Shown: positions 1 to 64,000, numbered from the stretch's first letter. The stretch: DNA of 64,000 nucleotides from a candidate division WOR-3 bacterium (GCA_965649205.1 CBFGJV010000007.1:1-64000); one strand, 5' to 3'. The notes: generated by a model not told the origin, from the letters alone. Numbers and translations: made by a program.

Positions 1-1
1 A

Positions 2-1534
2 GTTCACGCACAGGAGCAGGTAACGGTCAAAGACATCATAGTAGAAAAGACGCTTGAGGGCGTCAGGGTTACTATTGCCTGCGCCGGTGTTCCTAATGTG
101 AGCTCATTTTTGTCGGATCAGCCGCCTGCGCTTGTGCTTGATTTCATGAACGCGGTATCCGGCCTGGAAAAGAAAAGGTTTGAGTCAAGTTTCTATCCGG
201 TCTCGGCCGTGACGGTTGAACCAAGCGAGGCGACCGTGGGAATGCGAGTCGCCATAAGATTGCGGCAGCCGGTAAAGCATAGTGTGCGCCGTGAAGAAGG
301 GGCGGTTGTCGTGGATGTGAGTACTACTCCTGTTTCTCCTGCTCCAACTCAGACGGAGGATGTTTTTGAGGGGAAAACAGTTACTCTGTATGTAAAGGAT
401 GCGGATGTTTCGGATGTGTTGCGCATGCTGGCCAGCCAGTTCAATTTGAACGTGCTTGTAACTCAGGACGTGAAATCGGTAGTTACTGTACGGCTTGCAG
501 ATGTGCCGCTGCGGACAGCTTTGGATGCGCTGCTTAAAGCCGGTTTGTGCAATATGGTTGAAGAAGACGACGGTATTCTGGTTATCAAACCGGTGAAGAA
601 GGCGATGTACGGAGAAACCCAGACCCGTATCTTTACTCTGGATTATGCTGAGGCGGAGGACGCTGCCGACGTGATTCAGAAGTCTTTGTCAGAGCAGGGC
701 AGCGTGAGAGTAGGGTATCGGCGAGTAGGGAAGGGAGGCGGGTCAACCCGGAGCGCGGTGTTGGTGGTGAACGATGTGCCCGAGGCATTGGACCGCATTG
801 CAAATGTAATTGCGGATTTGGACCGACCCGTGCCTCAGATTGCCATAGAAGCCAAGTTTGTGGAAACCACGCATTCCGCAGAAGACCGGTACGGCATTGA
901 GTGGATGCTGGCGGCTTCAGCCAGCACGGGAAACTTCAATCCAGAGAAGGATTTTGGATTTCCCTTGGTGTTTAAGGAGATGGTGCTGGGCAAGGTGTCC
1001 CTTGATCAGTTCCGGGCTACCCTGGACCTGCTTGCTACCCGCGGCAACGCGAGAATTCTGGCCAACCCGAATACCATAACTATGGATAACCAGACTGCTA
1101 CTGTGTCGATGGGAGTGGATGTTCCGCTGCGCGTGGTCCATAAGGATGCTCAGACCGGTGAAATAACCTATACCTGGTCGAAGCGTTCCATTCCCATATC
1201 TCTGGAAGTTACTCCTCACGTAACCTCTGACGGTAAGGTGACGATGAATGTCAAGCCTACCGTTGAAGCCATCACCGGTTGGGTAGGTTCGGCCGATGAC
1301 CAGCAACCTATCGTGGCCAAACGGAGCGCAGAGACTCAGATAACCGTAGCAGACGGAGAAGTGGCCGTAATCGGCGGACTAATCCGCGAAGAAGTAACTC
1401 ACAATGTCGGTAAGATACCTCTTCTTGGAGACATACCGATTCTGGGTAATCTTTTCAAGAAGACAACGGTACGACGGGATAAGAACGACTTGATGATTTT
1501 CATAATTCCGCGAGTAATGCCGGCTGAAGGTTAG
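2..1534 (+). CDS. pilQ: Type IV pilus secretin PilQ (5' truncated by window edge; AMIN-like, STN/Secretin_N, secretin domains)
   Basis: Frame open from base 2 (VHAQEQVTVKDIIVEK...); secretin C-terminal motif IPLLGDIPILGNLFK; upstream of pilT/pilD. Confidence 0.85.
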   Translation, partial: VHAQEQVTVKDIIVEKTLEGVRVTIACAGVPNVSSFLSDQPPALVLDFMNAVSGLEKKRFESSFYPVSAVTVEPSEATVGMRVAIRLRQPVKHSVRREEGAVVVDVSTTPVSPAPTQTEDVFEGKTVTLYVKDADVSDVLRMLASQFNLNVLVTQDVKSVVTVRLADVPLRTALDALLKAGLCNMVEEDDGILVIKPVKKAMYGETQTRIFTLDYAEAEDAADVIQKSLSEQGSVRVGYRRVGKGGGSTRSAVLVVNDVPEALDRIANVIADLDRPVPQIAIEAKFVETTHSAEDRYGIEWMLAASASTGNFNPEKDFGFPLVFKEMVLGKVSLDQFRATLDLLATRGNARILANPNTITMDNQTATVSMGVDVPLRVVHKDAQTGEITYTWSKRSIPISLEVTPHVTSDGKVTMNVKPTVEAITGWVGSADDQQPIVAKRSAETQITVADGEVAVIGGLIREEVTHNVGKIPLLGDIPILGNLFKKTTVRRDKNDLMIFIIPRVMPAEG

Positions 1535-1622
1535 AAAAAGGTTTTGTTTTTCCCTCGTCGGCTTCCTGTAGGAGGTCCTTGAACATAGCAGGTCTGGTGC
1601 CTGTGTAAGGAATGGATGCGCA

Positions 1623-2726
1623 ATGGACATAGATGAACTCCTACGATACGCGGTGAGGTTTGGCGCCTCTGACCTGCATCTGACAGTGGGAAATCCTCCG
1701 GTGCTGCGGGTGAACGGTGTTCTGAAACGGATACCGGGCTCGGCGTTGACCCAGGAGGATACGCAGACTCTAATCTATTCCATTTTGACCGAGGAGCAGC
1801 GGAAGGCTGTGGAAATGCGCAGGGAAATAGATCTTTCGTATACGTGGGGTACGAGGACAGGAAATGTCTGTGTGGAGTATTCCACGCCGGAGCGCATTCG
1901 GGCCCGGGTCAATGTGTTTTTAGACCTGTCCGGGCTGGGAGCGGCTTTTCGCATCATTCCCGCTCGTATCAGAAAACTGGAGGAGCTGCCAGCTCCGGAG
2001 TCGGTTGCGGAGCTGACCCGCGTTCCCTCCGGACTGGTTCTTGTCACCGGGCCGACGGGTTGCGGCAAGTCTACTACCCTTGCCAGTATGATACAGCAGA
2101 TTGATCAAGAACGTACGGCCCGTATTATCACTATCGAGGACCCGATAGAATACATATTTCAGGCACGTAACTGTCTCATCAGCCAGAGAGAAATAGGAAC
2201 GCACTCCCGATCTTTTGCTGCAGCGCTGCGCGCCTGTCTGCGGGAAGACCCTAATGTACTGTTGGTGGGCGAAATGCGTGATCTGGAAACAATACAGCTG
2301 GCATTGATTGCGGCTGAAACCGGACATCTGGTATTGTCTACCTTGCACACCAGCAGTGTTTCCCAGACTGTGGATAGGGTTGTGGACGTTTTTCCGGCCG
2401 ACCAGCACGAATATGTGCGTCAGATATTTTCTAACGTCATTCGAGGAATCATTTCCCAGAAACTGGTTCTGCGCAAGGATGGCAGCGGAAGAATAGCGGC
2501 AATGGAAGTTCTGGTGGCCACACCGGCAGTCAGGAATCTGATAAGAGAAAAGAAGTCGCATCAGGTATTCTCGGCAGTGCAGACCGGGTCTGAGTACGGC
2601 ATGCAGACGATGGACCAATGTTTGTCTTGGTTGCTGGAGCAGGACCTTATAACCGAGCAGACTGCCTATGAGGCAGCGGTTGACAAAAAACTGTTCATGC
2701 CCGGTATTGAAACAGTACCTTTCTAG
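1623..2726 (+). CDS. pilT: Type IV pilus retraction ATPase PilT
   Basis: ASDLHL, Walker A GPTGCGKST, TIEDPIE, LREDPNVLLVGEMRD, ETGHLVLSTLH, AVRNLIRE. Confidence 0.92.
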   Translation: MDIDELLRYAVRFGASDLHLTVGNPPVLRVNGVLKRIPGSALTQEDTQTLIYSILTEEQRKAVEMRREIDLSYTWGTRTGNVCVEYSTPERIRARVNVFLDLSGLGAAFRIIPARIRKLEELPAPESVAELTRVPSGLVLVTGPTGCGKSTTLASMIQQIDQERTARIITIEDPIEYIFQARNCLISQREIGTHSRSFAAALRACLREDPNVLLVGEMRDLETIQLALIAAETGHLVLSTLHTSSVSQTVDRVVDVFPADQHEYVRQIFSNVIRGIISQKLVLRKDGSGRIAAMEVLVATPAVRNLIREKKSHQVFSAVQTGSEYGMQTMDQCLSWLLEQDLITEQTAYEAAVDKKLFMPGIETVPF

Positions 2727-2732
2727 ACGGCA

Positions 2733-3533
2733 GTGATAGCGCTCCTGCTGCTTATTCTGGGGTTGGTCCTGGGCAGCTTTCTGAATGTGTGTATCTGGCG
2801 CATTCCCCGAGGCGAATCAGTCGTTACGCCCCCTTCTCATTGTCCTAAGTGTGGTAGGAGAATAAGGGGATACGATAACATTCCCGTGCTGTCTTATATC
2901 ATTCTCGGCGGTCGGTGTAGAGATTGCGGCAGACGTATATCCCTGCGTTATCCTGTGGTGGAAGCATTGGTTGGTCTGCTTTTTGTTGCGTCTTATTTGC
3001 GTTTTGGGTTGGACTGGACATTGCTTCGTGCCTTGGTGTTTGTCTGCCTGCTTGTGGTTATGGCTTTTATTGACCTTGATCACCAGATAATTCCGTTCCA
3101 GATTAGCGTACCCGGTGTGATACTGGGGCTGGGCGGTTCGTTTTTGCCTGGTTCGGAAATTACAATTGCGGAGGCATTGCTCGGAGCGGGAATGGGGGCG
3201 GCCTTTGTCTTTTTTGCTATTGCGCTATGGCGGTATGTTTTGGCTGGGGTTTTCCGTAGGTTCGGTATAGACCAGAAGGAAGGAATGGGTTTCGGGGACT
3301 TACCTTTGGCAGCAATGATTGGCGCTTTTGTGGGTTGGCGGAGTCTTCTGGTTGCTTTGTTCTGCGCTGTTCTGTCCGGCATAGTCGCAGGACTGGTACA
3401 GCGCGCAAGGGGAAAGGCAACCAAAGGGCAACCGATGCCATTCGGACCTTTCCTGGCTTTGGGCGGCGTGGTCGGGCTGTTCTTCGGCTCCGACCTTTTC
3501 AGCTTGTACATTAGCGCAGTTCTCGGCCGGTAG
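2733..3533 (+). CDS. pilD: Prepilin peptidase/N-methyltransferase (A24)
   Basis: GSFLNVCIWRIP, CPKC/CRDC Zn motifs, GMGFGD, PFGPFL. Confidence 0.93.
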   Translation: MIALLLLILGLVLGSFLNVCIWRIPRGESVVTPPSHCPKCGRRIRGYDNIPVLSYIILGGRCRDCGRRISLRYPVVEALVGLLFVASYLRFGLDWTLLRALVFVCLLVVMAFIDLDHQIIPFQISVPGVILGLGGSFLPGSEITIAEALLGAGMGAAFVFFAIALWRYVLAGVFRRFGIDQKEGMGFGDLPLAAMIGAFVGWRSLLVALFCAVLSGIVAGLVQRARGKATKGQPMPFGPFLALGGVVGLFFGSDLFSLYISAVLGR

Positions 3534-4015
3534 ATTGTTTCCGGCTACCGGTTCACTTTTTAGCTTTGTTTTTGTGGTCGGCCCGTTCAGCTAAAATTTC
3601 CCCGGGATATGCCCAAGATGTAAATTGATGGATGTGTTTTCTGCCCTCTCCCCAGTGTGGGGGCCGTCTAGGGGGCAGGTGGGGTTTGAGCGCGTATCAG
3701 CGATGTAATTTCTTGTTTTTTAGAAGGATAGATAGAAATGGAGAAAAAATAATTGATGGACGTTTGCTGGGTCGGAGGGGTATCAGGCTGCTGTAAAAGG
3801 AAACCAAAAGAAAAAGGTGAAAACTTGATCTTTGCTCAGGCGCAGAGGGAGTTGTTGGGAGGAATTTCTGGGTCGGCCGGGAGATATTCCCTGGCTGATG
3901 TCTAGCAGTGAGCGTAGCGATGAAGACAGGGGCAGAATTTGGGGCATGCGTGTTTTTTTAGGGTTGGTTGTTTTGCATGGGAGTAAAGTGCAGCTACATG
4001 ATGGTCGCTCGGCAG

Positions 4016-4048
4016 AAAAAACCAGGGGCGGTACTGCGCCGCCCCTGG
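4016..4048 (-). terminator. Intrinsic terminator of the OmpA-domain gene
   Basis: 10-bp stem CCAGGGGCGG/CCGCCCCTGG followed by T6 on the - strand, 22 nt after the stop. Confidence 0.85.
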
Positions 4049-4070
4049 CGGTATACGGTTGTAAGAGAAG

Positions 4071-6017
4071 CTATTTCAGTATTACAAAAACCGTTCGTCG
4101 GTTGAGGGCTTTACCTTCGGGAGTTGCGTTAGAAGCGACTGGCTGTGACTCTCCGTATCCTTTGGCAATCATTCTGCTTGGGTCAATGGCAAAGTTTTGT
4201 ACGAGATAAGTGAGTACCGCCTGGGCGCGTCGCTCGGAGAGTTGCAGATTGTAGTCTTCGGGGCCGTCGCTGTCAGTGTGTCCCTGTATTTCCACCCTTA
4301 TGTCTGGATTGTCCTGCAGTATCTTGGCCGCCTCGGCCAGAGCCGGATAAGACTCGGGTTTGATGGTTGCCTTGTTAACCTCAAAGTAAATCCCGCGTAA
4401 CGTGATTGCCTCTCCGGCCTTAACCAGTTCGAAGTCGCGTACCAGGGGCTGACCTTCGATGAGGACTATAGCCGCAGTCTGGTCTATGTAGCCCTCCGAA
4501 GATACCTTCACAGCATAAGAACCGACTGGGAGTTCTGCTGTAAAGACGCCAGTAGCGGGGTCGGTAGAAATTTCGGGCAGGTCACTTCCCGGGAAGGAGA
4601 TGGTGGCGGCGAGCGGTCCGCCTGTTTTCTTGCTTGATACCTTGCCGGTGAAGGTAGATTTGGCGGCAAGGGGACGCAGAGAAAACTGGGGGGTGGCTAT
4701 CTTGTTTTCTTCTACCTGTACCGTGAGAGAAGACTGGAAGTAGCCGTCGCAGGAAACAACGATGTTGTAGATGCCTACTGGTACGTTGTCAATGCGGAAG
4801 GAACCGGTAGCTGGGTCGGAAGCTGCTGGTTGCAGATCAGAGCCGGGGAACTCTATTTTTGCGGCTAAGGGTTTGCCAGTGTTTGCGTCCATAACTGTCC
4901 CGGCGATTACACCGTAGGTGACCCGAGGCTTCATGACAAACTGGTACTGGGTCAGAACGCCAGGTTTTACCTCGATAGGGATGGCCTGAGTATGGTAACC
5001 TTCGGCTGCCACTTCAACCAGGATGGCGCCAGCAGGAATCTTCTTGACCTGAAATACGCCTGTTGCACTGTCAGTCATCAGGGGCTTCAGGCTGGGATAT
5101 TCCGGAAAGGAAACCCGGGCCGCAAGCGGTAGACCGGTGCGGCTGTCAGTCACGGTCCCGGCCAGAGTGCCAAACTGGGGCGGAGTTCTTTTGCCAAACG
5201 GTGTGGCTACAACAATGCCCATCATCGCTTCATTTACCGTCGCCGGACCCCAGGCAAAGGTGTAGCCAAGTTTAAGCGTGCCTCCTGTGTTTCCGGAACC
5301 AAATGCGACGCCGGGTGTGATACGCACGGTTCCGTTTCTTGTGTCAAATAAGCCAGTAGAGGAATCAGTCTGTTGCGAATAGACCTCTGCAGACAGGGCG
5401 AAGTCGGACGCAGCCAGCTCCAAGCCGACGCCGTAGTTTGTCAACCGATTGAGCTTTCCGTAATTGAATAGGAGATTAGGCACGGGAGGGGCAAGTTCCT
5501 GAAGCTGCAGTGTAACCAGGGCAGTCCAGGTATAGGCCGGGTCTGTTGCTTTAGGGAGGGCTTCAGGGTCAAGCCAGCCACGCGTCGTACGGTCGCCGGG
5601 CGGGAAGGTATAGGAGCTGGTGAAGCCAAGTTTCAAAACGGGTAAGAGGGGAAAAGAGAGTTTCGCTCCAGCTCTGAGGTCGTGCAGCCCCATGTCCAGC
5701 TTGATTTCTGTTGTGTCCTTGGGGAATTGAAATACGCCACCCCAGGAGCCAAACAGTTCCAATCCCAGGTACTTTGTAGCCAAAGGAGCATAGCTTAGTT
5801 CCGGCGCAATCAGATCGGCAATCCAGCCTTTGCGTTCAGAGCCGGGAAAGCTGGGATGTCGACCCAGGGCAGAAAGGGAAATTGTCAGCCCGGCCTCTGA
5901 TTCCACCAGCGCATTCTGCATGCGGAACAGGCCGCGGCCACCGCCGATGGCCGGGTAGGCTCCCGCTGAGCCGATAACCAGAATGACGGGCAGGACAAGA
6001 CACCACGTTTTTCTCAT
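4071..6017 (-). CDS. OmpA-family protein: signal peptide, putative beta-barrel, three carboxypeptidase-regulatory-like domains, C-terminal OmpA peptidoglycan-binding domain
   Basis: ATG 6017 with AGGAGG RBS; three G.V.D..TG.PL.A repeats; GHTD...N..LSERRA...GYGE...NRR. Confidence 0.88.
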   Translation of the reverse strand: MRKTWCLVLPVILVIGSAGAYPAIGGGRGLFRMQNALVESEAGLTISLSALGRHPSFPGSERKGWIADLIAPELSYAPLATKYLGLELFGSWGGVFQFPKDTTEIKLDMGLHDLRAGAKLSFPLLPVLKLGFTSSYTFPPGDRTTRGWLDPEALPKATDPAYTWTALVTLQLQELAPPVPNLLFNYGKLNRLTNYGVGLELAASDFALSAEVYSQQTDSSTGLFDTRNGTVRITPGVAFGSGNTGGTLKLGYTFAWGPATVNEAMMGIVVATPFGKRTPPQFGTLAGTVTDSRTGLPLAARVSFPEYPSLKPLMTDSATGVFQVKKIPAGAILVEVAAEGYHTQAIPIEVKPGVLTQYQFVMKPRVTYGVIAGTVMDANTGKPLAAKIEFPGSDLQPAASDPATGSFRIDNVPVGIYNIVVSCDGYFQSSLTVQVEENKIATPQFSLRPLAAKSTFTGKVSSKKTGGPLAATISFPGSDLPEISTDPATGVFTAELPVGSYAVKVSSEGYIDQTAAIVLIEGQPLVRDFELVKAGEAITLRGIYFEVNKATIKPESYPALAEAAKILQDNPDIRVEIQGHTDSDGPEDYNLQLSERRAQAVLTYLVQNFAIDPSRMIAKGYGESQPVASNATPEGKALNRRTVFVILK

Positions 6018-6108
6018 ACTTTCCTCCTTGCAGATTTCCCGCCTCAAGCGGGGTATTTGGTTATAGCGTTCACGTACGACAGCTAACGCGTCGCCGCAAG
6101 AAGCCAGC

Positions 6109-6717
6109 TTACTGGCCTATAGTACTGGGATCGTCCCAGTAGTTCCCGAAGTTTACCGTGAACTCAGTCTGGGCTTCTATGGGCTTACCTGAGGCATCGT
6201 CGTTACCGGAAACTTTTATGGAAACGCGGACGGTTACGTTGCCGCCTGTTTCTGTCGGATCGTCGGCAACTTCCAGATTCTTTTCTTTCCATTGTCCGGT
6301 GACGATGGGGAAGGTAGCCTTGGCAGTTTTTATACCCTTGACATCCGCGGGTACGACAATGTCGGTATTTATGATGACCTTCTGAGGATCAAACACCAGC
6401 GGAGGGACGCTGCTTACATCTCGATATGTAAGTTCAATCTTCTTGATATGGGCCTGATACGGAGTCCACGTGGGCAGACCGAGACCGATTTCCACATATT
6501 GCAGTTCAATTTCTACGATGTCCGAAGTGGTGTAAGGGATCAGTTTGGGTTCAGGTTGCGGTTCAGTAGGGTCTGTCCAAGTAGTGAAGTCGGTGATGTC
6601 GCCGAATGTTGCACCCTGCGGAGTTACTGCCACGATGCGCAGCGCATTATCTCGCTGGCAGCCCGCGACCAATAAAACGAAAAATGCCAACAACGGTCCA
6701 CAAACAAAGCGACGCAT
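6109..6717 (-). CDS. Hypothetical lipoprotein
   Basis: ATG 6717 with AAGGAGG RBS; lipobox LVAG-C; co-oriented with the OmpA gene. Confidence 0.8.
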   Translation of the reverse strand: MRRFVCGPLLAFFVLLVAGCQRDNALRIVAVTPQGATFGDITDFTTWTDPTEPQPEPKLIPYTTSDIVEIELQYVEIGLGLPTWTPYQAHIKKIELTYRDVSSVPPLVFDPQKVIINTDIVVPADVKGIKTAKATFPIVTGQWKEKNLEVADDPTETGGNVTVRVSIKVSGNDDASGKPIEAQTEFTVNFGNYWDDPSTIGQ

Positions 6718-6743
6718 TAGCTCCTCCTTATGTACTTTGCAAA

Positions 6744-6771
6744 ATTGTAGTGGCATGCCGCAGACTGTCAA
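6744..6771 (-). promoter_or_regulatory. sigma70-type promoter (lipoprotein-OmpA)
   Basis: TTGACA-N16-TACAAT. Confidence 0.75.
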
Positions 6772-6938
6772 GAATGTAAGGAAGTAAGGAAACCTAATCT
6801 GCAAACAGGAAAACCCTAGCGTGGTATGGCTTAGAAGCACGAAAGAATCAGGGCGAGGCGTTTTGGAGGCTCTGACTGTGAGACGGCCGCTAGAGAAACG
6901 GCAGAGTTTTTGGGGCTGGAATAAGCTTACGTACCTGC

Positions 6939-6966
6939 TTGACGGATGGCAATTCTGAGATAAGAT
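6939..6966 (+). promoter_or_regulatory. sigma70-type promoter of the tRNA cluster
   Basis: TTGACG-N16-TAAGAT, 28 nt before tRNA-Thr. Confidence 0.7.
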
Positions 6967-6994
6967 ACATCCTGATGTTGGAGTGAAGGCAGGT

Positions 6995-7067
6995 GCCGAC
7001 ATAGCTCAGTTGGTAGAGCAGTGGTTTTGTAAACCTCAGGTCGGGGGTTCGAATCCCTCTGTCGGCT
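6995..7067 (+). tRNA. tRNA-Thr(TGT)
   Basis: GCCGACA acceptor stem, anticodon loop TTTGTAA, GTTCGAATC T-loop; CCA not encoded. Confidence 0.95.
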
Positions 7068-7112
7068 AAGGTTGGAGTGCTCTGAAAAAAGGAGCACATA
7101 GACGCTTTCTGT

Positions 7113-7195
7113 GGACGGGTTCCCGAGTGGTTAAAGGGGGCAGACTGTAAATCTGCTGGCATTCGCCTACGGAGGTTCGAATCCTTCCCCGTCCA
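7113..7195 (+). tRNA. tRNA-Tyr(GTA)
   Basis: GGACGGG/CCCGTCC acceptor stem, CTGTAAA loop, long variable arm. Confidence 0.95.
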
Positions 7196-7349
7196 CTTTT
7201 GAATTGTTTACATGTGGCGCTCAAGCCACTTCTGGTTGAAGTAGCGTTTTCGTGGTTTTTGGGCTGTGAGCGGTACAGGTTTTTCGCTAAGTGTCGCTAG
7301 AAGGGGAAAAACTGTGCCGAGTGATGTAACCACGGTACCGTAATCTTTT

Positions 7350-7420
7350 GCGGGCGTGGTGTAGCGGTAGCACAACAGCCTTCCAAGCTGTTTGCGTGGG
7401 TTCGACTCCCATCGCCCGCT
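7350..7420 (+). tRNA. tRNA-Gly(TCC)
   Basis: GCGGGCG/CGCCCGC acceptor stem, CTTCCAA loop. Confidence 0.95.
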
Positions 7421-7546
7421 CTTTACCCGCCAGGAGTTGGCAGAAAATACAACTGCCTGTTTTCCAGCTGGTTACGTAGCGTTAACCTGCGGAATTTTGG
7501 ATTTCGTCTGGCTTTATGATATGTGCATAGCGGGTGAAATTAGTTG

Positions 7547-7574
7547 TTGACAGGACGAATGTTATAGATATAAT
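7547..7574 (+). promoter_or_regulatory. Consensus sigma70 promoter for the tRNA-Thr-tuf operon
   Basis: TTGACA-N16-TATAAT. Confidence 0.85.
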
Positions 7575-7593
7575 ACACGGCTGTTTAACAAAC

Positions 7594-7666
7594 GCCCATG
7601 TAGCTCAGTCGGTAGAGCACTTCCTTGGTAAGGAAGTGGTCGCCGGTTCGATTCCGGCCGTGGGCT
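7594..7666 (+). tRNA. tRNA-Thr(GGT)
   Basis: GCCCATG/CGTGGGC acceptor stem, TTGGTAA loop; canonical Thr-Tyr-Gly-Thr-tuf order. Confidence 0.95.
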
Positions 7667-7748
7667 TGTGAGAGCGCAGAACGGCGCTCCACTGCTATAA
7701 GAAAAGATAATGAAGTTCTGAGAGTCGTCAACTAAGGAGGTTCGCAAA

Positions 7749-8951
7749 ATGGCTAAGGCAAAGTTTGAACGGACAAAGCCGCACGTCAATGTTGGCACTA
7801 TCGGTCACGTGGACCATGGCAAAACCACACTGACCGCTGCCATCACAAAGGTTCTGGAAAGAAAGGGCCTGGCCAAGTATGTCACTTATGACCAGGTGGC
7901 CAAGGCTTCTGAGGCACACGGTCGCCGCGACGAAACAAAGATTCTGACTATCGCTATATCCCATCAGGAATATCAGTCAGAAAAGCGGCACTATGCGCAT
8001 ATTGACTGCCCGGGCCATGCGGACTATATCAAAAACATGATTACGGGCGCGGCGCAGATGGATGGTGCCATATTGGTAGTGTCTGCGGCTGACGGCCCGA
8101 TGCCCCAGACTACCGAGCACGTACTGCTGGCTCGGCAGGTAAACGTGCCCGCTATGGTGGTTTATCTGAATAAAGTTGACCTAGTTGACGACCCAGAACT
8201 CATTGATTTGGTGGAGCTGGAGATACGCGACATTCTGAATAAGTACGAGTTTCCTGGTGACAAGACCCCCATTATCCGCGGTTCTGCGCTCAAGGCACTG
8301 ACAGAGGAGAGTGGACCGAATGTAGAGTCTATAGAGAAGCTGGTGCAGGCGTTGGACGAGTTTATTCCTGATCCGGTACGGGAAGTGGACAAGCCGTTCC
8401 TCATGCCGGTGGAGGACATTTTCTCCATTACCGGTCGCGGCACGGTGGTGACCGGCAGGGTTGAGCGCGGAAGGTTATTACCCAACTCCGAAGTGGAAAT
8501 CGTTGGCTTCGGCAAGCACGACAAGTGTGTGGTCACGTCCATTGAAATGTTCCGTAAGGTTTTGGATTCGGCCGAAGCGGGTGACAATGTGGGACTGCTT
8601 CTGCGTGGTGTGGCCAAGGAAGATGTGGAGCGAGGTATGGTTATAGCCGCGCCCGGTTCTATCAAACCCCATCGGAAGTTTAAGGGCGAGGTTTACGTAC
8701 TGACCAAGGAAGAAGGCGGTCGTCATACACCGTTCTTCCCCGGATATCGCCCCCAGTTCTATATCCGTACTACCGACGTCACTGGCTCGGTTACTCTGCC
8801 TGAGGGTATGGAGATGGTGATGCCCGGAGACCACGTTACTATGACGATTGAGCTTATCACACCGGTGGCGTTGGAACAGAACTCCAAATTCGCCATCCGG
8901 GAAGGTGGTCGCACTGTAGGCGCGGGAACAGTAGTCGAGGTTATAGAATAG
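7749..8951 (+). CDS. tuf: Elongation factor Tu
   Basis: [29 protein letters not shown]. Confidence 0.99.
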
Positions 8952-8952
8952 G

Positions 8953-9099
8953 ATGCAGGTCCAGATTTCTCTTGCTTGCGGAGAGTGCAAGAACCGCAAC
9001 TATCACACCAAGAAGAATAAGAAGCAGACAGAGCGTCTTACTTTGTCCAAGTACTGTCCTGTGTGTCGCAAGCACACAGAGCACAAGGAAGTGAAGTAA
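8953..9099 (+). CDS. rpmG: 50S ribosomal protein L33 (Zn-ribbon type)
   Basis: Manual translation [48 protein letters not shown]; absent from the ORF track. Confidence 0.95.
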
Positions 9100-9104
9100 C
9101 CGTG

Positions 9105-9269
9105 ATGGATTACGCTTTTCGTCCTCTGCTTGCTTGTGATTTGGGGCCGGCCTGGAGCGGTAGTGGGGGCGGAAAGTGGGACACAGAGGCCAGTAGCTCT
9201 AACGGCAGAGCGGCGGACTCCAAATCCGTAGGTTGGGGGTTCAAATCCCTCCTGGCCTGTAGTCTTTAG
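9105..9269 (+). other. Candidate bridge ORF rpmG to secE (54 aa) reading through tRNA-Trp
   Basis: GTG 9102/ATG 9105 just after the rpmG TAA; open through the tRNA; TAG 12 nt before the secE GTG. Confidence 0.35.
9187..9259 (+). tRNA. tRNA-Trp(CCA)
   Basis: AGGCCAG/CTGGCCT acceptor stem, CTCCAAA loop; conserved rpmG-trnW-secE position. Confidence 0.95.
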
Positions 9270-9281
9270 AGGTGTAGACGC

Positions 9282-9473
9282 GTGAACATTTTCAAGCGTA
9301 TCAGGAACTACCTGGCGGAAGTAGTGGCGGAGCTGAAAAAGGTTTCATGGGTGAAACGTAAAGAGCTTTTCACTACGACCTTGGTAGTGATTATCTTTTC
9401 TACTATTCTGGCGGCGTTTATTTTTATCTTCGACTTTATCTTTTCCCGCCTTTTGCATCTGATTTTGAGTTAG
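9282..9473 (+). CDS. secE: Preprotein translocase subunit SecE
   Basis: ELKKVSW motif plus one TM helix. Confidence 0.95.
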   Translation: MNIFKRIRNYLAEVVAELKKVSWVKRKELFTTTLVVIIFSTILAAFIFIFDFIFSRLLHLILS

Positions 9474-9488
9474 GCGGGGTAGCAAGAA

Positions 9489-10013
9489 ATGAAGTTTTTC
9501 GTAGTCCATACTTACACCGGGCGAGAGCGCAAAGTGAAAGAATTGTTGGAAAAGGCGATCGAAGCCAACGGACTGAAGGATATATTCGGCCGGGTCATAG
9601 TTCCGGCCGAGAAAGTGACTCGGGTGAAAAAATCCCGGTTGGTGCCGGATGAACGTCAGCTGTATCCTGGTTACATAATGGTAGAAATGGAGCCGGTGGA
9701 AAAAGCGTTCAATCTGGTAAACTCCATACCCGGCGTAACGCATATGCTGGGTACTCGGACCGAGCCGATAGCTTTGACTGACGAGGAAGTGCAGGCTACC
9801 TTGGATCAGATCGAACGAGGTTTGACACAGGCGCAGCCGGAGGTGCCTTTCGAGAAAGGGGAAAATGTCAAGGTAACAAAAGGACCTTTTGCCGGCTTCA
9901 CAGGGCAGGTGGAGGAAATTTTTGCCGAGCGGCGGCGAGTGAAGGTAACTGTAACTATTTTCGGCCGGCCTACACCGATAGATTTGGATTTTCTTGATGT
10001 ACAGCCTATCTGA
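9489..10013 (+). CDS. nusG: Transcription termination/antitermination factor NusG
   Basis: YPGYIMVEM, KOW GPFAGFTG, IFGRPTP. Confidence 0.97.
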   Translation: MKFFVVHTYTGRERKVKELLEKAIEANGLKDIFGRVIVPAEKVTRVKKSRLVPDERQLYPGYIMVEMEPVEKAFNLVNSIPGVTHMLGTRTEPIALTDEEVQATLDQIERGLTQAQPEVPFEKGENVKVTKGPFAGFTGQVEEIFAERRRVKVTVTIFGRPTPIDLDFLDVQPI

Positions 10014-10119
10014 AATTAGCGTACCCAGGTTTTCTTTGTACCGGGTGTCCGATGAGCTCCGTGAGAGCAGGACATGTCCGGAGGTTAGAGTTTTGCTAGG
10101 AGGAGCGAGCAATGGCTAA
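9997..10119 (+). other. Candidate bridge ORF nusG to rplK (40 aa)
   Basis: ATG 14 nt before the nusG stop; open across the 98-nt spacer; ends ATGGCTAA on the rplK start. Confidence 0.35.
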
Positions 10120-10540
10120 GAAGGTTGCAGCGGTTGTGAGACTGCAGATTCCAGCTGGTCAGGCAACGGCGGCGCCACCGGTGGGTCCCGCGTTGGGACA
10201 GCACGGAGTAAACATTGCGGAGTTTATCAAAGCGTTCAACGAGGCTACCCGCAAAGAAACGCCGGGCATGATCATCCCTGTGGTTCTTACTATCTACACA
10301 GACCGCAAGTTCACATTTGTGACCAAGAGCCCGCCCGCGTCAGTACTCCTGAAGCAGGCCGCGGGTCTGGCAAAGGGTTCCAGCGAGCCGAATCGGGTCA
10401 AAGTCGGAGTGATCAGCCGGCAGGCAATACGAGAGATAGCGGAAAGGAAAATGAAAGACCTGAATGCCAATGACCTAGAGGCGGCAATAAAGATTATTGA
10501 AGGTACCGCCCACACGATGGGACTGACGGTGGAGGATTAA
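10112..10540 (+). CDS. rplK: 50S ribosomal protein L11
   Basis: [14 protein letters not shown]. Confidence 0.98.
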
Positions 10541-11238
10541 TGCGGCATAGCAAGCGTTTTCGCAAGGCTACAGAAGGATTGCAGCCGCAGCGAGTATACG
10601 GGCTGGGGGAAGCACTGGACCAGATCAAGGCCAGGGCAACGGCGAAGTTCGACGAATCTGTGGATATAGCAGTACGTCTGGGCATAGACCCGAAGAAGCA
10701 AGATCAAGCGGTGCGAGGCACGGTCAGCCTGCCGCATGGGACGGGCAAACAGGTGAGGGTCCTGGTGTTCTGCAAGGGAGACAAGGAAGCCGAGGCTAAG
10801 GCTGCCGGTGCTGATTACGTCGGTTTTGAGGACTTGGTGCAGAAGATAAACGAGGGTTGGCTGGAATTCGATGCCGCGGTGGCCACACCGGATACCATGC
10901 CGGTGGTGGGTCGACTGGGCAAGATACTAGCTCCCAAGGGTCTTATGCCTTCGCCTAAGACTAAAACAGTTACCTTTGACGTCGGTCAGACTGTGGCTGC
11001 ATTGAAAGCCGGTCAGATTAGCTACCGGACAGATAAGACTGGAAACGTCCACGCCCTAGTGGGAAAAGTTTCCTTTGACCGGCGTCAGTTGGCGGAGAAT
11101 GTGCGGGCTTTTGTAAGCGAACTGGCGAGAGCCAAGCCGGCGTCCGCTAAGGGACAGTTCATCAGAAAAGTGGTGCTTTCTTCTACCATGGGGCCGGGTT
11201 TTAGAATTGATCTGCGGGAGTTTCCAGGGGTGGTATGA
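10540..11238 (+). CDS. rplA: 50S ribosomal protein L1
   Basis: KFDESVD, LPHGTGK, GLMPSPK, STMGPG. Confidence 0.98.
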   Translation: MRHSKRFRKATEGLQPQRVYGLGEALDQIKARATAKFDESVDIAVRLGIDPKKQDQAVRGTVSLPHGTGKQVRVLVFCKGDKEAEAKAAGADYVGFEDLVQKINEGWLEFDAAVATPDTMPVVGRLGKILAPKGLMPSPKTKTVTFDVGQTVAALKAGQISYRTDKTGNVHALVGKVSFDRRQLAENVRAFVSELARAKPASAKGQFIRKVVLSSTMGPGFRIDLREFPGVV

Positions 11239-11294
11239 GGAAAGTAGAAACGAGTACTGTGCCACCGGGTATCAGGAGAGAAGACTATGCCTAA
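11235..11294 (+). other. Candidate bridge ORF rplA to rplJ (19 aa)
   Basis: ATGA overlap with the rplA stop; ends ATGCCTAA on the rplJ start. Confidence 0.4.
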
Positions 11295-11820
11295 GCAGGA
11301 AAAAGTGCTGGAAGTAGCCAAGCTCAAGGAGCTGCTTTCTGGAGCTTCGGCGATATACTTCGTGGATTTTACCGCCATTCCGGCGAACGATTTTAATCAG
11401 GTACGGCGGCGTCTGCGCGAAAACGGAGCCGCTGTGCGCGTAGCCAAGAACAGGTTAGCCCTTAGGGCACTGAAGGAATGTGGTCTGGCTGAAGGTGTGG
11501 ATAAGTTTTTGCGCGGTCCTACTTCTTTGGTAATAGGTTCGGAAGATCCGATAGCCCCGGCCCGTGTTTTGCGCGAGCTACAGAAGAAACTGGAGAATCT
11601 GAAAGTAAAGGGTGTCTATCTAGACGGGACAGCGCATCCGGCTGACCGGTTCAATTATCTGGCAACGCTGCCGACCAAGGCTGAGTTGCGGGCTGAGGTA
11701 GTGGGTGTTCTGGCCGGACCGATTTCTGGCCTGGTATGGGCCTTGGAAGGACTGTTGAGCGAGTTTGTGTATGTGGTGGAGGAAGTGGCGAAAAAGTCCT
11801 CGCCGGCAGAGGGTGCGTAG
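11287..11820 (+). CDS. rplJ: 50S ribosomal protein L10
   Basis: VAKNRL, GPT, LATLPTK; gene order. Confidence 0.96.
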   Translation: MPKQEKVLEVAKLKELLSGASAIYFVDFTAIPANDFNQVRRRLRENGAAVRVAKNRLALRALKECGLAEGVDKFLRGPTSLVIGSEDPIAPARVLRELQKKLENLKVKGVYLDGTAHPADRFNYLATLPTKAELRAEVVGVLAGPISGLVWALEGLLSEFVYVVEEVAKKSSPAEGA

Positions 11821-11887
11821 GAAGAGAATTGCTGCTACTAAGTCACATCGTGTGAGTTGATTGTAAGAATATATGTCAGGAGGAATA

Positions 11888-12286
11888 ATGGCAGAAGGTA
11901 AGGTTCAGCAGGTAATAGAGGCAATTGAAGGTTTGACAGTTACAGAACTGGCGAGCCTGGTAAAAGAGCTCAAGGAAAAGTTCGGCGTTACCGGTCCGGC
12001 GGTTATTTCAGCGGGCGCCATGCCGACAACCGGACCTGCCGGGGCGGCTGCGGCAGAACCTGCAGCTGAGGAAAAGACAGAGTTTACCGTGCAGCTTGTT
12101 TCGGTTGGAGACAAGAAGATTCAGGTTCTGAAGGAATTGCGCGCCGTCACCCAGCTGGGACTGAAAGAGGCCAAAGACATTATTGACGGGGTTCCCAGCA
12201 TTATCAAAGACAACGCTTCCAAGGAAGAGGCGCAGAAGATAAAGGCGAAGCTGGAAGAGGTTGGAGCCAAGGTTGAAATAAAGTGA
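11888..12286 (+). CDS. rplL: 50S ribosomal protein L7/L12
   Basis: EEKTEF, LGLKEAK; AGGAGG RBS before ATG 11888. Confidence 0.98.
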
Positions 12287-12420
12287 CGCGAGGCGTCACC
12301 CTGAGAGAAACGGCGCGGGTGCCGGCAGCAGAGTTTTTCTTCGAACAGATTTCTGTTGCCGGCCTTATTACCGGATCAGAAGGCGCTTCGAGACGCAGAA
12401 AATGGAGGCTACCGGGATGA
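12283..12420 (+). other. Candidate bridge ORF rplL to rpoB (45 aa)
   Basis: GTGA overlap with the rplL stop and ATGA overlap with rpoB ATG 12417; no internal stop. Confidence 0.45.
12321..12369 (+). terminator. Attenuator-like hairpin in the rplL-rpoB spacer
   Basis: GCCGGCAGCAGAG pairs with TTCTGTTGCCGGC (two G-U pairs), followed by a weak CTTATT tail. Confidence 0.5.
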
Positions 12421-15400
12421 AGCAGAAGGATTTCTCCAAGGCCGGTACCCTGCTGGAGATACCGAACCTGCTTTCACTCCAGCTTAGTTCTTTTGCCGAC
12501 TTTGTGCAGTACGGCGTGGAGCCGAGCAAGCGCAAACGGCAGGGCCTGCAGCTGGTACTGGAAGAAACTTTTCCCATAGAGGATCAACAGAAAGACTTCA
12601 GCCTGGAGTTTGTGCACTATACCATAGGGGAACCAAAATATACGCCGGAAGAGGCAATAGCCAAGGGTGCAAATTACGCCCTTCCGCTCAAGGCTGTCTT
12701 CCGCATGGTACGGCGAGACCCCAACTCCAGTTCAGGCCGGCCGGCAGAGGTGCTAGAGCAGGAAGTGTTCTTCTGCGACCTGCCCTGGATGACAGCCAAC
12801 GGTACCTTCGTTATCAACGGCGTAGAGCGCGTGGTAGTGAATCAGTTGCATCGAGCTCCTGGGGTGTACTTTGGTCAAGAGGGCGGCGAGTATTCTGCCT
12901 TGCTGGTTCCCCTGCGCGGGGCTTGGTTTGAAGTGGTGGTGGACAAACACCGAACCATGGTGGTGCTTCTGGACCGAAGGCGGCGTATTTCTGCGGCTAC
13001 CTTCATGCGGGCGATAGGTGTTACGCATGAAGAACTGGTGGAGAGTCTGTATGAGGTAAAGCTGTGCAAATTGGCTACCGGCCAGATGATTGCCCGTACT
13101 ATTCGGGGCGATGATGCCGTGTATGCGAGGCCGGGAGACATGGTAACTGAAGGCCTGTTGGAGTTTCTCGCCAGCCGGGGGGTGACTGAGGGATATGTGG
13201 TGGATGCCGAACTGCCAGGTGTAGATATACTGGCTAATACTTTGCAGGCGGACAAGACCGAATCACGCGAGGAAGCCATCAAGCAGATTTATTACCGTCT
13301 GCGTTCCATCGCTCCTCATTCCCTGGAAGTGGCAGAGAACGTTATCGTGGGGATGTTGTTTGACCCGAGGCGCTTCGAACTGGCCGAGGTGGGACGCTAC
13401 AAGTTGAATCGCCGGCTGATGCGGGATGTACCGTTGACCGAGACGGGGCTTCTGAAGGGGGATGTGCTTGCCATAATGTCTCATCTTCTGGCCATAGCCG
13501 GCGACGCTCGGCTGCGGCGGATTAGATGCACGGCTAGAAGCGAAAAAGAAAGAAATACGATTTTGACAGCATTGCGAGATGTAGGTTTAGAACCGGGGGA
13601 GTACTTCTGGCACGAGCGTCTTGGTTTTGTGGACCTGGTGTATCGGCAGGGTGGTGCCGGAGAACGCGCCGAGGAGTTTCTGCGCAACTCGGGTATAACC
13701 TTTACCAGCGAGTTTATCCGTTATCAGCTGGACGACGTAGATCATCTGGCTAATCGACGTGTGAAACAGGTAGGCGAGCTTCTGGAAAATCAGTTCCGGG
13801 CCGCCTTGATGCAGTTGGCTCAGAGCATCAGGGAGCGGGCGGCTTTCGTGGATGACAGTCAGCTTACACCGCAGGAATTGGTCAATACGCGCGTCGTAGC
13901 TAATGCGGTGATGAAGTTCTTTACGCAGAGCCAGCTCTGTCAGTTTATGGAGCAGACCAACCCTCTGGCCGAACTTACGCACAAACGGAGGGTCTCTACT
14001 CTGGGTCCGGGAGGATTGACCAGAGAAACAGCGGGATTTGAGGTGCGAGACGTGCACTATTCGCACTATGGACGTATATGTCCTATCGAGACGCCAGAAG
14101 GGCCCAATATCGGTCTTATCTCGACTCTTTCCACATTTGCGCAAGTGGACCGGTATGGTTTTATAGATACGCCTTACTGGCCGGTGCGGGACGGGAAAGT
14201 TTTGATGGAGCCGGGTAAGCAGGTTTATCTGAACCCGGAGGAAGAGGAGAACTACACTATCGCCCAGGCCAATACTCCGCTGGATGCCGAAGGCCGGTTT
14301 GTAGGTAATGAAATAGTATGCCGTCGGCAGGGAGACGTGGTGACAGTTCCACCGGAGCAGGTGGACTTCATGGACGTTTCCCCCATGCAATTGTTTTCTC
14401 CTTCCACTATTCTCATTCCGTTTCTAGAGCATGACGACGCCGACCGGGCTCTCATGGGCTCCAACATGGAGCGACAGGCGGTTCCGCTTCTGGTTCCGCA
14501 GAAGCCTCTGGTGGCCACCGGGGTAGAACAGAAGTTTGCTACCGAGTCCGGAGCGGTATTGCGGGCGCAGGAAGCGGGAACGGTAGTTAAGGTAGATGCG
14601 CGTACCATTGTGGTACGTTCCGAGGCGGGCTTGACCGAGTATCGCCTGCTGAAGTACAAGAAGTCCAATCAGTACACTTGTCTGTCGCAGCGACCGGTGG
14701 TGAAGGTGGGAGACGTAGTAAAGAAGGGGGATTTGCTGGCCGATGGCCCGGCTACCGAGGACGGACAACTGGCCATGGGACGCAATGTTTTTGTGGCTTT
14801 TGTTCCCTGGCGCGGATACAACTACGAGGACGCCATCATAGTCTCGGAAAAGCTCTTGGCAGAGGACGCCTTTACCTCCATACAGATATTGGAGTTTGAG
14901 ATTCAGGCGAGAGAAACCAGGCTGGGCGCAGAAGAAATTACCCGTGATATTCCTGGTGCTACCGAGGAGGAGCTGAGCAATCTGGATGATTTCGGCATTA
15001 TTCGCGTAGGTGCTGAAGTTGGACCCGGGGATATTCTGGTGGGGCGGATTACTCCGAAGGGAGAAACGGAGTTTACGCCGGAAGAGAGGTTGCTGCGCGC
15101 TATTTTCGGGGAGAAGGCTTCTAACGTGAAAGATACTTCTCTACGAGTGGACCCGGGTACCTTTGGAGTAGTGGTAAATCGCCGGATTCTTTCGCGTAAG
15201 CTCAACGATGCAATGAGCCGGCGGCTGGAGCGTGAGAGAGTGCGCGAGGCTGAACACAAGTTTGAGTTGCGTAAGCAGTTTCTGGTTGAGCGCAGGAACA
15301 GTAAGCTGCGCGACCTGCTGCGGGGGCAGAAGGCGGCTGCACCGGCGAGGGATGCTAAAGGCCGAATAGTGCACAAGGCCGGGCATCCCATCACGGATGA

Positions 15401-16370
15401 ATTTCTCGAGTCAGAAGAGTTTTTGAAGGTGAGAAATTACGAGCAACTGGTGTCGAATCCCAAGAAGCAGCAAGCTATCCGGCAGGCATTGAAAGAATAC
15501 GAAGAAGAGTTGGAGCAGGCGGAGAAGGAGAAACAGCAGGAACTGGAGAGAATGGCTACTGGTGATGAGTTACCGCATGGCGTATTGAAGTGGATTACCA
15601 TCTTCATTGCTCAGAAGCGTCGCCTGTCATGCGGAGACAAAATGGCCGGAAGACACGGTAACAAGGGTGTAGTAGCCAAAGTGCTTCCTGTGGAGGATAT
15701 GCCCTATATTTCGGTTGCAGCAGACAGTCCTGATGCTTCAGAGACAATAAAGAATATGCGCGGGTTGCCGGTGGATTTGGTGCTCAATCCTCTGGGAGTT
15801 CCTTCGCGTATGAACCTAGGACAGGTGTTGGAAACACATCTGGGCTGGGCTGCCAGTGTGCTTGGGTATCAGGCCATCTGTCCGGTGTTCCGGTCGGCCA
15901 CTCCGGAGGAGATAAAAGAGGAATTACGGGCAGCCGGATTGCCGGAGGATGGCAAGATAGTTCTCTACGACGGTCGTACCGGTGAGCCTTTCTTGGAGAA
16001 GGTCACAGTAGGCATGATCTATATGATGAAACTGATACATATGGTTGACGACAAAATTCATGCGCGTTCCACCGGCCGTTATTCGTTGATTACCCAGCAG
16101 CCGCTGGGCGGTAAGGCTCAGTTTGGCGGACAGCGATTCGGGGAGATGGAGGTGTGGGCTCTGGAGGCCTACGGGGCGGCTCATGCTTTGCAAGAAATGC
16201 TTACCATCAAGTCTGACGATGTGGAAGGAAGAAGCGTGCTCTATGAAGCTCTTATCCGGGGTAAGAACCCGCCGCGGCCAAAGCCGCCAGCCTCTTTCTC
16301 GGTGCTGGTGAGGGAACTGCAAGGTCTGGGTTTGGAGCTAATTCCTGAACGCTTGGAGGAAAAAGCATGA
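12417..16370 (+). CDS. rpoB: DNA-directed RNA polymerase subunit beta
   Basis: GTFVINGVERVVV, ETPEGPNIGL, GDKMAGRHGNKGVV, GGQRFGEMEVWA. Confidence 0.99.
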   Translation: MKQKDFSKAGTLLEIPNLLSLQLSSFADFVQYGVEPSKRKRQGLQLVLEETFPIEDQQKDFSLEFVHYTIGEPKYTPEEAIAKGANYALPLKAVFRMVRRDPNSSSGRPAEVLEQEVFFCDLPWMTANGTFVINGVERVVVNQLHRAPGVYFGQEGGEYSALLVPLRGAWFEVVVDKHRTMVVLLDRRRRISAATFMRAIGVTHEELVESLYEVKLCKLATGQMIARTIRGDDAVYARPGDMVTEGLLEFLASRGVTEGYVVDAELPGVDILANTLQADKTESREEAIKQIYYRLRSIAPHSLEVAENVIVGMLFDPRRFELAEVGRYKLNRRLMRDVPLTETGLLKGDVLAIMSHLLAIAGDARLRRIRCTARSEKERNTILTALRDVGLEPGEYFWHERLGFVDLVYRQGGAGERAEEFLRNSGITFTSEFIRYQLDDVDHLANRRVKQVGELLENQFRAALMQLAQSIRERAAFVDDSQLTPQELVNTRVVANAVMKFFTQSQLCQFMEQTNPLAELTHKRRVSTLGPGGLTRETAGFEVRDVHYSHYGRICPIETPEGPNIGLISTLSTFAQVDRYGFIDTPYWPVRDGKVLMEPGKQVYLNPEEEENYTIAQANTPLDAEGRFVGNEIVCRRQGDVVTVPPEQVDFMDVSPMQLFSPSTILIPFLEHDDADRALMGSNMERQAVPLLVPQKPLVATGVEQKFATESGAVLRAQEAGTVVKVDARTIVVRSEAGLTEYRLLKYKKSNQYTCLSQRPVVKVGDVVKKGDLLADGPATEDGQLAMGRNVFVAFVPWRGYNYEDAIIVSEKLLAEDAFTSIQILEFEIQARETRLGAEEITRDIPGATEEELSNLDDFGIIRVGAEVGPGDILVGRITPKGETEFTPEERLLRAIFGEKASNVKDTSLRVDPGTFGVVVNRRILSRKLNDAMSRRLERERVREAEHKFELRKQFLVERRNSKLRDLLRGQKAAAPARDAKGRIVHKAGHPITDEFLESEEFLKVRNYEQLVSNPKKQQAIRQALKEYEEELEQAEKEKQQELERMATGDELPHGVLKWITIFIAQKRRLSCGDKMAGRHGNKGVVAKVLPVEDMPYISVAADSPDASETIKNMRGLPVDLVLNPLGVPSRMNLGQVLETHLGWAASVLGYQAICPVFRSATPEEIKEELRAAGLPEDGKIVLYDGRTGEPFLEKVTVGMIYMMKLIHMVDDKIHARSTGRYSLITQQPLGGKAQFGGQRFGEMEVWALEAYGAAHALQEMLTIKSDDVEGRSVLYEALIRGKNPPRPKPPASFSVLVRELQGLGLELIPERLEEKA

Positions 16371-16444
16371 GGGAGCGTTGCGGGGTACAGATAGAAAACG
16401 AAGAGCGGGCAAGGGATGAAGTAGGAGGAGGGTGGAAGCGATGA
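16367..16444 (+). other. Candidate bridge ORF rpoB to rpoC (25 aa)
   Basis: ATGA overlaps at both ends; GGAGG 7 nt upstream. Confidence 0.45.
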
Positions 16445-19400
16445 TAGCTGACAGAGATTTCAGAGATTTTGATGCGCTTCGGCTGAGGCTGGCTTCGCCT
16501 GAGACAATCCGCAGCTGGTCTTCGGGAGAGGTGGTAAAGCCGGAGACGATCAACTACCGGACGCAGAAACCGGAACGTGATGGTCTGTTCTGCGAGCGGA
16601 TATTCGGTCCGGTCAAGGATTACGAATGTAACTGCGGAAAATACAAGAAAATTCGTTATAAGGGCATAGTCTGCGACCGTTGCGGCGTGGAGGTGACCAC
16701 TTCTTCTGTACGCCGGCACAGAATGGGCCATATCGATCTGGTGGTACCGGTTGCGCACACCCTGTTTTACCAGGTGCCGCCTTCGAAGATAGGGCTGATG
16801 CTGGCTCTCACCATCAATCAGGTGGAGACAATTCTGAACTACGAGGCGTACATAGTAATAGAGCCGGGCGATTCTCCGTACAAGAAGAATGAACTTCTGG
16901 CTGAGGAAGACGTGCGCGAGTGCCGGTCTCGCTATGAGGGCTTCCAGGCCGACACAGGTGCACCGGCTCTGAAGACACTTCTGAGCAAAGTCGAACTTGA
17001 CGACTTGGCCGCAGAGCTGCGCACACGTATAAAGCACGAGACTTCGCGGCGTTTTGATTTGTTGCGCCGGTTACGAGTGGTGGAGGCTTTCCGTTCTTCG
17101 GGGGCACGTCCGGAGTGGATGATACTGGATGTGTTGCCAGTCATACCTCCGGACCTGCGACCGCTGGTACCTCTGGAAGGAGGCCGTTACGCTACAAGTG
17201 ACCTGAATGACCTTTACAAGCGAGTTATAGTAAGAAACAACCGGTTGAAGCATCTGATGTCCATCAAGACACCGGACATCATTCTCAAGAATGAGAAGCG
17301 GATGTTGCAGGATGCGGTGGACACGTTGTTTTCCAATGAGACCCGGCCGCGACCAGTAAGGGGCAGAGGTAATCGGCCGCTGAAGTCGTTGTGCGAGGCG
17401 TTGCGTGGTAAACAGGGCAGGTTCCGACGGAATCTGTTGGGTAAACGGGTGGACTATTCGGGTCGGTCGGTGATAGTGGTGGACCCGACCTTGAAGCTGC
17501 ATCAGTGCAGTCTTCCGAAGGAGATGGCACTGGAATTGTTCAAGCCGATGATTTTGCGGGAACTGGAAGCAAGACATCTAGCCGAGTCAGAGCGCGGAGC
17601 CAAGTCCATGTACCGCCGAGAAGCGCCGGAAGTGTGGGAAGTGCTGGAAGAGGTCACTAAAGACCATCCGGTACTGCTGAACCGGGCACCTACTCTACAC
17701 CGGGTTTCCATAGAAGGATTCTTCCCGGTTTTGTCCGAACAGAGGGCCATCGGCATACATCCTTTGGTCTGTCCGCCTTTCAACGCCGATTTTGATGGCG
17801 ATACGATGTCCGTGCATGTGCCTCTGACTCCAGAAGCCATCATGGAGACCGCGGTACTGACGCTGTCTTCCCACAATATTCTGTCGCCGGCCCACGGTCG
17901 GCCCCTGATGGTTCCTTCTCAGGACATCGTGGCGGGCGTGTACTTTATGACCAAGGAGAGACCTTCCCTGGGAAAGGCGAAGAAGCATTTTGATGACTTT
18001 GCCACGGTGCGTTCTGCCTACGAGCTGGGTGAGCTGCAGGTGCACGAGCCGGTAGTGTTCCATTATGGCGGCCAGCGGTACGAAACGACAGTGGGGCGTG
18101 TATTGTTGAACGAGGTGTTGCCCGAACAGTTGCGGTTTGTGAATGAGACCTATGCGAAGGACAAGCTGACGGCATTGATCGATCGGTGTGCCCGCAAGCT
18201 GGGTATGGATACGACTGCGCGGTTGCTCGATGCTATAGAAGAGCTGGGTTTTGAGATGGCTACCAAATCCGGTCTGTCTATCGGGATGGAAGATGTAGCT
18301 GTGCCGGAGGAAAAGGCAGAGGTTTTGGAGCGTTCAGAGAAGGCGTTGCGGCGGGTGTACCGGGCATACGAGAAAGGTCAGATGACAGACTCAGAAAAGT
18401 ACAATCTGGTTGTGAATACTTGGACGCTGGCCACGGCAGAAGTGGAAGAAGCGTTGATGAAGAAGCTGAGCCAGGATAGAGAAGGTTTTAATCCGGTATT
18501 CATGCTGATTGACTCGGGGGCACGAGGTTCACGCACGCAGGCCGCGCAGATCGGCGGTATGCGGGGGTTGATGGCGAAGCCGCAACGTCGTTCGGTGGGC
18601 GAAGAAGTAATAGAAACACCCATAAAGAGCTCTTTCCTCGAAGGACTGTCGGTGTGGGAGTATTTCATTTCCACCCACGGCGCACGCAAGGGGCTTACCG
18701 ATACGGCTCTGAAAACAGCCGAGGCCGGGTATTTGACCCGCAGGCTGGTGGATGTGGCCCAAGACGTGGTCATCACGATGGAGGACTGCGGTACCATTCT
18801 GGGGCAGGAGGTAACCGCGCTCCGTGAGGGGGGCGACATAGTTGAGCCGTTGTCGGAACGTATTGCCGGTCGGTTTGCGGTGGACGATGTGGTCAACCCG
18901 GTGTCAGGTGAAGTAATCGTGCGGGCGGGGGAGGAAATTTCAGACGAGGCAGCGGAGGAGATTGAAGATTACGGTATCGAGTCGGTACGGGTCAGGTCGG
19001 TACTCACCTGCGAGGCTCCTACCGGTTTGTGCGTAAAATGTTATGGGCGGAATTTGGCCACGGGTCGTCTGGTGGAAATCGGTGAGGCGGTGGGTACAGT
19101 GGCGGCCCAGTCTATCGGGGAACCTGGAACTCAGCTCACCTTGAAGACTTTCCACGTAGGCGGTGTGGCCGCGCGGGTGGCAGAAGAAACCAAGGCGGTG
19201 GCCAAGTTTCCCGGCAAGGTCAAGTTCGAAGGTTTGAATGTTTCGGTTCGAAGCGATGGCGAGACTGTGGCTCTGGATCAGGGTCGGATTATTGTTACCG
19301 CGCCGGACCGTGCTGTGCCGTTCAATGTCCCAGCCGGGGCAGTGATAAGGGTGAAAGACGGCCAGGATGCGACAGAAGGCGAAATTCTGTTTGAGTGGGA

Positions 19401-20475
19401 GCCTTATTCTATACCGATAATGGCCCGTGTGGCGGGAAAGGTTGTCTATCACGATATTGAAGTGGGAATTACGCTGCGGGAGGATATTGACGAACATACC
19501 GAGAGGATGCAGCGCATTATTACCGAGGACCGGCGGCGCAAGTTGCATCCTCGGATTACGATAGTTGACGACAAGGGTAAACCGCTGGACAACTACGCTC
19601 TACCTACGGGTGCATATCTGGTGGCGGACAATGGGATTTCGGTCTTGCCGGGTGACACCCTTGCCCGTTTGCTCAAGGAGATGGGGCGTACCCGAGACAT
19701 AACTGGCGGTCTGCCCAAGGTAGCCGAGCTGTTTGAGGCCAAGCATGTCAAGGACCCGGCGGTAATCTCCGAAATAGACGGAACGGTGTATGTGGGTGAG
19801 CCCAAGGAGGGCGTGCGGGAGGTTAAGGTTGTGTCCGAGGGTGGTACGGAGAAGGTCTACGAGATTCCCTACGGTAAGCATATGCTGGTGCAGACTGGCG
19901 ATAAGGTGGCTGCCGGCGATAAACTGTGCGAGGGAGCGGTGGATCCCCACGATGTTCTGCGGGTCAAGGGCTGGCTGGCAGTGCAGGAGTTTCTCACCAA
20001 TCAAATTCAGGCAGTTTACCGTTTGCAGAAGGTGAAAATAAACGATAAACATATCTCGGTGATCGTGCGGCAGATGTTACGCAAGGGCAAGGTTCTGGAT
20101 GCGGGTGATTCCAGCTTTATAGAAGGTGAGATTGTAGAACGGCGAAGACTCTACGAGGAAAACCAGAAACTGGTGGCGGAGAATCTGCGCCCGGCAACGT
20201 TTCAACCCATACTTCTGGGTATTACCCGGGCCGCACTGCTTACCGAGAGTTTCCTTTCTGCAGCATCTTTCCAGGAGACTACCCGGGTTTTGTCCGAAGC
20301 TGCGATTCAGGGACGCTTGGACAGACTGCGTGGTTTGAAAGAGAATGTCATCGTGGGACGGCTGGTTCCGGCCGGAACCGGCTTCCGCGAGTTCAGTCGT
20401 ATCAAGCTTGTGGAAGACGAGAAGAAAAAGCCGACACATGAGGCAAAGGAAACACAGGAGGTGGCGGAAGAATGA
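16441..20475 (+). CDS. rpoC: DNA-directed RNA polymerase subunit beta'
   Basis: NADFDGD catalytic motif, Zn fingers, trigger loop with an SI3-type insertion; alternative GTG start at 16432. Confidence 0.99.
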   Translation: MIADRDFRDFDALRLRLASPETIRSWSSGEVVKPETINYRTQKPERDGLFCERIFGPVKDYECNCGKYKKIRYKGIVCDRCGVEVTTSSVRRHRMGHIDLVVPVAHTLFYQVPPSKIGLMLALTINQVETILNYEAYIVIEPGDSPYKKNELLAEEDVRECRSRYEGFQADTGAPALKTLLSKVELDDLAAELRTRIKHETSRRFDLLRRLRVVEAFRSSGARPEWMILDVLPVIPPDLRPLVPLEGGRYATSDLNDLYKRVIVRNNRLKHLMSIKTPDIILKNEKRMLQDAVDTLFSNETRPRPVRGRGNRPLKSLCEALRGKQGRFRRNLLGKRVDYSGRSVIVVDPTLKLHQCSLPKEMALELFKPMILRELEARHLAESERGAKSMYRREAPEVWEVLEEVTKDHPVLLNRAPTLHRVSIEGFFPVLSEQRAIGIHPLVCPPFNADFDGDTMSVHVPLTPEAIMETAVLTLSSHNILSPAHGRPLMVPSQDIVAGVYFMTKERPSLGKAKKHFDDFATVRSAYELGELQVHEPVVFHYGGQRYETTVGRVLLNEVLPEQLRFVNETYAKDKLTALIDRCARKLGMDTTARLLDAIEELGFEMATKSGLSIGMEDVAVPEEKAEVLERSEKALRRVYRAYEKGQMTDSEKYNLVVNTWTLATAEVEEALMKKLSQDREGFNPVFMLIDSGARGSRTQAAQIGGMRGLMAKPQRRSVGEEVIETPIKSSFLEGLSVWEYFISTHGARKGLTDTALKTAEAGYLTRRLVDVAQDVVITMEDCGTILGQEVTALREGGDIVEPLSERIAGRFAVDDVVNPVSGEVIVRAGEEISDEAAEEIEDYGIESVRVRSVLTCEAPTGLCVKCYGRNLATGRLVEIGEAVGTVAAQSIGEPGTQLTLKTFHVGGVAARVAEETKAVAKFPGKVKFEGLNVSVRSDGETVALDQGRIIVTAPDRAVPFNVPAGAVIRVKDGQDATEGEILFEWEPYSIPIMARVAGKVVYHDIEVGITLREDIDEHTERMQRIITEDRRRKLHPRITIVDDKGKPLDNYALPTGAYLVADNGISVLPGDTLARLLKEMGRTRDITGGLPKVAELFEAKHVKDPAVISEIDGTVYVGEPKEGVREVKVVSEGGTEKVYEIPYGKHMLVQTGDKVAAGDKLCEGAVDPHDVLRVKGWLAVQEFLTNQIQAVYRLQKVKINDKHISVIVRQMLRKGKVLDAGDSSFIEGEIVERRRLYEENQKLVAENLRPATFQPILLGITRAALLTESFLSAASFQETTRVLSEAAIQGRLDRLRGLKENVIVGRLVPAGTGFREFSRIKLVEDEKKKPTHEAKETQEVAEE

Positions 20476-20507
20476 TATATCTGATGTTATGTCGGGAGGC
20501 GGACTAA
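20472..20507 (+). other. Candidate bridge ORF rpoC to rpsL (11 aa)
   Basis: ATGA overlap with the rpoC stop; TAA ends 1 nt before the rpsL ATG. Confidence 0.35.
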
Positions 20508-20508
20508 T

Positions 20509-20892
20509 ATGCCTACAACAAACCAACTGGTAAGAAAACCGCGTGTCAAGGTACCGCCGCGGTCAAAAACACCGGCTCTGCGGGGCAATCCGCAGAAGCG
20601 GGGTGTGTGTACACGCGTCTATACAACTACACCCAAGAAGCCCAATTCTGCCTTGCGTAAGGTTTGCAAGGTGCGTCTCACGCACGGTCAGGAAATAACC
20701 TGCTACATACCGGGCGAGGGACACAACCTGCAGGAACACGCTGTCGTGCTTGTACGCGGAGGACGTGTAAAGGATCTCCCTGGTGTACGTTATCATGTAA
20801 TACGAGGTGTACTGGACGCAGCCGGGGTAGAAGGACGCAGGCAGGGACGCAGCCTGTACGGCGCCAAACGGCCTAAGAGTCAATCTGGATAA
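20509..20892 (+). CDS. rpsL: 30S ribosomal protein S12
   Basis: [22 protein letters not shown]. Confidence 0.99.
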
Positions 20893-20904
20893 AGGGAGGT
20901 ACGG

Positions 20905-21375
20905 ATGGCACGCAGACGAAGAGCTACTCCCAGGATACCTGCGCCCGATCCGCGTTACAATTCGACGTTCGTCGCTAAGTTTATCAACAGTATGATGTGG
21001 GACGGGAAGAAGACCGTAGCCCAGCGGATATTCTATAGCGCCATGGACCTGATTACCGAACGTACGAAAGAAGACGGCTATCAGGTTTTTGAGCGGGCGA
21101 TGAATAACGTCAAACCCGTGCTAGAAGTACGACCCCGGCGGGTGGGGGGCGCTACCTACCAGATTCCTATGGAAGTGCGTCCCGCGCGTCGTGATCGTCT
21201 GGCGATAAAATGGGTCATAGACGCGGCTCGCAGTCGCAGCGAGCACACGATGATAGAAAGACTCGCGGCCGAACTGATAGATGCCAGCAAAGGCCAGGGC
21301 GCGGCGGTGAAGAAGAAGGAAGACACGCACAAGATGGCGGAAGCGAACCGCGCTTTTGCTCATTACCGCTGGTAG
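20905..21375 (+). CDS. rpsG: 30S ribosomal protein S7
   Basis: [26 protein letters not shown]. Confidence 0.99.
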
Positions 21376-21393
21376 GCAGCTCAGAGTTTTCCT

Positions 21394-22344
21394 TTATTCC
21401 TGCAGGAGAATAAGCGCCAGGTTGCGGCCGGTGGGTTGGTTCCGCCGGGCAGAGTAAAACAGGGCGGGGTTCTCCTTACTGCATAGATTTAGCGAAGCTG
21501 TTTCGGTCAGTCCTAGTTCAACAAGCTGCCAGCGATTGGCAGCGCGCAGATCAAGATGGTACAATTCTCCAAGATGGCTTGGTAACGATCCAATGCGGGT
21601 GAGTGCTATTTGCTCCGGCGGGAGGAGGAACTTTTCTGCCAGCGGGTAGGCACGGCGAAACGCGGCCGCAACGTCTTCACCTACCGTGTAGCAGTTGGTA
21701 CATATGCATGGGCCGAGGGCGAAGCATAACTCTGTGAGGGGAAGCGATAACTGGCAGGCCATCTGCCGGGCAAGCTTCTCTGCCAGCCTGGCGGCGGTAC
21801 CGCGCCAACCGCAATGGGCAAGACCAATGGCCCGCTGGCGAAGCGAGAATATGTACACAGGAAGACAGTCTGCCACCTTGATGCCCAGAGCAAGAGAAGG
21901 AATATTCGTGAAGAGGGCATCGCCCTTTTCCGCATCCGGTTGAGGAACTGTATCCGACACGGGCAGGATTATGTCGGAATGAGTCTGTTGCAGGGTAACC
22001 AACTCCAGGTTTCGGCGAGGCGAGTGCGCCTGCACGGAAGATGTCCACGTATCCCGCAACGCCTTGAGTAGGCGGACGCGGTTCTCGGCGACTGCGGCCG
22101 GCAGGTCTCCGACTTCAAAGGACAGGTTCCACGAGGCGTAGAGGCCGGTTGAGACTCCTCCTTTTCGGGTGGTAAAAATAAGGCGGAGGCAGGAAGTGGG
22201 TCGCAGTTCGTAGAACTCAACACCGTGTAAATGTTGCAACTTCCAGTCGGGTTTTTTTTCTGGAGAAGGTGAGAGTGGAAAAATGCGTTTCTGCGTTTTG
22301 AACCTCTTGTGGCTAAAGACTGTTTTCGCTCGTGCGCAGGTCAT
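21394..22344 (-). CDS. pgeF: Peptidoglycan editing factor / purine nucleoside phosphorylase (YfiH/PgeF family); start uncertain
   Basis: FTTRKGG, QTHS, VADCLPV, AHCGWRG, GPCI, FYSARR. Confidence 0.88.
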   Translation of the reverse strand: MTCARAKTVFSHKRFKTQKRIFPLSPSPEKKPDWKLQHLHGVEFYELRPTSCLRLIFTTRKGGVSTGLYASWNLSFEVGDLPAAVAENRVRLLKALRDTWTSSVQAHSPRRNLELVTLQQTHSDIILPVSDTVPQPDAEKGDALFTNIPSLALGIKVADCLPVYIFSLRQRAIGLAHCGWRGTAARLAEKLARQMACQLSLPLTELCFALGPCICTNCYTVGEDVAAAFRRAYPLAEKFLLPPEQIALTRIGSLPSHLGELYHLDLRAANRWQLVELGLTETASLNLCSKENPALFYSARRNQPTGRNLALILLQE

Positions 22345-24037
22345 GAAGCGTCAGATGGATGGAGCCGCGTCCTTGATACGTATTCTGTTCCACGCTGAAA
22401 CACACATCCAGACAGCCGGGGCGATCAGACGCTATGCTGGGCAAAAAGTCGCTCCGGCCCCAGGCGAGTGCAGGCAGTATCTTCTGGTTGGAACGCAATG
22501 TCAGTCGCAGATGGTTTTTGCCCACCCGACGAGGATAACCCACTACTTCCAGTCCCAGCGCTGCCAGAACGGGTTTGCGATTTTCCGGACCGTAAGGTTC
22601 GAGTTGAGCCAGAAACTTCAGCAGTTCTTCGTCAATTTCCTCCAAGCGGCAGAGAGCATCTATCTTGATACTGGGCTGGTATACCTCTGCGGGTAAACTT
22701 GCGGCATACCGGTTTATAGCCTCGGCAAAGGCTGGTATGTTCTGACGCGGGAGGTTGATGCCGGCAGCGTATTTGTGTCCGCCAAAACCGGATAGATGTT
22801 CGGCACTGGCCTGCAGAGACTCGTACAGGTTGAAACCATTGATGGAACGTCCCGAACCCTTGCCCTGATTTCCCTGGAGAGCGATAACGAAACTGGGTCG
22901 ATAGTAACGTTCAACCAATTTGGAAGCAACGATGCCAATGACACCCTGATGCCAGCCGTCTGCGGCCACCACGATAACCAGTTGTTCGTGCAGTTTATCT
23001 TGTTCTATGCGTTCGATGGCCTGGGCTAAGGTCTGTTCGCCCAAGTTCTGCCTTTTTTGGTTGTGGACGTGCAGAATTTCTGCTAAGCGTTCAGCCCGAG
23101 CCTGGTCCTCGGAAAGCAAAAGCTCCAAGGCGATGCCGGCATGACTTATGCGTCCCGCGGCATTCAGGCGCGGAGCCAATACGAAGCTTACGTCGTGGCT
23201 GGTGAGTCGTCGGCCGGCAATGCCGGCCCGTTTCAGGAGCGCCCGCAAGCCGACTCTACTGGTTTGGCGAAGGGCAGAAAGACCAAGCCGGGCGAGGATG
23301 CGATTTTCTCCTGTCAGAGGTACCATATCGGCGATGGTGCCGATGCCGACCAGGTCAAGCAGGATGGTCAGCTCCTCACGCGGACGGCCGAGAGCGGAAA
23401 GCAGGCTCCAGGCGACTTTGAAGGCCACGCCCACTCCGGCCAGCTCGGCAAAAGGATAGGTAGAATCTGGCCGTTTTGGGTTTACGAAGGCCAGCGCCGG
23501 CGGGTATACAGGGGGAACTTCATGATGGTCGGTGATAATAAGGTCAATACCCGTCTGTGCGGCCAATTGGGCTTCGATATGGTCGGTAGAGCCGCAGTCG
23601 GTAGTTATCAGTAACCGGACGCCCTGTTTTTGGCAGAAGTCAATGCCGGCAGGGGAAAGACCGTAGCCTTCAGATTCCCGATGGGGCAGGTACCAGATTA
23701 CATCCGCTCCCAGCTGGCGGAGCGTAGAAAAAAGCAGGGCGGTACTAGTGATGCCGTCAACATCGTAGTCACCGTAGATACATACGCGCTCACCTTTCTT
23801 TAAGGCGTCTAGCACACGTTCGGTGGTGATTTTGATATCCGGCAGACTGGCAGGTTGATGCAGTCGCGCCGGCGAAGGCGAAAGAAATTCGCGTGCTGCC
23901 TCGACAGTCGTAAATCCGCGGTGCAGCAGCAGACGTGCTGCCAATTCTGATAGGCCCAGTTCCTGCCGTAGAACCGCCACTTCGGCATCAGAAAGTTCTG
24001 GCAGTTGCCAGCGAAGAGATGAAGTCAGTTCAGACAC
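22313..24037 (-). CDS. recJ: Single-stranded-DNA-specific exonuclease RecJ
   Basis: YGDYDVDG, TDCG, TDHH, PRLNAAGR, GSGRS, GGHKYAAG; GTG start at 24037. Confidence 0.96.
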   Translation of the reverse strand: MSELTSSLRWQLPELSDAEVAVLRQELGLSELAARLLLHRGFTTVEAAREFLSPSPARLHQPASLPDIKITTERVLDALKKGERVCIYGDYDVDGITSTALLFSTLRQLGADVIWYLPHRESEGYGLSPAGIDFCQKQGVRLLITTDCGSTDHIEAQLAAQTGIDLIITDHHEVPPVYPPALAFVNPKRPDSTYPFAELAGVGVAFKVAWSLLSALGRPREELTILLDLVGIGTIADMVPLTGENRILARLGLSALRQTSRVGLRALLKRAGIAGRRLTSHDVSFVLAPRLNAAGRISHAGIALELLLSEDQARAERLAEILHVHNQKRQNLGEQTLAQAIERIEQDKLHEQLVIVVAADGWHQGVIGIVASKLVERYYRPSFVIALQGNQGKGSGRSINGFNLYESLQASAEHLSGFGGHKYAAGINLPRQNIPAFAEAINRYAASLPAEVYQPSIKIDALCRLEEIDEELLKFLAQLEPYGPENRKPVLAALGLEVVGYPRRVGKNHLRLTLRSNQKILPALAWGRSDFLPSIASDRPGCLDVCFSVEQNTYQGRGSIHLTLHDLRTSENSL

Positions 24038-24042
24038 GTCAA

Positions 24043-24070
24043 TTTCTAGCCGGTAGAATACAGATGTCAA
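24043..24070 (-). promoter_or_regulatory. Possible promoter for a leaderless recJ mRNA
   Basis: TTGACA-N16-TAGAAA, 5 nt before the GTG; -10 lacks the final T. Confidence 0.45.
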
Positions 24071-24109
24071 GTTTTGGAATTACCGGCAGAAGGGAATGCT
24101 GTTTTAGAT

Positions 24110-26137
24110 TCAGTTGGACTCGCCTTTTCTTCTTGCCAAGTGTGATTCCACCATGAGCAGCGAGGAGCGGGCCGCTTCGTGGTTCGGGTCAAGCTGTAGA
24201 GTTTGTAATAGTTCAGTCCTTGCTTGTTCCAGACTGTCCATGGAAACGAAGACCAAGCCCAGCAGGTAGTGATGCTCGGCGTTCAGAGGGTCCAGCGCCA
24301 CTGCAGAGAGATAATGAAGTCGTGCTTGGGAAAAATCCCGACGAGCGATGGCTAGACGTCCGCCAGCCAGTTCGGCGAGTACGCGGTTACGGGGATCAGT
24401 CCCCATCACCCTGGTCAGTTCTCTATATTCGGCTTCAGCTTCGGGGATTCTGCCCATACCCGCATAGGCGACGAAGAGACCGTAGCGGGCCACAGGATTA
24501 GCCGGATTTGCCTGCAGGGCGCGGTGGAATGCTTCGAACGCCTGTGCGTTTGACATTGTCATATACGTATTACCGGCTTGGGTCCAGGCTTGGGCTGAGT
24601 AGGTGCGACGATCGACTGGTATCAGGTTGGAACCAATGTAGAGGAGGGCGGCCAGACCAAGGACTAGAATGACTTGCAGTTTTTTTCCTGACTTGGCCGC
24701 GGTCACGGTTTCAATCACGGCGTATCCTGCAAACATCAGGAGAAAAGGAATTACCGGGGCACGCAGCCGGGAAAGTACATAAAAGACAAGAGAGGATAGC
24801 AGATAAGCGCAGACAAAAAGAAGTGGATAGAGATGAAGCGATCCCAATGCTGGTGCTTCTTCTTGCACCCTTGTGAGTTTTTGTTTGTCTCGCTTTACCA
24901 CGGTACGACGCAGGGAAAGAAAAATTCCCCCAATACCCAGTGCGGCAATGGCGCCGAAATTCAGAAATGACAGTTTGAGGGCCAGTGAATAGGGCCAGGC
25001 TGTTTCCGGATAGTAGTTGTTGGGCACCTCGTAGTTCGTCCAGAAAAGAAGGAATTTCCGGCCGAGCAGCCAGAGTGCGCGTCCGGGATTGGACACTATG
25101 AACGCCAGAGCCTTGCGCGTCCAATGTGCGGAGGCTTGCGACCAGGATACTTCTCTGCCGTCTATTATTCTGCTAGTACGTTTGAGTTGCTGATGGGAAA
25201 AACCAGTGGTACGTTCCAATTCGGTCTGTTGCCAGGTGCCGTCGGTCCACTGATTCCAGCCGTAGTAGAGATTTATGCCGGAGTGGGCGGTGAACAGTAT
25301 GGGCTCACGAGCCACCAGAAAATTGCGCACGGGCAAAACTGCCACAGTAAGCAGTGCGCCCAAACCTAAAGTGAGAACCGCCTGAAAACGTTTGCTTCTT
25401 TCCTCTGGGCGGAATACTGATGAAATTCCGCGGCCATCCAGGTTAGAGCTGGAAACAGACGATGGTGCAGGCCCGGTCTCTGCTGGGGCAAAGAGAAGCA
25501 GCAAAACAAAGGCAGGTAGCAGAATAAGCATTTCCGGCCGGCAGATAACCAAGAGTCCCAGAGAAATACCGGCGACAGCCCAGCGCCAGTTGTGTTTACC
25601 GCGTTTTGGGGAACAAAGGGCAGATGAGAGCAACTGAATGTTGCGCAGTATAAGCCAGAGTGTGAGTAGGGAGAAGAAAACGGTTATCTCCACATAGAGG
25701 AGTGCGCCGGTGTAGAACACCAAGATTCCGGTCAGAGCGAATCCGAATGCGGTCAATAAGGCAGTAGTACGGCCGAAGATGCGGCGGGTAGAGTCGTAGA
25801 GCAGATAGCAAGACGCAGTTGCCAGAATGCACTGAAACAGCTGTACCGCCAATACCTTAGGCCCGAATACCGCATACAATCCGGCAAGAAGATAGGGATA
25901 GAGTGGTCTCAGAAAGAACACGTCATTGCCCCAGAAGTTGCCGCGCAGGATATCCAGAGCCCAAGTATGATAGTACCAGGAGTCAATAGTTTGGGGTGAG
26001 ATGACAGAAAAGGGGTGACCACGCATTTCCAGTATAAACCAGAGCCGGATGCTGAAAGTCAGCGCCATTGCCAGCATGGGCAGTAGCATTGGTCTTTGCG
26101 GTTGACTGGAGACGGTTCGGGCACTGGGCCGTGGCAT
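24110..26137 (-). CDS. GT-C (GT39/ArnT/PMT-like) membrane glycosyltransferase with C-terminal TPRs; start uncertain
   Basis: DSWYYH..A, PLYPYLLA, ICRPE, many TM helices, C-terminal TPR-like helices. Confidence 0.78.
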   Translation of the reverse strand: MPRPSARTVSSQPQRPMLLPMLAMALTFSIRLWFILEMRGHPFSVISPQTIDSWYYHTWALDILRGNFWGNDVFFLRPLYPYLLAGLYAVFGPKVLAVQLFQCILATASCYLLYDSTRRIFGRTTALLTAFGFALTGILVFYTGALLYVEITVFFSLLTLWLILRNIQLLSSALCSPKRGKHNWRWAVAGISLGLLVICRPEMLILLPAFVLLLLFAPAETGPAPSSVSSSNLDGRGISSVFRPEERSKRFQAVLTLGLGALLTVAVLPVRNFLVAREPILFTAHSGINLYYGWNQWTDGTWQQTELERTTGFSHQQLKRTSRIIDGREVSWSQASAHWTRKALAFIVSNPGRALWLLGRKFLLFWTNYEVPNNYYPETAWPYSLALKLSFLNFGAIAALGIGGIFLSLRRTVVKRDKQKLTRVQEEAPALGSLHLYPLLFVCAYLLSSLVFYVLSRLRAPVIPFLLMFAGYAVIETVTAAKSGKKLQVILVLGLAALLYIGSNLIPVDRRTYSAQAWTQAGNTYMTMSNAQAFEAFHRALQANPANPVARYGLFVAYAGMGRIPEAEAEYRELTRVMGTDPRNRVLAELAGGRLAIARRDFSQARLHYLSAVALDPLNAEHHYLLGLVFVSMDSLEQARTELLQTLQLDPNHEAARSSLLMVESHLARRKGESN

Positions 26138-26956
26138 GCTAGCTGGGACTATCTTAGTTCTACCACAAACAGGGTCAAGGTTGCGCGGATATTTTCCGCT
26201 TTGGTTTTTCCGTCTACGAAGTACTTCCGGGCCCAATGCGTTGCGGTGTCAGGTTCTTAAGTTCCGGTTCTGTTTGATGGCGAGGGGTGTTTACCGTCTG
26301 CTTCTGCGTGATTACAGGCCCAAGGGTGATTTGCCAGCGGACTGCACACCAAAGAGGAGCGTCAATAGTCAGGGTCGGTCCGCTAGCTGACAAGAACCAA
26401 CTACCTCGTTGCCTAGAGGAAGTGGGTTTGGTAAGCGGTATCGATAAGTGCATAGAAAACCGTCAGATAACAAACTCGACTTTTGGCGTGTGATTTGAGT
26501 TCTGGCCCGGCAAGAAAAATACCCCCTCAAGGGGGGAGTGGCTCCCCCAGCGGTTGGGATCTTTGTAGGGCAGAGCAAGCGCAGGGTAAGATACGATGCA
26601 ATCTTCAGAAGAGTCAGGGGATTGTAGAACTGTCTGATAAACTGCGCCGGTTAGCCTTCTAATTGCTTTTAGAATTGCAAGTTGACGGCGTAAGTGATGG
26701 GCAAGGATATGGCTGGTTCAAATGATAGGGTCATAGTGTAGCTGATTACCCGGTGAGTGTCGGGTGTTTTTCACAGGCAGGGTTGCGTGTAGAACTTGGA
26801 TTCTGTTCTGGTGCCTGGCTTCGGGTAGGCAGGGGCAGGAATACGCATATCTGAACACGGTTGGGGCTAGACCGGGATTGTAATGCTGGACACGGCATCA
26901 GCCCGGGATTAATATCAGCGGGCGGTATGAGGGTTCTTGCGAGAGGAGTAATCAGA

Positions 26957-29343
26957 ATGTGCACGATATCTTTCTTCCTGTTGGTAGTAGTTGGGGCAAC
27001 GGCTGGGCCGGTTGGCTCGATTTCAGGCCAAGTGTTTGATCGGAGCACGCGGACTGGTCTGGCGGGAGCAAATGTTGTGGTAGTAGGCACTGAACTTGGC
27101 GCTTCTGCAGATGAAGCGGGTCGGTTTCTGATACAGAATGTGCCGATTGGAACCTACACCGTGGAAGCTTCTATGATGGGATATCAGACTCAGGCTCGTG
27201 CGAACGTAGTAGTGCAGCCTGGTCGTACAAGTGAACTTGCCTTTGGCCTTGCCCAAGAGGCAATTGCGTTGTCTGTGGTGACGGTCAAGGCTGACTATTT
27301 CCCCAAGGTTAAGGATGCACCGGTTTCCGAGCGAAACTTTGGCGCGGACGAAGTAAAGGTAGCTCCCGGCGGCTTGGGCGACATTCAACGAGTAGTGCAG
27401 GCAATGCCTTCGGTAGTTTCTTCCGGGGATCAAGATAACGAAGTGGTGGTACGAGGAGGAAATCCGGGGGAGAATCTGTTTCTTCTGGACGGTATAGAAC
27501 TGCCTTATCCGAATCATTTTGGTTCCTTTACAGCGCAGGGAGGGGCGATAAGCATGCTCAATTCTCTGCTTATACGCGAGGTGGATTTTATCGCCGGTGC
27601 TTTTCCGGCTCGTTATGGGAATCGCGCTTCCTCGGTGATGGACATCAGTTTGCGTCGCGGTTCCACGCGGGAGCTGGACGGAAATGTGGATATGGGCATG
27701 GCCGGTATGGGGATGGTAGCTGAATTTCCGCTGCCGGGTAAGGACAATTCTTTTCTGGGGTCATATCATAAGAGTTTTCTAGAGTTGATGGCCAAGGCAG
27801 GGGTGTGGGGGATGAGCGCGGTTCCCTACTATGATGATGCCTTGGGGAAGGCGACGATACGACTGCACCGTGCACATGAGCTTTCGTTGCTTGGTTTCTG
27901 GGGAAAGGATTATATCTTCATCGAGCCGGGCCAGGGTATCACCAAGGAAACATATACGGTTACGCAGACTACTTCACGGTTGGTGGCAGGCGCGACTTGG
28001 CAAGCTTTGTACGGGGATAAGGGATTTGGCCGACTCCTTTTGTTTGGCAACGATAATGTCTGGGACGGGTTTGCTTACGAGAGTACGGACGTTGCTGATA
28101 CGCTGATGTTTAATCGCTCGCGGGAAGCAAGCATAGGGATAAAGTATGACATGTCGTATCGTTTTGGGTCCGGACATGAGATTCAGGCGGGCGTAGGTTG
28201 GAACCGTTCGCCGGCAGATTTTCTGTACCGTTTGAAGCCGTTGCCAGTCTACCGCTACGTGTACAATCCTGATAGTACGGTTAGAGATTCGGTTCCTCTT
28301 CTTGACTCTTTGGGTAATCCTGTTGTCTGGAAATTCAATTGTGAGGGAGCTGGTGCATCCGGGAACGTAAATGGCTATGTACAGCACCGAGTGCAGCTGG
28401 GCGACTTGGGCGGGCTTACGGTCGGCCTGCGACTGGACCGATTTGGGTACACCGGTTACACCGCAGTTGCTCCCCGACTGGGTTTTTCTACGCGCCCGCT
28501 GTCAGCCGGAATATCCTTGCACGCGGGCTGGGGTTGGCATTATCAGCCACCTGCGTGGTACATTCTGTTTGGGATTCAGCGGCAAATCGAAATCTGCCGG
28601 ACAGGCGTTCTGACCATTACGTTGCGGGGTTGGAGCGAGTATTTGGCGAGGATGTAAAGTTATCACTGGAGCTGTATCTGAAGAACAATCTGCGCCAGCC
28701 AATACCATACTCTTGGACAACGCCGGATACATACGACTATCCTGCACGCTATGTGCCCGTAGGTCGTGGCGGAGCTACAGGGCTGGAGCTGTTTCTGCAA
28801 AAGAAGCATGCGGCTAACTGGCACGGAAGCGTAGCTTATTCTTTGTCCCGGAACTGGCGTAATGACCCACTAGATAACACGCGGCAGATACCAGGGGATT
28901 ACGATCATCGGCATGTGCTGACCTTGAGCGGGACATACATAATGGAGTTTCATAAACAGAAATGGTATCAGAGATTGCCGGGCTGGTTTCGGGCAACAAT
29001 AGGCGGCTTTTTCTTTTCAGATGAGGCTGGACTGGGTTTGCGTTTTCGTTATATGTCCGGCCGACCTTTTACTCCGCCGGTCTGGAATCCGGAAATAAGA
29101 CGCTGGGTAGCTGCGTCGGAATTGCCCAATACAGAACGTTACCCTGACTATCATCGTTTGGATGTGCGTTGGGACCACAAGTTTGTCTTTCCTCGGTGGA
29201 GTTTTTCTTGGTACTTTGAGGTACAGAACATATACAACCGCAGGAATGTCTGGGGCTACCGCTATGTGGACGGCACGGGAGAACGACAGGAATTGAGCGG
29301 TCTTGCTTTCTGGCCGATTGCCGGTCTGGTTATTCAGTTCTAG
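26957..29343 (+). pseudogene. TonB-dependent receptor (carboxypeptidase-regulatory-like + plug + barrel), one frameshift near 28570
   Basis: VVRGG..GEN...DGI plug; C-terminal RLD...NIYN...F; adding one T in CTGTTTGGG joins the ORFs as YILF-WDSAANRNL. Confidence 0.82.
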
Positions 29344-29346
29344 ACG

Positions 29347-30301
29347 TTACAGCATATCCGGATGCGGGAAGCGAATGAATTGATTGAAAAGGGACGTTTT
29401 ACGCACGCGTAAGGAGCTAATTTCCATACCGCAACTATCGTCGGGTTCGTCACTTTCCATCAGCCCAAACCAGGAGAGGGACTCTATGACGTGGGAGCGG
29501 ATGATCCAGAGTTCCATCTGTTCCAGCGGTAACGTGGAGCAAGGTTTTGCTATGTCTTGGCGTACGTAAGGCAGCAGGATTTCAGCGGGGAGACGAGAGA
29601 ATATTCAATCCAGTTGCCGGCGACCACGGACAGGCGCCAGAGGATTATGGTAAACAATTCCTGCAGGGAGGGAACTCGGAGCAGGTTCAAATAGTCCAAA
29701 TCCAGATGCCGAAAGAAAGAGACGAAAAGAAGCCAATAAAGACTACCAGCATTTTCTTCTGCCAACAGTTCCCGACCAAGTCTGGTTAGATACAACCGAC
29801 CTTGGCGTTTCCTGACCAGACCGGCATGATATGATACGGCATGAATGTAGAGCAGGGGCGGGATGTTTACCTCCGGTATTCTGCAAAACCCATTTCTTGA
29901 TTGACTTGTCTTCGCATGTCAGCCCACTGCAGGTGTTGACACTTAAGCAGCACGGAAGCGCGGTTCAGACTTCCTCGGGCAGTCAGCCCTAGTCCTTGCT
30001 TGTGGCCTACGAGCTGAAGAAATTTTCTGGCCTGGTCGAAGAAGAGCGTATTTTCTATCTCTTGTGACAACAGGTTGGCGGACAGTTTCATAGGCGATCG
30101 GGGGTCGTCCCGGTCCGTAGTCAGCAGGTTGAGCAGAATTTGCTCCAGCCATGCCCGAGGAGTGAGCTGGTCTACTAAGTCGGGCAACGAAGGAGGGGGC
30201 AGGTTGTTTTCGAATCTCACCATAAGAGAAAACAGGGAGTCAAAGCTATTCTGACGCCCTTCGGGAAACACAATGGTCAGTTTGACAACCGGTTCTGGCA
30301 T
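29347..30301 (-). pseudogene. Hypothetical protein broken by two frameshifts (about 29890 and about 29600)
   Basis: Three consecutive protein-like segments: MPEPVV...WADM, IPEVNIPPL...AGLVRKRQGRLYLT...WIEYS, RLPAEILLP...LSWFGL...RKTSLFNQFIRF..stop. Confidence 0.6.
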
Positions 30302-30309
30302 GGTAACAT
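30282..30309 (+). promoter_or_regulatory. sigma70-type promoter of the por operon
   Basis: TTGACA-N16-TAACAT with an extended TG. Confidence 0.7.
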
Positions 30310-30409
30310 ATCTGTCCGCGTAAAAGAAAAGTAAACGGTCTGACCTTGAGCTACACTGGAGGGTCAGGTAGATGACTAGCAATCAGCAATTTTTCTAGCT
30401 GGAGGTATA

Positions 30410-30991
30410 ATGTCAGAAGTTCTGGAAATACGCTGGCACGGCCGCGGCGGGCAGGGCGCAAAGACAGCGGCGCTTCTGTTTGGCGAGGCTGCGCTCGATA
30501 CCGGCAAATTCATTCAGGCTTTTCCGGAGTACGGGCCGGAGCGAATGGGCGCGCCAGTACAGGCTTTTAACCGGCTCTCGGATAAACCAATTAGGACTCA
30601 CTCCGGCATCAAGGAGCCGAAGATAGTCGTGGTACTGGATGCTTCGCTCATCGAAACAGCTCGGGTCACCGAGGGTCTGAAGGAGGGTGGTATTCTGCTA
30701 GTGAACACCACCGAAACGCCTGAGGAGTTGCGTAAGAGGTTAAAATTGCCCGAGAACATTAAGGTTTACGCAGTTGATGCGTCGAAGATAGCGATGGAGA
30801 CAGTGGGAAAGAACGTGCCCAATACACCAATGCTTGGAGCGTTGGTCAAAGTTACAGGCGTTTTGGATTTCGAGTCAATGATGAGGGCTATCGAGCAGAA
30901 GCTCTCGGAGAAGTTTAGAGGCGGCAAGGAAAAATTCATCAAGCCCAACTTGGAGTCGGTGCGTCGGGCGTATGAAGAGGTAAAGGGATGA
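30410..30991 (+). CDS. porG: Pyruvate/2-oxoacid:ferredoxin oxidoreductase gamma subunit
   Basis: EIRWHGRGGQG, FPEYGPERMGAP, PNTPMLGA. Confidence 0.93.
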   Translation: MSEVLEIRWHGRGGQGAKTAALLFGEAALDTGKFIQAFPEYGPERMGAPVQAFNRLSDKPIRTHSGIKEPKIVVVLDASLIETARVTEGLKEGGILLVNTTETPEELRKRLKLPENIKVYAVDASKIAMETVGKNVPNTPMLGALVKVTGVLDFESMMRAIEQKLSEKFRGGKEKFIKPNLESVRRAYEEVKG

Positions 30992-31029
30992 GGGAAAGTA
31001 ATAGAAGGACGGCGATATGGCGAAATTGA
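30988..31029 (+). other. Candidate bridge ORF porG to porD (13 aa)
   Basis: ATGA overlap with the porG stop; TGA overlaps the porD start by 13 nt. Confidence 0.3.
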
Positions 31030-31307
31030 AAAGCTGGAAGGAACTGCCCTGCGGGGCGATTATTGATGACCCGAAGGCGGTACTGGAGAACAAGACCGGT
31101 GCTTGGCGTTCGCAGCGGCCGGTGTGGAACAAGGACAAATGTCTCCATTGTTTGACTTGCTGGATTTACTGTCCTGACGCAGCCATCATTGTCAAAGACG
31201 GTAAGAATTACGGTATAAACTACGATTATTGTAAGGGTTGCGGTATCTGTGCTTCGGTTTGTCCAAAGAAGGTGCAGGCGATAACGATGGAACAGGAGAG
31301 AAAATGA
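31017..31307 (+). CDS. porD: POR delta subunit (2[4Fe-4S])
   Basis: KTGAWR, CLHCLTCWIYCP, CKGCGICASVCP. Confidence 0.93.
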   Translation: MAKLKSWKELPCGAIIDDPKAVLENKTGAWRSQRPVWNKDKCLHCLTCWIYCPDAAIIVKDGKNYGINYDYCKGCGICASVCPKKVQAITMEQERK

Positions 31308-32458
31308 TACTGGCGAAAACAGGTAACGAGGCTTTGGCGTACGCGATGAAGCAGATAAATCCGGACGTGGTCGCTGCGTATCCGATAACGCCTTCTACGG
31401 AGATCGTGCAGATATTCGCTGGCTATGTGAACGACGGCCTAGTGGATTCAGAATTTGTGGCGGTGGAGTCGGAACACTCCGCCATGGCTACCTGCATCGG
31501 GGCCGCGGCCTGTGGTTGCCGAACTATGACCGCAACCGCATCTCAGGGTCTGGCTCTCATGCACGAGATGTTGTTCATTGCCGGCGGATTGCGTCTGCCC
31601 ATTGTAATGCCGATTGCTTCCCGGGCGCTTTCTTCGCCTTTGAATATTCACGGGGACCATTCTGATTCAATCGCCTCGCGCGACTCGGGCTGGATGCAGT
31701 TTTTCTGTGAGACGGTGCAGGAAGGATACGACACTCTAATCCAAGCGGTGAAGATTGCCGAAAAGGCTTCCTTGCCGGCGATTGTGGCGGTGGACGGGTT
31801 TATTCTTTCGCATTGTCTTGAGCGCATTGAGACATTTGATGACGACAAGGTGCGTGCCTGGCTGGGTCGTTGGAAGCCGAACTGGGACCTTTTGGACTAC
31901 AGGCATCCGATTCTTGTCGGTCCGGCCACAATGCAGGATTACTACTTTGAGTTCAAGCGCAGTCAGATAGAAGGGATGAACAAGGCGTTGGCCATAATAG
32001 AGGAAGTGCAAGCCGACTTTGCGCACAATTTCGGCCGGCGGTACGGGGTCATTGAAGAGTACAGAACCGAAGATGCGGAAGCAGTCGTGCTGCTGATGGG
32101 CTCGGCCTGCGGCACGATGCGGGAGTCAGTGGATGCATTGCGCCAACAGGGGAAGAAGGTGGGCATGGTGAAGCTGCGCGTATTCCGGCCGTTGCCGCAT
32201 ACGATTCTGAAGCCGGCTTTGTCCCGATTTAAGACAGTAGCGATAATGGACCGGGTCGATGCGGTGAATTCGTATGCCGGCCCCCTCTATACCGAAGTTA
32301 CGTCTTTGCTTTATGACCTGCCGCAGCGGCCCAAGGCACTTGCCTACGTGTATGGCCTCGGCGGTAAGGAGTTCACGCCTGAGGACGGAATTGGTATTCT
32401 CGAACAGGCGCTAGCGGGAAAGAAGGATGAACTGGTGACCTACGTGGGAGTGAGGTGA
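31304..32458 (+). CDS. porA: POR alpha subunit
   Basis: AYPITP, VESEHSA, TASQGL, YGLGG; ATGA overlap with porD. Confidence 0.93.
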   Translation: MILAKTGNEALAYAMKQINPDVVAAYPITPSTEIVQIFAGYVNDGLVDSEFVAVESEHSAMATCIGAAACGCRTMTATASQGLALMHEMLFIAGGLRLPIVMPIASRALSSPLNIHGDHSDSIASRDSGWMQFFCETVQEGYDTLIQAVKIAEKASLPAIVAVDGFILSHCLERIETFDDDKVRAWLGRWKPNWDLLDYRHPILVGPATMQDYYFEFKRSQIEGMNKALAIIEEVQADFAHNFGRRYGVIEEYRTEDAEAVVLLMGSACGTMRESVDALRQQGKKVGMVKLRVFRPLPHTILKPALSRFKTVAIMDRVDAVNSYAGPLYTEVTSLLYDLPQRPKALAYVYGLGGKEFTPEDGIGILEQALAGKKDELVTYVGVR

Positions 32459-32461
32459 GTG

Positions 32462-32542
32462 ATGAGGACTGATTTCAGACACCAGATACCAGATGTCAGA
32501 TTGCAGAACAGGATGCAAAAGGAGCAGACATGGCGCGGCTAA
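32462..32542 (+). other. Candidate bridge ORF porA to porB (26 aa)
   Basis: GAGG then ATG 3 nt after the porA stop; TAA overlaps the porB start by 13 nt. Confidence 0.4.
32474..32508 (+). repeat. Five degenerate heptamer repeats (core CAGA, period 7)
   Basis: CAGA at 32476, 32483, 32490, 32497, 32504. Confidence 0.7.
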
Positions 32543-33468
32543 AGGACCTGTGTAAGAATCCGGAGTTGTTTTCAAGCGGGCATCGGGCGTGCGCCGGCTG
32601 CGGTGAGGCGCTCGCAGTCAGGCAGGTACTGCTTGCCACTCCGCCCCATAAGGTGGTAGGCATTATGCCTACGGGGTGTACCGAGATATTCTCGTCCATC
32701 TATCCGCATTCGGCTTGGCAGATTCCGATGATTCACACCGCTTTTGAGACTGCGGCTTCGACTGCGGCCGGAGTAGAGACTGCGTACCGGTTCAAGAAGA
32801 AGATGGGACTCATTCAGGACGACCTCAAGTTCATAGCTTTTGGCGGAGACGGCGGCACTTATGACATTGGATTCCAGGCCATCTCTGGCGCATTTGAGCG
32901 TCGGCACCGATTCCTTTACGTGTGCACGGATAACGAAGGCTATATGAACACTGGCATTCAGCGGTCATCGGCAACGCCCTACGGCGCCCACACTACCACA
33001 TCGCCGGCCGGCGAAGTAGTACCCGGCAAGCAAATGCATCGCAAGGACATAATGGAAATCATTATCGCCCACAATCCGGCTTATGCGGCTCAGACTACCA
33101 TCGCGTTGTGGAACGACCTTGTGACTAAAGTGCAGAAAGCCCTGGCTGCGGACGGTCCGTCATTTCTGAACATACTGGTGCCGTGTCCTCTGGGCTGGGG
33201 TCATCCGGGTGACATGACGATTGAATTATCCCGGCTTGCTGCCGATACCTGCTTCTGGCCGATGTACGAGTACGAGAACGGCAAGTACAAGATAACCTAT
33301 GAACCGAAAGAGAAGAAACCGGTCGAAGAGTTCATGAAGCCGCAGGGGCGCTTTGCGCATCTGTTCAAGTCAGAGGCCGGCAAAGCTATAATTGCAGAAA
33401 ACCAGCGCTACATTGATGCACAATGGTCACTCCTGCACAAAAAGCAGGAAGCTCTCTGCGTTCCGTAG
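32530..33468 (+). CDS. porB: POR beta subunit (TPP-binding)
   Basis: GHRACAGCG, GGDGG, DNEGYMNTG, PCPLGW. Confidence 0.94.
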   Translation: MARLKDLCKNPELFSSGHRACAGCGEALAVRQVLLATPPHKVVGIMPTGCTEIFSSIYPHSAWQIPMIHTAFETAASTAAGVETAYRFKKKMGLIQDDLKFIAFGGDGGTYDIGFQAISGAFERRHRFLYVCTDNEGYMNTGIQRSSATPYGAHTTTSPAGEVVPGKQMHRKDIMEIIIAHNPAYAAQTTIALWNDLVTKVQKALAADGPSFLNILVPCPLGWGHPGDMTIELSRLAADTCFWPMYEYENGKYKITYEPKEKKPVEEFMKPQGRFAHLFKSEAGKAIIAENQRYIDAQWSLLHKKQEALCVP

Positions 33469-33516
33469 GCGACGCTATCCCTAACTGTCTCGCTTTACGC
33501 CAGTAAAGTCAGGCGT

Positions 33517-34161
33517 CTAGTCGAGTTTCTTGTGGCAGAACCACCAGTCGTAGCATTCGTACTGGTTTGGCCGTTCGGCTGCAGTTTTCTCATCCCGGGC
33601 TGGCGGGATAATGACACGGTCGCCTACCAGTTCGTTGTGGGGCCAGTTTGCCGGCATTGCCACCTTGTTGGCGTCGGATACCTGTAGCGCTTTCACTATC
33701 CGCAGCAATTCGTCCATATTCCGGCCCAGTTCCTGCGGATAATAGAGAATGGTGCGCACGACGCCAGCCGGGTCCACCAGGAACACCGCCCGTACTGTGC
33801 TCGTGCCCTTGCCTGGATGAATCAGTCCCAGGCGCATCGCCACCTTGCCCACATCGTCTGAGATTATGGGGAACTTGATTTCGACGCCAAGCTTCTCCTT
33901 TGTCCACTGCACCCATTTGATATGAGAGAATACCTGGTCGATGCTCAGACCGATGAGTTCACAACCGAGTTTCTGAAACTCGTCCCAGCGCTTCTGGAAT
34001 GCTACGAACTCAGTCGTGCATACCGGCGTAAAGTCGGCGGGGTGGCTGAATAGAATAAACCACTTGCCCTTGTAATCTTGGGGCAGGTTCTTAGGTCCGT
34101 GCGTGGTGTGCACGGTGATGTCAGGGAACTTATTCCCGATGAGCGGCATTACGTTATCCAT
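33517..34161 (-). CDS. Peroxiredoxin (Prx6/archaeal-thermophile type)
   Basis: [19 protein letters not shown]-terminal CYDWWFC; AGGAGG RBS. Confidence 0.93.
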
Positions 34162-34344
34162 ATTTATCCTCCTTGCCGCAATGGCGCGGCGGTTATGTTG
34201 ACATTAGCCTTAGCTCACAGTCCTGCTTGTGTTTTTCTTGTTGAACATGACTACAAAGTTAGAAATAACGAGAACGTCTCTGCTGACGGCGCAGTCTGGA
34301 ACGAAGCAGAAAGCCAATGTTGGCTTGGACATAAGCAGTACCTT

Positions 34345-36544
34345 TCAGTCTAGCTTAAGCAGGCTGATAGTGGTCTGGCGACGGTGGGCTTGCAGTCGGC
34401 AAAAGTAGACGCCGGGCGGAGCAATTGCTCCTGTATTGGTTCTGCCGTCCCAGACGATACCGCCGGTTTTTGTCTCTTCCCCGCTGAGTATAAATCTGCG
34501 CATCAGAGAACCGGATGCGTCAAAGATGGAAAGTTCGGCACTCTGGCTGGAACCAGGAAGCAGGCGCAGGAAAACTGAACTGCGAAAAGGGTTCGTCTTT
34601 GCCTCCAGAAACAGATAGGGGTAGGGGGAGGCGTTGTGTTCTTCTATACCTGCGCCCGGGAAGACCGTAACGAACTTGGACATGGCGTTATTGGCCAGAT
34701 TTACGTCGTCTGCTATCTGCAGAGTACAGCAAGCAAGGTGCGTTCCTGACGTGCGGGTCTTCCAATAGGGGAAGGTCAGTGTGGTCTCGCTTCCCGGTTC
34801 TATATTCTTCTGCCCGCTGCGAAAGTAATTGTCGCCAGGTATGCGGAAGATGCCGCGCACCTGTTCGGTTGTCGTACCGTAGTTTTTCAGCCGTATGCGG
34901 GGGAAGATGGTCGCGCCTGTGTCTACAGTATCCGGCGGCACCTCGATAGCTGTGATAGCGATATCTCTAACTCGTACCAGCACGGAGTCGTCGTTGTAGT
35001 CGTTTTCCGGGTACTGGTCCGTGGCTAGCGCGGTTGAACAGCGGGAGCGGAACAGGCCGCGGGTGGGTGCAGTCCAAGTGCGGAAGGAGACTCTTACCGT
35101 GTCACGGGGGGCGAGATTTGTCACCTGTTGGGTGTCGCAATAGGTGGAGCCGATGCGCACTATGACCGGGAAGGAAACAGGTGAATGGCTGAAGTTGCCC
35201 ACGAGTGCCTGGGGCACAGCGGTCTGACTGGAGTCGTATATTCCGACTGGTGTTGGTCCGTCCAGGAGGGCAACGTCAGGATTATAGGGACGCACACTGG
35301 CAAGAGCATATACCATCTGCCAAGTGTCAGGTATGGCCAGTGGCGTTTCCCGCGAGGGAATAATATTGCCCCAGGGGAGAAATTGAGCAGAGTAGTAAGT
35401 CACTTCTCCAAATTTGCCGTCCGGCAGGTCGTCGTAGCAGGAGATAAAGACAGAATCGGTAGTGCCGTCGCGGATGTAGTCGGAACCGTCAGTTAGGTCG
35501 AAAACAATCCTGTGGGAAGGAAACGGATGGTCCACGCTGGCCTGGCGCCAGCCACGGAAGTCACGGAACCATAAAGGGGTCTCGCGCGGACCAACCATAA
35601 ACGAGATACCCAGGCGGTCGCGAGCCGGATGATTGATGCGTACCCGGGCGTACATCTGGGGGACGAAACCGACTGTATCCTCCAACCACCCTACCTGCAG
35701 CATGGAAAGAAATGCGTCCATGACCGCCGTATACGACATCCAGAAGTAGCCGGCCTGTCCCCAGCCAGTTCCCCAGGAGTCTACACAGCGAAATGCTCCC
35801 TTTCCGTCGCGGGTAGTCAAGGTGTCGTCGTATCCTACTATGGTTATTAGGTGGCCGCCGCGATTGGAGCCAGTACGGTCAGCAGAACAATACGTGTAGT
35901 TATGCAGGTGGATTTTATCAAAGTTGTCCCACACCCATATGGCGAGGCAGGAAGTAGAAGCCGTTGTTCAGCAGCTGCTTGATAATGGCTATGCCGGAGG
36001 AATCTCGGGTGTAGGCCCAATGCCAATCCTTACAGCGAAAAGGAATCGCATTGTAAAACGCCTGTTCAGTGGGCCAAGTCACCGGGTCACGGTCGTTGTA
36101 AGGGCAGTCAGCCAGGCTGGCCGCACCCTGCTCACAAATGAGGCCGAAATTGTTGGAAAAACCGGAGCCCCGGTCGGCGCCGCCATTTACCTGATTGTAG
36201 GTAAACGCCGGGCTGAACTGGTGGCGAGGGTTGGTCAGATCCCAGCGTCGTTCAGCATACTCAAGCTGGGTGCGGTGATAGTAGGTGGTTGCCCAAGAAG
36301 CGCAGGAACCCTGGCCGCCCTGGTTTCCCACGGGCGGCATCTGGTCTGACAGGTCAACTCTGATTACATTCTTGTAACATTGGGCTCCTGGCGCTGCCGC
36401 GACGAACTTTACCTCGCGAGCCGGTGCCGTTCTGCTTAGGTCTTCGTAGTTAAAACCAAGTGGATGTAATTCTGCGTAGGCTAAATCCGCAAAAAGAAAA
36501 GCAAGACAGGCAAGGCAGAAGATAGGATATAGTTTCCGGGGCAA
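34345..36544 (-). pseudogene. Secreted papain-like (C1A) cysteine protease with CARDB/Ig-like domains and a C-terminal FlgD-Ig/T9SS-like sorting domain; one frameshift near 35958
   Basis: QGGQGSCASW, GGH..TIVGYDD, SWG..WG..GYFW; removing one T in GGCTTCTAC gives NG-STSCLAIWVWDNF; TTG start with AAGGAG RBS (or ATG 36583). Confidence 0.82.
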
Positions 36545-36590
36545 TTTTTCTCCTTTGTTTTTGGCTAGGGATGTCCGATGCATTCATTTC

Positions 36591-36618
36591 AATATAACAT
36601 AGGCGAGGAATGGGTCAA
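36591..36618 (-). promoter_or_regulatory. sigma70-type promoter (C1A protease)
   Basis: TTGACC-N16-TATATT with an extended TG. Confidence 0.65.
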
Positions 36619-36700
36619 GAATACTTACTGCCTGCGTTCTCTCAGTCCCAACTAACTCTAACTTCCAAAGGTTCTTACTTGGATACCGGCATGCGGCTTC

Positions 36701-36728
36701 TTGACACAGAAAGCGAAGTATATACACT
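36701..36728 (+). promoter_or_regulatory. sigma70-type promoter of the adk operon
   Basis: TTGACA-N16-TACACT. Confidence 0.75.
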
Positions 36729-36748
36729 TGCGCAGGTGTAAACTCTGT

Positions 36749-37417
36749 ATGAGTACGAAACCCCTCAATATTGTTTTGCTTGGGCCGCCCGGAGGCGGGA
36801 AGGGCACGCAGGCAGAGCTTATGCGCGAGCGGCTTGGGTTTGTGCACTACTCCACCGGGGATGTTTTCCGGGATCACATAAAGCGTCGGACTTCTGTCGG
36901 ACAGCAGGTAGAAGAGTTTGTGACATCAGGCAGGCTGGTGCCGGACAGAATAGTTCTGGAAGTAGTAAGCGTTTTTCTGCAAGAAAACGCCGGTAAGTCT
37001 ATTCTCTTCGACGGCTTTCCCCGCACAGTTCCTCAGGCCGAAGGCCTTGAGCAGGTTCTTGAACAGCATCAATTGAAAGTAGACCGGGCCGTGCTGATTG
37101 AATTGAGCGATGAAGAAGTGGTCAGACGTTTGTCCGGTCGTAGGCAGTGTCGCAGTTGTGGCAAGATATATAACCTTACCTTCAGTCCCCCTAGAGCCGA
37201 GGGAATCTGTGACGCGTGCGGCGGCGAATTGTATCAGCGTGACGATGATAGAGAGGAGACCATCCGAGACCGACTGAGGGTGTATCATCAACAGACAGAG
37301 CCGCTGGTTGATTACTATCAGAGGAAACAAAGGCTAGAACGCATACCGGGTGATATAGGTAGAGACAGGGTGTTTGAGCAAATCCAAAAGATAATCACCG
37401 CCGCGCGTCAGTTGTGA
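36749..37417 (+). CDS. adk: Adenylate kinase (Zn-lid)
   Basis: GPPGGGKGTQ, DGFPR, CRSC...CDAC lid, QRDDD. Confidence 0.97.
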   Translation: MSTKPLNIVLLGPPGGGKGTQAELMRERLGFVHYSTGDVFRDHIKRRTSVGQQVEEFVTSGRLVPDRIVLEVVSVFLQENAGKSILFDGFPRTVPQAEGLEQVLEQHQLKVDRAVLIELSDEEVVRRLSGRRQCRSCGKIYNLTFSPPRAEGICDACGGELYQRDDDREETIRDRLRVYHQQTEPLVDYYQRKQRLERIPGDIGRDRVFEQIQKIITAARQL

Positions 37418-37426
37418 GGCAGAACC

Positions 37427-38173
37427 TTGCCGGTGCACATAAAGACCGAAAGAGAGATTGCCGGTATTCGCCAGTCGGGGGCTATCTGCGCCGAGGTGTT
37501 TCGTTTGATGGAGTCGGCAGTAGAGCCGGGTATCAGTCTGAAGCAGCTGGAGAGGATATGCGTGGAGTGCATCCGTTCGTATGGCGCCGAACCGACTTTT
37601 CTGGGATACAGAGGTTTCCCCGGTGCAGTTTGTCTTTCTGTGAACGAGGAAGTGGTGCACGGTATTCCGACTGAGCGCAAATTGGTGGAAGGAGATATTC
37701 TGAAGGTTGATGTAGGCGTGACCAAGGACGGGTTTATTGCCGATGCGGCCAGAACATATGAAGTGGGTAGAGTAAAACCGGAAGTGCATGCGTTAGTGCT
37801 TGCGACCGAACAAGTATTCCGCTTGGGAGCGGGACAGGCCAGGGCGGGTAATAGAGTAAAAGACATTAGTGCGGCTATACAACGGTACGTGGAAAAGCGG
37901 GGCTACTCGGTGGTTCGGGATTTGTGCGGTCATGGAGTAGGTCTGGAGCTGCACGAGGAACCGCAGGTGCCTAACTTTATCGGTCGCAACAAGGGTTTGA
38001 AATTGGTGCCGGGAATGACCTTGGCGATTGAGCCGATGGTGAATATGGGCAGTTGGGAAGTAGAGACGAAAGATAACGGCTGGACGGTGATAACGCGAGA
38101 CCGTTTACCCTCGGCCCATTATGAGAACACCGTACTTGTTACTGAGGACGAACCGGTTATACTTACTACGTAA
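37427..38173 (+). CDS. map: Methionine aminopeptidase type I
   Basis: SVNEEVVHGIP, GHGVG..LHEEP, IEPM, SAHYE. Confidence 0.97.
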   Translation: MPVHIKTEREIAGIRQSGAICAEVFRLMESAVEPGISLKQLERICVECIRSYGAEPTFLGYRGFPGAVCLSVNEEVVHGIPTERKLVEGDILKVDVGVTKDGFIADAARTYEVGRVKPEVHALVLATEQVFRLGAGQARAGNRVKDISAAIQRYVEKRGYSVVRDLCGHGVGLELHEEPQVPNFIGRNKGLKLVPGMTLAIEPMVNMGSWEVETKDNGWTVITRDRLPSAHYENTVLVTEDEPVILTT

Positions 38174-38182
38174 TACACGGTT

Positions 38183-38221
38183 ATGGTTTGTGCGGCGATA
38201 GGCAAAAATAGCAATCGGTAA
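38183..38221 (+). other. Candidate bridge ORF map to infA (12 aa)
   Basis: ATG 9 nt after the map stop; TAA 6 nt before the infA ATG. Confidence 0.25.
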
Positions 38222-38227
38222 TTAGGT

Positions 38228-38446
38228 ATGGCAAAGAAAGACCTTATACAGCTTGAAGGAGTGATTACCGAAGCTCTTCCCAATGCGACCTTCCGGGTTG
38301 AGCTGGATAATGGTCACAAGGTGCTTGCCCACGTGTCTGGCCGCATGCGGATGAACTGGATAAGAATACTGCCCGGAGATAGGGTGACGGTGGAATTTTC
38401 TCCTTATGACCTGAACCGCGGCAGGATTATATATCGTTTCAAGTAG
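38228..38446 (+). CDS. infA: Translation initiation factor IF-1
   Basis: [27 protein letters not shown]. Confidence 0.98.
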
Positions 38447-38454
38447 GAGGTTTT

Positions 38455-38571
38455 GTGAAGGTTAGAACTTCAGTGAAACCACGTTGTGCTCACTGCAAGG
38501 TGGTCAGACGCAAGGGCGTGGTGCGGGTAATCTGTAAGCGCGAACCCAAACATAAACAGAGGCAGGGCTAG
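38455..38571 (+). CDS. rpmJ: 50S ribosomal protein L36
   Basis: Manual translation from [50 protein letters not shown]. Confidence 0.96.
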
Positions 38572-38574
38572 AAG

Positions 38575-38637
38575 ATGCCCGTAGCCGCGTGTCCGGCACG
38601 GCGGCTGATGTACGGCAGTAGGCCCCTGCGAACCTGA
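38575..38637 (+). other. Candidate bridge ORF rpmJ to pyrG (20 aa)
   Basis: ATG 3 nt after the rpmJ stop; TGATG overlap with pyrG, which has no SD. Confidence 0.45.
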
Positions 38638-40241
38638 TGGCCAAGTACATTTTTGTCACAGGCGGGGTAGTTTCGTCGCTAGGCAAGGGTATCGCTACTT
38701 CTTCCATTGGCCTTCTGTTGAAGAGCAGAGGGTTGACCGTGGTACCCTTAAAGTTTGACCCATACGTGAACGTTGATCCGGGAACGATGAGTCCTTTTCA
38801 ACACGGGGAGGTTTTTGTCACAGAGGACGGGGCGGAGACAGACTTGGACTTGGGGCACTATGAGAGATTCATCGACCTAAACCTGTCTCAGGACAACAAC
38901 CTTACTACGGGACAGATTTATCTATCCGTCATAGAGAAAGAGCGGCGTGGTGAGTATTTGGGTCGTACCATTCAAGTAGTTCCTCACATTACAGGTGAGA
39001 TAAAGAGTCGCATCAGAAAGTTGGCAGACCGTCGGGATGTGGTTATTACCGAGATTGGAGGCACGGTCGGCGATATCGAAAGTCTGCCATTCCTAGAGGC
39101 GGCCCGGCAGTTTGCACTGGAAGAGGGCAAGGAGAATGTACTTTACATTCATCTTACCCTGGTACCTTATATCAGTGCTTCATGCGAATACAAGACAAAA
39201 CCTACTCAGCATTCGGTAAACAAGTTACGCGAGATCGGTATTCAGCCGGACATATTGATGTGTCGGGCAGAGTCTCCTCTTCCGCCTGAGGCCCGAGAGA
39301 AAATTGCGCTGTTCTGCAATGTGCGGCCTGAAGCGGTGATCGAAGCTATAGATGTGGACAGCGTGTATAAGGTTCCTTTGGTCTTTGCTGCGCAGAAACT
39401 GGATCAACTGGTCTGCAAGATGCTGAAATTGCGCTGCCAACCATTGCAACTGAGCTCCTGGAAAGAGTTTGTGCATAGATTAGAAAACAGTTCCCAGACA
39501 CTGGAGATAGGCCTTTGCGGCAAATATGTGGGCCTGCACGATGCTTACAAATCGGTTATCGAGGCAATTCATCACGCGGCTGCGGCTCTGGGCGTAAAGG
39601 CGCAGATACGTTGGCTGGAAGCGCAGGAGATAACTGCCGCCACAGTGGAGCAGAAGCTGGCCGGCTTGGCCGGCCTGGTGGTGCCGGGAGGATTCGGAGT
39701 GAGGGGAATGGAGGGGAAAATAGAGGCTATTACATTTTGTCGCGAACGTGAATTGCCTTTTCTGGGACTATGTGTGGGTATGCAGGTGGCGGTTATAGAG
39801 TTTGCCCGTTCCGTATGCGGTTTGAAAGACGCTAATTCCACCGAGTTTAATCCTCGTACCAGGCATCCCGTTATCTTTCTGCTGCCGCAGCAGAGAGGTA
39901 TTAGGCGTAAAGGCCATACCATGCGGCTTGGTTCCTATCCCTGTCGTCTGCGTCGGGGAACATTGGCTTACCGGTGTTATGGTCGTGAGAGTATTGCGGA
40001 GCGACACCGTCATCGCTATGAGTTCAACAATCGGTATCTGCAGGAGCTGGAACGGCGCGGGATGATAGCAAGCGGGAAATCGCCGGATGGAGAGCTGGTA
40101 GAGATAGTGGAGCTCAGAGGTCATCCCTTTTTTCTGGCTTGTCAGTTTCATCCGGAGTTCAAGTCCCGTCCTTTGAGACCCCATCCTTTGTTTCTGGGAT
40201 TCCTCAAAGCCGCGCGTAAAGCGGCATCTTCGCCTGCATAA
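38637..40241 (+). CDS. pyrG: CTP synthase
   Basis: GGVVSSLGKG, KTKPTQHSV, GLCVGMQ, ERHRHRYE, QFHPE. Confidence 0.98.
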   Translation: MAKYIFVTGGVVSSLGKGIATSSIGLLLKSRGLTVVPLKFDPYVNVDPGTMSPFQHGEVFVTEDGAETDLDLGHYERFIDLNLSQDNNLTTGQIYLSVIEKERRGEYLGRTIQVVPHITGEIKSRIRKLADRRDVVITEIGGTVGDIESLPFLEAARQFALEEGKENVLYIHLTLVPYISASCEYKTKPTQHSVNKLREIGIQPDILMCRAESPLPPEAREKIALFCNVRPEAVIEAIDVDSVYKVPLVFAAQKLDQLVCKMLKLRCQPLQLSSWKEFVHRLENSSQTLEIGLCGKYVGLHDAYKSVIEAIHHAAAALGVKAQIRWLEAQEITAATVEQKLAGLAGLVVPGGFGVRGMEGKIEAITFCRERELPFLGLCVGMQVAVIEFARSVCGLKDANSTEFNPRTRHPVIFLLPQQRGIRRKGHTMRLGSYPCRLRRGTLAYRCYGRESIAERHRHRYEFNNRYLQELERRGMIASGKSPDGELVEIVELRGHPFFLACQFHPEFKSRPLRPHPLFLGFLKAARKAASSPA

Positions 40242-40350
40242 GCCCTAGGTTCTGTTTCCGACTTGACCGGGCGGGTTGTTTGTTCAGCCCGTTGACAGGA
40301 CTGTGATTGTGGGTCAGAATGACACTAACACAAATGAGGTACCAAGCAGA

Positions 40351-41007
40351 ATGAAAACGGCAAGGCATAGCTTCTTGTTGTCAGGCAGAAATTCGAGGGC
40401 TTTCGTAATCAGTTGCGATGCAAGAACCAGCACAGCAGACTGCGTATGGTGTCTGCTTTTTGTCATCTTGGTGCTGCTGGGGACGGGATGTCCTGAGTCC
40501 AGGACAGGGTTGGATTCAGGTGTCCGTCCCAGTCAGATAGTAGAAGAATTTGTGCTGCACGAGAGTGCGAGCGGGGAGAGACTGTACACACTTAGAGCCG
40601 AGACCGCGTATGTATATGATGCGGAGCAGCGCGTCGACGTGGTGGCTCCATGTGTATTTTTCTATGAGGCGGGCAGAACGATACACGCACTTCTAACCGC
40701 AGACCGGGGCGTGGTGTATTCTCAGACAGAAGACCTGGTAGCGCATGGTAAAGTGCTCGTTGTCACTGAGGATAGTACCAAGCTGTGGACCGATTCTCTA
40801 TTGTGGAATAACAGAACCAAACTGATAACGACCGATGCCCCGGTAGAAATCCAGACGCCGAAGGGGCGCATTGTAGGAGTGGGACTGGTGGCTGATGCCG
40901 GGTTGACGAAAATTGAAATTCTAAGTGCGGTTCAAGGTAGCTCCAGCTATAAGTTTGAGGTAGGCGCCGAAAGTAGTCCCGGTGCAGAAAATGCAGGCGA
41001 GCGTTGA
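40351..41007 (+). CDS. lptC: LPS export protein LptC (start uncertain)
   Basis: Hydrophobic N-terminus; beta-jellyroll motifs TDSLLWN, TDAPV, G.G..AD; position before lptA/lptB. Confidence 0.82.
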   Translation: MKTARHSFLLSGRNSRAFVISCDARTSTADCVWCLLFVILVLLGTGCPESRTGLDSGVRPSQIVEEFVLHESASGERLYTLRAETAYVYDAEQRVDVVAPCVFFYEAGRTIHALLTADRGVVYSQTEDLVAHGKVLVVTEDSTKLWTDSLLWNNRTKLITTDAPVEIQTPKGRIVGVGLVADAGLTKIEILSAVQGSSSYKFEVGAESSPGAENAGER

Positions 41008-42023
41008 CCGGTATGCAGAATGAGATTGTTGCTGCTGCAGGAGGGTTTTCGGTGTCAGTCCTCCTGCAGGTAGGCTTTATCAGAGCGAACTTCAGTATTC
41101 CCAAAGCCTGCTTCTTTTTTGTTTTGGGACTGGGGTTGTGTTTGTTCGGATTGGCAGCGGCGGCAGATTTGTATGCGAAGAAGATGGAGATTGTGCGTAC
41201 CGCGGAAGGACAGGTTACTTACTTCCAGGATAGTGTGCGTATCAGCGATGGTAGAACTCTTATCACCGCCGGTTGGGCCCGGGTGAACGAATCACGGGGT
41301 TTGGCGGTGATTGGGGAGTCGGTTGTAATTGAGAATCCAGATGTATTGATAACTGCTGACTCGTGCGTGTATCACATGGATACGCGGCGAACGGAATTGA
41401 CCGGTAGAGTGAGAGTAGAACAGGATTCGCTTGTCATCCTTGCGCCCGCGCTTGAGTATGTTCTGGACGGCAGGACAGTTTCTGCCGGAGCGGGGTTGGT
41501 AGTGCAGGTCAAGGAGGGAAAGACAGTGATTACTGGCGAGCGAGGCAGTTATGACCTTGCCAAGGGATTGGGCATCGTGGACCAAAGGCCAAGAATGATT
41601 CAGAAACAGGAGACTGACTCGGTGGTGGTAACGGCAGAACGAATGTCCTGGCTGGCCGGGGAATCACGCGCAGGAGCATACGGGAATGTGCGGGTGATGG
41701 CAGGAGGAGCAGAGATGAGTTGTGAATCTCTGGAATATGTGACAAGTCAGGATTCGGGATTTGCCTGGGGTTCGCCGGTGCTTACAGACAGCGTAAGCAG
41801 GACCACTGGTGATACGGTCGGGATATTAGTGCGGGAGGGTAACTTATACCAGGTGACTATCGCAGGAAATGCTACGAGTCGGTATCGTACGCAGAGCGGA
41901 GAGTTAATAGAGGTGTCGGGGAGAATCATATTGGTGCGGTTGGATGCGGGAAAGATTGACACGATTGATGTTGTGGATTTGGATTATGGTCGTGTGATCA
42001 GACAGCCGGAAAGTGGTACCTGA
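41004..42023 (+). CDS. LptA/OstA-like beta-jellyroll protein
   Basis: Repeated G.V.V..D....A..L.Y strands; between lptC and lptB; TTGA overlap with lptC. Confidence 0.78.
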   Translation: MTGMQNEIVAAAGGFSVSVLLQVGFIRANFSIPKACFFFVLGLGLCLFGLAAAADLYAKKMEIVRTAEGQVTYFQDSVRISDGRTLITAGWARVNESRGLAVIGESVVIENPDVLITADSCVYHMDTRRTELTGRVRVEQDSLVILAPALEYVLDGRTVSAGAGLVVQVKEGKTVITGERGSYDLAKGLGIVDQRPRMIQKQETDSVVVTAERMSWLAGESRAGAYGNVRVMAGGAEMSCESLEYVTSQDSGFAWGSPVLTDSVSRTTGDTVGILVREGNLYQVTIAGNATSRYRTQSGELIEVSGRIILVRLDAGKIDTIDVVDLDYGRVIRQPESGT

Positions 42024-42837
42024 AATGGGAAACGACTCTCAAGGCAGCGATGCTCGGCAGGTAAGTGCGGGTAAAGGAACGCAGCCCTTGCCTCCGTCTC
42101 GGCCCGGGGAAAACGGTAAGCGGCTACGGGCAGAGGGTCTGGTAAAAACCTACGGAGGCAGAAAGGTGGTGAACGAGGTTAGCCTGGAGCTATCTCAAGG
42201 AGAAGTGGTAGGTCTATTGGGCCCCAACGGTGCGGGAAAGACTACTACATTTCATATGATTACAGGCTTTGTCCGACCCGATCAGGGGCGAATCTGGTTA
42301 GATGGCACTGATATGACGGGAATGCCGGTGTATCGGCGTGCGCGGTTGGGACTGGGGTATTTGTCCCAGGAGCCCTCTATTTTTCGCAAGCTTTCCGTGC
42401 TGGACAATGTGAGGGCAATTCTGGAAATGGTGGGCTATGAGCGAGCAAGGATTGACGAGCGGGCAAGGGAGTTATTGGCCCGTTTTAATGTGTTGCACCT
42501 GGAGAAACAGCAGGGTGCCACTCTTTCTGGAGGAGAAAGGCGGCGGGCAGAGCTGGCTCGGGCTTTGGCTAGCGCACCTCACTTTTTGCTGCTTGATGAG
42601 CCATTCACAGGGGTTGACCCCATAGTGCGGGCGGAAATTCAGGACATAGTGCGTGGGTTGAAAGAAGACGGACTGGGAATTCTCATTACCGATCATAATG
42701 TGCGCGAGACGCTGGAGATAACTGATCGAGCTTACATTATGTACGATGCGCAGGTGCTGCTTTCTGGTACCTCGCATGACCTGGTGAACGACCCGAAGGC
42801 AAGACAGGTTTATCTGGGAGAAAGGTTCCGAATATGA
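42013..42837 (+). CDS. lptB: LPS export ABC transporter ATPase LptB
   Basis: GPNGAGKTT, LSGGERRR, LLDEPF, ITDHNVRETL, VYLGE.F. Confidence 0.96.
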   Translation: MVPEMGNDSQGSDARQVSAGKGTQPLPPSRPGENGKRLRAEGLVKTYGGRKVVNEVSLELSQGEVVGLLGPNGAGKTTTFHMITGFVRPDQGRIWLDGTDMTGMPVYRRARLGLGYLSQEPSIFRKLSVLDNVRAILEMVGYERARIDERARELLARFNVLHLEKQQGATLSGGERRRAELARALASAPHFLLLDEPFTGVDPIVRAEIQDIVRGLKEDGLGILITDHNVRETLEITDRAYIMYDAQVLLSGTSHDLVNDPKARQVYLGERFRI

Positions 42838-44330
42838 AACAAGAGCTGGGAATGGGGTTGGACCAGAGGCAAGTACTGGGTCAGTACCTAACGCCGCAGC
42901 TGGTTCTTAATTTGAAGTTGCTGCAGATGCCGACACTGGAGTTGGAAGCGGTGATTAGGCAGGAGTTGGAGGAAAATCCGGCGTTGGAAGAAGCAGATGA
43001 CGAGGATACAGAAGTTACGGCATGGGAAAGAGAAGAGGAGCCGGTTTTGCAGGTGGCAACCGATACGACAGAGGAATCTGAACAATCGCTACTGCCGGGA
43101 GCAAACGAGGGGTCTCTGGAGCTGCGACCCGGTGAAGTAGACACTCCGGAAGAGCTGCCAGCTGATGCCTATTCATTGGAAGACCTGATGCCTGATGACG
43201 GCGATTTGCCGAGTTTGCCAAGTTCTGCAGGAGGAGAGAATGCTGCTGAGGTCTGGGAGGTGGTGTCCGAGCCGGAGCCGGACCTGCGTGAGGCGTTGCT
43301 GCCGGTACTGCAGACTTTGTTGTCTGCAGATGATGCAGCGGTTGCAGAGAATATTTTTGACTACCTGAACGAGGACGGATTCTTAACAGTAGAAGAGGGG
43401 GAACTGGCACAGATTCTGCAGGTTGACCCTGCCCGCCTGCAGCGAATACTACAGATAATACGGCAGATTGAACCGGGCGGAATCGGTTGCCGCAATCTGC
43501 AACACGCATTTCAGGTGCAGTTGGAGCTTTTGGGTTTTGAGCCGACCAGCTTGGAAAACCAGTTAGTGACTGCGTACTGGGAATTGCTTTTGGCAAAGAA
43601 GATAGACAGAATTGTCCAGTGCTCGGGCGCAAGCGAGGAGCAGGTAAGAAAAGCGCTGGCAAAGATACTGACTCTGGAGACGAGACCGGCCAGAAGGTTT
43701 TCCGCGGTGCGGACTGAGTATGTAATGCCTGATTTCAGCGTGGAATTACGTGAAGGCCGGCCGGTGGTGGAGGCAAACGACAGTTCCCTACCTCGGCTGA
43801 AACTGTCTCGGCAATACGCGGAGATACTGCGTAATCCCAAAGCCTTTTCCAAAGAACAGGTTCAGTTTGCCCGCGAAAAGTTCAACCGCGCGCTCATGTT
43901 CCTGCGGGGAATAGAGTCACGGCGGCGTACGCTCAGGCGACTTATGGAACTCGTGGTCGAGGAACAAAGGGACTTCTTTCTGAAAGGACCGGAGTACCTG
44001 AAACCGGCTACATTGAAAGAGGCGGCTGAACGACTGCAGGTGCACCCTTCTACTGTTTCCCGGGCCACTGCGGGTAAATATGTGGAGACCTGCTATGGCA
44101 TTTTCCCGCTTAAGCATTTTTTCCGGGCCGGGACAGGCGACAGATCGCGTATGAGTATCAGGGAGCGCATAAGGCAGATGGTGGACAATGAGGATAAATC
44201 TGCTCCCCTGAGTGACGACGATATGGTTGCATTGCTGCAAAAGGAAGGTATCAAGGTGGCGCGGCGGACCGTGGCTAAGTATAGACAGGAACTGGGTATT
44301 CCGGGAAGAAATCAAAGGTTGAGAGTTTGA
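42834..44330 (+). CDS. rpoN: RNA polymerase sigma-54 factor
   Basis: LLQM...LE.NPAL, H.STVSR, RpoN box ARRTVAKYR. Confidence 0.96.
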   Translation: MKQELGMGLDQRQVLGQYLTPQLVLNLKLLQMPTLELEAVIRQELEENPALEEADDEDTEVTAWEREEEPVLQVATDTTEESEQSLLPGANEGSLELRPGEVDTPEELPADAYSLEDLMPDDGDLPSLPSSAGGENAAEVWEVVSEPEPDLREALLPVLQTLLSADDAAVAENIFDYLNEDGFLTVEEGELAQILQVDPARLQRILQIIRQIEPGGIGCRNLQHAFQVQLELLGFEPTSLENQLVTAYWELLLAKKIDRIVQCSGASEEQVRKALAKILTLETRPARRFSAVRTEYVMPDFSVELREGRPVVEANDSSLPRLKLSRQYAEILRNPKAFSKEQVQFAREKFNRALMFLRGIESRRRTLRRLMELVVEEQRDFFLKGPEYLKPATLKEAAERLQVHPSTVSRATAGKYVETCYGIFPLKHFFRAGTGDRSRMSIRERIRQMVDNEDKSAPLSDDDMVALLQKEGIKVARRTVAKYRQELGIPGRNQRLRV

Positions 44331-44349
44331 TCAGAGAAGGGCAGGAGCG

Positions 44350-46251
44350 GTGCACGTAGTAGTCGGTACTGCGGGCCACATTGACCACGGGAAGAGCGCC
44401 TTGGTACGGGCGCTTACTGGTACTGACCCGGACCGTCTCAAGGAAGAGAAAGAAAGGGGGATGACCACAGATTTGGGTTTTGCTTTCCTGGGAGACAACA
44501 TAACCATTATAGATGTGCCCGGGCACGAGAAATTCGTCCGTCATATGCTGGCTGGTGCTAGCACCATTGACCTTGTGTTGCTGGTGGTGGCTGCGGATGA
44601 CGGAGTAATGCCTCAGACCAGAGAACATTTTGAGATATGCAAGCTTATGGGAATACGCAAGGGATTGGTGGTAATAAACAAGGCAGACCTGGTGGATGCA
44701 GAAATGCTGGAGCTGGTAAGGCAAGAAATAGCTGCGCTGGCGCAGGGGTCGTTTCTGGAGGGTGCGCCTGTTTTGGTGGTTTCAGCTCTCACTGGTCAGG
44801 GAGTGCCAGAACTCAGGGAGGCTATAGTAGAGATGGCCGGCAGGGTAGAACCCAAGCCGGACAGAGGTGTTTTCCGTATGCCGATAGACCGCTGTTTTTC
44901 TTTGCGGGGTTTTGGTACAGTGGTGGCGGGTACAATTCTTTCTGGTCAAGTACGGGTGGGAGAGCGACTGGAACTTCTTCCTGCTCAGATGGAAGTGCGG
45001 GTGCGGGGAATACAGAAACACAACCGGCCAGCAGATTCTGCCGGTCTGGGAGAAAGAGCAGCGCTGAACCTGCAGGGCGTGGAGCGGGAGACTGTGACGC
45101 GGGGCTGGGTTCTAGCCACCCCAGGCTATTACCAGCCTATGACCAGGTTCAATGCCTGGCTGTATCTATTGAGACAGGACACACGACCTCTGCGGAATCT
45201 TACGAGGTTGAAGCTGCATATCGGTACGGCAGAAAAGATGTGCCGGATTGTGCTTTTGGACAAGAAGGAACTTCTGCCCGGGCAGGAAGCGTACGTGCAA
45301 TGCCGGGTAGAAGAACCGGTGGTATGTGACTGGAATGACCATTTTGTCATCCGTACGTTTGCGCCTCAGCAGACGATAGGCGGCGGGGTAGTTCTAGAGA
45401 CGAATTCGGATAAGGAAAAAAGGTTTGACGATGCGGTCATTCAGCGACTCCGGGCGTTGCGTTCAGGAGAAGCGGGTAGTGTGCTGGAACAGTATCTGAT
45501 AAAAGCGGGACCAGAACCCAAAACTATGTTTCAGGCATGCCGGGACCTGGCCCTGGCTGAGGTGGAGGCGACAAAGATGCTGGAGGTGCTGGTGCGAACC
45601 GGCAGGGTGCGTCGGTTTCAGTGGGAAGCAAAGGAATGGTTAATACATGAACAGTCTTTTGCCCAGGCAGTGGCTGCAATTGAGTCTTTTCTGGCGGATT
45701 TTCACCGGCAGAATCCTTTTCGCCTGGGATTGAGGCGGCCCGAGTTGCGGGTAAAGGCGGGGTTGCCGATTGCGCTTTATGAGGCGGCACTGGCACATTT
45801 GGTGAGCACAGGCCGCATCGCGGTTGAGGCAGAGCGAATAAGGTTTGCAGAACACAGGCTGCAACTGAGTCCAATCGAGCAGAAACACTTTGATCGACTG
45901 AGCAATACTTTTCGAGAGGCGGGTCTGCAGGCACCTTCTCTGGCAGAAGAACTGGCGATGCTGGAGAAGAGAGTGGCAGAAAGAGTGCGGGCTGCGTTGC
46001 TGGAAACAGGCACTCTTGTAGACTTGGGTGAGTCGGTGGTGCTGCATCGCGACACAATACGGGCGGCAGAGGACAAAATACGGCGTCTGTTTTCCCGCAA
46101 GCCGGAGCTGACTGCTTCGGAAATCAGGCAGGAGCTGGGCACGACTCGCAAATATCTGATTCCTCTGCTGAACTACTTTGACTCCCGGGGTATAACGCAA
46201 AGAAAAGGCGAGGTAAGGATTTTAAAGCAGAAAGGAACTACTGACCTGTGA
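44350..46251 (+). CDS. selB: Selenocysteine-specific elongation factor SelB
   Basis: [19 protein letters not shown], winged-helix C-terminus [14 protein letters not shown]. Confidence 0.96.
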
Positions 46252-46334
46252 CTTGTCTGCAGTTACAAGGATCGAGTCTATTACTGGCGCCAAAGAACCG
46301 GCGGCAAATAACCGATAAGGAGTCTAATGGGTAG
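46248..46334 (+). other. Candidate bridge ORF selB to selD (28 aa)
   Basis: GTGA overlap with the selB stop; ends ATGGGTAG on the selD start. Confidence 0.4.
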
Positions 46335-47367
46335 GAAAGGAATACTGGCCACGGTAAGTTGTGCAGGTTGAGCGTCCAAGCTTAGTAAGGCGCAGTTGGC
46401 GCTCGTACTTGACAAACTGAGAAGACACGAGGACCCCAGACTGCTTGTGGGTATTAATACTGCGGACGACGCCGGGGTTTTCTTGTTGCGACCTGATCTG
46501 GCATTGGTGCAGACTGTGGATTTGCTCACGCCTATGGTGGAGGACCCCTATGTCTTTGGCCGGATTGCGGCTACTAATTCTCTTTCAGACGTTTATGCCA
46601 TGGCCGGCACGCCGGTGACAGTTTTGAACATAGCCGGTTTTCCGGCGCCCGCGGACAAATCCTGGCTTGCCGCTATATTGCAAGGCGGTGAGGACGCAGT
46701 GGCTGAGGCTGGGGCGGTGGTATGTGGCGGTCATACTTTCAACGAAAAGGAAATAAAGTTTGGGCTGGCCGTGACCGGTACCATTGATCCGGGGCGGATT
46801 GTAACTAATGCCGGCGCCAAGCCCGGAGACGTTCTGGTTCTGACCAAGCCTTTGGGAACAGGGATATTTGCACAAGTGATGATGAACGAAGATAAGGTTG
46901 ATGAACGACTTTATCAGGCGGCAGTTCAATCGATGATGACCTTAAATCGGGCAGGGTCAGAGGCTATGGTTCAACTGGGGGCGAATGCAGCAACGGATAT
47001 TACCGGTTTTGGTTTGCTTGGACACGCCCAGGAGATGGCTCAGGCCAGTAGAGTGAGTATAAGGCTGGAGTTCAGCAGGATTCCCCTTCTGCCTGGGGTA
47101 CGGGAGCTGGCGCGGGCCGGTATAGTGGATGCGGGGGTGGCTATGAATATGTCCAGTTTCGAGCAGTATGTGCACTGGGCCGAGTCCATTGTTGAATCTG
47201 ACCGCAATTTGCTTTGGGAGTCAGAAAGTTCCGGTGGTCTTCTAGTGAGCCTTCCTCAGGAAAGTGCAGAACGGTATCTGGAAGCGGTGGGTGAGAGGGG
47301 GGTACAGGCAGCGGTAATCGGCGAAGTGCGGACAGGACCGCCTGGCGAAGTGGAAGTAAGGAGTTAG
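46327..47367 (+). CDS. selD: Selenide, water dikinase SelD, selenoprotein (UGA=Sec at codon 15, 46369-46371)
   Basis: ATG 46327 with AAGGAG RBS; MGRKGILATVSCAG-U-ASK in frame with ORF 46396; DDAG, NSLSDVYAM, GGHT, TDITGFGLLGH. Confidence 0.94.
46384..46409 (+). promoter_or_regulatory. Candidate bacterial SECIS hairpin of selD
   Basis: AGTA/TACT lower stem, GCGC/GCGC upper stem, AGTTG loop starting 22 nt after the UGA. Confidence 0.5.
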
Positions 47368-47369
47368 TT

Positions 47370-48224
47370 ATGTTCTGGCAGGCGCTAAAGACACAGTTTT
47401 TCAGTCCGGAGAAACTCGTTGATTATGCAGTCAGGGCCATTCAGATAGTTCTGGTCTTGGTAGGAGCCTGGTTGGTTTATCTGGTGGTTAGTAGAATTCT
47501 GCGTCGGGCGCTAAGTCGGGCACAATTGCACGAGCGACGGGCAAGAACGCTTCTGTCTCTTATTCAGAGTCTGCTTGGTTACGGTATTCTATTTGTGGCT
47601 ATCGTACTGGTATTGCGCATTCTGGGAGTAGATTATACGGCGATCCTGGCCGGAGCGGGTGTGGTGGGTCTGGCGGTAGGTTTTGGCGCGCAGACGCTGG
47701 TGCGAGATTTTATATCAGGCTTTTTTCTTCTTTTTGAAGATTTGATTAGCGTAGGGGACTTTGTCACGGTAGGCGACATTTCCGGCACGGTGGAAAGAGT
47801 GGGATTAAGGATAACTCAACTGCGGGGTTTTGACGGTACCCTGCATGTGGTGCCCAACGGAGAGTTGACCAAGTTTGGTAATGCTAATCGCGGTTTCTGC
47901 CGGGCTCTGGTAACGGTGGATATGGCATACGAGCAAGATACGCAGAAAGGGCTTTCTCTGGCCGCGGAGGCGGCAAGGCGGTGGTATGAGGCCAATAGAG
48001 AATTGGCTCTGGAACCGCCAGAGGTTCAGGGCATAGTGGCTTTTGGCGAATCGGGTGTGAGAATCCGGGTGGTGGCGAAAGTGCAACCTATGCAGCACTG
48101 GCAGGCCGAACGTTCCTTGCGTCTGGTTCTAAAGGAAGCCTTTGATGCCGCGGGGATTGAGATACCTTTTCCGCGACGGGTGGTGTATGCCAGACAGGAA
48201 AAGTCTGGTACTACCCACGGTTGA
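47370..48224 (+). CDS. mscS: Small-conductance mechanosensitive channel (MscS family)
   Basis: GLAVGFGAQ.LVRDFISG, VPNG, GIEIPFP. Confidence 0.92.
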   Translation: MFWQALKTQFFSPEKLVDYAVRAIQIVLVLVGAWLVYLVVSRILRRALSRAQLHERRARTLLSLIQSLLGYGILFVAIVLVLRILGVDYTAILAGAGVVGLAVGFGAQTLVRDFISGFFLLFEDLISVGDFVTVGDISGTVERVGLRITQLRGFDGTLHVVPNGELTKFGNANRGFCRALVTVDMAYEQDTQKGLSLAAEAARRWYEANRELALEPPEVQGIVAFGESGVRIRVVAKVQPMQHWQAERSLRLVLKEAFDAAGIEIPFPRRVVYARQEKSGTTHG

Positions 48225-48239
48225 GCTCTGCCGGTTATT

Positions 48240-48653
48240 CTAGTCTGACAGGTGGTTTTCCCTGGCCGAATCGGTCCGGTCGGCTTCGGCTTGAAGACGA
48301 TGTAGTTCCTCGTCGGTCAGCCCGAAGTAGTGACCAACCTCATGGATTACCACCTTGCGAACGAGAGCGCGTACTTCGTCTTCGGTACGGCACTGACGTT
48401 CTATCGGAACTTGAAAAATAAGAATGCGGTCAGGCAGAACATTGCCGTACCAGGGACCGCGACGCGAGAAGGGCACACCTTGATACGCACCTAGCAACTG
48501 CAGCGGGTGATGACCCAGCTGCTCGGCCAGAGCTGGAGGGGCGTAGGGCATCGTCTCAATTCCAATGTTTTCGAATCTCCTGCGGAAGTACTCGGGAATT
48601 CCAGCTACTGCTTCTTCTACTAGCTCGGCGAATCGCTCCGGACTCAGCTTCAC
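48240..48653 (-). CDS. Minimal zincin metallopeptidase (DUF1025/Zincin_1-like)
   Basis: LLGAYQG, PDRI.IF, HEVGHYFG. Confidence 0.88.
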   Translation of the reverse strand: MKLSPERFAELVEEAVAGIPEYFRRRFENIGIETMPYAPPALAEQLGHHPLQLLGAYQGVPFSRRGPWYGNVLPDRILIFQVPIERQCRTEDEVRALVRKVVIHEVGHYFGLTDEELHRLQAEADRTDSARENHLSD

Positions 48654-48707
48654 CTTTCTCTGCCTCCAGTTTTTCTGCCTGTCATTTACTCAGAAATTCC
48701 GAACGGT

Positions 48708-49403
48708 CTAAGTCGCCTGATCTCTGGGGCCGAAAATTGCGGTGCCTATGCGAATGATGGTGGCTCCCTCCTCGATGCCCTGTACGAAATCAGACGACAT
48801 TCCCATAGACAGATGCGGAAGGGGAATCGAAAAACGTTGCCGCAGTGTTTCTGCTAGCTGGCGCAGGAGTCGAAAGCAGGGCCGGGAAGCTTCCGGGTCT
48901 TCTACCGCCCAGCCCGGGCCGATGGTCATCAGGCCTACCAGATGCAGTTTGTCTAACTGTAAAACAGTTTCAACGAGCTCATTGAGCTTTTCTGGAGCAA
49001 CACCAAACTTTGTTGGCTCTTTGGAAGTATTGACCTCGATAAGCACGTCCATAGTAGTGGCCATCTGTTCACACCGTTTCTGCACTACAACGGCAAGGTG
49101 CGGAGAATCAATGCTTTGTAAGACGGAAAATAGTTCCAGAGCCTTCTTGACTTTGTTGGTCTGGAGATGTCCAACAAGATGCCAGGTGGCCGGAAGGGTC
49201 ACTAACGGCTTTTTGGCCGCTGCTTCTTGCACGCGGTTCTCTCCAATGTTGGTGATGCCGGCTCGAATCGCAGCGGTGATTTCCTCGGGGGTGCGGGTCT
49301 TGGAAACGGCTACCAGGGTAATTTCCTGTCGCTGTCTTCCTGAGCGGTGGCAGGCGGCGCAAATCTTCTCTTCTAGTCTCTTTACGTTTTCGGCAATACT
49401 CAC
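48708..49403 (-). CDS. yggS: PLP homeostasis protein (YggS family)
   Basis: [41 protein letters not shown] start at 49403. Confidence 0.95.
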
Positions 49404-49408
49404 GCCAG

Positions 49409-49436
49409 AGTATAAAGCGGGAACTAACCTAATCAA
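49409..49436 (-). promoter_or_regulatory. Promoter for a probably leaderless yggS mRNA
   Basis: TTGATT-N16-TATACT, 5 nt before the GTG; no SD. Confidence 0.65.
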
Positions 49437-50049
49437 GATTCGGCTGGCGTGACCTTACACGTGAAAGAAAGTGTGGCTTGTTTCAGGCGTACTCAGGAAA
49501 AGGGACTGCGATTAGGGCAAAGGTGCGGGGAATAACAGGCAATATACCGAACGAGGTGACTATTCAGGTGAAGGGAGAGGTGGTAGAGGTTGGCGGTTTG
49601 CAGACTGGAACCAGAACTTAAGAGGAGCAGGGAGCGGTACCGGTGGCAGCATTAGCTAGCCGAGCAGAAAGGAGGGCTATTGAGAAAGCACAGGAGGAAG
49701 TCGGGCGGAGGGTAACAGACAGAATGATATAAGAAGTCGAGGGGGGAGCCGCCTGGGGAACGGCTCGGGGGCAGCCCCCCGGCTGGGGATACCTGCAAAG
49801 CGGTTATTATCTAACTAAGTGTAAAAATGGGAGTTAGTCAGTTGTTATCGCGAGGGTGGGTACTTTGAGTTTCATGGTCATGATCGTTCATCAGTATGCT
49901 CAACTTGAGTAAAGGGGTATGGCCTGCAGTTTTGTCGGGGAATCAGGCCGGTAGGATAAGTAGGATAAGTCCTAGCAAAGCTGATTCGGGAAGAAATAAC
50001 AGGCGGGGTTGCCGGTGGGACGGTAAGGCTGGGCCTGTATTTTGGTTGC

Positions 50050-50077
50050 TTGACAGAACGGACTAGACGGCTATCTT
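50050..50077 (+). promoter_or_regulatory. sigma70-type promoter
   Basis: TTGACA-N16-TATCTT. Confidence 0.65.
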
Positions 50078-50086
50078 GGGCAGCAG

Positions 50087-51040
50087 ATGCATACAGAATC
50101 GCACCGGCCAATGAAGGTAGCAGCGCGAACTTCTCCTCGGGAGGATGGACGGGAAGCGACAAGAGTTTCCAGCTGGCGTAGGAAGAAGATAGGTATTATT
50201 GGCGCAGGCCGGGTAGGAAGTGCGCTGGCAGTACACTGCAAGCGTTTGCGCCTTCCGCTTGTTGGAATTGCGGATAAGCGGAGTAAGCAGGCCTGGGTGG
50301 TTTACAGTTTGTTGAAAATACCATATCAGAGATGGAAACCAAGCGAACTGGCGGCCGGCAGTGATATTCTTTTTCTTACTGTTCCGGATGGGCAGATAGA
50401 ACCGTTGTTCTTGGCTATACGCAAGTGTTTACGGCACGGAACGTTGGTGGTGCACTGTTCCGGAGTGTTGGGGGTGGATGTGTTCAAGGGCGCGCAGGAA
50501 TTGGGAATTGAAACACTGGCTTTGCATCCCATACAAAGTTTTTCCAGTCATGCAGAGGCAATTCGCACCCTACCCGGTTCTTTCTTCGCCTTGGAGGGAA
50601 GCCGAGCTGGTCTGGCTTATGGTCGCAGACTGGTGCGGCAGCTGGGTGGAAACTGCGTTGAGGTAGCCGCTCCCGATCGGCCTTTATACCATGCGATGTG
50701 CGTATTTGCCTCAAACTTCGAGAATGCACTGGTGGATGCGGCAGAAAGTATTGCAGCCCGTCTGGGAATCGGCCGCAGGAGGGCAGCGAAGATGCTGGCG
50801 CCGCTGATGCGAGCAGTGCTGGATAATGCCGTGAGCTACGGTGCGCTGGCGAGTTTGACTGGACCGGTGCAGAGAGGAGATGTGAAGACTGTGGCCCGGC
50901 ATCTGCAGGCGCTGTCGTCGCGGGCACCGGAGCTGGTTCCTCTGTATCGGGAGTGCTCTCTGCGTCTGCTGGACATGGCACGACGGCAAGGGTTGGATAG
51001 CAAGTCGGCATGGGAAATCAGGGCCTTGCTGCGGGGCTAG
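50087..51040 (+). CDS. Rossmann-like + DUF2520 oxidoreductase (PanG-type ketopantoate reductase family); start uncertain
   Basis: IIGAGRVG, VPD, HCSG, LHPIQSF, YHA...ASN, LTGPVQRGD. Confidence 0.88.
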   Translation: MHTESHRPMKVAARTSPREDGREATRVSSWRRKKIGIIGAGRVGSALAVHCKRLRLPLVGIADKRSKQAWVVYSLLKIPYQRWKPSELAAGSDILFLTVPDGQIEPLFLAIRKCLRHGTLVVHCSGVLGVDVFKGAQELGIETLALHPIQSFSSHAEAIRTLPGSFFALEGSRAGLAYGRRLVRQLGGNCVEVAAPDRPLYHAMCVFASNFENALVDAAESIAARLGIGRRRAAKMLAPLMRAVLDNAVSYGALASLTGPVQRGDVKTVARHLQALSSRAPELVPLYRECSLRLLDMARRQGLDSKSAWEIRALLRG

Positions 51041-51059
51041 AACGAAAAGAAAGACTGCA

Positions 51060-52112
51060 GTGAATAGAAAAGCAGCTGTGTTATTGCTGGTTGGGGCGAT
51101 ATTGTGTGGTGTAGGAGGATGTGCTAAGAAGATGTTGCCTCCCAGTCCGGACAGGTTTACCCCGAATCTGGAGGAAATAGTTACCCGCAATCGGGTCCGG
51201 CTGGAATTGAGGTTTGACGAGGATTTGGATCCAACACGGATTTCTGCCGACAGCTTTACTATTCAAGGACCAGAAGGCAGATCTTTGACGGTAAGAGTAG
51301 CCACGGCCGGTCGCAGGACCGGAACGGTGGAACTGTGGACAGAGCCTCAGGAGCCGGTTCTGTATCGCATCACAGGGACGGTAGCGGATAGAGCAGGCAA
51401 TATCCGCAGGTTCAATAGCCGTTTTCGAGGGTCGGCAAGAATGGATACGATTGCTCCCCGGGTGTTGAAGATTACTCCGGAGCCGGGCAGTGCAGGCAGG
51501 CGCAGACCTATTGTGAGGATAGATTTCAATGAACCGGTGGATACCGCCCCGGGTCTTTCTTTCTTGTTCGTGCCCGCAGCCGCAGATAGTTTTTTCCATA
51601 CTCGCTGGGAACCTGATGGGCAGACGGTGATATGGCAGTTGGGGGAAAGAGGAGAGGGCGGGAAAGATTCGACTTTAGGAGGGAGGGATTCTGTTGCTGA
51701 TGTGCGCGCGATACTTTCCGGCGTTATCTATTTTGCGCTTCTGCCCGGGGTAACTGATTTGGAGGGTAACCGCAGCGAAGAACCAGTTTTTACTTATTTT
51801 ACGGCTGATTCGGCGTTATCGGCTCTGCCGGTGAGGGGGCGGGTAGTGTCTTCTACAAGTTGGCAGGTTGCTTTGGTGTTTTTTTATTCTCCGATCAGTC
51901 CCGGTTTGGCAGTGGTGCGAGCAGACGGCTCTTTCTCGACTGTTTTGGCGGCCGGGAAGTATAGAGTGTGGGCTGCGGCGGATGAAAATGGAGATAATCA
52001 GGCAGAGCTGGTCAGCCCGACAACAGAGTTTGCTACCGAGCAGGAAAGTCTTAATCTCCATCTGCAATATTCCGAAACGCGTAAACCGCTTGCTGCCTAC
52101 AGGCAGCCGTAA
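51060..52112 (+). CDS. Lipoprotein with bacterial Ig-like (Big_5-like) domains
   Basis: Lipobox GG-C; P.PD..P, FDE, D.AGN, DTIAP, FNEPV. Confidence 0.75.
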   Translation: MNRKAAVLLLVGAILCGVGGCAKKMLPPSPDRFTPNLEEIVTRNRVRLELRFDEDLDPTRISADSFTIQGPEGRSLTVRVATAGRRTGTVELWTEPQEPVLYRITGTVADRAGNIRRFNSRFRGSARMDTIAPRVLKITPEPGSAGRRRPIVRIDFNEPVDTAPGLSFLFVPAAADSFFHTRWEPDGQTVIWQLGERGEGGKDSTLGGRDSVADVRAILSGVIYFALLPGVTDLEGNRSEEPVFTYFTADSALSALPVRGRVVSSTSWQVALVFFYSPISPGLAVVRADGSFSTVLAAGKYRVWAAADENGDNQAELVSPTTEFATEQESLNLHLQYSETRKPLAAYRQP

Positions 52113-52125
52113 GTGGGTTGTGTCT

Positions 52126-54102
52126 ATGGATATCATTTTGACCGGATTACTGCTGCTGCTGGCGGTGGCGATGTACTTCCGCAACCTGCGCGAGGCGGGT
52201 TGGCTGCTGGTGCTGCGGTTATTGGTAGTGCTGCTTCTGGCGGCAATACTTTTAAATCGTACTCTCAGCTTTCATTGGCGGGTAAAACCGGGAAAGGTGG
52301 CGGTGCTGATTGACCGTTCTCTGAGTATGGTGCACGGCCGGGCTGATATACTGGCAGTCGCCGCGGCCCGACGTTTTCCGGTGCCGGCCGGACTGGCAAC
52401 CGAGTGGTGGGAGTTTGCTGACGGTGTCTGGAGGACGAGGTCTTTGCGTGCCGAGCCGGTGGCTACAGGTGATACGGCAGGCAATCGCCGTACGCGGCTG
52501 GGGCCGGCGCTGGCAACGATCATCAGGACTAGACCCGCAGCCGTGGTGGTAGTGAGTGACGGCCAAGATAATGGCGAGCTGAGCCCGGTGCAGGTGGCAA
52601 GGAACAGTGGTGTTCCCATCTATACCGTGGGGTGCGGGGTCACGGGGTTACGTAATGTAGAGGTGACGGGGCTGCAGGTACCGCCGGTGGTCTATGCGGG
52701 CGATACCTTCACCGTTACCGGCCGGATACGTTATTCTGGTTTTCGTTCTGAGCCGGCAACAGCCCGGGTTGGACAGAAGGTTATAGCTCTTACTTTGGGC
52801 GAAGAGACAGCAGAGCAGGAGTGCAGTTTCACTCTGACCGCGGAGGGTATCGGCTACCAACTGGTGCGGTTCCAAGTGGACACTCTTCCGGACGAATTTG
52901 CTTATGCTGATAACTACGCAGAGACAGGGGTAGAAGTACTACCAGGTCGTATCCGGCTGGCGTATGTTACCAACCGGCCTAGCCCGCAGACGCGGTTTGT
53001 GACTGATGTCATCAGACGGGAACCCAGGATGGAGTTGGCGCAGGTAGTAACACAGCCAACTGGAAGTTCCAGTGTTGCTGAGGCTGATGTTTATGTGCTA
53101 GACAACGTGAACGAGCCAGACTGGTCGACAGCCCAGAGGGACTTGCAATATCTGGTACACAAAGTGGAAAACGGCGCTGGGGCGTTGATTTTGGCCGGAC
53201 CTGACTTTTTTCCTGTCCAACTGTTGCGAGAGTTGCTGCCCAGTGGTGCAGGTGTGAATAGAAAACAGGGTAGCTTTCTTCCGCAGCTAGCCGAGGCGGG
53301 CAGGGTGTATTCCTGGCTTGCTGGTATTCGCTTCGAACGGTTGCCGCCGTTTGGCGAATTATTTGAGCCGGTCATAAATGGTCAGACTGAAGTCTGGGTG
53401 ACCACATCTGAAAATGTCTTGCCGGTGATTATGGCCTACCGGGTAGGCAAAGGAAGGGTGGTGTACGTGGCCGGACATCCTTTGTGGCGATGGGGTTTTG
53501 GTGCAGATATCCAATCGAGGAATGAGAGTCAACTCAGTATGTTTATTGTTGGTGCGGTTCGTTATCTGGCGGAAAGGGAAAGACAACTGTTTCGTATGGT
53601 AACTGACAAATCCACTTATCTGCGTGGAGAGCCAGTGCGGGTGACGCTACATGCCTTGACGCCTGACGGCTCGGCCTGGGTTGGACTGGATGCAAATCTG
53701 TGGGTCGATTCTATCCGACAGCTGCCCATGCGGGAGAGGGCAGCTGGCGCATATGAAGCCAACGTGGCCGCACTAGTTCCTGGCTACCATACCTTACGGG
53801 CCGAAGTCTTTCTGGGTGATTCACTGGTGGGAACCGCTGCTGTTTCTTTTGCCGTGTCCGCACGCGAACTGGAATTGTCCCGGTTGGGTCTGGACCGGCA
53901 GATGCTTGTCGCATTAGCCGAAGCGAGTGGAGGTCAATATTTTAGATGGGATAGTCTGCCGCCTGAAGGCTTTGCACTGGCGCAGGCTTCCTACCGTCGC
54001 AGTCTGGCATTCGAGCCGAGAAGAAGTTTCTGGGTCTATGGGTTGGTGGCTGTCCTCCTGGGGGCCGAGCTGGTACTGCGGAGGAAGAGAGGTCTATTGT
54101 GA
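52126..54102 (+). CDS. Membrane protein with VWA-like, Ig-like and class I glutamine-amidotransferase-like domains
   Basis: N-terminal TMs, MIDAS DRSLSM, SDGQDN, LWRW, C-terminal TM ending LRRKRGL. Confidence 0.75.
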   Translation: MDIILTGLLLLLAVAMYFRNLREAGWLLVLRLLVVLLLAAILLNRTLSFHWRVKPGKVAVLIDRSLSMVHGRADILAVAAARRFPVPAGLATEWWEFADGVWRTRSLRAEPVATGDTAGNRRTRLGPALATIIRTRPAAVVVVSDGQDNGELSPVQVARNSGVPIYTVGCGVTGLRNVEVTGLQVPPVVYAGDTFTVTGRIRYSGFRSEPATARVGQKVIALTLGEETAEQECSFTLTAEGIGYQLVRFQVDTLPDEFAYADNYAETGVEVLPGRIRLAYVTNRPSPQTRFVTDVIRREPRMELAQVVTQPTGSSSVAEADVYVLDNVNEPDWSTAQRDLQYLVHKVENGAGALILAGPDFFPVQLLRELLPSGAGVNRKQGSFLPQLAEAGRVYSWLAGIRFERLPPFGELFEPVINGQTEVWVTTSENVLPVIMAYRVGKGRVVYVAGHPLWRWGFGADIQSRNESQLSMFIVGAVRYLAERERQLFRMVTDKSTYLRGEPVRVTLHALTPDGSAWVGLDANLWVDSIRQLPMRERAAGAYEANVAALVPGYHTLRAEVFLGDSLVGTAAVSFAVSARELELSRLGLDRQMLVALAEASGGQYFRWDSLPPEGFALAQASYRRSLAFEPRRSFWVYGLVAVLLGAELVLRRKRGLL

Positions 54103-54863
54103 GCACAGCAAAGAAAGCCCGACCTTGGAGTTGCAGTTTTCAGTTTCGCGCGTGGATTTCAACCGTTGTCTTTCTGGGCGTATTTCTTACCCTGGGGGGA
54201 ACAGGAAAAGCTTCAGAAAACGTAGATGAGCCGAAGAGGGTAGTAGTCTGCACCGAGTCGTCAGCGGTCCATCTTGGTTTTGGAGCCAAGTTGGCGCTGC
54301 GCCTCAGAGAGCGGGGCATAACCCCGGAGCTGGTGGTTACTGCTATTGCCATGTTGCCGATTGTGGAATTGCGAGGTGCGGTGCCTGTGGGTATTAACTT
54401 GCTAGGTATGCCGTGGTACCGGGCAGTGTTGTTTGCTGTGGTTGGCAATCTGCTGCCTATTCTATTCATCCTGTTCATGCTGGAGCGGCTGGTTGCGTGG
54501 CTGGGTAGACTGCCTCTGTTGCGCAGATTTTTTGACTGGCTGTTTGCCCATGCTAAACGGAGAAGCGGCGTGATAGAGCGGTATGAGTTCTGGGGCTTGG
54601 TGGTATTTGTCGGCATACCTTTGCCCGTGACCGGCGCCTGGACCGGTTCGATTGCTGCGGTCTTGTTGGGTTTCGGTTATGGCCGAGCTTTGCTGGCGCT
54701 TACGCTTGGCGTCCTGATTGCCGCCGCGATAGTTACAGCGCTTTCCCTGCTGGGTGCATGGGGAGCGCTGATCGCCTTGGCTGTATTGGCGGCATTAGCT
54801 GGCAATGCGGTTTTGTCGGGCAGGAGGCGGGGAAAGAAGGGCATGGCAGACCAGCGGCAATAA
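54099..54863 (+). CDS. Small multi-drug export family membrane protein (COG2426)
   Basis: MLPIVELRGAVP, FVGIPLPVTGAWTG. Confidence 0.88.
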   Translation: MSTAKKARPWSCSFQFRAWISTVVFLGVFLTLGGTGKASENVDEPKRVVVCTESSAVHLGFGAKLALRLRERGITPELVVTAIAMLPIVELRGAVPVGINLLGMPWYRAVLFAVVGNLLPILFILFMLERLVAWLGRLPLLRRFFDWLFAHAKRRSGVIERYEFWGLVVFVGIPLPVTGAWTGSIAAVLLGFGYGRALLALTLGVLIAAAIVTALSLLGAWGALIALAVLAALAGNAVLSGRRRGKKGMADQRQ

Positions 54864-54865
54864 TT

Positions 54866-56857
54866 CTACCTGCCCAGTTTTTCCAGAAACATTCTGACCT
54901 TGGTTGCTTCCTGCGCGTCCGGAGCTGTGTTCAAGTAAGCCTGCAGGTAATGCCGAGCACTGTCCGGTTGTTCGGCGTAGAAGAACACTATCCCCTTGTT
55001 TTCTATTGCGCTGGCATATTCTGGGAAGTAGCGTAAGGAGAGATTGAAATCGGCCAGAGCCTTGGCGTGGTCTCCAACGCGGAAGTACAGAATGCCTCTG
55101 CGGTTGGCCGCGGCCGCGAAACGACGACACAAGTCCTGTGATTCTTTTTCGCGGAATAATCTCGTATTGTATCGTTCCGGGCCGGGAAAGGTAAAGTTTG
55201 AGGGAATGTAGAGAGAGTCAGCTGCAGAAGCGGGTAACAGCCGATAAGTTAGCCCTTGCATCTGCAGACGGAATTCATGCCACGACTCTGGCCAGGACTG
55301 GAAATCTGCCGGCATCCAGAAAATCGGTCGGGTAGTTATCCATTCCTGTACCAGAAGAAATTTTACTTCCTGCGTCGTGTTCTTAGCCAGTTCGCCAAAG
55401 CGGGCACCGGTTGCTTGACTCTGCCAGAGTCGTCGGGCAAGAGCAAAGGCGGGTTCGGGTACGACTGCACGTTTGCTCAGAGCTTCCAAATACCAAGGGA
55501 AAGCCAGCAAGTGTTCGTTCACTAGCAGGAATTGTTCCCGGTCCTGTTCGGTAAAGAGCCAGCGTAATCCTTGGGTAGTACTGTATTCATCTGTGAACAG
55601 GATTGAACCTGCGGGTATTTCTCTGAGCAGCGAGCTACTCAAGTCGCGCAGGCCGTGCAGATGGCGCCGGTTGTGGACCGGATAATGGAGAATCAGTGGC
55701 AGCAGATGCAGGGCGAAGCCAGCTGCAAGAAGCCATTTTCTTTTCCGCCGATTGATATAAGCAAATCCCAAGCCGATGAGAAGGACAAGGGCAAAGTAGG
55801 CGGGCAGGAAAAATCCTTCCTTGTCAGGAATGTTGTAGGCGAGAGCAAAGCCGGTACAAAAGACAAAGCTTAAGACCAGAGCCAGACAGAGTCTTTTGTT
55901 CTCTTTGAAACAGCAATATATCCCCGGAAAAAGAAAAAGCCAGGAGGCAAGGAACTGTTTGGCCAACAGTCCGGGCAGCAGACTAAGTTGGTTGGCAAAA
56001 TAACCCGGGACCCCGCCTTCAAGTCGGTAGCGATAGGTCCGGCTGGTGACAAATTCGTACCAGTCAGAAAGACTGTCAACCCCTCCCCAGCCTCCCAGCT
56101 GATCAGGTCGGGAGAGAAACGGCAAGGTAGCATACAGAAAGGGACCGACCAGCAGCAGAAGCAGGAGAGTTAGAATCTGTACACGTCCTAAGCGGAAAGT
56201 GGGATGCATAGTTGTCAGCAGGAGAAGCCCGGGCAACCAGAACAGTATTGTCAGGTGATTAGCCATACCCAGTCCGAAGGTGAAAGCAGCCAGAGTTAGG
56301 AGTCCTAGTGCAGAGCTGGTGGAACCACGGGTGGAGTCACCACTGGTGGCCGCTGGCATTGGACGCGAGTGGACAATTCCAGGGACAGCCCAAGTTGTAA
56401 CCGCATAAACGCAGACGGACAGAAGAAACGCATTCAAGGCATAGACCTCGAGAGCAGTAGCCTGGTTCCAGAGTTCGAAAGAGAAACCCCAGGCCAGAGC
56501 GGTAAAAAGTCCGGCCCAGCGGTTATTGGTCAAGCGGACGAGTGTCAGATATGTGAACAGACAAGAACCGGCTGCGGCGAGAGACGAAAACAAGTTCATC
56601 CGGAATGGCATTGACAGTAGAGGGATAAATGACAAGACCCGGAGGAGAAGGGTCAGTAATGGATAGCCTGGCGGGTGAGCCATACAAAACAGACGCCCGC
56701 ACAGCATCAGTTCAGTGGCGTCGGTCCAATAGATGTCCCGGCAGGCGGTCGCCAGATACAAAAGGAAAGGTATGAAAAAAGAGCCGAACGGAGGGAGACT
56801 TTGGAAGATAGAAGACCGGGTAGTCTTGGCAGCGAGTGCCAGACCAAAGCGTTTCAC
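54866..56857 (-). CDS. DUF2723 (TMEM260-like) GT-C glycosyltransferase with C-terminal TPR
   Basis: D..EL, AHPPGYPL, RMNL.S, EVY.L, NH.T, TPR-like C-terminus. Confidence 0.85.
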   Translation of the reverse strand: MKRFGLALAAKTTRSSIFQSLPPFGSFFIPFLLYLATACRDIYWTDATELMLCGRLFCMAHPPGYPLLTLLLRVLSFIPLLSMPFRMNLFSSLAAAGSCLFTYLTLVRLTNNRWAGLFTALAWGFSFELWNQATALEVYALNAFLLSVCVYAVTTWAVPGIVHSRPMPAATSGDSTRGSTSSALGLLTLAAFTFGLGMANHLTILFWLPGLLLLTTMHPTFRLGRVQILTLLLLLLVGPFLYATLPFLSRPDQLGGWGGVDSLSDWYEFVTSRTYRYRLEGGVPGYFANQLSLLPGLLAKQFLASWLFLFPGIYCCFKENKRLCLALVLSFVFCTGFALAYNIPDKEGFFLPAYFALVLLIGLGFAYINRRKRKWLLAAGFALHLLPLILHYPVHNRRHLHGLRDLSSSLLREIPAGSILFTDEYSTTQGLRWLFTEQDREQFLLVNEHLLAFPWYLEALSKRAVVPEPAFALARRLWQSQATGARFGELAKNTTQEVKFLLVQEWITTRPIFWMPADFQSWPESWHEFRLQMQGLTYRLLPASAADSLYIPSNFTFPGPERYNTRLFREKESQDLCRRFAAAANRRGILYFRVGDHAKALADFNLSLRYFPEYASAIENKGIVFFYAEQPDSARHYLQAYLNTAPDAQEATKVRMFLEKLGR

Positions 56858-56863
56858 GGCGGG

Positions 56864-56891
56864 ATTCTAAGACAGGCTGAGATGCAGTCAA
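56864..56891 (-). promoter_or_regulatory. Promoter for a probably leaderless DUF2723 mRNA
   Basis: TTGACT-N16-TAGAAT, 6 nt before the GTG; no SD. Confidence 0.7.
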
Positions 56892-56897
56892 GGCAAA

Positions 56898-56926
56898 TTG
56901 ACTCCGACAGGTGGTAAGTGTATTAT
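56898..56926 (+). promoter_or_regulatory. Divergent promoter of the giant carboxypeptidase gene
   Basis: TTGACT-N17-TATTAT, back-to-back with the DUF2723 promoter. Confidence 0.6.
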
Positions 56927-56954
56927 CATAGTAAACTAACTCATTCTGTTGGTG

Positions 56955-59900
56955 ATGTTCCGCAACCTATTTAGCACCCTGCTCCTGCTGGCAAGCAGCC
57001 AGTTTGCAGGAGTAAGTGGCTTACCCGCGGGCAGGGTGGCTTTCGACACCAGCTACTATAACAACTATGTGCGGACGATGCGTAAAATAGATTCTCTGGT
57101 TTCCTTGCGTCCCAGCATAGCTTCGCTTGAAACTATTGCTGTTACCGAAACCGGAGGGCGGGCGGTAGTGGCGGTGAAACTGGCTGGCACTGCAAGCTCC
57201 CAGGGAACGACGCCCGCGATTCTTTTTGATGGAGCCCACCACGGTTGCGAGGTGCTGACGAGTGAAGTGTGTTTGAAGCTTTTGGCCTATCTGATTGCGG
57301 GGTACGATTCTAGCCCTGTTTTGCGGCGTTACATTGACTCTTTGCGCATTTTCATAGTGCCGCTGGTGAACCCGGACGGCCACGAAGTGAACTTTGTTAC
57401 TCCTGATACTCTCTGGCGTAAGAATACCAGGGACAATAACAGCAACGGTTACTGGGACCCCGAAGACGGAGTGGATTTGAACCGCAACTATCCGTTTCTC
57501 TGGGACATCGGGGGCAGTCCGTTTCCAAGTGACCGCGAGTACAGGGGACCTTATCCTTTGAGCGAAGCAGAAACGCAAGGCATGGTTGCTTTGTGTGCGC
57601 GGGAGAAGTTTCTTACCAATATCTGTTATCATTCCAGCCTGGAGGCGGAGGGCTGGGAAAAAATATACTATCCCTGGGACTGGGGCGGTGTTCGTTCGCC
57701 GGACTATGACATCATCCGCCCCATAGCTATAGCGCTGGCCTCCAGCATCCCTAATCTCGCCGGTACGGGTACTTATTCGGCGGCGATAGGGAATGCCCTT
57801 TCCGGCGGGATGTACCGTAACTGGTCATACTACAATTACGGTGTTTTCTCCTACACCGTAGAGACCGGTATTTACTACCCTTCTCCGGCTGCAGCCGAAT
57901 CTATCTGCGCGAACAATATACTTGGTGCCCGCTATCTTCTGGGTCGGACTCTTGGTTCGGCTGTTTGGGGTCGGGTTACTGATTCGGTCGATGGTAAACC
58001 TCTGGCTGCTCAAGTACTGTTGCTGGAAGTGGATACTCTTTCTCCGCGGCCGATTCTGCCGCGGACTTCTGACTCTGTTCAGGGCCGTTTCTTTCGGCTT
58101 GTCAACCCGGGCGCCTACACTTTTCGTGTTTCGCGGCCGGGATATGTAACCAAAACAGTGTCTGTAACTGTACAAGAAGGACAACGGTCGAATTTAGAGG
58201 TGAGGCTGGCTAAACCTTCGGTTACAGTGGTTAGTCCGAATGGAGGTGAAAGCTGGATGGGTGGTACCACTCAGACTATTAGGTGGCGAAAAGCAGATGC
58301 CGGATTCGCTACCTATCGGATTGTGCTTTCACGCGACGGGGGGCTAACCTATGCCGACACTATTGCCCGTAACATACCTGCAAGCGAGACGACTTTTCGT
58401 TGGATTCTGTCTTGGGTAAATTCTGCCACCTGCAGAATAATGGTCCAGGCTTTGGATAGCACAGGTGCGTTTATCTGTCAAGATGTCAGTGATGGCAACT
58501 TTGTTATTCAGACTGCGGTAACAGTACTCGTTCCCAATGGTGGGGAGATTTTGGGTGGCGGTCTACCTTATACCGTAAGATGGCGAGTGATAGGTACGGG
58601 TTTTGCATTCTTGCGAGTGTTGCTTTCCACCAACGGTGGAATGACGTACACAGATACGATTGGTCAGGTGAGCGTGCAGGAAAGTGTCATTGTGTGGACA
58701 CCGGCCTGGATGAATGTGAATACATGTCGTATCAGGGTTCAGGCGTTGGACAGCAGTGGCGCGGTGGTGGTGCATGATGCCAGCGACGGTAACTTCGCGG
58801 TGCGGACAGCAGTGACTGTAATGTCCCCGAACGGGGGTGAGTTTTGGGCCACTGGTGGTTATCGGACGGTAAGATGGACTCGAACAGGTGGTGGATTCAG
58901 TGGCTATAGACTTCTTCTTTCTATGGATGGCGGTTTTACCTTTAAAGACACCATCGCCCGGGATGTGAACCCGGCCGAGAGTAGTTTTGTCTGGGTGATA
59001 CCAACCGCTAACTCCAGTACCTGCTGGCTTATGGTTCAGGCGTTGGACAGCGCAGGCGGCGTGGTATGTCAGGACGCCAGTGATGGCAGCTTTACGATTG
59101 CCGGCGTGGTAACCGTGTCGGTGCCAAATGGGGGAGAAGTCTGGGCCGGGAACGGCTTCCAGAACATCTATTGGAAGAAAACGGGCGTCAGTTTCGAATA
59201 TCACCGGCTACTGCTTTCGCGCAACGGGGGACTTACCTATTCCGACACTATCGCGGCATATGTGGCGGCCGCAGAAAGCTCATACAGATGGCAGGTGTTT
59301 CCCGTCAATACGGATAAGTGTCGGGTGTGCGTGCAGCTAGTTGATGCGTCTGGTCAGGTGGTGGCTGCGGACTGGAGCGATCTTGATTTTACAATTGATT
59401 CGGACCCGCCTCTGGGTTTCAATCTGGTTCGACCGGCCAACTCTGCCTGGGCTAGCGGCACTCCGATTTTTATATGGAACAGCGCCAGGGACAATTTCGG
59501 TATTGGCTATTACCAATTGTTTGTAGATGGGATATTGCGTATGGACAGTATTGCCGATACTGTTTGTACGTTTCTGCCGCCGGCCCTCGGTGAAGGCCTA
59601 AGAACCTGGACGGTGAAGGCAGTAGACCGGGCTGGAAACGCACGGCAATCAACGCAGACTTTTTCAGTCCGTATAGATACCACCCCTCCAGGTCCTTTTC
59701 ATCTGCTTGCTCCAGCCGAGAGTTCCTGGATCAGCCGGAGTCTGTCGGTCCTTTCTTGGCAAGCCTCGTATGATGTTGGTTGTGGGCTTGCCGGTTATCA
59801 GTTATGGATTGACGGAGTTCCTAACCGGACGGATCTGTCCGCAAGTCAGACTTCGTGCTTGCCCGTTGCTCCTCTGAGTTTAGGATTGCACTCTTGGCAA

Positions 59901-62900
59901 GTACGGGCAGTGGATAGCGTAGGCAATGTGCGGGTATCGACACAGACGCGTACGTTCGGGGTGGACACTGTCCCCCCAGAACCTTTTACTCTCGTTTTGC
60001 CCGATGATTCAAGCTGGGTTTCTGGGCGCCCTCGGTTTGTCTGGCACCAGTCGACTGATTCTTTGAGTGGTATCTGTCTTTACCGTGTGTATGTGTCCGG
60101 AACTGGGCGAGTGGATAGTATTCTGGCAACGGACACCAGCACGGTACCGACTTCTACCCTCGCCGAAGGACCGGCTACCTGGTACGTGCAGGCGATTGAC
60201 CGGGCAGGCAATATACGTCACAGCCCGGTCCAGCGGATATTCGTGGATACCACCCCCCCCGCTGCATTCAGCCTTGTTTCTCCGTCTGATGGGGCGTACC
60301 AGACAATGTCCTTGCCGGAATTTATCTGGCGGCAGAGTACGGACGCAGGCGTTGGGTTCCAGAAGTACGAATTGTGGATTGATGGGGTACGGAACAGAGA
60401 AAGCTTGGGGATGCTGGATACGATGGCTTTGCCAGCCACGGCTCTGAGCGAAGGGATTCATGTCTGGCAAATACGGGCCTACGACAAAGTGGCTAACGTC
60501 CGCTTTTCTAATCAGAGTCGTCAGGTTACTTTGGATTGGACCCCGCCCGACACTTTCAGTCTTTCGTTTCCCCGCGAAAATGATACCACCTATGTACAAC
60601 AGCCTGTCTTCTTCTGGCGGCCGGCACGCGACAGGGTTTCCGGTTTGTCCCGATACCAGTTGCTGATTGATGATACAGTCAGCAGAGACAGTATTGCGGA
60701 GTCTGATACCTTCGCCGTTCTGGTTTCTCCGCTTTCCTTTGGCAGCGTGGTCCAGTGGAAGGTGAAGGCTATTGACCGTGCCGGATTGGAGCGTCAATCC
60801 AGCAAGACTCACAGGTTGTATGTTGTCAAGGACAGCATTCCACCGACGATTCCGATTCAGGTGGCCCCAGGGCACGGTACCTATTGTCGGGATAGTGCGC
60901 CGACCTTCCGTTGGCGACGTTCCAGCGATACCTACAGTGGGGTGAGTCACTATTCTCTCCAGTATGCGACAAACCCTGTTTGTAGCATGGGAATTACCGT
61001 GATGGTGAGCGATACTTTCTATCAAGTTCCTGGCCGGCTGGCCGATACGGTCTGGTACTGGCGAGTGCGGGCTCATGACCGGGTAGGCAATAGGAGCGAC
61101 TGGTCTTTGGTGTGGTTTTTTGAAGTGGATACTCGCATTCCGGCCGCTCCTATGCTGCAGCGACCTGTGCGAGGAGCCTGGTGTAACAGTCGGGAGGTGG
61201 TTTTCAGCTGGACGCCAACGTCTTGGGGCATACTGTCTCCGGTCCGTTACATACTGCAGGTGGATACTGTTGTTCATTTTACCCATCCGCGGACAGATAC
61301 GACTGCTGCCACTATGGACACAATGAATCTGTTAGAGCGCAAACGTTACTACTGGCGAGTGCGTGCCTTTGACTTAGCCGGAAACCAGGGTCCTTTTTCA
61401 GCAATAGACAGCTTTGGAGTGGATGCGGATGTACCGACGGTTCCGGCTCCGGTTGCTCCTGACAGCGGCGGATTGCTCAATGACTCGCTTGTTCGATTTG
61501 TCTGGCGGCGTAGCTCAGATGCCCTGAGCGGAGTACGACATTACGTTTTGCAGTGGGCACCTGATTCTGATTTCGTTGGTGCTGTCACCAGAGATTCTGT
61601 TACGGATACAACCTGGGTGACAACGCCGCCGCTGATTGACACTGTTTGGTATTGGCGAGTAAGAGCGGTGGACAGAGCCCACAACCAGAGTAACTGGTCT
61701 TCAGTCTGGTCTTTTGCCAAGGACGCAACAGCTCCGGCGGTGCCGTTGCTTTTGGAACCAGTTCGGGGTTCCTGGAAGAACGCCCTACGTACTGTTTTTC
61801 GCTGGTCGCCGGTAGAGGATGAATGGCAGGGGTCTGGCTTTGGAATTTGCTCGCCGGTGCGTTACATAGTGCAGGTGGATACACTGCGCAGTTTCGTTTC
61901 TCCGTTGGTTGTAGATACCACCGCGTTCACCGAAGACACATTCGAACTTGGGGAGCGGGGGCGTTACTACTGGCGTGTGCGGGCTTTTGATTTGGCCGGA
62001 AACCAGGGCTATTTTTCCAGTTTGGACAGTTTTGGTATAGACTACACGGCGCCAACTTCTCCGATCATTGTGGCTCCGGACAGCGGCAAGGTATGTAACG
62101 ATTCTGTGATGCGTTTTGTTTGGAGTCGGGCCAGGGACGTTTTGAGCGGCGTGGATCATTATCAGCTGCAGTATGGCCAAGACCCCGAGCTGGCTGATTC
62201 TGTTACGATTGATTCGCTTACGGATACAACTGCTGTTGTGGCACTGGTTGACGCTATTTGGTATTGGCGGTTGAGAGCGGTAGACCGGGCAGGCAATTTC
62301 AGCCTTTGGTCTAGCATCTGGAATTTTGAAAAAGATACAAGAGAACCCGAGCAGCCGACTCTTTTATCGCCGGTAGGAGGTGTTTGGATTGCGGACAGCT
62401 TCGTATGCTGTAACTGGAGTCGGGTTTTTCTGAGAGGAGCCGGAACGGGATTGTTTTGTACTTTGCCGAGTAATTCGGAGTGGGCCGAGCGGGTTCCTCT
62501 TTCTTTGGTGCGTTACATACTGCAGATAGATACGACGCTGGCTTTTGTACGGCCGCGAGTAGACACGCTTGATGATACAACCGCGACAGTAAACCGAGGA
62601 GAGGGACGTCATTTCTGGCGCGTGCGGGCCTTTGACCTGGCAGGTAATCAAGGAGCTTTTTCTCACGTGGACAGCTTCGGCGTAGATTTAACTAGACCGA
62701 CGGTGCCGATGCTCGAACATCCGCCGGATAATTTTACACTGGTCGACTCCTTATGTACTTTTATTTGGCACTATGCCCAGGACTGGCCCAGCGGAGTGGC
62801 GGACTACAGACTACAGGTGGCATCTGATACCGGCTTCAGCCGGTTGCAGCGTGACACGGTAGTAGCTGATACCAGTTGTCGGTTGCTGGTCGCTGATTCG

Positions 62901-63281
62901 GTTTGCTACTGGCGTGTGCGTTGTAAAGACCGAGCCGGTAACCTGAGCAATTGGTCGGTTAGGCGCAGGTTGCGAGTAATCGGTCCGGGGGCAGTGGTGG
63001 AAAGGTCTCCACAACTGTTGTCGGGTGTTTTGGAGCTGGCGGGACCGGTTGTGTTTCGTGATCGCCTGGTGCTGACCTGCGTTCTAAGAAGAGAGGTGGT
63101 AGTGCGACTTTCTTTGTACAACAGTGCAGGTCGGGAGATGACGGTTTTTTGGTCAGGCAAACAGCCTGCTGGGAGATACAAGATTACCTGTAACAGTTTA
63201 TCGATCCCTGCCGGCATCTATTTTCTCAGTCTGGATGCAGACGGTCTTGTGGCAAAACTAAAGGTGGTAAAGGCCGAATAG
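56955..63281 (+). CDS. Giant secreted M14 zinc carboxypeptidase: M14 + carboxypeptidase-regulatory-like + 4 'PNGGE' Ig-like repeats + 12 FN3/Ig-like repeats + T9SS-like C-terminal sorting domain
   Basis: HGCE, NPDG, RKN, GVDLNRNY; repeats W.V.A.D.AGN; C-terminus YN..GR...PAGIYF....K.VK. Confidence 0.88.
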   Translation: MFRNLFSTLLLLASSQFAGVSGLPAGRVAFDTSYYNNYVRTMRKIDSLVSLRPSIASLETIAVTETGGRAVVAVKLAGTASSQGTTPAILFDGAHHGCEVLTSEVCLKLLAYLIAGYDSSPVLRRYIDSLRIFIVPLVNPDGHEVNFVTPDTLWRKNTRDNNSNGYWDPEDGVDLNRNYPFLWDIGGSPFPSDREYRGPYPLSEAETQGMVALCAREKFLTNICYHSSLEAEGWEKIYYPWDWGGVRSPDYDIIRPIAIALASSIPNLAGTGTYSAAIGNALSGGMYRNWSYYNYGVFSYTVETGIYYPSPAAAESICANNILGARYLLGRTLGSAVWGRVTDSVDGKPLAAQVLLLEVDTLSPRPILPRTSDSVQGRFFRLVNPGAYTFRVSRPGYVTKTVSVTVQEGQRSNLEVRLAKPSVTVVSPNGGESWMGGTTQTIRWRKADAGFATYRIVLSRDGGLTYADTIARNIPASETTFRWILSWVNSATCRIMVQALDSTGAFICQDVSDGNFVIQTAVTVLVPNGGEILGGGLPYTVRWRVIGTGFAFLRVLLSTNGGMTYTDTIGQVSVQESVIVWTPAWMNVNTCRIRVQALDSSGAVVVHDASDGNFAVRTAVTVMSPNGGEFWATGGYRTVRWTRTGGGFSGYRLLLSMDGGFTFKDTIARDVNPAESSFVWVIPTANSSTCWLMVQALDSAGGVVCQDASDGSFTIAGVVTVSVPNGGEVWAGNGFQNIYWKKTGVSFEYHRLLLSRNGGLTYSDTIAAYVAAAESSYRWQVFPVNTDKCRVCVQLVDASGQVVAADWSDLDFTIDSDPPLGFNLVRPANSAWASGTPIFIWNSARDNFGIGYYQLFVDGILRMDSIADTVCTFLPPALGEGLRTWTVKAVDRAGNARQSTQTFSVRIDTTPPGPFHLLAPAESSWISRSLSVLSWQASYDVGCGLAGYQLWIDGVPNRTDLSASQTSCLPVAPLSLGLHSWQVRAVDSVGNVRVSTQTRTFGVDTVPPEPFTLVLPDDSSWVSGRPRFVWHQSTDSLSGICLYRVYVSGTGRVDSILATDTSTVPTSTLAEGPATWYVQAIDRAGNIRHSPVQRIFVDTTPPAAFSLVSPSDGAYQTMSLPEFIWRQSTDAGVGFQKYELWIDGVRNRESLGMLDTMALPATALSEGIHVWQIRAYDKVANVRFSNQSRQVTLDWTPPDTFSLSFPRENDTTYVQQPVFFWRPARDRVSGLSRYQLLIDDTVSRDSIAESDTFAVLVSPLSFGSVVQWKVKAIDRAGLERQSSKTHRLYVVKDSIPPTIPIQVAPGHGTYCRDSAPTFRWRRSSDTYSGVSHYSLQYATNPVCSMGITVMVSDTFYQVPGRLADTVWYWRVRAHDRVGNRSDWSLVWFFEVDTRIPAAPMLQRPVRGAWCNSREVVFSWTPTSWGILSPVRYILQVDTVVHFTHPRTDTTAATMDTMNLLERKRYYWRVRAFDLAGNQGPFSAIDSFGVDADVPTVPAPVAPDSGGLLNDSLVRFVWRRSSDALSGVRHYVLQWAPDSDFVGAVTRDSVTDTTWVTTPPLIDTVWYWRVRAVDRAHNQSNWSSVWSFAKDATAPAVPLLLEPVRGSWKNALRTVFRWSPVEDEWQGSGFGICSPVRYIVQVDTLRSFVSPLVVDTTAFTEDTFELGERGRYYWRVRAFDLAGNQGYFSSLDSFGIDYTAPTSPIIVAPDSGKVCNDSVMRFVWSRARDVLSGVDHYQLQYGQDPELADSVTIDSLTDTTAVVALVDAIWYWRLRAVDRAGNFSLWSSIWNFEKDTREPEQPTLLSPVGGVWIADSFVCCNWSRVFLRGAGTGLFCTLPSNSEWAERVPLSLVRYILQIDTTLAFVRPRVDTLDDTTATVNRGEGRHFWRVRAFDLAGNQGAFSHVDSFGVDLTRPTVPMLEHPPDNFTLVDSLCTFIWHYAQDWPSGVADYRLQVASDTGFSRLQRDTVVADTSCRLLVADSVCYWRVRCKDRAGNLSNWSVRRRLRVIGPGAVVERSPQLLSGVLELAGPVVFRDRLVLTCVLRREVVVRLSLYNSAGREMTVFWSGKQPAGRYKITCNSLSIPAGIYFLSLDADGLVAKLKVVKAE
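58221..59396 (+). repeat. Four tandem ~98-aa 'VTV..PNGGE.W..G' domains
   Basis: Repeated LS.DGG.TY.DTI and D.SDG.F motifs. Confidence 0.8.
59397..62985 (+). repeat. Twelve tandem ~95-115-aa FN3/Ig-like domains
   Basis: Repeated D..PP...L..P ... F.W ... SG...Y.L ... W.VRA.D.AGN. Confidence 0.8.
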
Positions 63282-63371
63282 AAGACCAGACAGCGGGAGT
63301 TTTCTTGAAAACAATGATTGAAGGTCAAAAAACGGTTTTGGAGATGGCGAAATTTGGCTTAATTTTCAAGG

Positions 63372-63399
63372 TTGACAAAATGAGTTCTTTGGCTATATT
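63372..63399 (+). promoter_or_regulatory. sigma70-type promoter of the S10 operon
   Basis: TTGACA-N16-TATATT. Confidence 0.75.
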
Positions 63400-63517
63400 A
63401 CACGCCAGGCGCTAGAAATAGTGCCAGGGGCAATCCGCCCTTCCGCCCTGAAAAGACTAACAGGCAGCGGTAGATGTTTAAAATAGTGATAGAGAGGTTT
63501 TGTTTCTGTATTGAGTT

Positions 63518-63841
63518 ATGAGCCTGATAAGGACATCGAAGAAGATACGTATTAAGCTTAAGGCTTACGACCACCGGGTGCTGGACCAGTCCGCTCGCGA
63601 TATAGTGGATGTGGCCAAGAGGACTGGTGCTCAGGTTTCCGGGCCGGTGCCGTTGCCCACAAAGCGTACGCTGTTCACTGTACTGCGTTCTCCTCATGTG
63701 GATAAGAAGTCGCGGGAACAGTTTGAACTGCGGGTGCATAAGCGCCTGATAGAGATTTCTAATGCTACCGCTGAAATGGTGGATGCTTTGATGAAGCTGG
63801 AAGTACCTGCCGGCGTAGAAGTAGAGATTAGGTCAGCTTGA
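63518..63841 (+). CDS. rpsJ: 30S ribosomal protein S10
   Basis: [30 protein letters not shown]. Confidence 0.98.
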
Positions 63842-63846
63842 GCAGT

Positions 63847-64000
63847 ATGGAGAACAAAGATAGCCGGAAAGCAAAGAATGCTAGCGCCCTCTTGGGTTTG
63901 AAAGGAACGATGACCCAGTTCTATGACAAACAGGGCCGTGTGGTACCGGCAACCGCAATAGAGGTAGGGACTAATTGTGTCGTGGTCGCGCGCCGGAGCG
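63847..64000 (+). CDS. rplC: 50S ribosomal protein L3 (3' truncated by window edge)
   Basis: Manual translation [41 protein letters not shown]...; follows rpsJ. Confidence 0.9.

Follow-up and report, generated by a model that had tools for sequence, protein, structure and literature searches.

The window analyzed here is a stretch of 64,000 nucleotides from a candidate division WOR-3 bacterium. A first-pass annotation had reported that co-directional spacers in it usually hold a short open frame running from the upstream stop codon to the downstream start, and had listed 13 such mini-ORFs, all of which we reproduced in translation and in coordinates; the names of their flanking genes are supported by Pfam. 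Hereafter, we refer to such a frame as a "bridge" and give its start relative to the end of the upstream stop and its end relative to the downstream start. Headline counts use a ±15-nt rule at both ends; an extra end window of −30 nt was introduced post hoc. Under this rule, 11 of the 13 mini-ORFs had matched ends, with nusG>rplK falling outside at its start and rplJ>rplL at its end. The word "usually" was too strong: 10 of the 20 spacers of at least 20 nt in the window were bridged (5.3 expected; several start calls are uncertain), and 109 of 422 (26%) genome-wide, at which frequency universal bridging of spacers is rejected.

All features lie on the plus strand. Among the ribosomal-protein and RNA polymerase genes, the nusG>rplK bridge (9997..10119, 40 codons) starts inside nusG (−17, from the end of the stop) and its stop overlaps the rplK start by 8 nt, while the rplA>rplJ bridge (11235..11294, 19 codons) starts at −4 and ends at +8. 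The bridges at rplL>rpoB (12283..12420, 45 codons) and rpoB>rpoC (16367..16444, 25 codons) share a −4/+4 geometry, the latter with GGAGG upstream, within rpoB, and AGGAGG precedes the rpoC>rpsL bridge (20472..20507, 11 codons, −4/−1). Further along, the porG>porD bridge (30988..31029, 13 codons, −4/+13) is followed by a direct 4-nt porD/porA overlap (31304..31307), the unexpanded state of a junction. The porA>porB bridge (32462..32542, 26 codons) lies on a 7-nt repeat array of five nnnCAGA units. Bridges were also present at map>infA (38183..38221, 12 codons, +9/−6), at rpmJ>pyrG (38575..38637, 20 codons, +3/+1, downstream of rpmJ at 38455–38571) and at selB>selD (46248..46334, 28 codons, −4/+8, with the selD start at 46327). 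The rpoN>selB frame (44327..44359) spans a 19-nt gap and has a chance probability of 1.0, which makes it uninformative in this genome. For the other single cases, chance had been put at about 1 in 9; we computed 0.1 to 0.8, because an NTGA stop alone already provides a start.

At the RNA level, none of nine window spacers folded beyond its shuffles (z from −0.8 to +0.8), including the long hairpin fold of the rplL>rpoB spacer (z −0.8). Terminator-like sites were absent from the bridged spacers within 6700–21500, where we found a single weak promoter-like site (11861–11889), reaching the rplL start. One of the 13 frames, the 54-codon frame across the rpmG-secE spacer (9105..9269), runs through a tRNA-Trp(CCA) gene (9187..9259; ARAGORN, Rfam RF00005). 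With this tRNA inside the frame and only 2 of 38 relatives bridged against 4.0 expected, we rejected it as a bridge and judged it to be chance.

The rplJ>rplL mini-ORF (11813..11860, 15 codons) is a partial bridge that ends 27 nt short of the rplL start (11888); in relatives, 19 of 34 spacers at this junction were bridged against 6.2. The same spacer holds a stretch of 16 nt (11827..11842), 14 of them complementary to the 23S rRNA of this genome; the stretch is kept in relatives, where all three frames read it. It is a conserved RNA-level motif, of which we found no published description in literature searched without most subscription journals.

Bridging at conserved junctions of the order

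Within this genome, the count against shuffled spacers supported the proposal in part: 109 of 422 exceeded shuffled values of 84 to 101, by a small amount that depended on the null. The expected count was 94.1 (p = 0.02) when the null kept the Shine-Dalgarno (SD) region and 101.2 (p = 0.09) when upstream ends were swapped. After removal of pairs with an alternative upstream start, the counts were 53 of 114 against 47.7 and 29 of 123 against 26.2, neither significant. A tight window (starts −8..+5, ends −5..+8) gave 50 of 422 against 32 to 44, and SD motifs were not enriched before bridges starting at −4 (7/33 versus 12/80). The excess was absent in two control genomes, in convergent and divergent spacers, and in 400 kb of a relative, G003 (19/74 versus 17.8). 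It was larger in a genome-scale set of conserved adjacent pairs chosen independently of the reader (69/148 versus 44.3), and pairs for which one genome had a tight junction and its counterpart an expanded one were bridged in 35 of 62 cases against 20.2 (this genome's side, 18/30 versus 13.0).

We then compared orthologous junctions across 39 to 40 genomes of the same order. Most relatives have a direct overlap or a gap of a few bases at junctions that are expanded elsewhere. Of the 152 orthologous spacers, 92 were bridged against 41.5 in shuffles, whereas no excess was seen when these junctions were scored in 79 other bacteria (41/282 versus 41.7). Deleting 1 to 2 nt from mid-spacer in silico lowered the count in relatives to 43.5, while deleting 3 nt left it at 90.9. 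The excess was retained with ATG starts only (64/152 versus 20.6), in the tight window (40/152 versus 16.0), without rplJ>rplL and the same-genus genome (65/109 versus 30.8), with one value per genus and junction (55.8/93 versus 23.5), and at junctions that the earlier reader had not named (12/22 versus 6.2). By length, spacers of 60 to 300 nt gave 54 of 96 against 18.8, and those of 20 to 59 nt gave 38 of 56 against 22.8.

Individual junctions mostly followed this trend. Bridges exceeded expectation at nusG>rplK (8/14 versus 2.2), rpoC>rpsL (8/11 versus 4.2), porG>porD (6/8 versus 3.2), porA>porB (6/7 versus 1.6), map>infA (8/10 versus 4.7), rpmJ>pyrG (13/20 versus 6.5) and selB>selD (4/6 versus 1.5), and also in the expanded relatives at rpoN>selB (6/10 versus 3.1). 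At rplA>rplJ, 35 of 39 relatives had a gap below 20 nt and three of the four expanded ones were bridged (0.8 expected); at rpoB>rpoC, 31 relatives had such a short gap, mostly −4, and all six expanded ones were bridged against 2.8. The porD>porA junction overlapped in 21 relatives, and its eight expanded spacers were all bridged (4.0 expected), every one ending at +4. No excess was seen in relatives at rplL>rpoB (6/20 versus 5.4), adk>map (2/10 versus 2.1) and infA>rpmJ (5/19 versus 4.6), nor in family f3 (3/11 versus 2.5). This genome on its own thus shows a modest surplus of bridges over chance, and its order as a whole a strong one at conserved junctions.

The frame, the peptide and candidate explanations

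The first-pass view that the frame rather than its product is selected held up well. The start frame was open in 61 of 92 spacers, compared with 37 and 37 for the remaining frames, and in relatives it carried 0.035 stops per codon against 0.065 and 0.063. The downstream end was frame-matched as well: 84 frames stayed open up to 21 nt ahead of the next start, and 72 of them stopped by +15 in their own frame against 53 in the other non-coding frame, where the outgroup equivalent was 23 versus 23 of 37. The peptides drifted, with pN 0.21 and pS 0.25 over four equal-length pairs (a ratio near 0.8). Against selection on the frame, the length difference between homologous spacers was divisible by three in no more than 17 of 33 non-independent pairs. 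An SD-like motif preceded 51 of 121 bridge starts, against 27 of 127 other starts. Downstream genes had an SD of their own in 68 of 92 bridged and 42 of 60 unbridged cases, and therefore may not need delivered ribosomes.

Where a conserved junction of this order has widened, a drifting frame leads from stop to start about twice as often as expected by chance, and the comparison of sequences makes it somewhat probable that this frame serves as a relay for termination-reinitiation coupling. Under such a relay, the junction's original start site would remain active after an insertion, and a terminating ribosome would reinitiate there, traverse the gap and arrive beside the downstream start. Insertions that leave a stop-free path to the new start would keep coupling and so be retained; those lacking such a path would be purged unless the downstream gene acquires its own promoter. 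Translation of the bridge may also melt structure in the spacer. A reason for a relay is that little translational coupling remains once the gap reaches ~20 nt, according to the excerpted text of PMC10666635. On this view, bridging is a filter on the growth of junctions, not a design of every spacer.

Several other explanations have to be weighed against this relay. The matches could reflect chance and case selection, since NTGA stops are free starts, NTGA starts are free stops, and the reader listed matches. The per-case probabilities of 0.1 to 1.0 sum to about 5.4 of the 13, the tRNA-Trp case is chance, and genome-wide the excess is slight and varies with the null used. Yet the roughly twofold excess in relatives extends to unselected junctions, disappears with 1- to 2-nt but not 3-nt deletions, and is missing from the outgroup loci, the control genomes, and the convergent and divergent spacers. 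Chance is decidedly unlikely as the overall explanation: for the order it is largely refuted, and it still accounts for about half of the individual cases in the window. That the mini-ORFs are true microprotein genes or decayed ends of flanking genes is highly improbable, and we rejected both. Some frames do reach 40 to 54 codons in AT-rich spacers, and length is kept between species in one comparison (L024/L026), but none of seven bridge peptides of at least 20 amino acids matched Pfam, pN was close to pS, and the codon-pair score of bridges (−0.13) resembled that of shuffled bridges (−0.12) rather than genes (0.24). At the six junctions inspected, the flanking proteins began and ended at the same residues with or without an expanded gap.

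Bridges might instead be remnants of small non-polar mobile inserts resembling MIRUs (mycobacterial interspersed repetitive units), with selection acting on the element. Candidates are cassettes encoding PF05635 (four-helix-bundle) proteins with 7-nt repeat arms; the domain occurs in 25 of 41 genomes, with four matches in this one. They occupy gene junctions, flanked by arms that are frequently complementary, and two filled sites correspond in this genome to a direct ATGA overlap (L314) and an ~8-nt gap (L293). Moreover, 7-mer arrays occurred in 17 of 79 bridged spacers against 0.9 in shuffles, including porA>porB here, whose array (16 of 21 lag-7 matches) is a candidate for the purine-rich 7-nt tandem of a cassette's left arm. 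Nevertheless, we consider this origin unlikely: arrays are limited to 22 of 152 spacers in relatives and to 9 of 381 here, the excess survives their removal (75/130 versus 35.0), the relatives' loci examined contained no filled cassette at window junctions, and the spacers inspected look unrelated in sequence between junctions. A PF05635 search of the window's contig (C7) gave no match. Cassette arms were bridged at chance level (9/15 versus 7.9; 8/16 versus 6.7), so that their role as designed bridges is unsupported. It is quite unlikely, too, that bridges mainly keep the mRNA covered by ribosomes against Rho termination or nucleases, with delivery to the next start incidental. The genome encodes rho (TIGR00767, 664 bits), the excess is greater in 60- to 300-nt than in 20- to 59-nt spacers, and some long frames end 16 to 30 nt ahead of the next start, at its SD. 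Rut sites, however, are described in the excerpt of PMC12360218 as richer in C than in G and 60 to 90 nt long. The earlier argument from Rho exposure thus found no support, since the spacers are G-rich: C exceeded G in only 3 of the 92 bridged spacers, and 46 were shorter than 70 nt. Stop positions were also frame-matched to the next start, and the outgroup showed no excess although rho was present in the four of four outgroup bacteria tested.

Known systems and consequences for operon spacers

The coupling relay has precedents, and the original claim of novelty must be lowered because MIRU ORFs and integron attC ORFs have been described as doing likewise. According to the excerpted account in PMC12548453, a MIRU inserted between genes carries a short ORF coupled to the gene that follows, and expression suffers little from the insertion; the proposed relay resembles it in this arrangement. 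The −4/+4 geometry of rplL>rpoB and rpoB>rpoC and the +4 end at all eight expanded porD>porA spacers are MIRU-like, whereas other bridges in the window end at −1, +1, +8 or +13. MIRUs, as that excerpt presents them, are one repeated and apparently mobile family, while only a minority of spacers here are repeats (7-mers), and the bridges lie at ribosomal-protein, RNA polymerase, POR and sel junctions. The host's gene content (secretin, LptC, POR, SelB) does not suggest a mycobacterium, which we take to be the MIRU host.

Short ORFs of integron attC sites and ORF-11/17/18 of attI1 encode, in the passages seen of PMC8876359, non-functional peptides and let ribosomes pass over a spacer into the following gene by termination-reinitiation. 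They share with the bridges a filler peptide in which amino acid changes are of little consequence, and differ in being tied to recombination sites and experimentally tested, where the bridges lie between housekeeping genes and are putative carriers of ribosomes. The stop/start geometry at both bridge ends is that of termination-reinitiation coupling (PMC10666635), and subunits of heteromeric complexes are involved in both; classical coupling joins two real genes, whereas here two junctions stand in series with a filler frame between them. Heptamer TAACTGA repeats of Beggiatoaceae likewise lie directly upstream of start codons, ribosomal-protein operons included (PMC4679880, in excerpt). The 7-nt tandems share this placement immediately before start codons, but TAACTGA arrays place stops in all frames, whereas the present arrays in most cases do not interrupt the bridge frame and differ in unit between genomes. 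Bicistronic designs and "nonsense" upstream ORF boosters also use a short upstream frame that stops at the target's start; these are synthetic, serve a single gene and have their own strong RBS, while bridges begin at the upstream gene's stop. What is new is order-wide, sequence-independent bridging at housekeeping junctions, of which we found no published account in the literature searched (most subscription journals excepted).

Because 79 other bacteria lack the effect at the corresponding junctions, this lineage appears to depend on coupling to an unusual degree. Tentatively, the core operons of the order may be continuous ribosome relays, in which DNA widening a coupled junction survives only where ribosomes can read through it, from the stop before it to the start after it. 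If so, operon spacers would be selected for an open frame and not for a peptide, and would be a steady supply of new small ORFs. Ribo-seq would label the bridge frames as microproteins although their sequence is unselected. The natural alleles of each junction (direct overlap, bridged gap and promoter-bearing gap) suit tests of how far post-termination ribosomes travel, and the comparative evidence suggests that reinitiation at gene ends shapes spacers annotated as non-coding.

Bridged spacers in the window and genome

All 13 mini-ORFs that the first-pass annotation had listed as bridges, i.e., as short ORFs running from an upstream gene's stop to the downstream gene's start, translate as described there, and Pfam bore out the names of the flanking genes. 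When we applied that annotation's own rule (start at most 15 nt from the upstream stop, stop at most 15 nt from the downstream start, and at least half of the spacer covered), 11 of the 13 passed while 2 did not. The first listed case, rpmG>secE (9105-9269), runs across tRNA-Trp (9187-9259), tRNAs being the only Rfam matches in the window, and rpoN>selB (44327-44359) crosses a gap of only 19 nt, where a match is certain. In dinucleotide shuffles with gene ends held fixed and the final 14 nt left intact, the listed cases had chance probabilities of 0.1 to 1.0 each, summing to ~5.4. Across the window, 10 of 20 codirectional spacers of at least 20 nt were bridged versus 5.3 expected, with some starts uncertain.

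Genome-wide, our own gene prediction gave 1707 genes with 88% of the sequence coding, although it overlooked some small ones, rpmG and rpmJ among them; we retained 422 spacers of 20 to 200 nt that lacked a tRNA and lay between confident genes. Bridges were found in 109 (26%), compared to 84 to 101 under six null models (p = 0.003 to 0.09), and the excess was not significant once we excluded pairs that had another possible in-frame start upstream (53/114 versus 47.7; 29/123 versus 26.2). Hence, the claim that such spacers are "usually" bridged fails, and support from this genome taken alone is only weak. Neither convergent (21/164 versus 24.4) nor divergent spacers (7/112 versus 10.6) displayed an excess here.

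Other features of the window were apparent. Perfect-consensus sigma-70 hexamers with 16-nt spacing (7547-7574) lie directly upstream of tRNA-Thr and tuf, and likely start a long tuf-rpsG transcript. Ribosomal clusters are rearranged: rpoC leads into rpsL-rpsG with no fusA thereafter (20509-21375), and pyrG, not rpsM, follows rpmJ (38455-38637). In selD (46327-47367; start at 46327), an in-frame TGA at codon 15, behind a Cys-Ala-Gly motif, likely encodes selenocysteine; selB homologues (L262, L264, L288, and genomes G026 and G024) carry a single in-frame TGA inside the match, possibly selenocysteine in SelB itself or breaks. A TonB-dependent-receptor-like gene occupies two overlapping frames (26861-28657 and 28534-29343), with the plug domain in the first and a weak barrel match in the second, possibly a frameshift.

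Junctions in relatives and outgroups

Of 40 relatives belonging to this order, 39 yielded the rpmG-rpsL region; the por, map-infA-rpmJ, and sel regions were each retrieved for 29 relatives. Gene ends were set by tblastn with a Shine-Dalgarno (SD)-aware start choice blind to bridging; we excluded spacers that were <20 or >300 nt, contained N, or had an unaligned downstream N terminus, and kept a separate tally for the tRNA spacer (bridged in 2/38 versus 4.0 expected). Junctions are closed in most relatives: rpoB>rpoC is <20 nt in 31/37, and porD>porA is a -4 overlap in 21/29 loci. Where gaps had opened, 92 of 152 were bridged versus 41.5 in shuffles, and the count fell to 43.5 upon a mid-spacer deletion of 1 to 2 nt versus 90.9 upon a 3-nt deletion. 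The excess was similarly seen when each genus contributed a single value per junction (55.8/93 versus 23.5), with ATG starts only (64 versus 20.6), and with rplJ>rplL and the same-genus genome left out (65/109 versus 30.8), although p values are too optimistic because kin are not independent. Junctions that the first-pass annotation had not named were bridged in 12/22 cases versus 6.2. At two additional junctions, bridges were present in 13/20 relatives versus 6.5 (rpmJ>pyrG) and in 5/19 versus 4.6 (infA>rpmJ). No excess occurred at rplL>rpoB, at adk>map, or in family f3. In one relative (L013; G014:C51), a stop splits rpoC, the last ~310 residues forming a second ORF that begins 16 nt further on.

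The secE-rpsL junctions of 79 named bacteria from many phyla, with the top match excluded because it belongs to the order studied here, showed no excess (41/282 versus 41.7). At matched junctions of 60 to 300 nt, relatives had 36/68 bridged versus 12.3 and outgroups 17/191 versus 19.4, where outgroup spacers are not all recent expansions because many probably contain leaders or promoters. The rplA-rplJ gap (window 11239-11286) is <20 nt in 35/39 relatives (L001-L039) versus 4/38 outgroups; a gap of this size has no space for the usual L10 leader RNA.

Samples of 400 kb gave 36/105 versus 22.1 and 23/91 versus 18.4 in two AT-rich relatives, and no excess in relative G003 (19/74 versus 17.8), Clostridium algidicarnis (16/131 versus 17.0), or Christensenella (12/113 versus 17.3). 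Independently of the first-pass list, gene pairs whose adjacency in this genome was shared by one of three such samples were bridged in 69/148 cases versus 44.3 (indel control, 42.2). Where one of the two genomes had the pair tight and its counterpart had it expanded, 35/62 were bridged versus 20.2. Nonconserved pairs yielded 15/62 versus 15.7, 19/69 versus 12.5, and 15/68 versus 13.1; the matching Clostridia set (4/11 versus 2.1) is too small.

Frame, peptide, and origin of the inserts

Selection acts on the frame, not on the peptide, as the first-pass annotation had proposed, and it extends to the far end. Among 92 spacers of at least 60 nt with a start adjoining the upstream stop, the start's frame was open in 61 versus 37 in each of the other two, with 0.035 stops per codon versus 0.065 and 0.063; in outgroups, 34, 46, and 40 of 122 were open. 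At the far end, 72 of 84 open frames stopped by +15 in their own frame versus 53 in the other noncoding frame (p = 0.003), compared to 23 versus 23 of 37 in outgroups. The peptides had no Pfam match, a codon-pair score like that of shuffles, and a pN of 0.21 versus a pS of 0.25 (four pairs), whereas 78 nt of flanking gene showed zero amino acid changes in the single pair checked. Length changes broke the frame in 16 of 33 homologous spacer pairs, the bridge then being rebuilt from a different start or stop. An SD-like motif preceded 51/121 bridge starts versus 27/127 other starts in relatives, with no significant excess in this genome.

Because the termini of the flanking proteins are kept (at six junctions compared), the gaps are insertions and not decayed gene ends. 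Tandem 7-nt arrays occur in 22 of 152 spacers of relatives and at porA>porB in the window. Similar arrays, typically purine-rich upstream and complementary downstream, flank PF05635 four-helix-bundle genes, which we found in 25 of 41 genomes, with up to 31 matches in one; in this genome, they lie between 7-nt repeat arms at gene junctions (G000:C20:2831-3145, C29:18283-18597, and C29:14787-15089). One cassette occupies a site where this genome has merely an ATGA overlap. Cassette arms were bridged no more than by chance, none of the window's junctions contained a cassette in the loci compared, and the excess in relatives survived array removal (75/130 versus 35.0). Some inserts stem from repeats, but repeats do not explain bridging. 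At junctions carrying these genes (L290-L319), the arms are often mutually complementary, and at L297, a cassette appears to split a gene that is methyltransferase-like by its motif. The long selB-selD (L271, 338 nt) and porG-porD (L227, 264 nt) spacers contain a number of blocks of short repeats, and the two or three mini-ORFs that follow one another in each span the gap only in part.

The rplJ>rplL spacer contains a motif (window 11827-11842) that matches the complement of 23S rRNA at up to 16/16 positions and gives some bridges their TTG start. The 23S site (in this genome, G000:C9:1535-1546; Rfam RF02541) presumably lies in the L11/L10 binding region. At least 12/16 positions match in 22 of 23 family-f1 relatives (L001-L021, L031), versus 0/16 other relatives and 0/63 outgroups. 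G008, the sole f1 genome without the motif, has a different base at its 23S site, alone among 15 f1 relatives where the site was found (a single event). The motif may possibly mediate an mRNA-rRNA pairing that controls L7/L12; we found no paper on this complementarity. In three f3 genomes (L030, L034, L035), the same gap holds, by eye, a sigma-70-like promoter (TTGAC-17-TATAAT type) and no bridge by the ±15-nt rule.

Proposed coupling across opened junctions

Termination-reinitiation coupling is nearly gone at gaps of ~20 nt, according to PMC10666635. With moderate confidence, we infer from these sequences that when an insertion widens a coupled junction, the old initiation site would still fire, and that an insert offering a stop-free path to the new start would preserve coupling and be retained. 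A point against such a ribosome relay is that an SD of its own precedes the majority of downstream genes. Alternatively, bridges could serve as cover against Rho termination; Rho is present, but C exceeds G in only 3 of 92 bridged spacers, whereas Rut sites are described in PMC12360218 as 60 to 90 nt with C>G, which renders this less likely than preserved coupling.

Related arrangements are known: MIRUs, which are inserted where a gene starts, at its start codon, and contain an ORF with -4 coupling (PMC12548453), integron attC and attI ORFs that relay ribosomes by the same termination-reinitiation route (PMC8876359), and heptamer repeats preceding start codons (PMC4679880). The literature searched contained no description of bridging at housekeeping junctions that is both order-wide and independent of sequence. 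Overall, bridging is real and lineage-limited, and it would constitute a new form of ORF-mediated coupling in which ribosomes are putatively relayed across the spacer.
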